DNA of 62,888 nt, filler included, from 9 parts of 9 records of this genome joined end to end with filler, not necessarily neighbours in it; one strand, 5' to 3'; positions 1 through 62,888 are shown, counted from the whole stretch's first letter. A program made the numbers and translations. Notes: generated from the letters alone by a model not told the origin.

Positions 1-728
1 GCGACTTCTTGACCATGAACACCGTTGTGTCATCGTGCACTAGACCCGGACTCCTGCCACACCAGTCCACCTTGTCCCCCTTCGCACAGCCCTTCTTCTT
101 GGGCGCGGTGGTCCAAGACACCCAGTGCAGGCTCGTCTGGCGCACACTCCTGCACCACGGACTCGCCATCGCCACAGTCGGCCAGAAGCTCTCCTGCCCA
201 CCGCTCAGCTTGCCCGGCCTGCGTCCGAACGTCGCTCAGCAGCGAGTAGCGGTTGTTCTCTAAAATGTCCCGAATGTACGTGCACTGTTCCTCGTCGCCC
301 GATCGCTTGCCAGACAAACAGCCCATCACCTGCCGCCGGCTCGCCCACCCCGCAGCTGGCCAGCACCCTGTCGACCAGCGGGCGGGTGAGCGCGAACCAC
401 TGGCTTCCGGCAAACATGCCAACACCGTGCAGCAGCGGCTTGGACCGCCCCCGCCGTCACCGCCCCAGCTCGTTGCCTGGTCGGCGTGCCGGACCGGCCC
501 GGCCTTGGCCGCCTCGATCACCAGCCGGTGCCGGGCCGGGGCCGGGAGTCGGGCATGGGCCGGGGCGGTGACGCTGCCGTGCCGGCGAGAGGCGTCCAGA
601 AGCCCCCCGAGCGGCCCCCGGAGGTGAATCACGCTCCCCGCGTACACCAGGCCGCCGGCCGCGCAGGTCTGCTCCGAGCCGCCCGCCAGCCCCGCCAGCA
701 CAGTCACCCACCACAGCGGAGTGCGCAT
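1..728 (-). CDS. GT14 (core-2/I-branching, protein xylosyltransferase-like) glycosyltransferase fragment; runs off the window, possibly chimeric
   Basis: Removing 37-nt GT-AG introns 330-366 and 194-230 gives GMFAGSQWFALTRPLVDRV...YSLLSDESFWPTVAMASPWC...DKVDWCGRSP, which resembles the XYLT1 motifs GGSDWFLLNR, YTLLPAESFFHT and IVDWCGCSP. A signal-peptide-like start MRTPLWWVTVLAGL begins at 728. The N-terminal half of the GT14 domain is not visible. Confidence 0.65.
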
Positions 729-806
729 GCCGGGCAGTTGGGCCACCCCTCGGGCTTGCGGCCGTCCCCGCTGCTACACGGGCCCCCCTGGCTGACTCTG
801 CACCAG

Positions 807-1469
807 CAAATCGGGAAGCTAATCGTGGAAGCAAAGGAGGAGACAGCCGCGGCTATGGCGGCTGCCACTCCCAACGGAGTTGAGAAGACGACGCAAGCTG
901 CTAAGAGAAACCTGAAACCGCTTGAAGGCAAGGTGGCTGCCTTGCGAATGCTGCAAGAGAAGGAGAATAAGAAAGGCGATTCGGACGAGATAAAAAAGCA
1001 GATGGCTAAGCTGAAAAAGGCCCAGGGCAAATACCAAGAGGCTCTGAAGACTAAGCGTACAGCTCAGCGCCAGCTTGAGAAGGCAAAGGCTGCTAAGCTC
1101 CTTGGGGATTTCAAGGTTACGGAGATCAAACTCTATGCCAAGACGAACCTGAAAAAGGTGGCCGATGCAATCGAGCCCGCCGTGGCTCGTGCTGCCCGGG
1201 AGAAAGCCAAAGCCACGCTGCGAAAGAAAGAAAATATGGATATCTTGGCCAAAGCCAGCTTCAAGACAGTAGACAAGGACATCGAGAGGCTCACAGGTAC
1301 CTATAAGACCCAGGTCCGGACGGATGTTGTGGGCAAGCTGAACGCCGACTTCGTTCTGGATTTGCAGAAATATGTCGTGGACAAAGCTGCTATATACAAG
1401 CAAAAGGTGTTGAACACCAAACTGGCGGCCCTTGATAAGGTGGAAAAAGAGCAAAGAAAGGCACCATGA
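807..1469 (+). CDS. Lys/Ala-rich coiled-coil protein (terminal exon, or start at ATG 855)
   Basis: Stop-free, charged helical reading frame ending at TGA 1469. It is preceded by an acceptor-like CTGACTCTGCACCAG at 792-806. Confidence 0.55.
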   Translation, partial: QIGKLIVEAKEETAAAMAAATPNGVEKTTQAAKRNLKPLEGKVAALRMLQEKENKKGDSDEIKKQMAKLKKAQGKYQEALKTKRTAQRQLEKAKAAKLLGDFKVTEIKLYAKTNLKKVADAIEPAVARAAREKAKATLRKKENMDILAKASFKTVDKDIERLTGTYKTQVRTDVVGKLNADFVLDLQKYVVDKAAIYKQKVLNTKLAALDKVEKEQRKAP

Positions 1470-1820
1470 ATTGCCACATGTACATTCGTGGATCCTGTCC
1501 ATTCGTGTTGACTTAAGTATCATTCGAATCACAATACATACATGTAGTTAAATAAACAGCTTTGGTTTGAAGCCATAGGTCTGCATGAATGTAATGTTAC
1601 TCGTATAATTCTCGTGTCTCCGTATTATTTGAATTACTCGAGCTCGATTGTATGGTATCATTGATATATAATAATATTGTACAGCACGCAGCATGGCGTG
1701 TACAGCACTTGCACCATACTTGCACCCGTCACCCGAGCGCAACCAGGCGATGATCCCTGGAGCCCTCTCGTTGATCATCCGGCTTTGGTCATCTCCTCTA
1801 GAGGGCAAGAATCCATCAGT

Positions 1821-2918
1821 CTAGAACAAAAACCCACCAGTCGGATAAGCCGAGTCTGACAGGATGCCACACTCGCCGCAAACTGTCATTTCAGGCTTGC
1901 CGCCCTTGCAGCCGTTGCCATCCAGCGGATTTGAGTCGACGCCGCACGCTTTGTTGGCCCGGTCCAGTCGAATGTAGCCTTCCTCGCCCCAGCCGGCGCC
2001 CCAGCTGTTCCGAACCAGCCAGAACGGGTGGCCGTTGTCCGTGCCGTACCCGACCAGCTGGACTGCGTGGTCGATAGTGATGGAGGTCTTGTTGCAGCCG
2101 GCAAAGATCCCGGATTCGTAGCTACCCCACGAGGCATCCACGGATATTGAGACCGGCCCGGCTGTGGCTACAGCCTGCAGCAGCGCGTCGTAGTCGTTGC
2201 TCGGCAGCCGGGTGAACGATGCCACCCCCGCCACCGGCCTCTTGGAGCCCTGGCCTGGCTTGGTGGCCAGGCAGGTACCGGTCTTGGCTGTGTACGTATA
2301 ATTCGCCGCGGCAGTGAGTCCGTTCAGCATGGTATACGCAAATCCAAGCTCGGTGGTCGCTCCAGCGCACCCGCCGCTCCCGCCGCAGTGGTCTGGGTTG
2401 GGCATGCAGTCCACCAGCTCCTGCGGTGCCAGCTCGAGCAGCTTGCCGGTGCCGATGGCTACGCAGCTCTCTACAGACTCGACCACCGAATGGGCCCAGC
2501 ACGACCCGCACGCTTGCTGGTTCTTCACCGGCGAGACAACGTTCTTCTGACGCCAGTCAACCGCGTCCGGAGTGGCTGCCAGCGCCGTCGGCTGGACTCC
2601 CCGCGGCATCGCTCGGGTGCCCCGGCCGGGGGCTAGGCCCTTGAACCTGCGGCTGAGCTCTTCGGGGGTGATGTCGGTGAATTGGTTGACCCCGGCCACC
2701 CAGGAGCTGCCGCGGCGGTTGTGCTGGTGAATCTGAGCCAGGTTGCGATTGAAGGTGTTCATGGCCGCGGCCCGGGCGGCCGGGGAGCCGTAGCGCTTTC
2801 CGAACTCGAGCTCAAAGTGCTCGAATCCGTAGCCGGCCTTGTCCGCCAGCCCGCGCCACCGGGTGACCGGCGCACTGGCGGCGCCCGCGACAAACGCGAG
2901 AAGGAGAGCTGTCTTCAT
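1821..2918 (-). CDS. Papain-family (C1A) cathepsin L-like cysteine protease, secreted, intronless
   Basis: Signal peptide, I29 prodomain (GVNQFTD), QQACGSCWA catalytic Cys, DHAV His and RNSWG Asn. Confidence 0.95.
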   Translation of the reverse strand: MKTALLLAFVAGAASAPVTRWRGLADKAGYGFEHFELEFGKRYGSPAARAAAMNTFNRNLAQIHQHNRRGSSWVAGVNQFTDITPEELSRRFKGLAPGRGTRAMPRGVQPTALAATPDAVDWRQKNVVSPVKNQQACGSCWAHSVVESVESCVAIGTGKLLELAPQELVDCMPNPDHCGGSGGCAGATTELGFAYTMLNGLTAAANYTYTAKTGTCLATKPGQGSKRPVAGVASFTRLPSNDYDALLQAVATAGPVSISVDASWGSYESGIFAGCNKTSITIDHAVQLVGYGTDNGHPFWLVRNSWGAGWGEEGYIRLDRANKACGVDSNPLDGNGCKGGKPEMTVCGECGILSDSAYPTGGFLF

Positions 2919-2981
2919 TGTTGATCGTAACGGAAGAGCATTGGCCTACGGCTGTCGGCTGAGCTCGTCGGGGGAGAAGAC
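2919..2981. promoter_or_regulatory. Putative 63-bp bidirectional promoter with TAACGG
   Basis: Lies between divergent ATGs at 2918 and 2982; TAACGG at 2928-2933. Confidence 0.5.
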
Positions 2982-4806
2982 ATGCCAATGCTGGGCTTTG
3001 TGATGGCCGCCGCGCTCGTGTCTGGTTCCGCCGGTGCCACGCCGGACCCACTCTGGCTGCGCTACCCGCAGGTCTCTGACGCCGGCCTGCTGGCGGTCTA
3101 TCGGTCCCAGCTCGGCTCGGTCAGGGTGATCGGCCGGGTCTCGCCCCAGCTGGCCTCGGTGGCTGCGGAGCTCCGGACTGGGCTGAGTGGGCTGCTCGGC
3201 CGGCCGGTCCCAGTGAGCTGCTGCGCCGATGATTCTGCGGTGGCCAGCCAGCTGGTGGTGCGGGTGGCGAACACGGGCTCTGAGGCGCTCGGGGGAGAGG
3301 GTTTCAGGATCCGCACTGCCCAAGGCGGCGGGGTGGCCATCGACGCCTGGACGGACTCTGGGGCGCTGTACGGCGCGTTCCGGCTGCTCAGCCTGGTGCA
3401 GCGCAAGCAGCCGCTCGGGCCGGGGCTGACATCGATCCCGGCGATGGAGCTCCGGGTGCTCAATCTATGGGATAACGCTGATGGCTCGGTAGAGCGCGGC
3501 TACGCCGGCCAGTCGCTGATCTGGCCGATGGCGATGCTGGCCGAGGGCAGGCCGCCACCGCGACGGCTCGTGTTCCTCCGCCAATGCAACGCGAGTTCGC
3601 CGTGGCAGAAGTGGCAAGGAGCGACGCTGGACGGGTCGGGCCTGCGGTCTCCGATTCTGAATCTGGGCAACCGCGAGTGTCTGCAATCTGGCCCGAGCCA
3701 GAACCCGATGGCCACCGGTCCAGGCCCCAACTGCACCCAGTGGCTGTTCAACCGTGCAAATCAGTCGATTTCAGCCGGGGGGCGGTGCGTGGATGTCCAA
3801 AACGGCGAGGGCCCGGACATCGACATATGGCACTGTAAGCTGCCGCCGCACACCGACGACCCAGGAGCCATACAGGACGCCCGGAAGCAGCGCTTTTCGT
3901 ATGACCGCCAGAGTCTGCAGATCCGGACAATGCCTGAAATATCGTCGCCTATGGACGGCGGCCAGTGCCTGAGTGCAGAGTCGGTGTGGCCTGTCGAGGA
4001 TGGACTGGACCCGTTCGACCGTGACGGGCCTGGAGCGTATCGCGCCAGATTTAGCCACCTGCTGCGGCTGCTCAAGAGCAGCGGGATGAACGGTATATCT
4101 CTGGTGAACGTGAACGCGTGTGGAGGGAACGTGCAGCTGCTCAACACCCAGACTCTGCTCAACATCAGCCGGAACCTTGGCCCGATCCTCGAGGCCTGGG
4201 GGATCCGAGCCTACCTCTCGGTGTGCTACGCAGCTCCATTCATCATGGCAAATATATCTTGCTCGCCGTCCAACCCAGCAGCTGCAAAGTGGTGGGCCGA
4301 TAAGGTGCTCGAAATACAGCGAGCCTTGCCAACTTTTGGAGGGTTTGTGGTCAAGGCGGACAGCGAAGGCAACCAGGGCCCACAGGCGTTCAATAAGACC
4401 GAAGCCGAAGGAGCCAATCTGCTGGCAAGAGCGCTCAAACCTGTAGGCGGCAAGCTGATGTGGAGAGCTTTTGTGTACGGCGGTAGCAAGGTAGGCCTGG
4501 AGGAGAGGGCCAAGCAGGCATATGACACGTTCAACCCACTGGACGGTCAGTTTGATGACAATGTAATCGTGCAGATCAAGAACGGGCCGATGGATTTTCA
4601 AGTTCGGGAGCCGATCTCGCCTCTGCTGGCCGGCGGTCTCAAGAACACAAACGTCATGATGGAGGTGCAGGTCTGTGCCGCAGTAGCGCTCTTTGGGCTT
4701 CACTCACTCGCTGTTGGCAGGCTGCACATGAGTACACCGGGCAGGCACTGCATGCTGTCGGACTGTCAACACAGTGGAGATCGTATCTTGATTTTGACTT
4801 GGCCCT
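2982..4806 (+). CDS. aguA: GH67 alpha-glucuronidase with an inserted ricin-B/CBM13-like domain; truncated at contig end
   Basis: Signal peptide; motifs LWLRY, GALYGAF, WDNADGSVERGYAG, GGFVVKADSEG, WRAFVY and QIKNGPMDFQVREP. Removing the 50-nt intron 4671-4720 continues EVQ-AAHEYTGQ. Confidence 0.92.
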
Positions 4807-4906
4807 NNNNNNNNNNNNNNNNNNNNNNNNNNNNNNNNNNNNNNNNNNNNTTAATTAATTAANNNNNNNNNNNNNNNNNNNNNNNNNNNNNNNNNNNNNN
4901 NNNNNN
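4807..4906. other. Artificial contig linker
   Basis: 44 N + TTAATTAATTAA (stop in all six frames) + 44 N. Confidence 0.99.
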
Positions 4907-5381
4907 CAAGAGAGATGTTGACCAGCCCCCGGTGTGGCGAGGCCAGGTGCCGCTTGAGCCCGTAGGCGGGGTCCGTGGCCCGGTATCCCACAGAATCTGG
5001 CCCGTGCCCGCCGTCCCGGCCCCACCACCCCTGGCACTGCCGGATTGCCTGGTCCTGGGGCCAAACGCAGTAGGTATCGTAGGCCCAGAACCCGATCCCT
5101 GCATAAGCCGCTAGCCGGAGCTCCGCGTCCATAACCGACGGCTGGTCCGCGTCGAACGAGAGGTTTCCCGAGGCTGGGTCTGGCACCACGTACCAGGGCA
5201 GCCGCCAGTGGTACTGGGGTGGGCGCATGGTCTGGGCCACGGTCGACGCGATGATGTCGCCCGAGCGACCGTTCCAGGCGTCCCAGCGGATGGCGCCCAC
5301 CGAGATCGCCCAGCCCGGCGCACTGCACCCCAGCACGAGCGCCATGAAGGCTGCCGTGGACCTTGACGAGCCCGAAGCCAT
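4907..5381 (-). CDS. Secreted GH99-like/WbsX-like TIM-barrel protein, N-terminal part only
   Basis: Hydrophobic leader, then VGAIRWDAW, YHWRLPWY and VMDAELRLAAYAGIGFWAYDTY. Cut by the linker. Confidence 0.5.
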
Positions 5382-5557
5382 CAAGATCTCCGCTCTCGTT
5401 CGGTTGTCGTTAGGAATGTATGCCGTTGTCACAGGAATACACACAGCGGGTGATGGGGTCTCAACGCTCAGCAGGGGACCCTGCGGCCACCGCCCAGCAG
5501 AGAACTCGTAGCTGCCGCTTCAAGTTCCGGTAGGCGACTGACAGCGCGACGCGAGCC

Positions 5558-7797
5558 ATGTCCGCCAAGAAGGTCCGCCCCTCCTCACGGAGTTCCTCGC
5601 GGAGCCCGTCCAGCTGACCCTGCGGTCCCTTGCCTGCAGAGAGAGCGAGTCCGGCCCCGGGCGCGCCCGTTCCGATACTGTGTGGGCAAGGGGAACAACC
5701 CGGACTTGATCCGCCAGATCATGTCCACGCGAGACTGGTCCGCTCCCGGTGGCAGTGGCAGCTAAGCCAGCAGTGCAGGTGGGAAGAGATCGGACCCGAG
5801 GAGACCGAGGTGCTGGCCGGCCCTTGGGCGGAGTCTGACTCGGGGCGGCAGGTGCCGTACAACTTTAAGTGGAAGCAACTCAACTTCCGCAAGGCCGAGC
5901 TCGAGAGCCTGGGAACTGTCAAGGTGTGCCGCGGTGGCTGTTGGAGCGGCTGAGGCCGGTCGCAGGGAGTCCGACAGTGCTGCAACCACTTTGAGAACAA
6001 CATGGAGATGTGCAGCAAATCTGGGCTGTTCCGCAACATGAGGTGCCACCCTCCCCCGTCTCCAGCTGCTCAGTCGGCCGCAGTTACTTGTACGAGAAAG
6101 TCCTGCAGAGAGACGTGTTCCAGGTGCGCCTCTGACCGGGCGGCGTGCTCACAGCCGGTCAGGCGATGCCTGTCACGTTTAACTTCAGCTCGATGCGTGA
6201 CCCTGAGTTCCTCAACTTTATCGAGTTGTTCCATCAGTGCGAAAAGCACAAACAGCAGGCACGTCAGGCCAGAGCCGCTGTGCTGAGCTTGCATATACAG
6301 ACTGCCTCGGAAACGGACGAAGAGACCGAGCAGACAGAGCCCAACATGGGCGACCAGTCGGAGCTTCTGTCCCGAAGGATCGCGAGGCTGAGCAAGGTTG
6401 CCACAGAAGAGGGCTCGCCGGACGGCAAGCCAACAGTGGTAGCTCTGAACTACAAGTTCAGCAACCGAGAGGTGCACCCGGACAATGCCCGGAAGAACGT
6501 GTGGATCCTGAAGCCCGGGATCGGGACCAACCGCGCGATAGGAATCAAGGTTTTCTCGGAGCTGGCAGAGCTCGAAGAGCACATTGACAAGTGGAACACG
6601 CGCAAGCACCCATGTTTCAACTGGATCGTGCAGAAGTATATTGAGCGGCCGCTGCTAGTGCATGGGCGCAAGTTCGACATCAGAGCATACTCACTAGTGA
6701 CGCATAATCTTGACCTGTACTTTTACAACCAGGGCTATCTGAGGACGTCAGGCGAGGCTTATGACCTGGACAATCTGGAGGATCGCAACGTGCATCTCAC
6801 CAACTGGGCCGTCCAAAAGAAGGCCGAGAGCTACGGTGAGCACGAGGATGCGAATCAGATGGACTATCAGCAGTTTCAGGACTATCTGGACGAGCACCAC
6901 CCGGACGCAGGTGTAAGCGTGGAAGACGGCCTCAAGGAGAGGATGAAAGAGTTGGTCACGCACACTTTTCTGGCCAGTGGCTCCTCTTTTAATTTGAACA
7001 ACTATAAATACTGCATCGAGCTGTTTGGTTACGACTTCATGATTGATCAAGACTTTCAAGTCTTCCTGATTGAAGTGAACAACAACCCATGCCTCTGCAC
7101 TCCAGGGGACACTTTGCTCGATCTATTACCGGCCATGCTTGAAGATGTGGTCAAACTTGCGGTTGATCCACTTTTTCCTCCATATGGAGACCCTCTGGGT
7201 AAGACCAAGCCAAAGGTGTCGTCGACTGACTTTGTTCTTCTTCATTCGTCCACATCCAAGGCCACAATCAACATGCGTGAAAAGAGGGAGCGAGACGTAA
7301 GTCTGATACTAAAGCAAACCCCCTCACATGTAGTATTTCTAAGTAGTTGCTCCCGCTGCACACTATAACATCTGCTTGGCAGCATCAGGCTCGGACATCC
7401 CTTCGTCCTGCAGCAAGTCAGAAGAGCCCAGCATTTGATAGACCCAAAGGCTCAATGTCACAGATGGACTTGTCCAGTGCGTGCGCTTTTCTGGAGAACT
7501 CTAGCAACACAAGCAATGAGCGCAATGATCTGACAGTCTCACCCTTGCGGCATCAGGTGCGTCTCCCGTCACGGTGAAATAGTGAGTGTGATAATAGGTG
7601 GAACTTCTTGCGATGACTGCCAAGAAAAACGAAGCTCGCCTTCTGGCAGAGCGGCTGCGTGCTCAGGCATGGTGCATGCAACATTGCAAAGTCACGGTGT
7701 CCGTGCAGGCTCGAGAAAGGGAGCGACAGGCTACAGTGCAGCAGCCTCTTCCTGGCTCCGAAACGCTGGCTGCCCCCTACTTGTCACGAGGAGGTAA
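5558..7797 (+). CDS. Tubulin-tyrosine-ligase-like protein (TTLL, probably glycylase type), multi-exon; 3' end approximate
   Basis: Spliced motifs GKGNN, NHFENN, WILKPG, IVQKYIERPLL, RKFDIR, HLTN, ELFGYDFMID and LIEVNNNP. Introns include 5738-5778, 5810-5851, 5924-5965, 6043-6083 and 6124-6162. Confidence 0.9.
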
Positions 7798-8360
7798 CTT
7801 CACCCAAAGTTATGCACGCTCACTCATGGTGCAGGTCAACCTGATAGCCGTTTCCACTTGCACATCGAAACTCGCAAGAACGAGAACAGGCAAACCTTTT
7901 TGTAGCCAACCACTGTCTGAATTATTGATTCTCAGGCGATCTGCTCCTCATCATAGTAATAGTCACAGTAACACGCTGCCCGCTGTGTGTGGCACAGGAG
8001 TGCTATTAACTCCTTCCATAATTAACATCGGGTAACTTGACGACATGGTGTAAGCTCGTGGGTCACATCAATCTTGTCATGTTGTAAGGTACTAACAATT
8101 AGTACTTGGGTCCACAATCATCTAATGACCTTTTAAATTTTCCATATCACGTACATGACATTGTAACCGATTCGTTCGTCATTCGCCATTTTAAATTCAT
8201 TACGTATACTTGCTTAATTAATACTACTTAATACTTGCTTACTTATAAGAAGCTTCGCATATATGCAATGAAATGACTAACTCTCGTCTTAGTCTTGTCT
8301 CGTTCCAAGCGCTATCATATAGCTATCATAGCGCTATCACGTATAAAATTGGCCTTGTGA

Positions 8361-10013
8361 TTACTTCAACTTGGACTCTTCGTGAAGAAGCACATACCTA
8401 ATGCAATACCGGTGAGGATCCAGCACATTGGGTGCTATAGGTGACTCACTTGCGAGGACTTTGACCAAACTGAAGTGCATCGCCCTCAAAAAGCTCGTAG
8501 TACCTGTGAAGCACACCGTGATCATACAATTTTCAGCTCCAGCTTACTTCAGGGGCTCGATGCGCTTGTTGTTGAGAAATGTGCCGTTGGTGCTGCCAAG
8601 ATCCATCAAGTATGGCACCACCACCTGCAGTCGAGTCAGACGCTCTCCAGCTTGGCACGCACTTTTGTTTTATCGAGCATTTTTGCGCCCTTCAAGTCCA
8701 CCAGCCGAAAACACAAGACCTGAGCCAGACCCACAATCAGCCAGAATTGAGGTCGACAGCACACCGCATGCTGGCTTGATACCGATGGGTTGTCACTCGG
8801 GATGTGGCAGACCTTGCGTTCTCGACTGCGACCCAGCCGGTCATCGCCCAACCGGCTGCCAGGCCACCCGATCAGGTAGTGTGATAGCCGGTGGATTGGA
8901 ATCGGCTCAATCTGCTCCTCATTCTGCAGCCCAGCTGAGCCCAGCCTGCCACTGTGCACACCTTGAACACGTAGAGCCGCCAGCGCTTTGACGGCAGCCG
9001 AGCCTCTGGGGGTACCTGCCGCCCGGCTCGGACTGCACTGGGCGAGAGAGCTTGCCGTGTACTTGATGACCACTCCGTTCACAGTGTTGGTCTCCGCAGC
9101 CAGCACCCCTGTGGGTTTGAAATTGGGCTGCACGCCAACAATCAGCGTGACCCACCCCCCACGACTTACTTTTTCCTTCTTCACACCATCCTCATCCTCT
9201 TCCTCTTCCTCATCCTCATCCTCTTCCTCCTCCTCCTCGCCAGAAACATCATCGTCGTCGTCTGCCTCCTCCCTGCCATACACAAAGTCCTGAGTGTCAC
9301 ACAGGGCGCACACGCACTCCGCGTTCGGCTCGGGCTTTGGCTTTGCCAGCTCGGCGGCCACGGCTTCCATTGCGAGCACAGATGCGCACGGCGCAGCCTG
9401 CCTGCCAGCTCAGCCAGCCATCTCACAGGCTCGCGTACATTCGCCCCGAATCCCCGCGCCTGGTCCCGCTGCACCTCTGCAGCATCCTCCCGTCCGTTCC
9501 CTGCACAGCAGCTCGCCCCGCCCTGTAGACACCGGGGCACCGATCAGTTTCGGCCCTTCCTCGTTCCGCGGCTCCCACAGGTTGCCAGCCTTACCCCGCT
9601 TGACCCATAGATCCGATTCGTTCTGCCCAGCAGGCTCAGTCGCCGCTCTGCTGCCGCGGCGGTCGCACCCGGGACTCTTTCTCCCGGTTGGCCGCATACC
9701 GCGGATCGCCCAGCCGCTCCGCCCACGAGTTGTCCATCGGGCCGTCCGGACCGTCCATCGCTGGGTCGGGCCGGTGCGGGGCGGCTGGCTGCCTGTCCGG
9801 CCGGCCGCCACGGCTGTCGTTCCCCCTGTCGCGCCGGCCGTCCCGATCGTCATCGCGGTGCCTCTCGCGCCGGCTGTCCCTGCCGCCTCGGTCGTCCCGG
9901 TCGTCTCGACGCCTCCGGCGTTCCCGGCTGCGCGAGTCGGGCGAGCGTGAGCTGCGCCCCCACCCGGTGAGCTGCATATCCCAGCCGCACCCTCACCGAC
10001 GCCGATCAGACAT
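8361..10013 (-). CDS. SNIP1: SNIP1/Pml1/DAWDLE-like FHA protein (RES complex), multi-exon
   Basis: RD/RS-rich N-terminus and acidic tract, then spliced PNFKPTGVLAAETNTVNGVVIKYT-VPPEARLPSKRWRLYVFK, IHRLSHYLIGRE, SSQHA, PYLMDLGSTNGTFLNNKRIEP and YVLLHE. Confidence 0.92.
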
Positions 10014-10015
10014 TG

Positions 10016-10115
10016 NNNNNNNNNNNNNNNNNNNNNNNNNNNNNNNNNNNNNNNNNNNNTTAATTAATTAANNNNNNNNNNNNNNNNNNNNNNNNNNNNN
10101 NNNNNNNNNNNNNNN
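10016..10115. other. Artificial contig linker
   Basis: Same N44-TTAATTAATTAA-N44 pattern. Confidence 0.99.
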
Positions 10116-10376
10116 TGTGGGGCTGCACCGGCTCGTTCAGCTGAGTTTGGGCATTGACTGTTGTTCATGCATTGAGCAGTTACTCTCTGGACATGCGAGA
10201 GTAAGTGTCATAGATTCGTCAATCATAGTAGGAGACTCCATATCATAATTCGAACACTATGCATTAGTTTACTATCAGTTGGTTTCTAGAGTTTTGAGCA
10301 CTTGCTAGGGCTATAGAGTAGAGCTAGAGCTGGCAATAGCTAGAGCCGTGACTAGTCGAATGGAGACTCATGTTGA

Positions 10377-11011
10377 TCATTTGAATAATCCGCTTGTCAT
10401 GTAGCACACTCTGCTGTCCAGGCTCGCCGGCCTGAGCGTGCCCTCCACTCCACAGGCACTGACATACGTCCCGACCACCACCAGCAACAGCACCAGCACC
10501 AGCAGCGTCGCTAGCAGTACCCCGCCGTCCACGTCCTCGTAGGTCGCCGGCTTGATAGGACTCAGCGGGGTCAGCGGGGGCGACACCGGTGCCCGCGGGG
10601 TCATCGCCGGTCGGCGCGACACCGCCGGGCTGGGATCCGGTTTGGGGGTGGGGGCCGGGGTGGGTGGCAGCGCGTCTCCCTTGTCTAGGGCCTCGATGCT
10701 GCTGCTCAGGAAGGCTGCGGCGCTCGGTGTGCACTTGTAGCTGTCGCGAATGTACTGCCGGCCGGGCTCAGCGGCTGGTGGGCTGGGCCGGGCGCCTTGA
10801 GTGTGAGCAGCTCGCAATTGGTGATGCCCTGGCCGTCCTCGGCCTCCTTTATGAGCAGCCGGGCTGCCGGAGCTCAGGCCGGTGGCGGGCGGGCGGTACC
10901 GTCGGAGACGCCGAGCTTGGCATCCTGCTTGGAGCCGGCGATGTTGTCGGCCGCCTCGAGCAGCCCGCGGTCGTACTTGACCCCCTTGATCTGCTTGTAG
11001 TACGACGACAT
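10377..11011 (-). CDS. Uncharacterised small-domain protein (YY..I.G.KYDR.LL type) with Pro-rich linker and C-terminal TM helix
   Basis: Spliced MSSYYKQIKGVKYDRGLLEAAD...DARLLIKEAEDGQGITNCELLTLK-YIRDSY using two introns, one GC-AG (10755-10795). TM segment VLLATLLVLVLLLVVVG. Confidence 0.7.
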
Positions 11012-11065
11012 GTGTTCAGCCTCGTCTCAGCGGCTGCCGGCTGCTTTGAAATAACGGACGGAATC

Positions 11066-11767
11066 ATGGAGTGGGCGCCGCAGTCATTGGGTGAGGCGCT
11101 GCTGCGCGACGAGTCTCCGTTCGAGGCGGCACTGCTCGCCTGGTTCGGGCCGGGCCAGGCTGGGCTGCTGGCCCGGGTCAATCGCTACTGCCGAGACGCG
11201 GTGAACCGGGCGATGCGGGCCGCCCTGGCCAGTGCGCTGGACAAGATCGAGTACTTCGAGCACGGCGAGGGCCCCTCCGGCAGCGCACTGTTCGGCCCGC
11301 CGGCCGAGCCTTCAGACGTCAAGCAGCTGGAGGAGGCGTGCGGCCAGCGGCTCCCGTCGCACCTCCGCTGGCTGCTGGAGCTTACGGGCGGGGCGACCGA
11401 GCACGACAGCTGCGGCTACTCGCTCAATCCGGCCAACACCTGGAGGCCACTGGCGGATTGGCGGGTGTTTCTGTCGTGTGAGGCGTTGGCCAACTCGCCG
11501 GGTCAGATGGATCAGTTCCTGGCCGAGATGATTCAAGACTTTGGGGCGGAGCACTTCCCATCGCCACCGCTGGTGATCATAGGCGAGGCCCCCGATGACT
11601 ACTGCCAGAGCCTGACGCTCAATCTGCGCGACGGGCTGCTCTATCACGCGGTTGGTAATGTTCCGAGCAATGAGAAGATTGGGACGACGTTGGACTATCT
11701 GTTGGGATATGGCAAGCTGCACGAGGGGGAGTATTGCACTTCAGTACCTAGGAAATCGTCTAACTGA
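11066..11767 (+). CDS. SMI1/KNR4 (SUKH) domain protein with possible F-box-like N-terminus
   Basis: PPAEPSDVKQLEEACGQRLPSHLRWLLELTGG matches the SMI1/KNR4 N-terminal motif. Confidence 0.7.
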   Translation: MEWAPQSLGEALLRDESPFEAALLAWFGPGQAGLLARVNRYCRDAVNRAMRAALASALDKIEYFEHGEGPSGSALFGPPAEPSDVKQLEEACGQRLPSHLRWLLELTGGATEHDSCGYSLNPANTWRPLADWRVFLSCEALANSPGQMDQFLAEMIQDFGAEHFPSPPLVIIGEAPDDYCQSLTLNLRDGLLYHAVGNVPSNEKIGTTLDYLLGYGKLHEGEYCTSVPRKSSN

Positions 11768-11972
11768 TTGACGCTGCCTCGGACCCAGTACTAGTTCTAG
11801 CTATGAAGCTTGTTTTATTCAATCAGAAGCGGCCAACAATGACAAACCTTATACTCGTAGGTACCTGAACTCGTACTCTCGTACCGTAATCATGTAAAAT
11901 CAGTACGTAACAAGTGGATTTGGGGCTTGCGGCAAAGTGTCTGTGCTCTTGAACACTGCCTTTTTATCTGAT

Positions 11973-13648
11973 CTAGAAGTTGGCGGCTCTGTCGAGCATT
12001 CGATCCTCCAGCTTGATATCCACGGGCTTCACTCGAGTCTTACTGGATTCCTCAACATCGGAGACAGTCTCCGGCAGCGGCTTTCCAAGAGTCTCAGGCA
12101 GCACCAGCAGGCTGGCCCCGGCCACGATCGACACCACGCCAAACACCACCAGCGGCACCCAGGCCGCTACCACATTCAGCCTGACCTGCAGCCGCCAGTC
12201 ATTCATGGCCAGCGCGCCGCTTACCACAGGCCTGGCAACAATCCCTCCAAGCCGCGCAGAGGTGGAGCACAACCCCATTGCAAGCGAGCGCACCCCAGTC
12301 GGGAAGAGCTCGGTGGCGTACACGAAAATCACGGCAAATGATGCCGAGATCCCAAACTTGCCAATCATTGCAGCAGCGGTGGTTGAGCCACCCTCCGGCA
12401 GCACGGCGCATGCAGCGCAGGTGCACCCCGCCAGAGCCATCGCGCCGGAGATTGTGCCGCGCCGGCCGATGGAGTCCGTTAGGTAGATGGCCAACGGAAG
12501 CGCCACTAGCTCGAGCACGCTCAGTATGCTGAAATTGAGGTACAAGTCGCCCCAAAGATTGCCGGCAGACAGGTTTAAGCCATAAAACACAAAACCTGGC
12601 CGCCGGTCAGCGCGGCGGGAGGGCCAAGCGTACTGTTTGAAAGCCACACAACCAGCATCACCAGCAGGCGGAGTCGCAGCACGCCCGAGCAAAGCTCGGC
12701 CAGCCCGGCTTGGGGGATTTGGTCGGGCGGCCGAAGGCTGAAGCCGTCTGGGAGGCTCTTGCCGTTGCCAGCCGCCAGCTGCTGGATCACCTCGTTGGCC
12801 GGGTCCAGCTTTCCTTGCGAGAGCAGCCAGCGTGGCGACTCGGATACCATAGTGAGCATCAGAAGATAGAGCAGCGGCGTAAGCCCAATCAGCCCGGTGA
12901 GCGTGCGCCAGTCGCGGCAGTAGAAGGCCAGCGGCACGAGCAAGACATTGGCCACAGCGAACACCCCGGCCTGCCCGACCCCGGTTGCAGCCTGCCAAGG
13001 CTGTCCGATGAACTCAGAGGCCAGCACGTAAGCCACAATGCTCATCCCGCCCACCCCGATCCCGACCCCGATCCGGCAGGCGGTGTATGTGCCCAGATCC
13101 GCGGCCACCGAGCACCCAAGGCAGCAAGCGGCGGTGATGACCGCCCCGAGCGCGACCGCCCCCTTCCTGCCCATCTTGCCCCCCAAGTATCCGATCAGCG
13201 CGGCCCCAATCGCAAACCCGGCAAAGTAAAGCGAGTCGACCGCGGAGGCCTTCCAGCCGTCCTCGCAGAACAGGCCAAAGGTGGCCCGGATGGAATGGGC
13301 AGGGTTGACGATTTCGAACTGGGCCTCCGAGCCGCACGGCACATTCCCGTGCTGCACCTCCCCGCCAGGGTGGCGCCACTGGACGTCGCTATTGATGAAC
13401 ACCTACCCAACGGCTTGGCCTACTCGCCCCGGGGGCAGGCGGACCATCCCAAGCGTGCAGAAGGCCGAGGGGATCCAGACCGAGGTCACCATCAAGTAGT
13501 GCAGCCGCTGGTATGGCCCGAAGTGCCCGACCACATCGAGCACCGCATCCACGTCAGACCGGGCCGGCACCACCGGCTCATACTCCCCCGGCTCGCCCGC
13601 CGGCGCGTCCGGCTCGTCCAGCAGCGGAGCCCGCCGGTCGGAAGCCAT
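11973..13648 (-). CDS. MFS transporter, SLC22/organic cation transporter family, multi-exon
   Basis: VGHFGPYQ, FGLFCED, GRK loop, ESPRWL, YATELFPTGVRS and LPETLGKPLPET, plus multiple TM helices. Confidence 0.92.
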
Positions 13649-13787
13649 GGATAACTGACTTTACTCTCATCAGTCATGATCAGCTGTCAGCATTAAATCG
13701 TCAGTATCAGGATCCGGAAACTGGCTGCTGGAATTCGAAGGTGGTGAACCGAAAAGTGTTTCAATGATTGCATGAATGAACCCTAGG

Positions 13788-13887
13788 NNNNNNNNNNNNN
13801 NNNNNNNNNNNNNNNNNNNNNNNNNNNNNNNTTAATTAATTAANNNNNNNNNNNNNNNNNNNNNNNNNNNNNNNNNNNNNNNNNNNN
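13788..13887. other. Artificial contig linker
   Basis: Same linker pattern. Confidence 0.99.
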
Positions 13888-14060
13888 CCTCCACCGAGAT
13901 CTCGTACTGGGTGGTTGTCATACCTGCAGCACACCCAGCGCCCAGGGGAACATCCACGACACTGATGAGTGCCTTCCGCGTTAGCGCTCCGGAATCAGCG
14001 TTGCTCGCTCTCAGCTTCCGTTGCCACAGCCCAATCGCCGCGCGCCGCCGCGGGAGTGTG

Positions 14061-14990
14061 ATGGGCCGTGCCTCCCGGAGCAAGGGCGGGGCCAAGCAGC
14101 GGCAGCAGGGCAAGAGCAGCGGCAAGCTGGGCAAGATCCAGCAGCAGCTCGATCTGGCCGCCGACTGCACCGCCCGGTGCGATTTGGAGCAGGCGCTAGC
14201 GCACTACGAGCAAGCGCTGGTGCTGGACCCGACCCACAGCCCGGCGCTGGACGCGGCCGGGGAGGTGCTGCTCGAGCTCGGCCAGACCGACCAAGCCCGC
14301 CAAGTGCTCGCCCGCAGCGTCCAGATCAACCCGACTGGCAACTTCGCGAGCTACATGTACCTCGGGCAGCTCTCGGAAGGAGTCGAGGCGCTCACCTGCT
14401 ACGACCGCGGGATCGGGCTGCTCACGGCGGACCTGGAGGCCTGTGCCGACCCGTCCGAGGCCGCGGTGCTCCGGTCCAAGCTGTGCGAGTCGCTCAGCAG
14501 TAAAGCCGAGCTGTACATGACAGACCTGTGCGATCAGCCGGAGGCGCAGGCCGAGTGCGAGGGGGCGATTAGACTGGCGCTGGAGCACGGGCCGTCCAAC
14601 GTGGATGCGTTGCTGACGGCGGCCAGCCTGTGTGTGTGCAAGCAGCTGAGGGATGAAGGGCTGCAGTACCTAGACACTGCGGCTGAAGTGCTCGGCTCAA
14701 TGGAGGACGACGCGCGGCCGCCGCCGCAGGTGTGCCTGCAGGCGGCCAAGTTGTATGTGGAGCTGGGGGAGCATGAGAAGGCGATAGAGCAGCTGGAGGA
14801 GGTTTTGGTCGACGACGATCAATTGAGTGAAGCTCACTTTATGCTGGCTGTAGAGCTCCAGCATGTAGGCGAGCTAGACGCGGCGCGGCAGGCGGTTACC
14901 AATGCACATAAGCTCCACTTGAAAGAGCCCGAACCGTGCCCCATCATTATGCAGAAAATCTTAGACCTCGCGGGACAGCTTCAAGAATGA
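14061..14990 (+). CDS. ACL4: TPR protein, assembly chaperone of Rpl4 (Acl4-like)
   Basis: TPR repeats with YMYLGQLS and the family-typical AELYMTDLCD...ECE; basic N-terminus. Confidence 0.8.
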   Translation: MGRASRSKGGAKQRQQGKSSGKLGKIQQQLDLAADCTARCDLEQALAHYEQALVLDPTHSPALDAAGEVLLELGQTDQARQVLARSVQINPTGNFASYMYLGQLSEGVEALTCYDRGIGLLTADLEACADPSEAAVLRSKLCESLSSKAELYMTDLCDQPEAQAECEGAIRLALEHGPSNVDALLTAASLCVCKQLRDEGLQYLDTAAEVLGSMEDDARPPPQVCLQAAKLYVELGEHEKAIEQLEEVLVDDDQLSEAHFMLAVELQHVGELDAARQAVTNAHKLHLKEPEPCPIIMQKILDLAGQLQE

Positions 14991-15046
14991 TGATTGCAAA
15001 GCAGTGCAAAGTTAAATTAAAACGTACATAAATAAAATTAATCAAA

Positions 15047-15763
15047 CTATTCGCTGAAGAATCTGAGCATCAAATCTTCGGCGTTCCCAAAAGCTTCGCA
15101 AGCTTCTTCGGCGGCTTCCCGGACTGCTGTATCCCAGACCGTTCCATCGCACTGATCGGCGTGGCCTTGGAATGTGCTCCATCCCGATTGCTCCCGGCCC
15201 AGCAGCACCATCGGCTCGCCAGTCTCCGCGGCCACACAGCAAGGCATCAGCCCGGCCGGGATTCCGGCTTTCCGGGGCCGGGGCCGCGGGGGTGGTTCGA
15301 AACAGGCTGTGTCGCAGAAATGGTGAAACGCGCGATGATCGGCCGGATAGCACGGCTGCCTGGCCCAGCTACAGGCCCACCGCTCATTGAACCAGCTCCG
15401 ACACACCTCGCCTGAGCCAAACTCCGGCAGCGAGAGCCTCTGATCCCTGGGCAACCTCCGGCCGGTCTGGAGCGCCGCCATCCCGTCCCTGAAACTGCGG
15501 GCATTCACCCACATGAGAGCCCTCATCTCCTGCTCACACGGCATCAGCGCCCTGCCCAGCCCCACGGAGATCCCACGGCTGTCTGTGCTGCTGTTGACCC
15601 GATGCGCCTCGACGATCTGGTGCCGGGCCTCGGCGGACAGCGCCCCAAAGTGGCACACAAAGCAGCCATCCCAGAGCTCGAGCCAGCAGCCCGCCGAGCA
15701 GCTGGCAGCCTGGAGCGCCTCGGTGGAGCCCACGCACTCGGCGACTAGGCACGGCGGCTCCAT
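15047..15763 (-). CDS. Protein with C-terminal Nudix-like domain
   Basis: AGLMP...VLLGRE..WSTFQG......DTAVREAAEEA resembles a Nudix box. The domain ends soon after the box. Confidence 0.6.
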   Translation of the reverse strand: MEPPCLVAECVGSTEALQAASCSAGCWLELWDGCFVCHFGALSAEARHQIVEAHRVNSSTDSRGISVGLGRALMPCEQEMRALMWVNARSFRDGMAALQTGRRLPRDQRLSLPEFGSGEVCRSWFNERWACSWARQPCYPADHRAFHHFCDTACFEPPPRPRPRKAGIPAGLMPCCVAAETGEPMVLLGREQSGWSTFQGHADQCDGTVWDTAVREAAEEACEAFGNAEDLMLRFFSE

Positions 15764-15929
15764 GACTGCCCGCTGTGCAGGCCGCGAACCGGCCGCTGAA
15801 CTGAAAAAAATCAGCGTCGAGTCTCGCGGTCGAGAGCGCTCCAGCGGGTGCAGACCTGTGTGGGCAGAGACAATCGCAGTGCGGCGGCGAGTGAGCAGCC
15901 GCAGCTGCCGAGCAGTGCGGGAGGCGGGC

Positions 15930-16862
15930 ATGCCGAAGAGCACCTGGCAGGAATCCTTCCGCAAACTGCACCCCAACTCCAAGATGGTGTCCCCTCCCTT
16001 GGCTCCCCCTGAGACGAAGCGGGGGCAGGTCCTCATGGCCAGCCTGTGGAACGAGTGCTCTGTGGAGGAGCGCAGGCTGACCATGGGCCGGCTGGGCCAG
16101 CTTCTCAGGGTGACCCCCCCTCCCCGGCCTGCCTCTGACCCCCCGCGCCCAGGATGCTGTGGCGGCCGGTGGCCCTGACGACGCTCAGCAGCTCGCCGAT
16201 GCGCTCGAATTGGCCGGCGGGTGCCGAGCGGCGGGCGCGGGGTTGGGAGCTGGGGGCGGCAGGTCTCTGTTGCAGCCGCTGGACTTGAACGCCTACCCTC
16301 CCGGTGCGGCCGCCTCCGAGCAGCGAGCTGATCCAGGGGGCGGGCAGTGGGCAAGAAGCTGGTCAAATTCCGGGAGGTTTGGACGGAGCAATTCGCCCGG
16401 CTGGACGAGATGGGTAAGGTGCGTGCAGACACCCCCCCCCCCCCATCCCGGGCGTGTCGACATGGCGTATGAAACGATTAGACTCGGTGACCGTTCAAGG
16501 CACACCCGGGTCTCTTGTCGAGGTTCAGCCATTGGCTTGACTTAGTCTAGCGCTTGGCTGCGCTCCCGTGTTGGGGCTCTGGGGCTGGTCGGGCACCGTG
16601 TAGCGCGTGCGGTGGTAGTTGACTTGGTTCGCAGGTGGACAAGTTTGAAGCTATGTGGGAGCTGTGTGAGGCGGCTGAGAAGAATCTATGCCTGGCTGGC
16701 TTTGTTAACATCGGTAAGAACATGCCTCGTGTGGCGAGTATCCAACTGTGGGGCCAGGTAAGAGCAATAACGCCAGTCAAGGCAATCACCTCGGTAACCG
16801 GCAATCTAATGGTACCGGATGAGCTTCAACGTTTCGACGGACTCGTACGAGTGCGGGCATAG
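15930..16862 (+). CDS. Hypothetical multi-exon protein
   Basis: A chain of about 42-nt GT-AG introns joins open exons from MPKSTWQESF to the final exon at 16635-16862. No family recognised; middle exons uncertain. Confidence 0.5.
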
Positions 16863-17164
16863 CGCGGGCATTAATTGGGCTTACTGTGCACCAGTAGTAA
16901 TAAAGGCGTTTGACTACCACTTGCAATTAATATCGACATAGAGGATGTGGATAACTTTTACTTGTAAAACAATCAGCTAATAATAGTCGAAGAGTCCCAA
17001 ACAATATTAACGTATAATTATGGTCCCAAAACTATTCACGGCTCCGCTCAGGAAAGTGAGACAAATCGTGGTTCGGAAAGTGACAAATTACCTGCTGAAG
17101 TAGACTGAAGTTCTATGTACTGAAAACTGAAAGAAAGGAGAGCACCCAGCGGCGGCATCCAGAT

Positions 17165-18920
17165 CTAGAGATCCTTGTCCTGCCAAGGCGAATCGGTTCC
17201 AAAGGTAAACCCAAGGGTTTGCTCCAGCTCGCCCTCCTGTCGCCGCACCGTGAGTGGCTTGCGCGGCAGGCAGGCCGAACCTTCCAACGCCCAACCAACA
17301 CATCTCTCGACTCGAGGGTCAGCTTGCCTTCGCCATGCTTCCGCCCGCATGCCCACTCTCCCTCATAGAAAGAGCCGTCTGCGTGCACCAGAACTCCATA
17401 GCCATGCCTCATGTCCTCTTGCCACTCTCCTTCATACTTGTTATTGTTGTGGTATTTGAGTGTGCCCCGGCCGTGAGCCTTGTCGTCCAGCCATTCACCC
17501 TCAAAGGTATCGCCGTTGTAATAAAACAGCTGGCCATAACTGCACCGCACGCCTCATACAAGCCCCGGACCTAGCCCGCACCCATGTTTCTTCGCCTCTG
17601 CCCATTCCCCGGTGTAACGATCCCCTCGAAGGTAGGTCAGGGTCCCTCGGCCTGCAGAGCCCTCCATCAGCACTGCAGGCTACATAGTCGTCAAGCACCG
17701 TGCGCCCTGTCCGCCCTCCACTCTCCTTCGTATCTCTCGCCGTTCACGTATGTCATGGTACCTGAAACCAGCAGCTGTCACGCCCCGCCCCCAGTCGGAA
17801 CTAACTACTAAAATGCGGCTATGCAACAACTGATCGCCGGCAGTTCAACTTTAGCTCGCGATTGTCACCTTTTCCCTGCTTGACGTCGCATTCCCACTGG
17901 CCGTCATAGTGGTTGCCGTTGTGGAACGAATATACGCCTTGGCCGTGCATCTGTAAAAAAATCAGCCCCTGAGCCGCTGGGCAGCCGCCTGCCCGTCGCT
18001 CCACTGGCCAGTGTACTGGCCACCATCGCCGTAGTAGTAAGTGCCGTTGCCCTCCATTTTGCCTGCGCACAGCGGCACGGTCATCGACAGCCCGCTCGCC
18101 CCGACTGGCTGTGCGTTCTAGCCAGTAAGCAGTGGCGACTACGGCCCGGGTGTGCACACACCTGCCACCCACTGTCCCTCGTACTTGTCTCCTTGGGCGC
18201 CATTCTCGCCGACGTACGTCACGGTGCCATGGCCTGCCCCTCACACTCGGCCCCCGCCCTCGCCGACAGGACTGCACCATGCCGTTGATCGTCCTGCCAT
18301 TCGCCATTGTACTGATCGCCATCAGCGTACGTGTAGACACCTGCCACGCTCGAATCACGCTGGCCGCACCCTGCCGGCCCACCGGAGCCGTGCATCTTTC
18401 CGTTGACCCAGTCGCCGTCGTAACGATCGCCGTCCGCGTACACCTGCGGCCAGCTCGAGGCCTGGGCTGCCGCCGGGGCGCACCAGGGTGCCGCGTCCCG
18501 AGATCACATCGTTCTCCCAAGACCCATCGTACCTGAGCATACCCGCGTCATGGCCAGGGCACCCAGCGCCTGCACCGGTTGCCGTTGGCGTAGGACAGGA
18601 CGCCCTTGCCGTGGATCTGCACCCGGGGCTCGATTTCCAACCCAGGGCCCCACTCACTTTATCCTCATGCCACTGCCCTTCGTAGACGCCCCCGTTGACG
18701 TAGGTGTAGCTGCCGAAGCCGTGCCGCTTCCCATACATCCATGTGCCCTGCCGCCGGCCGTAAGCCGCCGTTCGCCGCAGGGCGACGACGCACGTCGAAC
18801 CCCTCGCCGTTGGCGTATTGGATCTTGCCCTTGCCGTGCAGCTGGCCATTCTCGATCTCGCCTGTTCCGGGGCTGGTCCACAGCCCCTACCCGCCCCCGC
18901 CGGCCACCTTCGTACATCAT
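17165..18920 (-). CDS. MORN1: MORN1-type all-MORN-repeat cytoskeletal protein, intron-rich
   Basis: Spliced tandem YEGEW...HG.G repeats from MMYEGEIENGQLHGKG to FGTDSPWQDKDL. The layout and C-terminus match apicomplexan MORN1 as I recall it. Confidence 0.85.
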
Positions 18921-19147
18921 GATGGCCGGTGCTCTGCTCTGCGAGACGAGACGGCCTGCCTATGCTGGGTGCTGACGACGAATCGCACTTGCGCAACGGT
19001 CCGGTGATCTTCGCGTCTTCGCTGAAAAAGTCAGTAATGGCACTGGCCCGAGGCGGGGTTACGGGGTAGTGGTGTGTGCGACGACAGCACCGGGTTTGGT
19101 GTCGCTGCGCTCAGCTGGTCGTGCCTGATCAGCCTGGCCTGCGTTTG

Positions 19148-19247
19148 NNNNNNNNNNNNNNNNNNNNNNNNNNNNNNNNNNNNNNNNNNNNTTAATTAAT
19201 TAANNNNNNNNNNNNNNNNNNNNNNNNNNNNNNNNNNNNNNNNNNNN
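19148..19247. other. Artificial contig linker
   Basis: Same linker pattern. Confidence 0.99.
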
Positions 19248-21775
19248 CCTGGGAGCTATGTCACCTGAAGAGAGGGCTGCAGCGCTGGGGGGGATGACAG
19301 CAGAGGAGCAGGCAGCTGCATTGCAAGCAATGTCGCCTGAGGAGAGGGCAGCAGCTCTGGGTGCCATGTCGCCTGAAGAGAGGGCTGCAGTTGAGGGCGT
19401 TGGTGGTGCTGACATCGGCACGAGCACTTGTGAGCCGCCAGAGGCTCCGGATGGTGAGCAAGACGGGTCGGGCAAGAAAGCGGTGAGCGGGCTCCGGCTG
19501 CACAAGATGCTGCTTGAGGCCGAGAATTCCGTCCTGGTGGGTGAAGCGGAGGCGACAGGTGTTGATGCTGGCAAAGCTGGAGGAGATAGTGTGGATGAGC
19601 GATCTGGTCTGCCTTGTACTGAAGACCAGGTGATAGAGAATGACGACCAAGCCAGCGCAGAGAATGAGCCATCTGTTGAGGCATTGGAATCGCTGGTTGG
19701 GGATGCGCCGAGTTCGGCTGGCACTGATAAGGGTGTAGAGGCTGATGTAAAGGAAGGAGACGCGGGTGACGAGGTTCAGAGTGATATTATGGCCGAGTTT
19801 GACAAAATGCAAAACGAGCTTGATATCAGGGCTGAGCGTGAGCTAGCTGCCCAGAACAAGGGATCCGCTGATCCTGCTGAGCCACTAGAAGCTACGACTG
19901 ATGCAGCCCTTGATGATAAAACAGGCTCAGATTCGATCGTGGCTGGCCAGGAACTCGTTGACGAAACCCAAGAGAAGGATGCTCTGGTGGCGGATCCGAC
20001 GCTGATCGGGCAGGCTGGAGGCGCTGCTGACTATTCGGAGCCTGAGGCAGGAGAGCAGGCTCCGATGCCAATTGTAGAAGATGATGTTGTGCCAGAGGAA
20101 GAGCAAGAGGAAGGGGCTGATTCAGCTCTAGCAAAGCAAGTAGTCGATGATGAGGAGCAACTGGACGAGAGTGGTATCGATCCAATGCAAGATGGAGAGA
20201 TCGGGTTGGAAGGGGATGACGACGACGATGCAGACCTGGACGTAGAATCTCAAGACCCGGCCGAGCTCTTGGCCACAGTGCTCGAAATGGCCAAGCGGGA
20301 CAGGCAAAGGAGAGTCGAACTCGAGGCCATGATTGAACAAGCCCAGAAGACCTGCGCTCAATATGACCGCAAGCTCGAGTTCTTGGAGTCTCAGATCCAA
20401 ATTCAAGATATGGCATCCCAGAAACATGGTGCTGCTGCAAGCAACCTTCAGGCTGCGCTGCATCGCCATAAGCTCCAGCAAGAGCCTCCACCGCGGAGAG
20501 CAGAAAAGAAGCCGACTAACACCGACCCAGACATAGCCGCAAAGCAGGCCTCAATGGAAAAGTGGCTTGAGCACATGTCTTGGGAGCTGAACAATGCCCG
20601 CACAGAGCTCAATTCTTACCAAGATGCTCGGGTGCCACTTGTGCTGTACTGCTGGGACGATTTGCTCGGAGCGACAGATGGGTTCAGCCAGGACCACGTG
20701 ATTGGGTTTAGTGACTTTGGGACAAGTTATCACGCCTCAATCGGGGGCATGGAGCTGTCGCTCTGCCTGCTTAGTCCACCACCCGGAGAAGCTTGCAATC
20801 TGCCTTTCGTGATGCAACAGCTCTCACTGTGGTCGCACCCAACCTTGGCACCCATCCTTGGCTTTGGTGCCAGGGATGACCAGATTGTTGTCGCGTGCGA
20901 GTGCATGCCCGCTGGTTCCCTATCCAGCGCACTCAACAGCGAGGAAGGGCTCCCATGGCAGGAGCGGTTGGCAATAGCGATTGCTGTCGCAGAGGGCCTA
21001 GTGTACATACACTCTCACTCTATAGAAGGCCGCGCGGCGTTCCACGGAGATCTCAACTCGTCGACTGTGATGCTCAGTGCATCCACAGGCGGGTTTGTTC
21101 TGGACCAGCACTTTCTGCACATGATTTATGGCGATTCATACCAGGAGGTACAGTATTCCGGCGCGCTCCGGAGCTACCGGGATAACAAGACAATCAAGGC
21201 CAAGCGGGCCGATTCCCGGTGCGCACCTTTGTTCATTCAGCTGACTGCTGTGGTGGTGCAGGTGCGATGTGTATAGCTTTGGCGCGCTGCTGCTCGAGGT
21301 GAGCTCTGCGCTGCTCGGTGTGTGACTCTTGGTGTGTGCAGCTGCTGCTGGGCCGAGTGCCAGCCAGAGAGCTCTACCAGCTGGCCTCCAGATTGAGCCC
21401 GCCCGAACTGGTTGCTAATAATAGATTTGCTCGCTGACTTGCTGACCTGCTCCGTATTCAGCTGATGGAAGCAGTGGATCCGACGGCGGGTGAGTGGCCC
21501 GAAGAAGTCGCGTCCAAGCTACGGGCCGTGGCGGCAGCATGCCTGCAGACAGCACGAGAGGTATCCAGGGATAGTGCTGCAGGCTGAGGTGCGGTGTGCA
21601 GGCTTGCCCGACGATGGTCTCAGTGTACCTGAGGCTCAATCGCATCTCCCAGCAGACGGATAGTGCACTCAAGGCACAAGAAGAGCTGCAAGAAGGGTTG
21701 AAGGAAGAGCTTGCTGAGCCAGCGAGCAATCCAACATCAATCTTGCCATTGTTTGTCAACCCTAGCGATGATTGA
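19248..21775 (+). CDS. Large acidic/coiled-coil protein with a C-terminal Pelle/IRAK/RLK-type pseudokinase domain; 5' truncated
   Basis: YCWDDLLGATDGFSQDHVIG, HPTLAPILG, MPAGSL, LPWQERLAIAIAVAEGLVYIH, HGDLNS, spliced DVYSFGALLLE and PTMVSV. It has no VAIK lysine or DFG. Confidence 0.8.
19258..19392 (+). repeat. Coding tandem repeat of about 36 bp (MSPEERAAALxx, four copies visible)
   Basis: ATGTC(A/G)CCTGA(A/G)GAGAGGGC units. The array starts at the contig edge and is probably longer. Confidence 0.85.
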
Positions 21776-22026
21776 GCCTAGCTTAAGCCAGATTGTTATA
21801 GAATAAAGCTTGCACAGCAGCTGCTACAATGTACGTACGTCCTCGTAACGCGCACGAAGAGGATTACCGACAGTTACAGTACTCGTACTTACTCGTACGT
21901 ACTGTACTGTACTGTACGGTACTGACATGTATTGTCATACTAAAAAAAGGCGTAAAAAGGCGTAACTCGACCGCAAAAACTAAAGTAGGCAAGCAGCTAT
22001 AGATCTCGCGTAAGAGAGCCTCGCGC

Positions 22027-22586
22027 TCATTCTGCCACCGGCTCTGCTGCCGCAGCTGGCTCTTCTCCCCCAGCAGCCGGCTCCACTGCCGCCTCCTCCT
22101 CTACCGCGGCCACCTCCTCCACCGCGGCCTCCTCCGATGCAGGCGCGGCCTCCTCCACTACGGGTGCGGCCTCCTCGGCCACCTCCTCTGGCGCCTCGCC
22201 GGCAGCTTCCACCGGCTCCTCCGCTGCCGCCACCGGCGCTGCTCCCACCGCGTCGCCGGACATTCCCTGCCAGCGATCGGCCTGGGACGCCGGGCGGGCG
22301 CACCCCGGCGGCCTGCTGCCACTTGTCGAAGCCGGCCATGAACTCGTCCTTGTCTATGAACCCGTCGTTGTTGGTGTCCATGTCCATGAAGAAATCAAAG
22401 ATCTGCCCCGCGTCGGGCCAGGCCGCCAGGCCGGGCACCTTGTCGTCTGTAAACCCGTAGTCGCCCAGCTTGCCGGACACGCACAGCGGCGTGAGCTTGC
22501 CATCCTGCCGCCCCCGCTGGCCGGGCCGTCGGTCGGCCAGGTGCCTTGTTCAGGTCCAGCTGCTCGAACACCGCCTCGGGGTCCAT
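22027..22586 (-). CDS. EF-hand pair protein with Glu/Ala-rich tail
   Basis: Loop DLNK-DGKL is restored by GC-AG intron 22505-22544; second loop DTNNDGFIDKDE. Confidence 0.85.
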
Positions 22587-22653
22587 CGCCGCTGCAGCGC
22601 TCACTGAGCCAAACCTGGCGGGCCCAACGGCTTTTTGGATGCTTGTGTGAGCG

Positions 22654-24181
22654 ATGAGGAGCGCACCGGCCGGGGCTGCGGCGGAGGACGGTCCGGCCGT
22701 GCGGGGGGCGGGCAGCAGCAGCGACGAGTCCTGGGACGAGGCGGAGACCATCGCCCGGCTGCAGGATCGGATCACCGCCATGTGGCCGGTTCGGGGCCCC
22801 CGACCGCCCGCCGTGACCGCCGGGCAGGGCCGGCACCGTCAGGCGATGGTGGCGCGGCTGCGCGCGCTGGAGGCGGCGGCCGACGCCAGGGTGGAGGCGG
22901 CGGCGGCAGAGCTGCGGGAGGCGGCCTCGCTGAACCTGGCCGAGCGGATGGCCTTCAAGATCTGCCCGGTGGCCACGGAGATCTACCAGGAGCTGCAGCA
23001 GGCTAAAAGCCCGGAGACGGCCAAGGCGGTCAAGAGCGAGGAGAGCATCCGGTGCCCATCCCTGACCGGTGACCGGTGATGGCGCCGCGGCAGGTCAGTG
23101 CAGGAGAGGATTCTGAACGCCGAGGAAAAGACCGACCCGGAGGTGAAGCGGCTGGAAGGCGAGCTCGAACGACTGGCAAACGGTCGGTCTGCCGGGCCAG
23201 TCGGTGGCTGAGTGTGGGCAGAGGGGGTGGTGGCGCTGCAGGAGGGTTTGAAGCTAGCAGAGCTCGTCTGTCCAGCAGCTGCAGGGCCGTTGGAGCAGGC
23301 AATCCAGCAGATAGAGCAGGTGCTGAGCTGGGAGAGCTGGGGTTACTGGCTGGGGCAGAGTGGTGACTGGAGCGGGTTGCCAGAGGCAGATGCCGCTGTG
23401 GCAACGTGCAGCGATCCTGCCATGCTGCAGACTTTGAGCCAAGCGCGTGAGCTGTGGGATAGCTGGGAGCAGACAGCAAGGCTCAAGCAGGCCACAGAAC
23501 AGAAAGTCGAGTCGGTCAAAGCAGCTGTGGCGGCGTGCACACAGGTCGTGCCCTCATCTAGTTGGATCTGCTGTGTCACAGCTTGGGGGCAGGCTAGCAA
23601 GGCGATGCTTGCTGAGAATCGTGCTGCGGATGCAGGCAGAATCCAAAACGACGACTGGACGGCCTATGACTGCGCCGAGCTTGACACCGGCAGTGGTTGA
23701 GCCTGATCTTCGGAAGTTGACAAGCGAAGAGCGTGCGGCTCATGGGGGCGAGTACATAAAGGTGCTCAGTCTATCTCCACAACCGGCATGGCGGGACCGG
23801 TCGCTGTCACCAGAGGCAGGCAGCCACTCTCTGATACGAGCTAACTGGGTATCGCGCACATTCGACGAAATAGGCGAACGCACTCAGCCACGCAAAGACG
23901 AGCACTATGGACCAAATACGATGCCTGTGTCAGCAAAGACCATGCCTATTCCGGTGTCAGCACGGAGCACCTCTTGGACAGAGGAGAACAGTAGAATAAT
24001 GAGTGAGACGAGGCATAGGCAGCACGCAGAGAGGCGAATAAATCACGAGAACGAGGCACGATGGTGGCAGAGTGTCCGGGATTCAGACAATCAGCGCGCT
24101 AGTGAACGGAAAGAGCTGGCTATCCTAAGTGAGGAGCGGCGACAAAGGCACGAGAGAGCCAACCGGAAGCGATATTATTAA
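22654..24181 (+). CDS. Hypothetical multi-exon coiled-coil protein
   Basis: Open exons joined by short introns; helical charged composition; stop at 24181. Confidence 0.55.
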
Positions 24182-24327
24182 TTAAGTAAGCCATGCGTGT
24201 CCTTTTGCGATAAATGATTTAGCCACACCGACCTCCCGGAATGAATGTCACTAGATACTCGTACGGCATATATCGACTCACATGTGACTGTATGAGCATA
24301 GTATGAGCAAGTGGCGAGGAAAGGACC

Positions 24328-25016
24328 CTAGCTAGCAGCTCCGCTACCTTCGCTAAGTATGAACCGGATCCCGCACACATTGATATCACTAGACGAGCGG
24401 AGCGGCCTTTCGCCCCCCCGGAGCACAGGCTCCCCGTCCACCCGCACCAGCCTCTTCCCCAGGTTCTTCACCGTCATCTTGCCATCCGCTGTCCTTCGGA
24501 TCAGCACGTGCTTGCGCGACACCTGCCCCGCCCCGTCAGCCCGCCCGGTCAGCGCCAGGGTACCTTCATCCCATCCGGATGCTTAGACACGTCGAGCGGG
24601 ACCGGGGCCGCCGGGAAGCTCCGTCCGATCACGCAGCCGTCTCGCACCACCATCTCGCTCCCGCAGCCCCGGATCTTCACGATACCGGCCGCCCGTGTGT
24701 CGCCCAACCGGCCGCCCGGGCCACGCGCGCTAAGGGCAGCGGCGATGGCGGTGGCGGCCCGGGCACCGACCACCGGATCGTACAGCATGGCGTGCCAGTG
24801 CTCGATCGCCCGGGGGAAGTTGGGCATCATCGCACTGAACTTGCCGTGCTCGGCCGCGTCCTTGAGCATCAGGTACTCCCGCGGCTGCAGCGGCTGCTCT
24901 TGCCGGATAGCCAGCGCGGTGGCATCGGGCGCCATCGGCGCGTTGCTCCGCTGCTGCATCACCGCCGCCCCAGGGGGCTGCTGCATTGCCGGGGTGTTGT
25001 TGTTGTTGTCGATCAT
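24328..25016 (-). CDS. MCRS1: Compact microspherule protein 1-like (MCRS_N + FHA)
   Basis: IEHWHAMLYDP (MCRS_N-like), then FHA motifs VIGR, K-VSRKH and KNLGKR..VDG. Intron 24523-24563. Start codon uncertain. Confidence 0.75.
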
Positions 25017-25284
25017 TATGGAAACTGCCTATCATATTGGCATGGGCGGGATTCTCACGGATTCTCAAGTTCACCCCCTAAACACAAGTGTCATTATAGT
25101 GTCCTTAGTAGTTGAGCGGTGGCTATTGCCACCGATACCGATGCCGACAAGTAGCTGAATAACAATACTTGATTGATTGAACTTAGTATTCGAGCCGTGT
25201 GCACTGATTTTAGGCGTTTTAGGCCCCTCTATCACTAAGCTTATGTCCACGTGCGCCACTTAAATATCTAGAGCTTTCTATCAG

Positions 25285-26190
25285 TCAGCTGTCTGCCACT
25301 GATACCACCGTGTTCAAATGCTGATTCTTCTCTATGCATTGGGTCAGGATGAAGAACGCTAGGTTGGGATAGGTCACTTGGTGCCCGTTGGTCGGTGTAC
25401 CGCTCGTACTTGTTCTCAACCCGCCTGCCACCCTCTCAATTAAAGCCACACTCGGCACCGCATGCACACCGTTGACTGCCCCTTTGCCCTCGGTGCTCAC
25501 CAGCTCCGGCGCTCTCACTATGGTCCAACTGATCTTCGGGGGCGCCAACTTCTTAATCTGACCCAGCCTCAGCCCCGCAGCATAACCAGGGCACCGCAGC
25601 CTCCATCCGTAATAGGTCAGCATGCACCTGCAGCAGGCAGTACCTGCGCCCCCCGCAGTCAGCCGCCCGCTGGCCTGGTCCGCCCCGGCACCGCGCAAAA
25701 GGGTCCTGGAACAGCTTGGGCAGCCCCGGGTCCGCAGGTTCGCACCCGACCGAGCTAACCGCCACAACCCGGCCGGGCCGCTCGGGGCTCGTGAGCACCG
25801 CGCGCACCCCGGTCGATACCACGTGGCTGGGCGCGTCGGTTGGTCCCACCCCGAGCACGCAGACGGTGCAGTCGCTGCCCTGGAGCGCCTGGGACACTGC
25901 AGCCGGCTGGGTGGCGTCGCCTTGGAGCACGGTCAGCTTGGGGTGCGTCAACGGCATCCGGGCCGGCTCGCGGCACAGCGCGCGGACTGCGTGGCCGCGG
26001 GCGAGCGCCTGGTGCACCAGCTCGCGCCCGGTGCGGCCGGTGGCCCCGAACACGGCGATGGTGCGCTTCGCGGCCGGCGGGGGCGGGGTGAGCCAGCTCT
26101 GCTGCCGCCGGTGAGCGGGCGCGGCCGGGCCGGGGTCGCCTGCTGGTGCTCGGCCGAGTGAGTTCCGAGCAGCCACTGGAGCAACCCCAT
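25285..26190 (-). CDS. NAD(P)H-binding oxidoreductase (flavin reductase/BLVRB-like atypical SDR)
   Basis: IAVFGATGRTG, GHAVRALCR, GDAT, VSSVG and WTIVRAP; several short introns. Confidence 0.85.
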
Positions 26191-26324
26191 CCTTGTTGGG
26201 TCCGGCCCAAGGTTGACCCGACAACAAAGTTACGGGTATGCGTAAGGCTTGACGTTATAATTGGTACTGGTACTACAAAGCATTGAGTACTATATAATGT
26301 AAGATTTATTCAACATTTGTAACA

Positions 26325-26424
26325 NNNNNNNNNNNNNNNNNNNNNNNNNNNNNNNNNNNNNNNNNNNNTTAATTAATTAANNNNNNNNNNNNNNNNNNNN
26401 NNNNNNNNNNNNNNNNNNNNNNNN
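26325..26424. other. Artificial contig linker
   Basis: Same linker pattern. Confidence 0.99.
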
Positions 26425-26615
26425 TTTGTGTCCGAGTCCCCGAACGGGGCTGCCGCCCGGGTCAGCGGGGCCAGACCGGGCAGGGCACCGTAGTCCGGGG
26501 CGCGGCCGGCGGCCTGGTCGATTATGGCGTGCAGCAGGGCCTCGCGCTGCGACTCTTCGACCGCTTCGAGGAAGCCGAGCCCCTCCACCTCGCCACCCAC
26601 GCCAGCTTCCGGCAT
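26425..26615 (-). CDS. 5' end of a hypothetical protein, truncated
   Basis: ATG 26615 (MPEAGVGG...) is open to the contig end and divergent from the ATG at 26673. Confidence 0.4.
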
Positions 26616-26672
26616 GCTGCCGTTGCGAGCTTGAGAGGGGCGAGAGGCCACTGCCTGGTAGGTGCTACACGG

Positions 26673-28652
26673 ATGGCCAGCTGGTTCGACCGCCGCCCAG
26701 GCGAGCGCCGGCTGAGCCGGCACCCGGCGGTCTCGCCCCCGCCCAGGTCGCCGGCCGGGTCGGAGTGCGGCGACTCGGTGGCGGAAGGGGAGGAGCGGCC
26801 GACGGGCGCGTGGTTCAGGAGCAGGCTAGGTGCCGAGCTGAGGCGCAAGGCGAGCGTCGGGTCCGACTGTGAGAGCAGCACTACCGAGGCCGAGTGGAGT
26901 CGGGAGCGGGAGGACGAGTGCGAGAGCACCGACGGCGATTACGCCGGCCGGGGTGGCCAGGAGGAGGCTTCCGCAGCAACGCAGGTGGCGGGGTGGGTAA
27001 TGAGGCCGGGCGAGCGGCGGGTGAGCCGCAGCCCGGTGGCATCGCCGGCGGCCAGCTCCCCAACGGAGTCGGAGTGCGGTGAGAGCCTGCAGGCGCGATT
27101 CCGGGCCCAACTCGAGGTAATGCAGGGCAGCATAGCCGACCAGGAGAACCGTCTGCAGGCCATAAAGCAGCGCAGTGCAGCGCTGCGGGGGGCAGAGCTG
27201 CCCTCGGCCGGGAGGCCGCCCCAGGCGGCAGCCCTGCCCGGGAGGCCGCCCCAGTCGCCGACGGGCGACCCTATAGAGGTAGACTGGAGCACCATTCAGA
27301 CGCTGAGTGACCTGACCAGTGAAAACCAGGCGCTCAGGCAGGCGTTGGTGCTGGCACTGGAGAACGGGGGGCTCCGGACAGAGCTACTCAAGATGGTCTG
27401 GCAGCAGCTGCCCGGGATGGAGGCCCGGCTGCCTGGGCTGGTGCACCTGGTTCAGTCTTGCCTCAAGAGTCCTAGCGCTGTCGCAGGCAGCTCGCCCAGC
27501 TCACTCGGCAACTCGCTGGTCAGCTCAGAAGCACCAGACCCGCTCGGCCAGACCATGCGCCGGCTGTGGCTCATAATATTGGGCCAGCACCTGAGCAGCT
27601 GGCGGCACACGGCCAGCTGCCGTGCTGGGGCCACTCGGCGGGCAAGAATAGCGGCGTGCAAGCTGGTCAGCAGCCAGATCTGCCGGAGCTTTCAACGGTG
27701 GAGGCTCGACTGTGATGGCGCCGTTCACGTTGCAGCGCAATCTGCGCTCGGCTGGAAAAGGCTGCGGTACTTGTGCCAGGCGAGGGCACTCGGGCGGTGG
27801 CGTAGCGTTGGGGAGGAGACGGCCTGCTTGCGTGAGGGGAGCGGCCGTGCTGTGCGGGCGTTTGGCCGGTGGATGTGCAGCAAGGCGTTGCTTAAGTGGC
27901 TCGACGATGCCGGCCTGCAGGCCGACAAAGCGGAGGTCATGGCGCGTTCGGTCAAGCGACTGCTCAGAAGTTCGGCCGGACCTGCCTTCACAAGCTGGCA
28001 GGACGCGGCAGACCAGCGCGCCACTGCTAGGCGCTTGCTGGCTCACGCTCGCCAGCCTATGCTGAGTCGGGGATTCGGAATGTGGCACAGCGATGCGGTG
28101 AGCCGTATTGAGCGGATGCGGAGGCAAAGCGAGGTCTTCCGCCTTTTTGAGCCGAAGCGGCGGGCATACGCGTGCTGGAATCGGGGGACAGCGGCCCTGC
28201 GGGCGCTCACGCCGCGCACGGTGCTGTCGCGAGCATACCGGCAGTTCAATAGGGCCAACAGTTGGGGGCAGACCAGCCGAGCGACCAAGCTTGTGCTGCA
28301 GAGTAGGAAGGCAGTAGAGGACGACCCAAAGCGAGTGGCCGAGCAGGAGCTGGCTCAGCTGCTCGATTACGTCGAGCAGGGCGGGCCGGGTTGGGCCCAG
28401 TCCCGGTGCGGGAGTGCGGCGATGGCCCGGATAGAGCAGCTCGAGGCCGAGCTTGTCGACCTGAGGAATCCGGAGGTGGCGGCCGAGAGGCGGCGCGAAC
28501 AGGCCAAGCTGGAGCTGGCTAACTCGAGGAAGGAGGCCGAGAGGGCATACGTGGACGCGCTTTGTGCGGGGGATGGCCGCAAGATCTCGATGGCTGAGCA
28601 GCAGCTCAAGGAATGCGAGAAGGCGAGCGCAGCTTGGTTCCGCCACGACTGA
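26673..28652 (+). CDS. Sfi1-like Trp-repeat (putative centrin-binding) coiled-coil protein
   Basis: Periodic (A/S)F..W motifs: RSFQRW, RALGRW, KALLKW, PAFTSW, RGFGMW, RAYACW. Duplicated N-terminal RPGERR...SECG(D/E)S block. Confidence 0.6.
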   Translation: MASWFDRRPGERRLSRHPAVSPPPRSPAGSECGDSVAEGEERPTGAWFRSRLGAELRRKASVGSDCESSTTEAEWSREREDECESTDGDYAGRGGQEEASAATQVAGWVMRPGERRVSRSPVASPAASSPTESECGESLQARFRAQLEVMQGSIADQENRLQAIKQRSAALRGAELPSAGRPPQAAALPGRPPQSPTGDPIEVDWSTIQTLSDLTSENQALRQALVLALENGGLRTELLKMVWQQLPGMEARLPGLVHLVQSCLKSPSAVAGSSPSSLGNSLVSSEAPDPLGQTMRRLWLIILGQHLSSWRHTASCRAGATRRARIAACKLVSSQICRSFQRWRLDCDGAVHVAAQSALGWKRLRYLCQARALGRWRSVGEETACLREGSGRAVRAFGRWMCSKALLKWLDDAGLQADKAEVMARSVKRLLRSSAGPAFTSWQDAADQRATARRLLAHARQPMLSRGFGMWHSDAVSRIERMRRQSEVFRLFEPKRRAYACWNRGTAALRALTPRTVLSRAYRQFNRANSWGQTSRATKLVLQSRKAVEDDPKRVAEQELAQLLDYVEQGGPGWAQSRCGSAAMARIEQLEAELVDLRNPEVAAERRREQAKLELANSRKEAERAYVDALCAGDGRKISMAEQQLKECEKASAAWFRHD

Positions 28653-29188
28653 GATTGGGCGCGGGTAAGTACCACACGAAATCTTCGTAAACAATATTTT
28701 AAAGCCAGTTTGGGTTACGTCCATGAGAGATTCAATTCACTGTATTGGTAATCTCAAATTAAGATTATCTAGATTAAATATTATCATTATTGAAAATGTT
28801 ACATGTAAGTTAGTTGAACTTGTGATCATGAATTGGCCATAGCAGCTGGCTGCTCGAGCTCGCCGTGGTCTTTCGTTCCTCTCATCGCAGTTCTCACAAC
28901 TGGTCCTCGAAGCCAGCCTTGACAGGGTTACCGGGGCGTTCAGGTTCACCGGCGCTTCGCCAGTCTCGGTTCTTGCAATGGCACCTCCCTCGAAGCTAGA
29001 GTACATGTAGTACACCCAGATGCCGAGGACAGCACCAGCCCCGGGGTCGGGCTGGGGTGTCTACGTCGCCCTAGCGGTACATCACCTGGTTGGCGCCATC
29101 GACTGCGACCGCCATAGATAGACTGCTGCCGCAGGCCCAACCCGTACCGGATAATGTCCAGGTTTCCCCACGATTTGCACCTTTTAGG

Positions 29189-29647
29189 CTAGCGCTTTCG
29201 TTGTCGCCTGTCTAGCTCGGCGGGGACCCCAACGACAGCAATCCGGCCAACCGACGGCGAGTCATCCACTGACCATCTTCGTGATCTTCGCCGAGGGTTG
29301 GGCCCGATCCCGGCGCGGAAAGGCGGCGATGTCCCGGGTGGCTGGAACTCTGATGGATCCACTGACCATCTTCGTGATCCAGGCGGCCGGGGGGGTAATT
29401 CGGGAGAAGAGGGACGGGCGACCACAGCGATCCGCCCAAACGATGGCGATTCGTCAATCGTTGGTATGGTTTGGGTAGCCTGATACTCGTCCTCATTCCG
29501 ATCCTTGTTCCTGACCTTCCGAGCGAGGTCCATCACGAGGTAGCCCAAGAGAGTGATGATGAGCACGGCGGGGAGCACTATCACTCCCGCCACGGCGTAA
29601 GTCACCATGTGAGCCAACCCGCTGTCCAAAGAGACTAGAGACGCCAT
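29189..29647 (-). CDS. Small single-pass membrane protein with internally repeated cytosolic motifs
   Basis: TM segment VAGVIVLPAVLIITLLGYLV; SRRWSVD twice and D.SPS.GRIAVV twice. Confidence 0.5.
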   Translation of the reverse strand: MASLVSLDSGLAHMVTYAVAGVIVLPAVLIITLLGYLVMDLARKVRNKDRNEDEYQATQTIPTIDESPSFGRIAVVARPSSPELPPRPPGSRRWSVDPSEFQPPGTSPPFRAGIGPNPRRRSRRWSVDDSPSVGRIAVVGVPAELDRRQRKR

Positions 29648-29979
29648 GAGCGCCCTTTGCGTGCTTGCCAACGCACGCCCTTTGCAAGCAAAGAATTTCG
29701 GGAAAAAATGAGCCGAACTCGCCCGCGCTCAGAGAGACTACGACTGAATACACGTACAGACTACGACTGTATGCACGTATAATGTGGCTGAAATCGTTGC
29801 AACGCGTTGGCGGCTCTTGCACACCACGGACCCTTCGTCATCAGTTATGTCTGTGTTCAGCACGCACTGCACGCACTGCAGCTGGAACTAATTATTAGTT
29901 GTATTTTTTACCATGATTTGATACAACACGTGTTGCGCGTGTATAGCGATCGCGAAGCCTACTCACAACTACATGCAGC

Positions 29980-31161
29980 TCACAACAAAAGCTTGTTCCG
30001 GTCCACCTTGCGCTGGTAGCACGTCCGTTGCAGCTTGAGCACCAGCAGCGCGTTGTTGTCCACTTGCTCGTGCAGCTTGCCCAAGAACTCACACGTGCTC
30101 GCGTGCTGCTGGGCCGCCTGCTTCAAATCCGCCAGCTGCTGCCGATGCTCGGCTCCGACCGCGCGCACCGCCGCCGCCTTGAAAAGCACGAGCGCCGTCC
30201 CTAACATCAGCAGCACAAAGCTCCCAAAGTACAACCAGGCGCCGGCCTCGTTCGGTTGGGAGTCGATGCACTCCATCTGCTGCTCTGGCCCGTACTGGCC
30301 TGTGCACCCCTCGTACTCTATGGCAAAGAGGTGGTGCCTGCCAGTGGCAACACTGAGGTTCGCTGAGGCGGGGACTCACCAGGCCGACAACGGCTGCAGT
30401 AGCGAGACGGCGCTTCGGCCCAGGTTCCCAAAATATATCGGGTCGTTGCCGGCCCAGAGCAGACAGCCGAGCACCGCGTAGATGTACAACAAGCAAACAA
30501 ACGTGGGCGCGGCGACGAGGGTGCTCCGGGCAGTCGCTTCGAGCCATCGAGTGACAGTGGAGAGCTGCGTGGGCCAACGGATGTTCCTGAACACCTTGAG
30601 CAGCCGGAGCATCCTGAGCGCTACGAACGGGGTGAGCTTGTTGTTCCTGTCGTCGACCGCCAGTTCCCCCGACATCACCAGCCCGAGTTCGGCCGCCGCC
30701 CCGAGCTGCCGGCACCCGCTCAGATCCGGCGACCGGCCCGGCACCGCAACCCCGAGGTCGATCAGGTTGTAGGGGTCGAGCAGGAAGCCGCAAACTGCCC
30801 GCCGCGGCTCACCGGCCGTCGCTGGGAGCCGAGCACCGCACGGGCCGGCCGCGCCAAGCCGGAGGCCCATCTCTAGTACGAACAGCCCGAGCACCAGCTG
30901 GTCGAGCACGCAGAGCCCAAAGTCGTCGATAAAGCTCTGCAGCCCGAGCAGCGCGCCGGCCGCCACGATCAGGAACATGGCCGAGATCTGAAACTCGCGC
31001 CCGGCCACAAACCGCTGCAGCCCGCTCTCGGGCCGGTCGGGGTCGGCATCGCTCTCGTAGCTGAAAATGTCCGGGGCCGAGAGGTTGGTCAGCTCGGGCT
31101 CCGGGAGGCTGGTGCTGATCCCCCCTCCGAGGCCTTCCACCAGCCAGGCCGCCACCGCCAT
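29980..31161 (-). CDS. Single-domain (6TM) voltage-gated cation channel-like protein (EukCat/BacNav/CatSper-like)
   Basis: S4 LRMLRLLKVFRNIR, S5 LLYIYAVLG, NDPIYFGNLGRSAVSLLQ, Cys-containing loop, S6 AWLYFGSFVLL, and a C-terminal coiled coil. Confidence 0.8.
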
Positions 31162-31277
31162 CTCCTCTGTCCGCTTCTACTGGCCGATGACAGAAACCCA
31201 ACGGCTTCGCTTCCGTCATCTCCGTTGCTCCGACGGCAGGCCACCGGGCTGGTCGATTGGCCGGCGCCGAGCGCGCA

Positions 31278-32220
31278 ATGGACCAGTTGTGTCTGGAGGT
31301 GTGCGCGCCGTGGGCGGGGCTGCTGCTCGACGGTGCAAAGCCAGTAGAGACCCGGAGCTATCCGCTGCCGGACCGGTTCGTCGGGCTCCCGATCCAGCTG
31401 CTCGAGACGGCGCCCGGCCGCCCGGCGCTGCTGGTGGGCGCCGTCCGGTTCGGGCCGAGCTTTGAGTACCAGGACCGTGTCAGCTGGGAGGCAGATGCGG
31501 CCCGGCACCTGGTGCCGCCCGACGCCGAGCTGTTCGGCTGGGCGGAGGCCGAAGAGAAGCACGGCTGGCCGGTGCTGGAGGCCGAGGTCTTACCAGAGCC
31601 GATCCGTCCAGTGGGGCTGGCCCGTGAGTTCCGGTCGCTGTTGCGGCTGGACCCGACCGGTCCGGCGGCGGTGGAGGGGCTGCCCCAGACGTTCAACGGC
31701 TCGCACCCGGAGCTTTGCGTTTTGGACAATTTCATTCCGTTCCCATGCCCGATCGAAGTGGCGGGCGAGCGGTTCAGCTCGTCTGAGCACTATTTCCAGT
31801 CGCGCAAGGCCGCGGGTAGCCCCGCCACATGAGCAGCCCCGCTGACACCCCGCAGGCACGCCTGAGGAGAGGCTCGTTCGGGAGGCGCCCACGCCAGGGG
31901 AGGCCAAGCGGCTCGGCAGGAGGGTCAAACTGCGGCCGGACTGGGAGGCGGTGAAGGAGCGGGTGATGAAGCAGGCGGTGCAGGCCAAGTTCACGCAGCA
32001 CCGGCAGCTAGGCCGGGTGCTAGTGGCCACTGGGTCCTCAGTGCTGGTGGAGAGGGCCCCGGATAGGTACTGGGGGGATGGCGGGGACGGCGCCGGGCTG
32101 AACCGGCTGGGGCTGATTCTGATGGAGGTGAGGGCGGAGCTAAAGGCCGAGTGGGTGCCTGACCGGGCTGGCATGGCAAGCGCTCAACCGATTTGTGGTT
32201 CTATTGACAACGCAACTTGA
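31278..32220 (+). CDS. ASCH domain - NADAR (YbiA) domain fusion protein
   Basis: PWAGLLLDGAKPVETRSY (ASCH signature), then SEHYFQSRK, LRPDW, AKFTQH, LVERAPDRYWG and GLNRLGLILMEVR (NADAR). One 40-nt GT-AG intron at 31816-31855. Confidence 0.88.
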
Positions 32221-32489
32221 TCAATGATCGCCGATTTGACATTGTACCGTACACGTGTGCATGCACAATCATAGTCAGCGCGTAATAGAACCAGATATAC
32301 TTATAATTAGAACAAGTTTCCAGTGATACTGCACAGTGCTAATGAGCGTTCGAGTACCCACGTGCACGATACCTATTGCGCACGTAAATACCGTACTGAT
32401 TTAAAGATTAATACATGTACCAGTACGCAGCGGCGACACGCACTAAGCAGTATCTGAGTTTATTTCATGAGGGATGGCTCGAGTCAAAG

Positions 32490-33371
32490 TTATCCCACTT
32501 CGCCGTCGCAGCCCAAGCGGACTGTATCTAGGTAGCTACAGAGGTCCTCGCCAACATACTTCACAACAACAACCCCATCCGGGCACGCACTCAGCAACCA
32601 AGGCACGCCGTCCGCTGATGCTACAGTTTCCTCGGCCGCGAGCCAGCCCTGCACTTGCTCCGCCACGGCCTCCAAATCGGCCAGCTCCAGCCCTGAGCCT
32701 CCCACAAACCGTGCGCAGATCCCATCCACGATCCGGCGCTCCGCGTAGCACTTGGTGAGCTTTTGCATTCTCCGAGTGTCAAATCTTGTATCCAGCGCCT
32801 GCCGGCCCGCCCCCGCCACCGCCCGCTGCAGCTGGGCCGCGACCCGTCCAAGCAACTTGTTGAGCAGCCACCGCCGCTGCCTGGTCAGTCGGAGCCCATC
32901 CGGCGTCCCGCTCAGCCGCCGGGCCAGTTCTAGGCTCTTCACCACGATCAGCGTCGGGCCGATCGCGTCCACCAGCGCCGCAATCGCTCGCTCCACCCCG
33001 TCCCGCTCCCGGTTGCCGCCAATGTCTAGCCAAACCATCTGGCACCCGCGCCCGAGCTCGGCCAGCACGTCGGGCGGGCTGGCCAGCACGTCGCAACGCG
33101 CTACCTCCACATTCGCCAGGTCCCGGAGCGCCTCGGCTGCCAGCACGGTGTGGCTGGGGCTCTTGTCGGTGGCTACCACCCGCGCGGCGCTGCTGGCGAG
33201 CTGGAGCGTGCACAGCCCGACGTCGCAGCCCACCTCGAGCACCGCGGTGCCCGGCCCGGGCAGCTGCTGGGCCAGCAGCCGATACTCTGGGGTATGGGCG
33301 CACACCAGCACACACCGGCCAGCCACGGGCGGCGCCGGGTGTAGCACCCACGCGTACTCCCTGGTGGCCAT
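32490..33371 (-). CDS. Class I SAM-dependent methyltransferase-fold protein
   Basis: VLEVGCDVG motif I, VVATD and WLDIGGNR. Confidence 0.7.
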   Translation of the reverse strand: MATREYAWVLHPAPPVAGRCVLVCAHTPEYRLLAQQLPGPGTAVLEVGCDVGLCTLQLASSAARVVATDKSPSHTVLAAEALRDLANVEVARCDVLASPPDVLAELGRGCQMVWLDIGGNRERDGVERAIAALVDAIGPTLIVVKSLELARRLSGTPDGLRLTRQRRWLLNKLLGRVAAQLQRAVAGAGRQALDTRFDTRRMQKLTKCYAERRIVDGICARFVGGSGLELADLEAVAEQVQGWLAAEETVASADGVPWLLSACPDGVVVVKYVGEDLCSYLDTVRLGCDGEVG

Positions 33372-33514
33372 GCCAGCAGCCGTTAACCTTCGTTACTGCC
33401 GTGTCGCAGGCCGGCGGCAGCTCGACGTGGGGCTGGGGGAGGTGCGTGTCGCGTCTCGCCGAGGCAGCGGCACTTTCGGGCCTCCTCAAGCTGCGCACTC
33501 CTCTAAGTGACACG

Positions 33515-34667
33515 ATGCTGCCGCGGTTTGTTATCGACTTGGCCGAGCCACCGGACCGGCGCTGGGCCGGGCTGGTACAGCAGTACAAGCAGCACCCCGG
33601 GCTGCTCCGTCTGGTCGAGCTGGCCCGATCTTTCGACTGCCTCACGCTCCGGCTCGCAGCCCCAGGACTGCTGCTGCTGCTCCCGGCCGCAGCCCGCCAG
33701 GAGGCCCGCGCCTGGGCGGCCGAGCTGGACCTGCCGGTGCGCTGCTTCCTTGCGCTGCAGTTCCTGTACGAATGGTTCTGCCTGACCGAGAACGAAGGCA
33801 TCGGCTGCACCTGCGCGCTGGTAGCCGGGCGGGGCACGGTGGTGCACGGTCGGAGCCTGGACTGGTCGTTCGTGCCGCAGCTGTCGGAGCTGCTGGTCGA
33901 GCTGGAGGTGGTGCGCGGGCCCCGGCTGGTGTATCGCGCGGTGAGCGTTGCGGGCTATTTGGGTCTGCTCACCGGCAGCTGCCCGGGCAAATTCAGCCTT
34001 AGCATCAACTACCGCAAGCTGTTCCCCGGGGTTTGGAGCGACGGGAACCCGGAGTTGCAGTGGCAGCTCCGGCCGGTGCTCTGGGCCGGGCTGGCGGCAA
34101 TCAGAGGCCACTGGCCGGCCACGTTTCTGATGCGAGATGTGGCAGAGAGGTGGCCTTGCCTGCTGCCCGGCTGATCTCGCGCGGCCACAGCTGCCAGGAC
34201 TACGCCGAGGCGGTGCATGCTCTCGAGGCGGCCCGGCTAGTAGCCCCGGCTTACATCGCGCTGAGCGGGGTCGAGCGTCTGCAAGGCTGCATCTACACGT
34301 ATGGCGTCTGCTCCCGGCCTGTAGCCTGCCGGCTCACAGAGCACACCCCAGTGCTCACCCTGGTGCCACCCCGCCCGGGGGTAGCGCCAGCCCAGGCCAG
34401 GCCAATCTGGACCTAGACGAGACGCTCCGACGGCCCGAGCGACCTGAAGCGGCCGATCTGAGCCTTCTGGCCAAGGATGTGATGCAGGGCGAATCTCTGC
34501 TGCGAGCCGGGATGGCGGACCAGGCGCTGGCGGGGCTGGCCGAGGCGGAGCTGGAGACTGTCCAGCAGCGGCTGGCGCGAGTGCTGGCGGCAGTCCCGAT
34601 TGCAAACGAGGCCACGCTGCACGATACAGTGATGAGTGCAGCCACCGGGTTGTTTGAGAGCCGGTGA
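33515..34667 (+). CDS. Acid ceramidase/NAAA-like Ntn hydrolase
   Basis: IDL..PP..RW, GCTC (cleavage-site Cys), VHGRSLDW, GYLGLLTG and FSLSINYR; short introns in the 3' part. Confidence 0.88.
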
Positions 34668-34723
34668 ACCGTTGGCTCGGCCGTCTGAGTTGTGGCAGGT
34701 ACACCGGCTCGGCAGGCCGGCAG

Positions 34724-35227
34724 ATGGCTGAGCTGCCGGACCCGAGTCTTATGGTGCGGCCGCGGAGGCGCAGGCTGTGAGCTGGTCGGGGCCAGCATGA
34801 GTGCGCAGCGGCGGGCTGCCAGAATGCCTCTGCCTGCTGGCTGGAGCTGCAACGGAGGCTGGCCCCAGGGATGATTGTGCAGAGCTTTTATCAATGCGAG
34901 GATGCGAGCATGAGTGATGATCTTCTGGAGGCAGAGATACTCGAGGGCCCGAGCGGCCGGTGGCGAGAGGGGATCGGCTACGGGGGGCAGGCGACGACGC
35001 GGTTGCTGGTGCCATTGGACGAGCAAGGCGAGTGGGTCGTAGAGCAGTGTGTCCCGCTGGACTGGCTGGCTGGTTGTCAGACGCCGCCCATAGACTCAGC
35101 GGAGTTCAGAGAAGACAACTTGCTGAGGCGGCGAGGCGGCGGATACTATTGTGCAGCGCACTTGCCTGTGGGCCTTAGATCCATTCGAAGGACGGATCAG
35201 CCCGATACCCATAGTCCAAACTTATAG
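34724..35227 (+). CDS. Small hypothetical protein with possible split Zn-binding motif
   Basis: One short intron joins MAELPDPSLM to HECAAAGC...YYCAAH. Confidence 0.45.
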
Positions 35228-35320
35228 CGAATAAAGGAAAGCGACGAAAGTGTGGTTTGATCGGTGATGCATACACGTAAAATAATTGCGTCGCGGACCG
35301 CACGGCTAGGTGAACACACA

Positions 35321-35410
35321 CAACATGATGTCGTGGTCCAAACAGTAGTACTAGTATTGTAAAAACATCAACATGATGTCGTGGTCCAAACTGTAGTACT
35401 ATAGTATTGT
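35321..35410. repeat. Intergenic direct duplication of about 40 bp
   Basis: CAACATGATGTCGTGGTCCAAAC(A/T)GTAGTACT...AGTATTGT at 35321 and 35369. Confidence 0.9.
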
Positions 35411-35586
35411 TCTACCCGTCAAACTTGAGAGAACCAATCTGAAGTTGACGACGATGTTAGGCGCGACGGAAACAGAACCACGTAAACGGAGAAACGTTGC
35501 GGCCATGGTTGCGGCCTTTTCGCATGATGTGAAGTGGTAGATTTGTTTCAATCGACTGAAATGTTTAGCTACGCTACTAGGGAGTA

Positions 35587-37557
35587 TCATCCAACCATCG
35601 TCGTCAACTTCAGATTGGCCGCCTTGATCTTCGCGGTGTCGTCAGCATCGTAGTGTGAGATCCGATCGTACGTGTAGATGCCATCGCACTCCAGCTCGAC
35701 ATCGGTGATCTGTGTGTAGACCGCCGCAGAGATATTGCCGGCGGCCTTGCCCGAGGAGATGAGCGCCAGCTCGCGCAGCAGCACCGCGGCGCCCGCGGCA
35801 GAGGTGTTGTAGTTGCCGGCCGAGCGGTGCTGGCACCTCCCTGGAAGCCACTCGTGGCCAGGCGCCGACCAGCCAATCCCGCCATACTCACCGACCATCC
35901 CGTAGCGCGTGGAGCTCGCCGCGCCCCTGCCCGTGGCTGGATTCGGATAACTGTGGATATCATTCACATCGCCGATTCCGAGGCGGTTGCCCGGTCCGCC
36001 CGAGTTGAAATCAACCAGCCGCGTTGGGTCGAGCTTGCGAGTCAGGTCCAGGACGGCGCACGATCCGGGTGGCGCAGAGGCGTTGCCGCAGTTCCAGTGC
36101 GAAGGCTCGTACTCACCCTCGTTGAAGATGTCCCACTGGATGATGGACGGGTGGTTCTGGCGGCCCCGAATCGCCGCACTCCACTCTTTCTCGAACTGCG
36201 CAGTGTCAATCGGGATGTTCTTCGTCTCGCCCGACTCGTCAACGTGATAGTTGAAATGCTGAACCATGTCCTGCATCACAACCACGCCCAGGTGATCCGC
36301 GTGGTAATACCATCGCTCGGGGTTGACCTTTTGATGGAGCCGGACCATGTTCATCCCAAAGCTCTTGACTGCCTGCACGTCGAACGCCAGGGCTTCGTCG
36401 GACGGTGCGGTGTACTGGCCGTCGGGCCACCAGCTCTGGTCCAGCCAACCCGACGCGAAGAAGGGCCTGCCGTTGAGAAACAGCCCCTTCGAGCCACCTG
36501 ATATGTCGCCCAGTGCGACCGTGCGCATGCCGACGTAGCTCCGCACTGTATCGGTGCCCCCCTTGCCATCAGCGAGGATGATGGTGATGTTGTAGAGGAA
36601 GGGCGACGTCGGGCTCCACAGCTTTGGGTCCGGGATGACCATCGAAAGCTCCACGGGGCCCGTCGCCGTCGCCGTCGCCTGTGCGTGGGCGATGGCCTGG
36701 CCCGGCGCCGACTCCACAGAGGCGGTCACCTTCGCTTTGCCACCACCCACGGAGCTGCACGAGACCCGCATGATGACGGTTGTGAGGTCGGCGCTGAGAG
36801 ACACATCGCTGATGTAGGTAGTAGGCACGTGCTCCAGCCAGACTGTCTGCCAGATGCCACTGGTCGGCGTGTACTTCTCGCCGTCGGTGCCCGGTGCTGC
36901 GATGGAGGCCGCGCGCTGCTTGCCGAACGGCTGCGAGCCGTGCTCCGATGGGTCGTACACGAAGACAAGGAGCTCGTTCTCACCATCGAGCACCGTCCCG
37001 GGCGCAAGCTGGAAGCTGAAGCCATCGTAGCCACCACTGTGGTTACCAAGCAGCTGCTTGTTGAGGTAGACCTTGGCGTGCCAGTCCACCGCGCCGAAGT
37101 GGAGCAAGGACTGCGAGCCCGCAAAGGCCGTGGCGCCCTCGAATGTCTGCCGGTACCACTGATACTCGTGGTTCTCTCCGATGCCGGACAGGCAGGACTC
37201 GGCGGGAAAAGGGACCAGGATCGAGCGGGCGAGCTTTTGGCCAAACGGCGCCGGGGCCGATGCAGTACCGTTGAGGCCAGTGGTGGGCTCCCACTCCCAC
37301 ATGCCGTTCAGGTTGAGCCAGCCATCGCCGGAGGTCCGCGCCATCTGAGGCCGTGGGTACTCGGGCAGCGGCTGCGCCTTGGACGGGTCGACCGCCGCGC
37401 CCCAGCGCGTTATGATGTCAGCGCCGCCCGGGACGCCGCCAGGCGCGGCTCCGCACGGCTTCCTCTCCCACGTGGCCACGGCCGCTGCCACACCTTGCGA
37501 CGATGCGGCCACCGCACCACCGAGGAGGAGCAGGGCTGCAGCCGCCGCTGCGAGCAT
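35587..37557 (-). CDS. Secreted GH2 glycoside hydrolase, intronless
   Basis: Signal peptide; PEYPRPQ, LNLNGMW, LHFGAVDW, SGIWQTVWLE, LDQSWWPDGQYTAP, NHPSII.W..FNE and GEYGG. Confidence 0.93.
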   Translation of the reverse strand: MLAAAAAALLLLGGAVAASSQGVAAAVATWERKPCGAAPGGVPGGADIITRWGAAVDPSKAQPLPEYPRPQMARTSGDGWLNLNGMWEWEPTTGLNGTASAPAPFGQKLARSILVPFPAESCLSGIGENHEYQWYRQTFEGATAFAGSQSLLHFGAVDWHAKVYLNKQLLGNHSGGYDGFSFQLAPGTVLDGENELLVFVYDPSEHGSQPFGKQRAASIAAPGTDGEKYTPTSGIWQTVWLEHVPTTYISDVSLSADLTTVIMRVSCSSVGGGKAKVTASVESAPGQAIAHAQATATATGPVELSMVIPDPKLWSPTSPFLYNITIILADGKGGTDTVRSYVGMRTVALGDISGGSKGLFLNGRPFFASGWLDQSWWPDGQYTAPSDEALAFDVQAVKSFGMNMVRLHQKVNPERWYYHADHLGVVVMQDMVQHFNYHVDESGETKNIPIDTAQFEKEWSAAIRGRQNHPSIIQWDIFNEGEYEPSHWNCGNASAPPGSCAVLDLTRKLDPTRLVDFNSGGPGNRLGIGDVNDIHSYPNPATGRGAASSTRYGMVGEYGGIGWSAPGHEWLPGRCQHRSAGNYNTSAAGAAVLLRELALISSGKAAGNISAAVYTQITDVELECDGIYTYDRISHYDADDTAKIKAANLKLTTMVG

Positions 37558-37631
37558 CGTGAGCAGCCGAAGCGGAGCGCTGCACGGCGGTGAACAAGGC
37601 GATCTACTTTTTAACGGACTTTATTACCCTC

Positions 37632-38736
37632 ATGCTTGTTGAGCCTGCGCTGAAGTCCCGGGTGGCGCTGACCGGCGCGTTCGCGGTGCACCAGGTCACC
37701 AGGCCGACCGCCGGTGCCGGTCAGTCGGTGCCACGCCCGGCGACCGGGGCTGTGCACCCGGTGGACGACCAGGCGCTCGGCCGGATGCTAGCGGTAGGGG
37801 GACCCCAGGCGGTCGATGGAGCGGGCGGGGCAGGATCTCGGGGATGCCGCGATTGCAATCGAGGCCGCGGACTTCTCGGGCTGCGAGTGCATCAGCGCCG
37901 CCGGCGTCCGCCAGTTTGCAGAGGCCAGTCGGGGGCTGCGCGAGCTAAATCTGGCCGGCTGCATCGGGATGGATCGGAACAGCCTGGTTGCAAATGCACG
38001 GGCACCCAGGTGCGTGCTCCTTGTCTATATCTTAGAGGGCTCGGCTCACTGGGGCATCACAGTGGCCGACTTATTCGAAAAGGAGCATTTGACTCAGAAG
38101 ACTCGATTGCTCGAACAGCAAGCGGACGAGCTGCGGAGCGAGATGGCGCACACGTTGCGGGCAAAGACCAAGCTGCAAGTGGTTGACCTGAGCTGGTGCA
38201 CGGCGCTCACGGATCGGGCGGCCGCCATGCTTGGGCTGCTGCCGCTCTTGCACCACGTCAACCTATCACACTGTGCGCAGATGAGCGACGAGGCTGTCCG
38301 GTCTCTTGCCAAGCTCACCAAATTGAGCTGGCTGAGTATGAGCCACTGCATACAGGCAGGCGCCCGTAATGCTCTATTCCTGACCCAGTGGCAGCTGACT
38401 TACCACTCGTGCCGGGCGCTCAAGCAGTGTGAACAGCTGGCCGTGCTCGACTTGAGCCACTGCCCCAAGCTCACAGATGTCACAGGCTTTCGGGACCGTG
38501 GGCCAATCGCTTCGCTCAACGACAAAGGCAACCTGCAAAGCGTCAATCTGGATGGCTGCCCGCTGCTGACTGACAGCCAGATAGAGCGCCTGTCGGGTGC
38601 GGGGACCCACCATGAGCTGCGCATCACCAGTCCGGAATGCACCGGGCGGCTAACCTCTGAGCAGCAGAGCTCGCACCGTTTGCGGTACTCGAACAAGCAC
38701 CACGAGTGGCGCCGGGCGGCCGGGGTGGAGCTATGA
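37632..38736 (+). CDS. FBXL/AMN1-type cysteine-containing leucine-rich repeat protein
   Basis: Repeats of L..L.LS.C..LTD: LQVVDLSWCTALTD, LAVLDLSHCPKLTD, LQSVNLDGCPLLTD. Confidence 0.85.
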
Positions 38737-38793
38737 CCCGGTCGATGAAGCTCTATAAAACATTAAGTGATTTGATTTAACAACACGGCACTG

Positions 38794-39174
38794 TTAGCAC
38801 ATGACGCACGCGGCGCAGCATTCCTCTTCGGCCTGCCGCACTGGGATCGCCCCCGCCGACCCGCGGCCGGCCTCCGAAAGCCTGCCCTTGTCACTGTTCC
38901 ATTGCCAATCCCCTCCGACCGCCTCGACGCACTGGTCGCACGCCACCTCCGGGTCCTGGCCACAGGCCGCTGGTCACCGCGCCGGGGCCAGTGGGTGCAC
39001 CTCGGCCCCGTGGGCGGCCAGCCAGCGGACCAGCCCGGCCCGTCGCTTGAACCCGAGCTTGCCTCGCCCAGCGCAACAGACCTGCAGCTGCGAGTCGCTC
39101 ATGCTCTGCAAGGCCGGCAGCCCGCGCGCCACCCCGGGCTCTGGGCAGCGGAAGCCGGTGCTCCGGTGCGCCAT
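38794..39174 (-). CDS. Possible small Cys-rich protein
   Basis: Intron-like segments join exons ending EECCAACVMC. Exon structure is uncertain. Confidence 0.3.
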
Positions 39175-39603
39175 TCTGGGGTAACGACAAATCACACTTC
39201 GATCAGACTGGGACGCTTGCGATTACGCACGACGGATTAACACGATTAACACCGGCTCCGCGTTAGTCTAGCTAATATTATAGCGTTGCCTAGGTCATCT
39301 GCCATGCTCTGCACGTGGTGCCACGCACACTCTATTAATAAATCAGATGATTCAAGTATCGTATAAATCTGACAGTCAAACTGAGCACTTGCCCACCTTT
39401 GAGTCAACACTACGACGCTTTCAGGTACACAGTGCCACGCTTTGCGGCTATAACGGACGCACATAATGTACACTGACTGGCGCTGGCCAAGCTCTAGCCT
39501 AGCTCTAGCCAGCAAGGAGAAGCTTTGCCCGTCAGCCCGACCCTCGCACGCCCTTGGACAAGCGCATGTGCTGCACCAGCCAGTTGCCCCATGAGGCCGG
39601 CTT

Positions 39604-39703
39604 NNNNNNNNNNNNNNNNNNNNNNNNNNNNNNNNNNNNNNNNNNNNTTAATTAATTAANNNNNNNNNNNNNNNNNNNNNNNNNNNNNNNNNNNNNNNNN
39701 NNN
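39604..39703. other. Artificial contig linker
   Basis: Same linker pattern. Confidence 0.99.
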
Positions 39704-39830
39704 CATTTTCCAGTGAGCCAGAAATCGTCCGTTCAGCCCAAGCACCGACAGAACAGGTATGGAAGCCGGCCTGGGGCGGTTGCTGACGGGGCGTGTGCTC
39801 TTGACAGGGGGTCCAGTCGCGTCAAGGAGG

Positions 39831-40328
39831 ATGATGAGCGACGGTGTGAGCCTGTTGGGTAGGGGCCGACCGGCTGGCCAGGCATCCTGGCCGAGTATCC
39901 AGACAGTGACATAACGTTGGAGCACCGGCGATACAGCCACGTGCCGCTCCGGTTGGTCGGGCTGAGCCGATCGGGCAGCTGAGCATGGAGTCGATCGGGC
40001 GGCTGACTGCGTTCATGGAGGGCCGGCTGCCCACCGACCTGGGCACGGTGCCCGGGATCGGCGAGCAGGGGATCAAGGTGGGGCTCGGCCGAGAGCGGGT
40101 GGCAGGGGGGGCAGATCCTGAACAAGCTGGGGATCGACACGCTGGACCAGCTGATGGGACAGTTCCTGGTGCTCGACCGGGACACCTCCAGGATGCTTAA
40201 ATGGTGCCCGGTCGGCCGCTGTTGGCCCCAACTCGGGCAGGTGCGAGGAGAACAGAATAGGCGGGGCCCGGTTTGCCGAGACGGTGGTGCACGCGCTGGC
40301 CATGAAGGCGCACTCGCTGCTCGACTGA
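39831..40328 (+). CDS. BANF1: Barrier-to-autointegration factor (BAF)-like protein; may extend further 5'
   Basis: Removing 37-nt introns 40078-40114 and 40204-40240 gives AFMEGRLPTDLGTVPGIGEQGIKILNKLGIDTLDQLMGQFLVLDRDTSRMLKW, matching BAF AGIGE...GFD....LGQFLVL..D....EW. Confidence 0.8.
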
Positions 40329-40522
40329 GCCCGCGGCGCACAGCTAGCAGTCGCAACTAGATAGTAAGTAAGCCCCGGCAACCAGCCGGAAATACAAAGT
40401 GCTACAGGGGTGACACAGGGGTTGGCCTAAGACCCATTGAACTTGCAAACTTGTGTACTCGTATGCATCTTTTATAAAATGAATCATATACACAGTATAT
40501 AGTGGGAGCCTGTGTGGTTTAT

Positions 40523-42535
40523 CTAGAGCCGGCCAACGCTGCGGAAGGCGCATTGGAAGGCCAGCATTGAGTGGCCTTTGGGCCATGCTGTCCGCCAGTG
40601 CAGCCAGGACGCGTTGAAGACAGCCAGGTCGCCGGCGCGCTCCAGGCTGGTGGCCAGCGGGTCGGGCCAGCTGTGGCTGTGTGAGTTGATCCAGAGCGGC
40701 CAGCTCCTGTCGGCTTGCTCGATTGGGCCAAGAGAGATGGTGGCCCCATAGGTGTACAGGCTGCCGTCGTAGTGCGCGCCCAGGGTGCACCCGGCCGAGT
40801 AGCTGAGCATGATCGAGCTGTGCGCCACCAGCTGCTCCCGGACGGCCGTCTGGACCAGGCCCGCCAGCGAGCCGCACACAGCGCTCACAACAGGAGCTGT
40901 CTTGAGCCAGCCACACCGGCCCCGGCTGAGCAGCCTGACAGCCTCAACCCGGAGCAGCAGCAGCGTGCTCGCCGGGAGCGCCAGCAGCTCGGTGGGCAGC
41001 CTGGCCGCCCCGTCGCGCACCAGCGCCTGCCGGATTCTGGGGATGTGCCGCTCTTGCCACTCTAGCTCGGCCCGCTCCCACCCGCCCTCAGGCAGACCCG
41101 CCCCAGCCAGCTCCAGCGCCCGGCCCAACCCCGCCACCCGCCACGGCCCGTCCGCCCCGACCAGCCCGAGCCCGCCCGAGCCCGGCTGCCGCCAGCTGAT
41201 CACAGGCCGGTCCGTCCACGGCCTGCCGCTCCCTGCAGCCAGTGGGCTCAGGCTCGGGTTGAGGCCCGCCCCGGCCGGGCCCCGGTGCCACTCGCGCTCC
41301 CAGAGGGTCTCGAGCAAGCCGGCGAGCGGCCCCCGGGCCGAGATGTTGGCCGCTAGCTGCTCGTGATCCGCCCACGCACCAAACTGGGCCAGACTGATCG
41401 GGTGGGCCGGCTGCCTGAGCTCAGAGTCGGAGGCCACGTTCGGGTTGGAGGTGTGCCGGCTGTTTAGCCGCGTGACCTGGAGCCCGGTCCGCCAGGTCTG
41501 CCAGAGCTGCCAGTAGGTGCTCGGGCTCCAGGGGAGCAGCACCAGCTGCAAAGGTCCATTGTTAATATGAACAAACTCGCCCCAGCCGCCGCCCAAGAAT
41601 CTGTTGTGCACCAGCAACTGCCGCCGGGTCTGCGGCCGCAGCTCGGCCAGCGCCGGGCCTAGCCGGTCGGCCCAGCCGTCGGCTGAGTTGCTTGGAGCGA
41701 GCAGCTGGCTCGCACCCAACTCACTCAGCCTGTCTGCTAAGTCAATCTCTAGGGGGATCGTGCTGCCGGCCGGCCCGAGCGTGAGCACTGCGGCTGCCAG
41801 CTGGTGCAGCGGCGGCCCGCAGGCCCACGAGAAGAAGTGGGCGCCCTCGGGTGTCCGGAGCAGCCTGTATAGCTTTTGCTCCACACGGCCCATAGCGCCA
41901 TCCAGCAGCAGCACCAGCGGTATGGGCCGCCATCCCCGCTCCATCCGGCCGTCCGACCAGCTGGCCTGGTGGGTGCACATCAGTTGGGCCAGCAGGTCGG
42001 CCTGCCCCATGAAGGCGGCCGGGCTGCATTCGAGCTCCCCGAACCGCTCGCCCGAGCCCCAGCCTACCCGCTGGGCCAGCCGCCTGGCCGGGCTGATCAG
42101 ACCGGTGTGGAATACCTTCTGGACCAGCTCGGCCCAGAGCTCGACCGGCAGCCGATTGGCCTGGTGCAGCGCCTTGTTGGTGAACAGCCCCGTCGCGTCC
42201 ACCACCCGCAGCCCCCGCTCGCCAGCCACCCGCCTCAGCTCGGCTTGGACCGGGGCCAGCCGCGGACTGTTGGAGGCCACCAGCCAGAGCGTGTCCGGTC
42301 CAGGCCCGAGCAGCCGTAGCCCCCAGTCGAAGCGGGAGACCAGCTGGAGCGCCGGCTTGTGCTCGGCCGGCAGGTGGGCGTAGTACGGCACAAGCTTGCC
42401 CGGGATCGGCAGCCCCCCCAGCAGCAGCAGCCCCACCAGCCCGATTCCCAGCCCCCAGCACCCCGCCCGCACCAACCCCCGCCAGCGCCCGGACAGTGCC
42501 ACCACCAGCACGACCGCCCCCACCACTGTCCACAT
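40523..42535 (-). CDS. Membrane-anchored 670-aa protein with C-terminal 2OG-Fe(II) oxygenase-like domain
   Basis: N-terminal hydrophobic segments; LGAHYD (HxD), WPLWI, and GDLAVFNASWLHWR (distal His). Confidence 0.6.
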   Translation of the reverse strand: MWTVVGAVVLVVALSGRWRGLVRAGCWGLGIGLVGLLLLGGLPIPGKLVPYYAHLPAEHKPALQLVSRFDWGLRLLGPGPDTLWLVASNSPRLAPVQAELRRVAGERGLRVVDATGLFTNKALHQANRLPVELWAELVQKVFHTGLISPARRLAQRVGWGSGERFGELECSPAAFMGQADLLAQLMCTHQASWSDGRMERGWRPIPLVLLLDGAMGRVEQKLYRLLRTPEGAHFFSWACGPPLHQLAAAVLTLGPAGSTIPLEIDLADRLSELGASQLLAPSNSADGWADRLGPALAELRPQTRRQLLVHNRFLGGGWGEFVHINNGPLQLVLLPWSPSTYWQLWQTWRTGLQVTRLNSRHTSNPNVASDSELRQPAHPISLAQFGAWADHEQLAANISARGPLAGLLETLWEREWHRGPAGAGLNPSLSPLAAGSGRPWTDRPVISWRQPGSGGLGLVGADGPWRVAGLGRALELAGAGLPEGGWERAELEWQERHIPRIRQALVRDGAARLPTELLALPASTLLLLRVEAVRLLSRGRCGWLKTAPVVSAVCGSLAGLVQTAVREQLVAHSSIMLSYSAGCTLGAHYDGSLYTYGATISLGPIEQADRSWPLWINSHSHSWPDPLATSLERAGDLAVFNASWLHWRTAWPKGHSMLAFQCAFRSVGRL

Positions 42536-42585
42536 ATGAACGCGGGCTCGGCCGCGGGCCTGTAAGCTTAGCTACTGCAAGCTTA

Positions 42586-42645
42586 CAATCCGACTACAAT
42601 CCGATAACAATCCGACAATCCATAACAATCGATTGTGACAATCGT
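42586..42645. repeat. Degenerate ACAATC(CGA) tandem array
   Basis: About six ACAATC units upstream of the 2OG-oxygenase-like gene. Confidence 0.8.
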
Positions 42646-42794
42646 GCCGTCGGCAAACTATACACGTAGGCCCGGCCGAATCTTGGCTACAATCATATTT
42701 CAATCAATTATTGTGTCGGCTTAATTAATACTGTACATGCCATTGATGTCATATTGACGTCATTGGTACCGTTGAATGTGAATTCCGCTCGAGA

Positions 42795-44975
42795 TCAGAT
42801 ATAAAACATCTGCTCGTGTGCCATTTCGCCATGATGCCCATAGGTGGCATTGGAGGTCTTGATCACAGTCAGATCGAGCCCAGTAAGGTCCGGTGGAGGC
42901 TCCAGCCCGTAAGCCGCGTCGCCCCACAGGCATGGCGGCTGTGCAATAAAACCTGCCCCCCACATCGAGTTCATGCGCCTGTTGGGCTTTATGTACCAGG
43001 CTCGTCGTAGCGGCTGTCGTCAATGCGCCCAGTTCCGCCGTAGATTGGCCGCTCCTCGCAGATCAGCTCACCAGTGTGGTTGTTCACTAGATTCATCGAG
43101 AGGCAAGTCGGCGCGTGGCAATGAACTGCACTGCACGCTCAGCCGGACCAGATGGGGTGGCTCACAGTGGGCAGCCACCAGTTTCCCCTGGCCCTTCATC
43201 AGCCCGGTGATTGTGTGCACCCAGTGGCCGTCCGGGCCGCGCGAGCAGCCAGCCACCCCTTCGGCACACTTGGGCACATCGAACTCGGCCCCCGACCTGA
43301 ACCACACCAGTCATCGGGTCCAATTACGCAATCGGATTAAGTGCGTACCCGGACGGCCCAGCCCCGACGTCGTAGCCGGCCCCGCGGATGATGCTGTGGT
43401 GCGAGGCCGGGGTGTGGTTGGTGGCCGGGGTGTACTCCTCGAACCAGAACCTGAACTTGAACTGGTACTTGAGTGGCTGGTCCGGCCACGGGATCGGCTG
43501 GTCAGCGTCCAGCAGGCTCCACATGTGGTGGCAGCTGAGCTGGCCGCCAACGTAGGTCCTCACGTCGCAGGTCGGGTTTCGCTGGACAAGCAGGTCGCCG
43601 CGTGGCTGGGGCGCACAGCGATTGGTGAATGCCACAGAGCCGGAGCCGGTGTCAGCAGACTCTTTCTGCTGGATGTACTCGATCGTGCCCGACTTGTACT
43701 GCCCGAACGGGGCCGGCTTCTGGGCGCAGACGCAGATCGGCTGACCGACTGCTAGCAGGAGCACCGTACTGATCGTCTTAGTCTTGTGGTACCCGAATTG
43801 AGGGCTGGAGCCGACTGCATTGATGAACGGCAGCTGGAGCGCACTGGCCAGGCTGAAGCTGAAGAGCTTGCCCTGGAGCGGCCGGGAGAGCACCACTGTC
43901 CGCAGCCCGGCCGCCTCGGAGCTTCTGAGCACAGTCAGGCTCGGGGCGAGCTGCTCTCCTGCTGACTGATCAGCTAGCTGCCTCTCACTCACGTTCCCGT
44001 GTCCGTCCACGATGATTGCCCACGGCCGGTCTTTCATAGCCGAGGCGTTGAACCCTACACCGAACCAGACGTCCGCTGGGCCGGTGAGCGTGATGGTGGC
44101 CTTCTGGCTGTCAAGCTGCAGCTCAAGCTCAACTAGCGAGCTTGCTGCCCCGGCCACAGCTGATCCAGCCAGTGCAGCCTGCCCACAGCTGGCCGTCGAG
44201 CCAGCCTTGTTGAACAAGATTGCCGGCTTGCCGGTCTGATCAACAGAGACGGAGCAGCCAGCCGGCAGGCTGCTGTTGCTGGCCACAGCGGTTGGGTTGC
44301 TCCCGCCGGCCAGCTTGTCTCCTGCTGCGAAGCACTCCTCGGCACCTTGGATCTGGTGCTCGCACCGCCCACTCGAGGCCAGCGCATAGTCGCCCGCAAC
44401 GCTCTTCCGCACCCTGCGCCAGGCTGAGCCCGGCCTGTGCCGCCGGCTGCCTGGTGGTGACGGGGCACTCGAGCAAGCCCGAGTAGAGCGCCTCGGGCGG
44501 AGCCAGCGAGTTCCGCGGCTGCGGCCCGGGCACAAACCGGCCGCCGGTCAAGTTCATCTTGTCCCGGTTCCAGGCTGCCCCGCACTCGGCCGGGCGCAGG
44601 GGTGGGCGCACTGTCGATCTGCATTGGGGTTATCTGGAGCTGGGTGGGGGACAAGATCAGCTGGGCCTGCCCAGGCGCGTAGCCGTGGAACGACTTGCGC
44701 ACCTCCCCGCCGTTGGCCGCCCCGAAGCTCTGGTGGGTGGGCACGGGGCTCTGGGGGGCAAGGTCCTCCACCACCCAGGCCTCGCCTTTCCAGGGCTCGG
44801 GCACCCCGTGACCCATGGCGGCCCGGCGGGCCATCTGCCCCGGGTCCAGCCGGCGCTTGACTGCGCGCGAGTGCTTGCCCACCATGTTGCTCTCAAAGTG
44901 GTGGTTGTACGCCACATTGATAGGGAGCGAGACGTCCCCCTGGGCAGTGCGGCGGACTTGGTCGAGCTCGAACCC
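42795..44975 (-). CDS. Copper type II monooxygenase-like (SURNod19/PHM-like) protein with internal DOMON domain; 5' truncated
   Basis: YNHH, GGEVRKSFHGY, SGLLECP, DOMON-like WFGVGFNASAM...GYH, spliced HFHCHAP, PIYGGTG and HHGEM. Confidence 0.6.
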
Positions 44976-45075
44976 NNNNNNNNNNNNNNNNNNNNNNNNN
45001 NNNNNNNNNNNNNNNNNNNTTAATTAATTAANNNNNNNNNNNNNNNNNNNNNNNNNNNNNNNNNNNNNNNNNNNN
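44976..45075. other. Artificial contig linker
   Basis: Same linker pattern. Confidence 0.99.
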
Positions 45076-45227
45076 CGGGCGTCATTCCCAACACGCTATC
45101 CTGTCTGACCCGGTCGTTCTCCTTGCACTGATCGGACTGGTCAGCCGAGTGTTCAAACCGACCGGACTGGCAGTTGGCTACAGCGTACGATCAAGGCTGG
45201 CGTTCGTCGCACAACTCGCACGAGGCA

Positions 45228-46222
45228 ATGGGGAACAAGCCGTCTAAGTCGGGGGGAACCCGCCGGGCGATGCAGCAGGACCTGAATCGGGTCGCCCAAG
45301 AGATGGCCACTCCGAGGTCGGTGGCACGAGCTCAAACCGTGCTCAAGGCGGCCGAGGCCGGCGACACGGACGCTGTACGCAGCATGCTTCAGAAGAATCC
45401 GGAGGCAGTGCTGGAGGCCAGGGACAAGGTACCCGTGGGCCAGGCGAGGAACGGCTCACACTTGGGGGGGGCAGTACGGGGGGCAGACAGCGCTGCATGC
45501 GGCTGCTTGGAATGGGCGGAAAGCGGTCGTAGAACTGCTGCTGGCGGCCCAGGCCGACGTCAACGCCGAGACCCAGGTGCGCAGGCCGGAGGGAACGGAT
45601 GCTGGGCTGACAGAGCGGGTGGGCAGAACCGGCAGCCGGCGCTGCACTACGCAGCCAAGCAAGGACACACCGCGGTGGTCGAGCTGCTGCTGGCCGGCCG
45701 AGCCGACTTGGATGCCAAGAACGACGTACGCCCCCGCGCCCGTCGGAGCGGAGGGAGTGCCGGGCTGAGAACGGGGGCAGCGTGGAAACACGGCTCTGCA
45801 TCAAGCTGCGTCCTTCCGGCACCCAAGTACCGCAGTGGTCGAGCGGCTGCTGATGGCGAACGCCGATATCAATGCTGTTAACAATGTGTGGCCGGAGCGA
45901 GCGCCAGTGAGCTGAGAGCGGGTCGGCTGGGCAGCTCGGGGACACGGCGCTGCATCAGTCAGCCTTCGAAGGGCACACCGATGTCTTGAAGGTGCTGCTG
46001 AAGGCCAGAGCCGATATCGATATAAAGAACAAGGTGGCTGGCTGGAGCGCTTGTTGCTGAGCCGAGGGTGCCAGGCCGGGGAAACTGCACTCGATCGCGC
46101 TCAGGGGAGCACGAAAAGGGGCAACCGCAGCAAGGCCGTGCTGCGCGCGGTGAGCTCGGCCAAGGCGCCACGTGCCTCAATCAGGGGGGTGTCAGGCGAA
46201 AGATCTCAGAGATTCACTCTGA
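45228..46222 (+). CDS. Ankyrin-repeat protein with N-myristoylation motif, about one intron per repeat
   Basis: MGNKPS start; spliced TALHAAA, PALHYAAKQGH, TALHKL, TALHQSAFEGH and ETALD. Confidence 0.88.
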
Positions 46223-46523
46223 TTCACTCAAGGCTTGAGCACCAGACGGTCAGGTGTAAGCTTACTCGTATACATGTGACTATCGATCTTTACCGTCCAT
46301 AGTGCACACGCCTATATCCACTAATGCATTAGTCGATAAACAAGCTTCATATCTAACATTCAATGGCCCTTCTTGTTCATGTTAGGCCGCTGCCATCATT
46401 ATTAGCTTCACCGGCTTCGGATCCAAAAATGAAGAAATTTTAATGTACATGTAGCGAAAATGCACACGCCTGCCAGCGGACTACAAAGATGATGGAATCG
46501 GTTTTCATTTCACCTTCGCTCGT

Positions 46524-48020
46524 TCATTGTATGCAGCAACGCCTTCTAGATCTCATATCATCCCTCAAGCGGCGAGCTTCTTCTAGATCGCGCACTCCAT
46601 CCCTCAAGGCTGCCAAGAACAGCACAACCGAATGCCGCCCACAACTGGTTAGACTATCTCGGATCTGCGCCGCGGTGAACATGCCGCAACTCTGATGGGC
46701 ATCGGCGTTCTCACGTACATACTGCTTGGCAACGTCGATCGCAGCTTGCATGCACGGCCCATTAAGAACAGCACAACCGAATGTAGCCCTCCATGGGGCA
46801 GTGCTGGAGGGCTGCAAGGCCGTTGTGTGCACTGCAGAGCCATCCATCGAGCCGATGTACCGTTGAATCAGCACCAGGCCAGCTGCCACGTCATGCGCTG
46901 GCAGCGCCAGCAATTGCTCTGGAGTGCACCAATCAACGATTCCAATCCCCACAGTGCACACAATGGCCTTGCAGCCCTCCAGCACATGGACCGCATCAAC
47001 AGTCCTCGCTCTTACCTGCCCAGCTTCCGCCGGGTTCTTGCAGGCTTGGGAAAGCGCCCACAGCAGCCGCACGCAGCCGGACAAGTCAATTCGCGCGTCC
47101 GATAAGAAGAAGCCTGGCTGGTTGACCACATCCTGGGCTGCTTCCATGCTGGACTGCTCAAACAACCCATCGTCCCCTTCAAGGAAGTCGCAGATGATTC
47201 CAAGGAGCTCGTCTGTAGAAAACATCGGGGTTTGCCAGGTCGCGGCGTCGTAGATGTGTATGTGGAACTGCTCTCTCGCCTGCTCCATCAGATCTCTGAC
47301 GCTAACTTCCTGTGACTCGTGAGCGGCCACAGATTGGGCCCACCCCTCGACCGCGGCGTATACCGCCCCGATCTCGGGCATTTGCTCCCACAGATTACCG
47401 ATGATATGCGGGCCGCCAGCAAGCATACCACGTGCGAGAGTGGCGTATTGCACGCGAGACAGTGACGCATAAAGCCCTGCACCGCTGTCCGCCCAGCCAA
47501 TCTGACTGTCGAGCGCCTGCTGAACAGCGCCCACCAACCCCTCGCTCCGTGCACGGGCGGTCTGCATAGAATCCTCGAGTCCGAGCTCGTTGGTCTGCTC
47601 ACCTAGTGGCCCCACCTTGGGGATCACCTCGGCGTGCACAAACCAAAGCAGCGCAAACTGGCCCCGAACCGGGCCCGGCGGGCGCAGGTCGCTTGCCGAG
47701 GCAAACAGGCCTAGCAACCGCTCCCAAGCCGCGTCCTCGTAGCACAGCTTGCAGAGGGCTCGGCAGGCCTGGGCCGCCCGACCGAGCGATGCCAGGGCCT
47801 GGAGTACAACTGGGTCGTTGACTGAGCCTGACTTGGCGCAATACGTGTGACTCGGGGCGATCTCTTGGGTCACTCGGAGCGCCAGCGGCCAGGGCAGCCC
47901 CATCGCGCCTTGCAGGCCCTCGGGGGGCGAGAACGGTCCGACGTACCGCCAGACCGGGGCAACCCAGCCGCCGCCGGCGTCCGGCTCGTCGACCGGGTTG
48001 GCGCTCGTGCAATTACCCAT
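46524..48020 (-). CDS. Hypothetical protein with N-terminal MGNC and C-terminal CCIQ lipidation motifs
   Basis: Uninterrupted frame from ATG 48020 to stop 46524; no family recognised. Confidence 0.65.
   Translation of the reverse strand: MGNCTSANPVDEPDAGGGWVAPVWRYVGPFSPPEGLQGAMGLPWPLALRVTQEIAPSHTYCAKSGSVNDPVVLQALASLGRAAQACRALCKLCYEDAAWERLLGLFASASDLRPPGPVRGQFALLWFVHAEVIPKVGPLGEQTNELGLEDSMQTARARSEGLVGAVQQALDSQIGWADSGAGLYASLSRVQYATLARGMLAGGPHIIGNLWEQMPEIGAVYAAVEGWAQSVAAHESQEVSVRDLMEQAREQFHIHIYDAATWQTPMFSTDELLGIICDFLEGDDGLFEQSSMEAAQDVVNQPGFFLSDARIDLSGCVRLLWALSQACKNPAEAGQVRARTVDAVHVLEGCKAIVCTVGIGIVDWCTPEQLLALPAHDVAAGLVLIQRYIGSMDGSAVHTTALQPSSTAPWRATFGCAVLNGPCMQAAIDVAKQYVRENADAHQSCGMFTAAQIRDSLTSCGRHSVVLFLAALRDGVRDLEEARRLRDDMRSRRRCCIQ
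46801..46985. repeat. 34-bp inverted repeat inside a CDS
   Basis: 46801-46834 is the reverse complement of 46952-46985 with one mismatch. Confidence 0.92.
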
Positions 48021-48093
48021 ACACACACTCAGGAGGCCGCCGCCGCGACTGGATCTCCGTGGACCGGTTTGCCGTTGTCGCGACAAGCAGCAG

Positions 48094-49498
48094 ATGGACT
48101 CCCGAGAGTTCGCGTCTCGGGTGCGGCGGCGCCGGCCGTTTGTGCTGCGCCGGTGGAGCTGGCTCGAGCAGGACTCGCCCTGGCGCTCGTTGTCGGCCCT
48201 CCGCCGGCTGCTCGGCCCCGCGACCGACCGGCGAGTGGATGTAGCCTGCACGGCGCCCGGGAGCCCATTTGCCGGAGACCCGCGCAAGCACCAGAGCGTG
48301 AGCCTGCGCCTGGCCGATTTCCTGGACGTAGTGCACGCCGCCAACACGGGCGGCTCGCACTGGGCACTCGGCCGCAGCCTGCAGTTTTATTTGTGCCAGG
48401 CGCCTGTCCCCTTGGCTGGCCCCCCCCTGAGATGCTGGCAGTGCTGCATCGTGAGCAACGAGCCTGAGATACCGGCGGGACTGCCCGAGCTGGCGGCGCA
48501 CCTGCCGTTCCCCAGCTGGATGACCGGCCGCGGCCTGAGCCGGGCAAACCTGTGGGTGTGCGCCGATCAGAGCACCACCACCGCGCACTACGACGGGACC
48601 GACAACGTTCTGCTGGTCACAGCCGGGGCCAAACGGGTCGAGTTGTGGCCGCCGTCGGCCCGGACCGCGGTCCCGGTCTGGTTTGAGGCGCCGAACCACG
48701 CCGAGGGGCCACCGCGCTCTCCCCCGGTGCGTACGGTACTCTTGGAGGCAGGGAGTGTGCTGTGGATCCCTGAGGGCTGGTGGCACAAAGTGCACAGCCA
48801 GCCGGGGACGGTGGCGGTGAACCTGTGGAGCCGCTCGCTCGGGCACCGGCTGGGCAAGCCGTCCGGGCTGATTGGGCGCGGGTGTGTGGACTACTATGTG
48901 CGCGTGTTGCTTAGCCGGCAATTGAAGTCTGCCAAGGCGCGTCACTGTCATGCAACAGCCCGCAAGGCGAGGGCCAACCTGCGCAGGCGGCGATTGGAGA
49001 CTCCGCGGGCGGTGCGGCGGCGACAGTGGATGCTAGGGGCGCGCGCGCCGCTTTGGGGAGGGACTGGGGCTGTGGTGGAGGGGTTGGAAGCACTGGGTGT
49101 GCCGGGGCGCCGTCGGAGCTGACTGTAGGGCTAGGTCCGAAGGGGACGGTACGGCTGCTGCGCGCAATAATGAAGCACCGGGCTGAAGTGTGGCCGCGGC
49201 TGGTGCGTCGTATGAGTCCAGTGACTGGTGAGAGCTCTGCCGTTGATAATATTGTTACGCGCTCACTTTGCTGCTTGCAGCCGAGCTGATGACTTGCAAA
49301 TGGGAGGCGTTAGACTCTAAGACGCCGCTTGCCATGAAACGGCTCTATGAGCAGCTGTTCGCCAACGATTCTGATGGAGCACTCCGGTCGCGGCTGCTCG
49401 CGTTGCGTGAAGAGCTCTCGTGCAAGTTGTGTCTTGAGTTCCTCGAAGGAGCCTTATGTGGGGGGCGGCGGCTTCGGATCAAACGTGCGACTAGCTAG
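48094..49498 (+). CDS. JmjC (Cupin_8) 2OG oxygenase
   Basis: NLWV, TTAHYD, GAKRVELWPP and LWIPEGWWHKVHS...VAVNLW; 3' exons joined by short introns. Confidence 0.9.
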
Positions 49499-49590
49499 AG
49501 CTCCATTGAACCTTCTTTTGTGAACCGTTACATATTTGAGTGCAGTTCTACTGTATTGCTATTTACGAGTATATAATCATAATGCGAGAT

Positions 49591-51835
49591 TTACACTCGC
49601 ACACCATCCGGCTGCGTGATCAGCGACAGCAGTTCGTCTGCCGTGCCGCCAGTGGCTGTGGTCACGGTTCCGCACATGTCGCAACACACATACACTGCCC
49701 GCTCCGCCCACTGTATCGACGCCCCACATGCCCAGCACTCAGTCGGCCTGGCCGCCCTCTGCAGCTCAAACGCAGCTATCGCCCGCGCCCCTGCCCCCAC
49801 TTCCCGCCGCGTCAAGCGGGCCACACGCACCAACAGTCGAGAGCGGAGGCGCCGACGGCTCTGCGGCCGGCAAGAGCTCAGACGGCGGCTGCTCCCCGGA
49901 TCCCAGGCCGACCAGGTGAAGCACCGCGTGCTCCACGCTGCCGTGGTGCTCCCCGAGCGCTTCGCGCGCCTCGCTCTGCACCAAGCCGTCAATTGGAGCA
50001 GTAGGCCGGCTCGTGCCTCGGGAAAGCCCATGGCAAGCAACTGCTCCAACGGGCCTGCAGGCTCCGCGGGGGGGGGGGCGCCAGACCGGCGGGGGCAGGC
50101 ACGGGCTTGGTGGTCCCGAGCAACTCGGCAGCCGCGCGCTCAATGTCCCAATCAGACCGGGCGAGTGCACCGGCCGCTTCGTCCCTCCCGAACCCGAGCC
50201 TAGTCAGCTGGTCGGTCAAGTTGGACTCAGACGGACTCAGCTCGGGCTCGGGGGGCAGGCCGCGCCCGGCGCACTCTCCCTGCGGGGGGGTGATCATGGC
50301 CAGCAGCTCCGGCGCATCCAGCAGCCCGGCGTCGAGCCCGCAGTCGATAGGCTGCCCCAAGCTTGGATCTTGCTGGTGACCCTCGCTGTTGAAGACCTCG
50401 TCAAGCTCCTGCGGGCCCACTATCTCCTCCTTAGCCACCGCCAGCCGTGAGCCAGTGCACGGCGAGTCCAGCTCCTCGGGCGGCGCCGGCTCGCCTGCAG
50501 CCAGAGTCATTCTGAGCCACAATCGAGGGCGAGTCGCCTCTCGGGCTGAAATTATCCAAGAACTGAGCGAGCTTCTGGTCGATCTGCGCCGCGACCGGCA
50601 CCGGTGGGGCCTGGCCGGCCTCGAGAGCTCGTCGGGCCTTTTCTATAAACAAGAGGATGTCCGTGAAGGACGGCCGGGCCTGATGCGACTCCGCCCAGCA
50701 CTGCAGGCCAGCACTGAGCACTGAGCCGAGGGCCTAATCACCTGCTCGATTAGGCTGCGGACATCCGCCGGGCAGCTGGCCGGTATCGCCGGCCGGAGGC
50801 CCTCGTTGGCCACAGCGTGCGATATCTGGACGCTGGACATCCCGCGGAACGGGATCTCGTTTGAGGCCATCTCGAACGCGACCATACCGAAACTATACAC
50901 TGGAAGGCTCTCAACACCCGGCCAGCCCGATCAGCTCACCGTCAACGGCCTCCGAGTATTTCTTGCCAGACATGAGCTCCGGCGCCATCCAGGCCGCCGT
51001 CCCTATCTGCCCCCTGCGCTCAGCTGAGCCAATCGCAGCCCGTGTACCTGGCCCGTCATCACAACGGACGTGTCGTGCGACCGAACCCTCGAGAGCCCGA
51101 AATCGCAGACCTTGAGCTGCCAGTCCGAGGCCACCAGCAGATCTGGCCCGGCGGCTCGGCAAGGCCCTGGGCTGGGCGGCCGACTGAGCGATTTGAGGTC
51201 TCTGTGAATAACCTTCTTGCTGTGCAGGTAGGCAGTTCCAGAGGCCACTTGATGGCAGAACTTGAGCAACCAGTCGTGCTGCCCGCCGTCGGCCGGCCCG
51301 CCCCCGGTGGGCTGCCTTCATTTTCCGCCGTTGAACGTGCAGTGCATTGAACAGATTCCCCCTGGAGACCTGCCCGAACTCACTGCCGGCCGCGACCGGC
51401 CCGACCAGCTCGGTGATCATCATGGAGGAGCCGTTGGCATCCACCGCCGCCCCGTACAGCCGGACAATGTTCGGGTGCGACAGCGTACTCATCTGCGCCC
51501 GGGTCGTCGCACCGCGGGCTAAGCGAAACGGCACCAGTGCGAGCTCGCGCATGAACGCTAGCTTCTCAGGGTCGTTGTCCCGGAGGGTGCACTTGAGCTG
51601 TTTGACCGCCACCGCCATCGGCCCGGCCCCCGGTCGATGCCACTCGGCCTGGAACACCACCCCGAAGCTGCCCTCGCCCAGCTTGGCGCCCATCTGGATC
51701 TCGGAGCGCCCGATCCGCAGGAAGCTGTCCGGCGAGCTGCCCCCCGCGCTCAGCCGCCGGGCGGCCCGGAGCTCACTGGTTGGTGTCGGACGACCAACCG
51801 TCCGGCAGCGCCGAGGCCACCATCAGGCCGTCCAT
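49591..51835 (-). CDS. TKL (Raf/MLK-like) protein kinase + 2 UBA + LSD1-type zinc finger
   Basis: GEGSFG, VAVK, HPNIV, HRDLKSLN, DFG, GTAAWMAPE, DVYSFG and RPSF. UBA motifs LTRLGF...AL...WDIERA and LLAMGFPE-SEAREAL. Finger CWAC...VCCDMCGTVT. Confidence 0.88.
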
Positions 51836-51905
51836 CCGCTCGTGGCGTCACCCGACCAGCCCTCTTCCCTCAAGTGCCGTTGGAAATTCCGTTATAATCT
51901 CAATC
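51836..51905. promoter_or_regulatory. Putative bidirectional promoter with tandem YAACGG
   Basis: CCGTTG at 51877 and CCGTTA at 51889, between the divergent kinase and methionine synthase-like genes. Confidence 0.5.
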
Positions 51906-53286
51906 ATGCACCGAGACAGATCAATCAAGCTGCAGCCCAGGGCCGCTCGGCGGAGGGATGCAACCGAATTGCCACTGGGCTTCTGCTCAGCAGGGGCCAC
52001 TGGTGCGTAAGTCGAGTGGTCATGCATGCGCTGACCCCCAAATAGATGCCATCCACGATGCGCTCGACCGGTTGGAGCGAACACGCCCCCAAGCCACCGG
52101 GCAGAAAGCCCGGCCGAAAGCCCTCCAGTGCACCGTGATCGGGTCCTACCCTAAGCCAGCCTACTGCAAATCGGTGGCCCCGGACTGGTTCGATGCTAGG
52201 GCTGACGGCTCGTATCGCGGCAACGTGGGGGAGATCACAGCCAAAGCCAACGCGGCGCGGACGATGGACGAAGCGGAGAGAGAGCGGCTGATATTGACAG
52301 CGACCGACCAGATCCTGGGCCAGCAGACTGCGCTTGGGATTGACATCCCGACCGACGGTGAGGTCCGGCGGGAGAACTACATACACCACCTGTGTCGATC
52401 TATCGAGGGCATCTCGTTCGATCAGCTCACCAACACCAAGTGCCGGCCGCGGACCGACGAAGCCACCGGGGAGACAGTGTATGCCTTCGAGGCCCAGCTG
52501 CCCACCGTGGTCGGTAAGGTGAGCTGGCGGGAGGGCGCGCAGACCCCGCCTGACGTAGTGGCGCGAGAGTGGCGGCTTGCCCAGGAGCGGTGCGTCAATC
52601 CAGTCAAGTTCACACTGCCAGGCCCAATGACGATCATTGGGACGGTTGCAAACCAGCACTACTGCGAAGCGAACGGCGGCCTGAACGAGGAGCAGCTGGC
52701 TCGAGACCTGGGATTGCTGGTCAAGGACTGTGTGGATGCGTTGGTCGCTGCAGGCTGTGCCCAAATACAAATCGATGAGCCGCTTTTTGCCCGGAAGCCG
52801 AACGAGGCTATCGAGTACGGGATTAGTATCCTGGACAGCGTGGTGGCTGATGTGCCGCCCGGGGTGTTTACTACTTGTCACATCTGCTGCGGCTATCCTA
52901 ACTACTTGGACCAGCAGGACTATGTCAAGGCTGACCAGAACGTCTACCTCAGATTAGCCCCACACCTGGCTGCCATCAGGATCAACGGCTACAGCCTCGA
53001 GGATGCTCACAGGCCAAATGACCTAGCCAAGCTGCTGCCGCTGATGGGTGACAAGACGGTGGTTCTCGGATGCCTCAAAATTGCCTCGTCCGAGATAGAT
53101 ACAGTGCCCGAGATCGAAGACCGACTGAGAGAAGCCCTGAAGCATCTGCCGCCGGAGCAACTGATCGTCGCTCCGGATTGCGGCCTGGCATTCTTATCGG
53201 AAGATATGGCCGTGGCCAAGCTGTGCAACATGGTTGAGGCAGCAAAGAACGTTAGCGCGGAATGCATTGGTCGTTGTTGTGCGTGA
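51906..53286 (+). CDS. Single-barrel (core) cobalamin-independent methionine synthase-like protein; start at 51906 via intron 52003-52045, or at 51958
   Basis: TVIGSYPKP, TDGEVRR, KFTLPGPMT, IQIDEP, Zn ligands HIC, SLED and APDCGL. No N-terminal MetE half. Confidence 0.9.
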
Positions 53287-53531
53287 TTTAACCGATTTTT
53301 ATCGAATCAAATGAAAACTTGTGGTAGATATCGTTTCATGTGCCCGTCGTATGCCCGTCGACGTCAACCCCTAGTCAAGTATTGTTCATGTGCCCGTTGA
53401 CCAACCCTACTGCGTACGTCAACCGGTAGCTACTATAAAAATATAACGTTCGCCCTAGGCTAGCCCTAGACCTCAAGCGAATGATGTGTCTGGACACCAT
53501 GGGACACACACCGCTTGTGAACTAACTGTCG

Positions 53532-54680
53532 TTAGAGCTTAGCCTCGATATTGGGCTGCTTCCAGCAGCTATTCAAGAAGTGAAGAAGGTGCTCGTTCAC
53601 TTCGGCCGGCCGCTCCTGCTGAATCCAGTGTCCAGCCGTCCGCCGGCCGTCTCTCGGCTCGCACCTCAGCACTACAAACTGTCGCAGGTCGGAGCACACC
53701 TTTTGGAGCGCGACCCGCTGTCTGTCTAGACCTCCAGGCGCAAACTGGACCACTGGGTCGTCCTCGCCCGTTATGAACAGACACGGCTGCTCTATCTTCT
53801 TGCCGACCAGCTGCGGGGTGGTGGCGTGGTTGCCATGCAAGTTGCGGTAGTAGCATACACCGCCATGGAAGCCGTGTCGCTTAAACTGCTCCACTACGTA
53901 CTCAAACTCACCCCGGCTCAGCCAGCTCGGCAGCCGGTCAGGCCGACCCGACTGGTGGGCAAACATTCCACCGTCCCGTCGCAAACTGGAGACCGGACGG
54001 CCGAGCTGGGTGGTGGGCACGCTCTTGTCAGTCCAAAACCGAAGAATCGACTCGCTTATGTTGCTATCATACTCGGCCTCGGCCGGCCCATAGTCTGAGC
54101 TGCCCGGGAAGGTCTCTTGGTGATATGCCTGGTACCAGAACCGCCGGTCTGGCCCCTCCCCAAACACTTTGTTGTACGTCTGCACGGGAGAGCCGGCCCC
54201 GGGCTTGCGGAGGGTGGTCGGGACGCTCATGGCGGCAAGTATCGGGAAGTGCTCCGGGAGTAGCAGCCCGAGCAGCCAGGTGAGCGCCGCGCCCCAGTCG
54301 TGCCCCACCAGCGCCACCCGGCGCAGCCCGAGCTCCTGGATCAGCCCCACCATGTCGGCAGCGATATGGTGCACTGAGTACGCAGAGGCCGCGCTCGGGG
54401 CGTCGGACCAGCCGTAGCCCCGCATGTCAGGTGCAATTGCCCAGTACCCGGCCTCACCCAGCGCCTGCAGCTGGTGGCGCCAGGAGAACCAGGACTCGGG
54501 GAATCCGTGCATGAGGAGCACCGGCTGGCCGCTGGCCTGGCCGCAGCAGGCCACACGGAGGGTGGTGCCGGTGTTGGCCAGGGTGACCATCCGCAGTGTG
54601 ACGCCGGCCACAGGGCTGTGCAGCGGATCCGGCGAGGCTGCAATGCGAGCGCCGTCGTCTTTGGATGCCCCGAAGGACAT
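53532..54680 (-). CDS. Soluble epoxide hydrolase-like alpha/beta hydrolase, PTS1 peroxisomal
   Basis: HGFPE, APDMRGYG, GHDWG, YYRN and GHWIQQE; C-terminal AKL. Confidence 0.92.
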   Translation of the reverse strand: MSFGASKDDGARIAASPDPLHSPVAGVTLRMVTLANTGTTLRVACCGQASGQPVLLMHGFPESWFSWRHQLQALGEAGYWAIAPDMRGYGWSDAPSAASAYSVHHIAADMVGLIQELGLRRVALVGHDWGAALTWLLGLLLPEHFPILAAMSVPTTLRKPGAGSPVQTYNKVFGEGPDRRFWYQAYHQETFPGSSDYGPAEAEYDSNISESILRFWTDKSVPTTQLGRPVSSLRRDGGMFAHQSGRPDRLPSWLSRGEFEYVVEQFKRHGFHGGVCYYRNLHGNHATTPQLVGKKIEQPCLFITGEDDPVVQFAPGGLDRQRVALQKVCSDLRQFVVLRCEPRDGRRTAGHWIQQERPAEVNEHLLHFLNSCWKQPNIEAKL

Positions 54681-54743
54681 GGTTGCTCGACAAAGGGGTA
54701 TCTGGACGGCACAGCGTGGTGCAACGGAATTTAACGGACCACG
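54681..54743. promoter_or_regulatory. Putative 63-bp bidirectional promoter with tandem YAACGG
   Basis: CAACGG at 54722 and TAACGG at 54732, between divergent ATGs. Confidence 0.5.
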
Positions 54744-56423
54744 ATGCAGATGAATGAGAGGCGGGCACTTTCATCTGTGCTGCTCTGGCTCAGCTGCTGC
54801 TGCTGCTGCACAGCGCTGCGGGCCACGGAACTGGCCCGGACTCAGATCTTCAGAGCCGCCAAGTTCTGCCCGGGGCACAACCCACCCCCGCCCGCCCCGC
54901 CCCACTTCCCGGGGCTCCGGCTGGCCGCGTGCAATCCGACCGACCAACGGCAGCGCTGGGACGTCTCCCCGTTTGTGCCCGGTGTGAGCGACCGGCAGCT
55001 GTCTCCCCGCGCCGACCACAGCGCGTGCGTGACGCGCGGCCTGGAGGGTGCGCCACTGACTGTCCAGAAGTGTCGGGGATATGCCGGCCAGCTGGACCCG
55101 TTGCAGCAGTGGAAGTTTACAAGCGATGGCATCCTCGCCACAGGAGACGGTAAGGGCTGCGCGGATGTCGGTACCGGCCCAACCACCGCGGGGGTGCTTT
55201 ATGCAGCTTTCCCGTGCAAGCAGGCTCCCAACGAACTGTTCAATTACAGCGTCGCGGCGGGCCTGCTCTCGTCAGGGTACAGTCGTAGCGCTCCGCTTTG
55301 CGTCGTGCAGGACGAGGCGATGGTCAGTCTCGACGCGAATAATTGCATTCCGTGGTCGATAGATCCACAAAATACTGAGCCCGGATGGTACTTTGATGCA
55401 GGAATGTGCGGAATGGTGCTCACGTCCAACGACACGCTGATAAGCATCCACGAGGGTGAGAAGTTTCACCACCAAGACGACAACAACCGGATTGACATTG
55501 TGATTCGCCGCTCGTTTGACCAAGGCAGGACTTGGCAGCCGTGGCAGCTGGTGCATACGGGCTCGAATGCTACGCATCAGGTGACCATAGGTCAGGGGAC
55601 GCCGGTGTTGGATCAGCACACCGGTCGACTGTGGCTGTTCATGACCCGCAACAACACATTCCTTCTGTTGACCTACACCGATGATCATGGCGCCACCTGG
55701 GCGCCTGTGCGGGACATCACAGCGGCATCAAAGCCCGCCAGCTATGGTTGGATAGCCCCAGCCTTTTCCGGAACCCAGCTTGCGAGCGGGCGGCTTGCAG
55801 TGTGCGCCGACCACATCGTCGGTCAGTGGACTGCGTACCCAATCACACACACGATCAGTTCTGTGATCACAAGTGATGATCATGGTGCTTCTTGGCAGTG
55901 GCAGCCGGCTGGCTCGCCCGACGGCGCTGAGATGAACGAGTGTGCGATCGCGGTGCTGCCTAACAACTCTCTCGTGATGAACGCTCGCAACTATATTGGG
56001 ATCGATAACCACACGGTCAAGAGGGCCATCATGTGGAGCCATGACGAGGGCCGAAGCTGGATCGGGCCGTATCTCGACCCTGACTTGCCGGATCCTGTGG
56101 TGCAAGGTAGCATGGTGGCTGGACTCCACACGCCAGCTGCACTAGGAATCGGCCAGCCGTTGTTCTTTACAAACGCACATTCAGAATGGGACCGAGCCAA
56201 TGACACGTTGATGATGTCGAGATCCGGTGGGGCAGGCTGGGAGCCGTTGCTGCAGCTGCAACACGGTTGCTCGGAGTACACTGGGTTGGTTCAATTTAGG
56301 GATGGCAGAATCGGGGCCGGGTTCGATGATGGCGGTCCTTTCCCTCCGAATTATACTCCTGGCAGGAACATATGCAAGATGATGACCAACAATGAAACCT
56401 TTGTGCTAGTTGGTTTGACCTAG
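54744..56423 (+). CDS. Secreted ricin-B lectin + GH33 sialidase-fold protein
   Basis: Signal peptide; QRW/QQW ricin repeats; Asp-boxes SFDQGRTW, TDDHGATW, SDDHGASW and SHDEGRSW; motifs NEC, MNAR and EY. Confidence 0.85.
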   Translation: MQMNERRALSSVLLWLSCCCCCTALRATELARTQIFRAAKFCPGHNPPPPAPPHFPGLRLAACNPTDQRQRWDVSPFVPGVSDRQLSPRADHSACVTRGLEGAPLTVQKCRGYAGQLDPLQQWKFTSDGILATGDGKGCADVGTGPTTAGVLYAAFPCKQAPNELFNYSVAAGLLSSGYSRSAPLCVVQDEAMVSLDANNCIPWSIDPQNTEPGWYFDAGMCGMVLTSNDTLISIHEGEKFHHQDDNNRIDIVIRRSFDQGRTWQPWQLVHTGSNATHQVTIGQGTPVLDQHTGRLWLFMTRNNTFLLLTYTDDHGATWAPVRDITAASKPASYGWIAPAFSGTQLASGRLAVCADHIVGQWTAYPITHTISSVITSDDHGASWQWQPAGSPDGAEMNECAIAVLPNNSLVMNARNYIGIDNHTVKRAIMWSHDEGRSWIGPYLDPDLPDPVVQGSMVAGLHTPAALGIGQPLFFTNAHSEWDRANDTLMMSRSGGAGWEPLLQLQHGCSEYTGLVQFRDGRIGAGFDDGGPFPPNYTPGRNICKMMTNNETFVLVGLT

Positions 56424-56579
56424 GCCGGTCTTTCGAGAATGATGAACGGCTGTGGTATGTATGTGGTACGGCTGTGGTGCGTGGGTATGGGTACGTGGCG
56501 CGCACGGCTGAGTAGGCGATTACTAATTAGTCTGTCTATCAGTGGCGGCAGTGGTGAGTGTAGACGTGCCGCATTAACC

Positions 56580-56608
56580 AGATCGGAAGGGCGTCGGGTA
56601 GGGAAAGA
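56580..56608 (+). other. Illumina TruSeq adapter remnant
   Basis: AGATCGGAAGGGCGTCGGGTAGGGAAAGA differs at two positions from AGATCGGAAGAGCGTCGTGTAGGGAAAGA and lies at a contig end. Confidence 0.95.
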
Positions 56609-56708
56609 NNNNNNNNNNNNNNNNNNNNNNNNNNNNNNNNNNNNNNNNNNNNTTAATTAATTAANNNNNNNNNNNNNNNNNNNNNNNNNNNNNNNNNNNN
56701 NNNNNNNN
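56609..56708. other. Artificial contig linker
   Basis: Same linker pattern. Confidence 0.99.
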
Positions 56709-58464
56709 GCGAATGGAGCTCGAGACCCGGCTGGAGGCAGGCAGCAAGGAAGCAGCGGCCCGGATCCGTGAGCTGGAGGAAGGGTTGAGCGATATGGGTA
56801 GGAAAGTGGCTGGGTTGGACCAGGCACAGGAGGCGATGGAGGCTGGTTACTCGGAGGCACTGCTGCTAGAGCAGCTTAGGTGCACAGGGCTTGAGCAGGA
56901 GAAGGAAGAGCTTAGAGCCGAGATGGTTGCGATTACAGACCAGGCAGCCGAGCAGCAGAGGCAGGCACAAGATGGGCTGCAGGAGTTTAGGCTGCAGCAG
57001 GAGCAGCATCTGGAGAAGCGGATGGCGCAGGCCGAGGAGGAGAGGAACAAACTAGTGAATAAGCTTGATATGTTCAAGGCAGCCACAATCAAAGCCTCCG
57101 AGCTTTCCGAGGCTGCCAGAGTCAAAGAGGAGCAGCTCTCAGAGAGATTGAGACTGGACCAGCAGCGGCTCATTAGCCTGGAGCAGCAAGTGCAAGTGTC
57201 CAAAAGAGAGATGGCAGCTGCTGATGCGAGGGCCAAATCAGCTCACAGTCACAGCAAGGAGCTGGAGACTGCACTGCGCATCATGGATGCCAAGTACGCC
57301 AAGCAGCTCCAGCAGGAGCAAGAGAAAACCAGAGCCTCTCAAAAGGAGGCGGTAATGATGGGTGCTGAACTGGCAGCCGCAGCAATCAAAGCCGCTGAGG
57401 AGCTGGAGCAAATGAGGGCAGAAAACATCAAGCTTGTTGCAGAGGTCGATGCAGCTCATAACAAGGTGGGAGCTGCAGAGCTCGGCAGGCCCGAGCGGGT
57501 GGCCGAGCTGGAGCAGCAGGTCCAAGAACTGAGCACCGGAGTCACCGAGGCAGTCAATGCGGCGCTTGAAGAGCAGCAGGCGCGCCTGGACAAGCAGCTT
57601 GTTGAAGCTCAATTGGCACAGCACAAGGAGGCTGCTAGAGTCAAGGCGCTAGAGGAAGAACTCTCCCAGGCCATCGAATCGCAGCACCAGGAGCTGCTGT
57701 CAACCAAGGAACGTACAAGCAGAATGCTACAAGAAGAGTCTGACAAAGCTTTGGCTGGATTCGCTGAAGCGATATTGGAGCACGTCAAGAAGGAAAACAG
57801 TGATCAGGATGAGCACCTGAAGCTGTGCTATGCGACGATGCAGGCAGCAGGCTTTGGCCAGGAGCACGCGACTGAGCAGGCTTCGCCCGGGCAGCAGGGA
57901 GGGGATATGGCAGGTATGGCATCAGAATCGTATGTGCAGAGATTGGAAGAAGAGTTGAGGACGGCGCAGGAGTGCTGCGAGGCGCTAGAGGCTGACAGAG
58001 GCCTGTGGGTTCAGTTCGTTCAGAGCATAGACGAACAAAAGGCCAAATCCCAGGCGAGAGAAGAATCTGAGACTGAAGCAAAACTGCAGAGAGAGAATGA
58101 ATGGCTCACACGCGAGCTTGAAACTGCTACAAGCGCCTTATCTGGCGCCTGCAAATCAGCTGACAGCCTGCTGGACGAGAACCGATGTCTTGAACATAAG
58201 AATAGGGAGCTCAACGAAGCTTTGGCAGCGAGTCGTGGTGATTTAGTGGAGATGAATGCACAGCTGGTATCCGTCCAAGCGGAATGTGCTCGGTTGAGCT
58301 CAAAGACTCTGCATTCCGATAACTGCCAGCCCAAGCTCACAGTGGCGGAATTGGAAACTCTTGCTGCAGATCGCCGACCACAGCGAGCAGCAAAGGCCAA
58401 ACGCCAGATAGGTCCTAACCGAGCTAAAGCCAAGCAAAAGACAAAAAGCCCTATGTGGAGATAA
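56709..58464 (+). CDS. Long coiled-coil protein, 5' truncated
   Basis: E/Q/A/K/L-rich heptad frame open from the contig edge. Confidence 0.8.
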
Positions 58465-58534
58465 CCTCAAGGGTCTGTCTACTATTTACGTAGTGTCGAA
58501 CTGATTTAGTTGAAATAAATTCTAGTTCTTAGGA

Positions 58535-59818
58535 CTAGAAGTGTAGCTCGATGGCGGCCACACTAAAAGCAGATGCCATGGTTGAGCACCCAGCGCCACA
58601 GCCGTCACCTTCGCAACCAGGCTGTGTTGGCGTGCGGTCGGCAAAGAGCAAGAACTGCCTAGGACCGGTCCGGAGCAGACGAGTATAGCCGGTTGTAAAA
58701 TCTTGATGCAACACGAGCTCATCCGACCAGGAGTGGCCAGCGTCCAAGCTCCAGGCGACAGCCACGCTGTTGCGCGGGTAGCTCAGCGCTCCGTAGCTGA
58801 CCACAATGACACCTGAGGAAGCATCGTAAGCAATCTGTGGGAAAACCCCATTTCCTACTGGCATCAGGGTCGCGGCCCAGCTCAGCCCAGCATCGGTCGA
58901 CCTAGCGAGCGCTAGTGGTGCTGTTCGGTAGTTGTGATTGGGCGAAAAATATAGATCCGACGAATCGATTTTCGGTCTGAAGACACTCGGCACTATGCAC
59001 TTGCCTGGGAGCTCCCTCTGGACATCCTCGTACGTGGACGCATTGAGACACACTGTGGCCGGATCGAGCGGCCGGGCTGCACTGTCGTCATCATTGCCAG
59101 ATGTGCGCGCCACTACCAGCCAGTGGCTCTCATTAAGAGCTGCCATTGCAGGCTCCGAGCCGTAATATAGCGGATCCCAGAAGTATTTCTCTTGCAGCTC
59201 CTCGGCCCCCGCGATTGTAGCCCTAGAGGCCGCTAATGAGAGGTAAGCAAAGTCGCCCAGGGCCACTTTACCGTCGCCGCTCCGCGTCAGTTCGGCCAGC
59301 GCTAGATGCGTCTCCCATAGCGAGCCGCTCACATTCTGTCGCCGCCACTCCACACCCGCCACCACACGCGCCTGCAGAATCATGGCCACCGCCCGGCCGC
59401 CGTGCGCTCTCGGCACGACTGCCAGGCCGTTCAGGAGCCACATATCCCTGGGCGGCAGGTCGGTCACAGAAAAGTTGCTCCGAGCCCCGGCGCTGGAGCC
59501 ATTCCAGCTCCGCGGCTCCCACCAGCACTGACCGGCCTGCAACTGGTCGCAAAAGCTCCACACCTCGCCGTCCAGTACAACTGCATTCGTCTGCGCCGGT
59601 GCCGCCTTCTCGGCGCACCTCCACGCACGGCCCGCGTCGTCGGAGTGGACGGTCGAGCAGGGCAGCCCGCTCTCGCCTCGAGCGGCGGCTGTCAGTACGA
59701 TGCGATCCTCAGACAGTAGCGCAGCCGGCGAGCGGGCTCGGAGCAGCACTGTGCGCCAGGGGGAGACCTCCACTGCACAGCAGGTGGCCACCGCGAACGC
59801 CGCAAACACCGCGCGCAT
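58535..59818 (-). CDS. Secreted BNR/Asp-box beta-propeller (sialidase-like) protein
   Basis: Signal peptide MRAVFAAFAVATCCA; HSDDAGRAW, RSTDAGLSW, WSLDAGHSW, SEP and GYT. Confidence 0.7.
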   Translation of the reverse strand: MRAVFAAFAVATCCAVEVSPWRTVLLRARSPAALLSEDRIVLTAAARGESGLPCSTVHSDDAGRAWRCAEKAAPAQTNAVVLDGEVWSFCDQLQAGQCWWEPRSWNGSSAGARSNFSVTDLPPRDMWLLNGLAVVPRAHGGRAVAMILQARVVAGVEWRRQNVSGSLWETHLALAELTRSGDGKVALGDFAYLSLAASRATIAGAEELQEKYFWDPLYYGSEPAMAALNESHWLVVARTSGNDDDSAARPLDPATVCLNASTYEDVQRELPGKCIVPSVFRPKIDSSDLYFSPNHNYRTAPLALARSTDAGLSWAATLMPVGNGVFPQIAYDASSGVIVVSYGALSYPRNSVAVAWSLDAGHSWSDELVLHQDFTTGYTRLLRTGPRQFLLFADRTPTQPGCEGDGCGAGCSTMASAFSVAAIELHF

Positions 59819-60768
59819 GGGCCGGAGAGATATGGCGTTGGCCAACTCATGAACTGGCAAAGACTACTGTCGTGTGGCGTGTCGTGTGGCGTGGACGAGC
59901 CGGTGCAGGCATGGAGCTTTTACGACCAGTTGCAAGCCGATCAGTGCTGATGTCAGTGCTGATGGGAGCCTCGGAATTCGTCGGGTCTCGAGCTCTGCAG
60001 TTATGTTCTGGATCTGTGGGCGGTCGAATAGCGAGATGAGCGATGATAGACATTGATATGATTTACTCGTATCATTTTGTCGAGCAAATGAAATGTGCAC
60101 GTTCGGGTTGTCATGAAGCATCATCACTTTTATGAATCATTAAAGCCCTCGTTGACAATGAGCAAGTGGCAGCACTCTAGCGGGAACGGCCCATATTCAT
60201 AAAACTGCTCGATTTCGGACTCCATGAACTCGGTAGTCACATAAACTTTAAACCCAGGGTGTACTTGATCGCAATCCATCAGCCCATCAAAGCTCCGCCT
60301 AGACAGTAGTTTGTCCCGATCTCTGGGCTCACTTGAGGCCAAGATCAGCCAATCACCTGAAACGTTTAACTCTGGTGACCCGATGGTGAAGGCTGAGGCA
60401 CTCAGGAAGCTGCTCCAGGAGGCCATCGGCCTCGGCACACATGCAGTCGCCTGTACAGTGCTCATCGATCATCCGCTCAAGGAACTGCCAACACGATCAA
60501 ATGGCAACTTCTCCAGATGGGCCACGATGCGCGACGACGAATCATATTGAACGAGCCGAGCTTTGAGCCGAGCCCGCCTGCCTCGACACTTCTAGTTCTT
60601 ACACTCACAGAGTTGGCTGATGGACGTGTCGTGATAAGCTCACCAAGCACAAGACTTGGACCTGCGACCTGTCACTCAGTGGTGCATGTGCATGGATCCA
60701 GACCTGGACCTGCGATACGATCCAGGCATCCCACGACGACAACAACAGCGCCCGTCCACACAGCGCCA

Positions 60769-62888
60769 ATGAAGAAGCGAAAGCGCGAGACCGGCAGCCC
60801 GGGGGAGGGCCTGTGGACCGACCGGTTCAAGCTGTCGCCCGGCACAGTCCGGGCGCTCACCGAGAGCCTGCAGTTTACCGCCTTCACCCCGGTTTGACGC
60901 GCGGGCGGCGGACCGGAGCTGGGTGCAGGTGCAGCTCAGCTGCCTGCCGCATCTGCTCAAGGGGCGCGACGTGGTGGCCAAGGCGCAGACCGGCTCGGGT
61001 GCACGGCGCTGCCGGTGGCTCGGCCCAGCCCGGCGGGCAGGCAAGACGGCGGCCTTCCTGATCCCGGCGGTGGAGCGCGCGATCAAGTTCGACCCTGACC
61101 TGCGCAAGGCGAGCCGCCGGAGCCCGCTCGGGCGACTGGGCGGCGGCAGGGCAAAGTGTCGGTGGTGGTGATGGCGCCCACCCGCGAGCTGGCCAATCAA
61201 ATCGAAGGCGAAGCCCGCAAGCTGGTCCTGTTCCAGCCGCTGGCCGTGAGCCTGGTGCCCGGCGGCTGCGGCGGCGGGCGAGCGGTGGGTAGGCGGTGGG
61301 CGGGTCGCGCAACACGCAGGACAATATGCAAGCCATCGGGAGGGCCGACCCGGATATCCTGGTCGGCACACCTGGCCGGCTGAGCGACCTGCTCGAGCAC
61401 ACAGGCGCTCAGAGCCGGCGCTGCGGGTTGAGCTGTGCGGCAGGGCTGCACAAGAGGATCCAACCAGGCTACCTGAAGATGGTGGTGCTGGACGAGGCAG
61501 ATAGACTGCTCGACCTCGGGCTTCTGGACACTGTGCGAGCCATCCTGTGAGCTCAGTGCATGCTCCGCTCTTACGCGGCCGCAGAGACAAACTTCCCGAC
61601 CCGGGCAAGCGGCAGACGGTGCTCTTCTCGGCTACACTCCCGGACAAGGCGCGCCCGTGGCTGGCGGCCCGAGCCCAGCCTGGGCTCCAGCTGCATGCAC
61701 TGGCCGAGAGTGCGCTCAAACCGGCGTATAAGTTCATAGATCTATCGGCCCCAGCCCAGACCGCCATTCTGGTCAGTGTGGGCTAGAGCAGCTGGTGTGA
61801 GCCGACAGCAGGTGAAGCAGCAATACGTGGTGGTGGGGCTCGGTCATATGGCCGCTGCACTGGTTGCGTTGATCCAGTCCGAGGTTGAGCAGCATTCAGA
61901 ACACAAAATCATCGTGCATTGTCCGTCGGGGTGCCAGCTGAATTGTGGCAGGTGTTCTTCCCTGCAGCACGGCTTGCCCAGTTGTTCGCCGAGCTCTTTT
62001 ATCATGCTGGGATCAAGGTAGACTTGCCCCTGCTGATTGTGCCCAACCACTGGGGTGAGGTGCTCCAAACGCACTCCAAGAAGGCTCAGACTCACCGCGA
62101 TCTAATCGTCGAGACCATGCAGCAAAGCTCGCGGGTGGTGCTGTTTGCCAGCGACCTGGCCGCGCGTGGCCTGCACTTTGACAATGTATGCGGCCCAGTG
62201 GCTATGCGTTGCTTGAGCGTTGGAGGCAGGTCAGCCTGGTGGTGCACTGCCATGCTCCGCCGTCAAGAGAGCAGTACATCCACCGCACGGGCAGGACCGG
62301 CCGTGCTGGGGCCTCTGGCAGGAGTGTACTGCTGCTCAGCACTCCGGAACTAGCAATACTCAAGACTGAGCTCAAAGGGCTGCCCATCGAGCAGCCTCGA
62401 GATGACTGGATGGCTCAAGAAGGCTGGTTCAGTGAAGTGAAGCCCAAGGTGCCACTGGCCAGGGATTTGTACAGGCTTAAGGATTTCCTTGTTTAGGTGA
62501 AACGTGCGCTGCGGAAAATGGATTTACCCACTCTCAGTCTTGGATATCAAGCCTGGTTGGGCGCTTATTGTGCGCTGCGCAAGCTGCTGGAATGGACCAA
62601 TGAGGAGCTTGTCGAGCACTGTAATGCGTGGATTGACGCGTTGTTGCAAGGCGCCGAGCGGCCCAGCTTGCCAGTACGAGCAATCCACCGAATGGGGTTA
62701 GGCGCTGCATTGGTAATGTGGTATTAAATGGTCTGGTGCAGGCTAGCCGGAGTAGATGGGATCAAGGTGCATGGCTCGCTCAAACCGGAAGCTCGTGAAG
62801 CTAATGATACTAAGAGCTCTAATAAGAGCAGCGTGCCTAAAAGCTCTGATAAGAGCAAGTTCAACAAGGGTGGAGGGTTCACCAAGGG
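60769..62888 (+). CDS. DEAD-box RNA helicase (Mss116/plant RH31-like), intron-rich, runs off the window
   Basis: Spliced AQTGSGKT, PTREL, TPGRL, DEAD, SAT, ARGL, HRTGRTGR and YQAWLG. Confidence 0.93.

Follow-up and report, generated by a model that had tools for sequence, protein, structure and literature searches.

Frequent GC-AG introns of about 40 nt in the DNA of a probable GC-rich marine protist

The major spliceosome handles GC 5′ splice sites, in which the remaining consensus is stronger (PMC3167603), and GC-AG introns make up 1.2% of introns in plants (PMC6310983). Far higher shares are given in the literature for GC-rich protists. In Emiliania huxleyi 56% of the donors among 241 curated junctions are GC, nine GC junctions having been verified by RT-PCR (PMC4028052), and the GC-donor share is put at about 56-60%. 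GC-AG introns account for 14-17% in Aureococcus and 14% in Pelagomonas, which was ascribed to GC content (bioRxiv 10.1101/2024.10.30.620910); an older estimate for Aureococcus anophagefferens was nearly 40% (PMC4028052, bioRxiv 10.1101/2024.10.30.620910, PMC3167603). A high share, such as the one described below, is already documented for GC-rich protists, so it is not the anomaly that the original prediction supposed.

The 12 intervals and the proteins they interrupt

Twelve intervals proposed as GC-AG introns were analysed in the window (the whole stretch of DNA under study, 62,888 nucleotides). As proposed, every one of them, read on the coding strand, opens with GC and closes with AG, at a length of 37-42 nt. 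Eight shift the frame, their lengths (40, 41, 40, 38, 37, 41, 37 and 41 nt) not being multiples of three; four are in frame (39, 42, 39 and 42 nt), and 11 follow an exonic AG, the exception being 9016-9055, which follows CG. Excision of each joins open frames. The donor hexamers are GCAAGC, GCGCCC, GCACCT, GCGACC, GCAGCC, GCACGA, GCGAGC, GCAGGC, GCGCCT, GCGCTC and GCGCGC. The predicted introns, with a thirteenth that the original prediction had not listed, are:

9016..9055, minus strand: 40 nt, phase 0, SNIP1-like FHA gene (human SNIP1 alignment)
10755..10795, minus strand: 41 nt, phase 0, gene without family assignment (frame logic)
22505..22544, minus strand: 40 nt, phase 0, EF-hand gene (frame change, gene-finder score)
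26102..26139, minus strand: 38 nt, phase 0, between a start-codon exon and an NmrA-like/NAD_binding_10 exon
38356..38394, plus strand: 39 nt, in frame, LRR gene (repeat periodicity)
44414..44450, minus strand: 37 nt, phase 2, gene C, from a large eukaryotic family that has no Pfam model (homolog HMM, guide proteins)
48400..48441, plus strand: candidate only, 42 nt, in frame, JmjC/Cupin_8 gene (intron-model score 9.8)
49976..50016, minus strand: 41 nt, phase 0, interrupts UBA domain 2, kinase-UBA gene (profile, paralog register)
50495..50537, minus strand: probable additional intron, 43 nt, kinase-UBA gene (gene-finder score, frame change)
51279..51315, minus strand: 37 nt, phase 0, kinase domain (ortholog P0170)
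61109..61149, plus strand: 41 nt, phase 0, DEAD-box helicase gene (homolog HMM)
61405..61443, plus strand: 39 nt, in frame, phase 1, DEAD-box helicase gene (homolog HMM, guide proteins)
61649..61690, plus strand: 42 nt, in frame, phase 0, DEAD-box helicase gene (homolog HMM, guide proteins)

Homology defines the junction exactly at four sites (9016, 44414, 51279 and 61649). The exon upstream of 9016..9055 ends at residue 247 of human SNIP1 (5z56_X) and in the downstream exon the second residue pairs with SNIP1 residue 249, giving a gapless junction at 247|248 with a change of frame. In gene C, an HMM of 17 homologs scores 645.5 bits with 44414..44450 spliced, 611.7 with the GT alternative 44414-44468 and 186.9 unspliced, and the interval remains the choice of all six guide proteins when any of the 16 donor dinucleotides may be used. 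Aligned with splicing to P0170, an ortholog derived from transcripts, 51279..51315 gives a gapless junction and is likewise still picked with all 16 dinucleotides permitted. In the helicase, retaining 61649..61690 lowers the homolog HMM score by 19.7 bits (403.9 to 384.2), the spliced junction aligns without a gap, and four of six guides pick it with GT or GC donors (three of six with all 16).

Homology gain or frame logic is the basis for six further sites (61109, 61405, 49976, 26102, 10755 and 22505). Retention of 61405..61443 costs 13.2 bits (403.9 to 390.7), and three of six guides pick it with GT or GC donors (one of six with all 16); the retention penalties of both in-frame GC introns are comparable with that of an in-frame GT intron of the same gene (17.2 bits). 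With 61109..61149 the helicase scores 403.9 bits spliced, 56.9 retained and 378.2 with the GT alternative 61070-61149, its exact borders being less sure because the position is a variable loop. The exon 5′ of 49976..50016 stops at UBA profile positions 6-16, the frame changes across the intron, and the spliced product can be aligned without a gap with the protein's own UBA domain 1, a paralog register. By frame or start-codon logic, 10755, 22505 and 26102 have no usable GT donor: reading through 10755..10795 (intron-model score 10.6) meets a stop, and the search space holds no GT...AG alternative; across 22505..22544 the frame changes, the score is 21.2, the best GT alternative, of 67 nt, reaching 11.3, and the junction, judged by eye, restores an EF-hand-like loop; and ahead of the Rossmann motif there is one ATG only, in a different frame, 26102..26139 scoring 9.8 versus -2.9 for the best GT alternative. 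Repeat register applies at 38356..38394, where removal yields three consecutive 25-residue LRR units with a common cysteine-containing motif and retention leaves one 38-residue unit. At the probable additional intron 50495..50537, the reading frame has to shift from the kinase exon to the UBA1 exon; the model with a GC donor reaches 12.3, against 5.5 for the best GT alternative, with AG upstream and an intron-model score of 7.8.

At 11 of the 12 sites, then, homology or register indicates at the protein level, not that of RNA, that the segment is absent at that place, and interpretation of these 11 as GC-AG introns is supported by homology, frame or repeat register. At the candidate 48400..48441 the Pfam and PDB alignments stop short of spanning the site. 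Every G|G[TC]...AG| intron fits a GG...CA register shifted by one base equally well; homology sets the product, not the cut. As judged from the predicted products, the analysis shows that the segments must be missing from the protein, at the given borders or in an equivalent register, and we infer that their removal is by spliceosomal splicing.

The alternative that the gene models are artefacts, nearby GT donors being the true ones or the in-frame segments being coding, with a GC share of about 1%, is very improbable. It draws on the four of nine gene-finder GC calls in anchored genes that proved wrong and had GT alternatives, on the 2.2-fold excess of GC over GT dinucleotides in this DNA (13994 versus 6387, GT counted as its reverse complement AC), and on 48400..48441, where the frame stays open if the segment is retained. 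Against it, GT alternatives for 9016, 44414, 51279 and 61109 are absent, or cost 26 to 34 bits, or face a residue-exact junction, and retaining 61405, 61649 or 38356 adds 13-14 residues missing from homologs or repeat units. For 11 of the 12 sites the artefact reading is already largely refuted.

The share of GC-AG introns and controls against chance

In the seven genes of this one 63 kb window that have outside anchors, GC-AG introns make up seven of 39 introns, or 18% (95% CI 7.5-33.5%), a share biased upward because four of the seven genes were chosen for holding a site of the original prediction. It is far above the 1% level, as had been claimed (P ~4e-7 against a rate of 1.2%). The estimate of about one intron in ten was right that GC-AG introns are common here; the measured share is somewhat higher. 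The GT-AG comparators, some of which are supported by the gene finder only or by few guide proteins, are:

8625..8662, minus strand: SNIP1-like gene, FHA profile positions 32-53 in the following exon
8720..8764, minus strand: SNIP1-like gene, three-frame reading, FHA profile
8826..8867, minus strand: SNIP1-like gene, three-frame reading and FHA profile positions 2-24 downstream
8924..8961, minus strand: SNIP1-like gene, frame change between the SNIP1-matched exon and the next
12596..12633, minus strand: MFS transporter gene, Sugar_tr matches in two frames, gene finder
13403..13444, minus strand: MFS transporter gene, profile match, gene finder
40078..40114, plus strand: BAF-like gene, gene finder, profile matches
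40204..40240, plus strand: BAF-like gene, SAM_BAF match extends to 40204
42953..42996, minus strand: gene C, 1/6 guides, gene finder
43126..43165, minus strand: gene C, 3/6 guides
43297..43348, minus strand: gene C, 1/6 guides at the exact border, donor position uncertain
44575..44611, minus strand: gene C, 6/6 guides, HMM
45429..45474, plus strand: ankyrin gene, gene finder only
45577..45626, plus strand: ankyrin gene, between Ank repeat matches in differing frames
45726..45780, plus strand: ankyrin gene, Ank profile end (33/33) at 45725
45886..45934, plus strand: ankyrin gene, Ank profile end (33/33) at 45885
50701..50741, minus strand: kinase gene, spliced alignment to P0170
50900..50939, minus strand: kinase gene, spliced alignment to P0170
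51007..51047, minus strand: kinase gene, P0170; ties with a shifted GG register if 16 donors are allowed
51143..51184, minus strand: kinase gene, 42 nt, P0170
51370..51405, minus strand: kinase gene, in frame, stop-free, P0170
51493..51534, minus strand: kinase gene, in frame, stop-free, P0170
51737..51776, minus strand: kinase gene, gene finder only
60892..60928, plus strand: helicase, homolog HMM alignment, guide proteins
60999..61040, plus strand: helicase, 6/6 guides
61246..61292, plus strand: helicase, HMM, guides; alternative GT donor at 61255
61547..61584, plus strand: helicase, 6/6 guides
61772..61811, plus strand: helicase, borders +/- a few nt, GT in both cases
61914..61951, plus strand: helicase, 6/6 guides
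62018..62059, plus strand: helicase, in frame, 5/6 guides, retention -17.2 bits
62186..62229, plus strand: helicase, 6/6 guides
62449..62496, plus strand: helicase, guides; alternative donor at 62437 also GT

Some introns are stop-free and in frame, and so concealed within open reading frames. Five of six differences, on one low-depth metagenome contig, fall within 50701..50741. Among sequencing runs, none of RNA was found to contain this sequence, and two of metagenomic DNA yielded short contigs only. The gene finder's overturned GC donors are that at 50893, rejected in favour of 50900..50939 by the alignment to P0170; those at 45738 and 45901, replaced by 45726..45780 and 45886..45934 from the Ank profile ends; and that at 40195, replaced by 40204..40240 from the SAM_BAF match.

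An intron model trained on 34 GT introns only (positions +3 to +6, branch motif, last 8 nt and length) gives the 12 GC sites scores of 6.1-10.6, to which the GT-derived branch profile contributes; the leave-one-out median of the GT introns is about 6.8, and 54 of 7994 control GC...AG pairs inside long verified exons (0.68%) score at least 6. Outside verified exons there are 20 intron-like AG|GC donors, against two inside, and 17 AG|GT donors, again against two, the decoy donors GG, GA, CC, CG, CT and TG giving 4-8 outside and 0-7 inside. The ab initio gene finder is blind to donor class, returning 25 'introns' when CC is allowed versus 21 for GC.

Donor context and intron anatomy

The anchored introns fall in a narrow length range of 36-55 nt. 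Their 3′ ends are G-rich (G at -4 in 36 of 44) and carry no pyrimidine tract, the pyrimidine fraction being 0.42 over -15 to -5. A branch-like motif, C-T-G-A-S, has its A 11-22 nt from the intron end, according to a profile learned from GT introns. The window has a GC content of 56-66% in 4 kb bins, about 61% overall, and the introns 71-79%.

Exonic AG at -2/-1 precedes six of the seven anchored GC donors versus eight of 32 GT donors (Fisher p=0.005). The original prediction had found no compensating donor consensus, which fails on the exon side and holds for intron positions +4 to +6: G at +5 is present in 5/12 GC sites versus 21/32 GT introns. That the bases after GC vary freely was overstated, since +3 is a purine in all 12 GC sites (versus 27/32 GT introns) and +6 is C in nine (versus 21/32). 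It is highly probable, on this sequence evidence, that the GC-AG introns are ordinary U2-type introns of a GC-rich marine protist, about 40 nt long, with C at +2 in about one in five. A C at +2 would cost one U1 base pair, a loss that could be tolerated because the GC donors keep the exonic AG and a +3 purine. The exonic AG probably permits splicing from GC donors; since +4 to +6 are no stronger in these donors, unlike the textbook case, it is possibly only part of the story. Strong, closely spaced 3′ signals within a short intron (the CTSAS-like branch motif, the G-rich tail and CAG) may also contribute, and mutation pressure toward GC may have changed T to C at +2, as suggested for other GC-rich protists.

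A lineage-specific change in 5′ splice-site recognition, in which position +2 would hardly matter owing to a variant 5′ region in U1 or U6 or to the dominance of intron length and 3′ signals, is improbable; it overlaps with the U2-type interpretation and differs in holding GC donors to be neutral, not merely tolerated. It would be in keeping with the weak, non-textbook donors of the GT introns themselves (C at +4 in 18/34, C at +6 in 21/34, A at -2 in only 11/34) and with the tight lengths and G-rich 3′ ends, but standard U1/U5 pairing predicts just such a dependence of GC donors on exonic AG. In the window no snRNA gene was found. A related proposal, that these introns are defined mainly by length and a G-rich 3′ signal (GGGGCAG) read by a remodelled U1/U2AF, in a telonemid or some other poorly sampled heterotrophic flagellate of marine origin, is unlikely. 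If the splicing code were altered, GC donors would be a by-product of a deeper change than GC drift.

Removal outside the major spliceosome, as U12-type introns, by euglenid-like excision through intron-end pairing, or as introner elements, is scarcely credible. Very short, GC-rich introns, some of which could fold, are in its favour; yet the U12-type donor motif, which like the branch motif of that class is highly conserved, occurs at none of the 12 starts, and GC and GT introns are alike in length, branch-like motif, 3′ CAG and preferences at +3 and +6.

Relation to known systems

Digestive hydrolases, and a best ortholog that comes from Telonema, suggest that the organism is a heterotrophic flagellate rather than an alga; from this one ortholog an affinity with Telonemia is tentatively suggested. 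Such side observations (the tiny introns, G-rich tails, hidden stop-free introns and the Telonemia hint) may outweigh the GC-AG share in importance.

Emiliania huxleyi, Aureococcus and Pelagomonas resemble this DNA in high GC content, in GC donors far above 1% and in keeping the AG acceptor. Trouble with gene prediction is also common to them and this DNA, because GT-only predictors mis-model genes. Pelagophyte introns, in contrast, average 103-177 bp in the sources cited above, against 36-55 nt here, and nine of the E. huxleyi GC junctions were verified by RT-PCR (PMC4028052), whereas the share here is inferred from the DNA of one window. In animal and plant GC-AG introns the C at +2 is offset elsewhere in the donor, as described in PMC3167603 and PMC6310983, a part that exonic AG and the +3 purine would play here. 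Compared with the approximately 1% of animals and plants, GC-AG introns are about 15 times more frequent in this DNA, and +4 to +6 are not strengthened. Very short introns are also found in ciliates, chlorarachniophyte nucleomorphs and Blastocystis, mostly in AT-rich genomes and with GT donors. These share with the present DNA narrow intron lengths near the lower limit of splicing, whereas the introns described here are 71-79% GC, have a G-rich 3′ end and frequently start with GC.

Gene content and the twelve GC-AG intervals

Pfam matches on 287 reading frames of at least 100 residues show that the 62,888-base window, with a GC content of 56-66% in 4 kb bins, carries eukaryotic nuclear genes (cathepsin L, GH67, GH2, a BNR sialidase that also has a ricin lectin domain, tubulin-tyrosine-ligase-like, MORN, ankyrin, LRR, TKL-type kinase, DEAD-box helicase, JmjC and others). 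The long, secreted-type digestive-enzyme frames (cathepsin L, a GH67 whose frame has a ricin-like insert, GH2 and the BNR sialidase with ricin lectin; 1824-4859, 35590-37620 and 54735-56420) have no detected intron, and housekeeping genes near them have one every ~35-50 codons. Across the 2 kb of 17116-19110 (-) each of the three frames contains matches to MORN repeats; this implies a putative MORN-repeat gene with many short introns that would add a dozen or so to any count. Eight identical patterns of 44 N, 12 bases and 44 N (4807-4906, 10016-10115, 13788-13887, 19148-19247, 26325-26424, 39604-39703, 44976-45075 and 56609-56708) resemble withheld stretches or scaffold gaps, and interrupt at least the GH67 reading frame. 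Small parts of the window are present in two aquatic or seawater DNA metagenomes, and in no listed RNA run. The contigs from the two DNA runs are short and of low depth, 17 from one and 8 from the other; among these 25 there was no informative coverage of any GC site and no relevant joint. A metagenome scan for close relatives with a MetE-like protein returned four loci, the best at 46% identity and none close enough.

All 12 intervals originally predicted to be GC-AG introns do start with GC and end with AG on the coding strand, at lengths of 37-42 nt, and removal of each joins open frames. The eight described as changing the frame do change it, and the four described as in-frame leave it intact.

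Homology and frame evidence at individual sites

Homologs were fetched with single exons as queries, and splice variants were compared locally. For the helicase gene, which holds three of the intervals, variants were scored with an HMM built from six full-length homologs.

Scores of helicase splice variants (gene at 60769-62888, plus strand)
Every intron removed: 403.9 bits
GC interval 61405-61443 kept in: 390.7 bits
GC interval 61649-61690 kept in: 384.2 bits
GC interval 61109-61149 kept in: 56.9 bits
Sole GT alternative for 61109 (61070-61149): 378.2 bits
Control, in-frame GT intron 62018-62059 kept in: 386.7 bits

Retaining 61405 or 61649 costs about as much as retaining 62018, so that both in-frame GC introns act as a genuine in-frame GT intron does. 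The helicase alignment has no gaps at 61649 and almost none at 61109 and 61405.

Interval 44414-44450 lies in a gene (42795-44885, minus strand) of a large eukaryotic family, with 1341 relatives at E<=0.001, 232 of them at E<=1e-30, in a search of 1.84 billion representatives, and with no Pfam match at E<=0.01; in the protein atlas it meets "hypothetical protein" clusters only, plus a weak DOMON lead. Scored with an HMM of 17 relatives, the unspliced reading reaches 186.9 bits; taking out the GT alternative 44414-44468 raises this to 611.7, and taking out the GC interval to 645.5. A spliced protein-to-DNA aligner written for this analysis picked the GC intron with six of six guide proteins, also with the donor left free to be any of the 16 dinucleotides.

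The kinase-UBA gene (49591-51835, minus strand) has a sole database relative, the one match among 2616 candidates, which is a Telonema subtile transcriptome protein (P0170; EukProt EP00656) with the same kinase and UBA architecture in the same order. Spliced alignment of the kinase domain to this protein gives seven introns, six GT and the GC intron 51279-51315, with conserved junctions free of gaps, and the introns are unchanged with all 16 donors allowed, except for one tied register shift. In the same gene, the exon upstream of 49976-50016 stops at UBA profile positions 6-16, and once the interval is removed the product can be aligned to the protein's own first UBA with no gap. Within the 41-nt GT intron 50701-50741 lie five of the six differences of a metagenome contig, including a +1/-1 indel pair; this fits non-coding status, at a contig depth of 2.3 (<5) that makes errors possible.

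At 9016-9055 the exon before the interval stops at human SNIP1 (5z56_X) residue 247, and the second residue of the exon after it matches residue 249, so that the predicted junction is exact to the residue; a homolog search with the SNIP1 exon gave no match, its candidates being crowded by an acidic tract. Removal of 38356-38394 leaves three consecutive 25-residue LRR units, and leaving it in stretches one unit to 38 residues. At 26102-26139 the sole ATG upstream of the Rossmann motif sits in another frame, and at 10755-10795 read-through meets a stop and no GT alternative was found. The best GT alternative to 22505-22544 is 67 nt long and scores 9.9 units below the GC model; by eye, we read this junction as rebuilding an EF-hand-like loop. 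Interval 48400-48441 is a candidate; the full JmjC reading frame aligns to PDB only downstream of it. PDB searches with the upstream exons of JmjC and of the kinase gave no useful match, and exon-level Pfam matches were too weak to fix most junctions.

Intron class, frequency and donor context

An intron model was trained on 34 GT introns only; its features are +3 to +6, a C-T-G-A-S branch profile whose A lies 11-22 nt before the intron end, the final 8 nt and intron length. The 12 GC sites score 6.1-10.6 with this model, against a leave-one-out median of ~6.8 for the GT introns, and a score of >=6 is reached by 54 of 7994 (0.68%) control GC...AG pairs within long verified exons. Among donors preceded by AG and scoring >=6, AG|GC occurs 20 times outside and twice inside verified exons and AG|GT 17 times and twice, compared with 4-8 outside and 0-7 inside for decoy donors. 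A signal-only scan without context was rejected as a standalone detector, its specificity being too low. Four further AG|GC candidates score within 7.4-9.4, and 50495-50537 is probably a real GC-AG intron.

Further candidate AG|GC introns (GT-trained model)
50495-50537, minus strand, candidate GC-AG intron
19312-19351, plus strand, candidate GC-AG intron
23593-23635, plus strand, candidate GC-AG intron
46141-46175, minus strand, candidate GC-AG intron

An ab initio gene finder was tried as a donor counter and rejected: it gave 20 GC among 54 predicted introns, with similar numbers for decoys (when GT plus one other dinucleotide was allowed, CC 25, GC 21, CG 17 and GG 16). Its nine GC calls in anchored genes comprised two that were exact, two of the right class with wrong borders, four overturned to GT and one that stays a candidate, and it overlooked the GC sites 9016, 61405 and 61649 as well as several GT introns that keep the frame. 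Because of the decoy-like numbers and overturned calls, we limited the count to introns of seven genes anchored by outside evidence (helicase 12, kinase-UBA 9, the 42795-44885 gene 5, ankyrin 4, BAF-like 2, SNIP1-like 5 and MFS 2). Seven GC introns against 32 GT introns make 18% of 39 (95% CI 7.5-33.5%), a figure from one window in which four of the seven genes were chosen because they carry a predicted site and some comparator GT introns have the gene finder or few guide proteins behind them. The probability of seven or more GC introns among these 39 at a 1.2% rate is ~4e-7. The GC-AG observation is real and the share high, far above ~1%, as had been claimed.

The accompanying claim that no donor consensus compensates for the C survives in part. 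An exonic AG stands before six of the seven GC donors in anchored genes (and 11 of all 12 sites, all but one as predicted); among GT donors it does so in eight of 32 cases (Fisher p=0.005). G is found at -1 in 12/12 GC sites compared with 20/32 GT, and a purine at +3 in 12/12 compared with 27/32. G at +5, by contrast, is present in 5/12 GC sites and 21/32 GT, and C at +6 in 9/12 and 21/32. Compensation is therefore located on the exon side and at +3, where the claim fails, and not at +4 to +6, where it stands. Altered 5' splice-site recognition in the lineage is a less probable source of the GC donors; an Rfam scan of the window, U1 and U6 included, gave no match at gathering thresholds. The donors are compensated in the way that would be expected, the major spliceosome is reported to process GC-AG introns (PMC3167603), and GC-AG abundance alone reveals no new splicing mechanism.

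Intron architecture and comparison with known GC-AG systems

Curated introns (e.g. 40078-40114, 51007-51047 and 44575-44611) are 36-55 nt long, with a median of ~41, and 71-79% GC. Their 3' end is a G-rich tail followed by CAG. Of 44 introns, 36 have G at -4, and every position from -5 to -9 has it in 23-28; over -15 to -5 pyrimidines are a fraction of 0.42, which indicates that there is no polypyrimidine tract. We know of no description of such a G-rich 3' signal. Lengths divisible by three occur in 13 of the 44, and so give no sign of being selected against; examples are 51493-51534, 51370-51405, 51143-51184, 62018-62059, 61405-61443 and 61649-61690, several of them stop-free. At least five in-frame stop-free introns lie inside open frames (GT 51493 and 51370; GC 61405, 61649 and 38356). 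Within long open reading frames such introns were detected only via homologs, and other "single-exon" frames of the window may hide more.

GT-only gene callers would split many of this organism's multi-exon genes, a large share of them, or put them out of frame, and in lineages of this kind GC donors together with hidden in-frame introns would lead to spurious inserts and truncations in the proteins called on metagenome-assembled genomes. The window may derive from Telonemia or a neighbour, a single-gene lead and no placement; protein-atlas taxonomy was uninformative. A literature search on Telonemia genome introns gave nothing on telonemid nuclear introns among the matches listed, and one on GC-AG plus short introns in GC-rich genomes found none.

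The share of GC-AG introns is put at ~1.2% in plants (PMC6310983) and ~1% in human, where U1 pairs less well with a C at +2 and the remaining consensus is stronger; much higher shares are described for GC-rich lower eukaryotes (PMC3167603). In E. huxleyi, GC donors are reported at 56% of 241 curated junctions, with RT-PCR confirmation (PMC4028052), and shares of 14-17% in Aureococcus and ~14% in Pelagomonas are given, compared with 0.32% for Aureoumbra, whose GC content is lower (bioRxiv 10.1101/2024.10.30.620910); across kingdoms the reported correlation with GC content is weak (PMC7072748). The high share in the window fits the published pattern of GC-rich protists. It adds a tiny-intron, probably non-algal lineage to the short list of those with abundant GC donors, and supports the view that genomic GC pressure drives T to C at +2 wherever an exonic AG can carry recognition. 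Less ordinary than the GC donors is the whole intron architecture (short, GC-rich, with G at -4 and no pyrimidine tract), and the possible taxon is also unusual.
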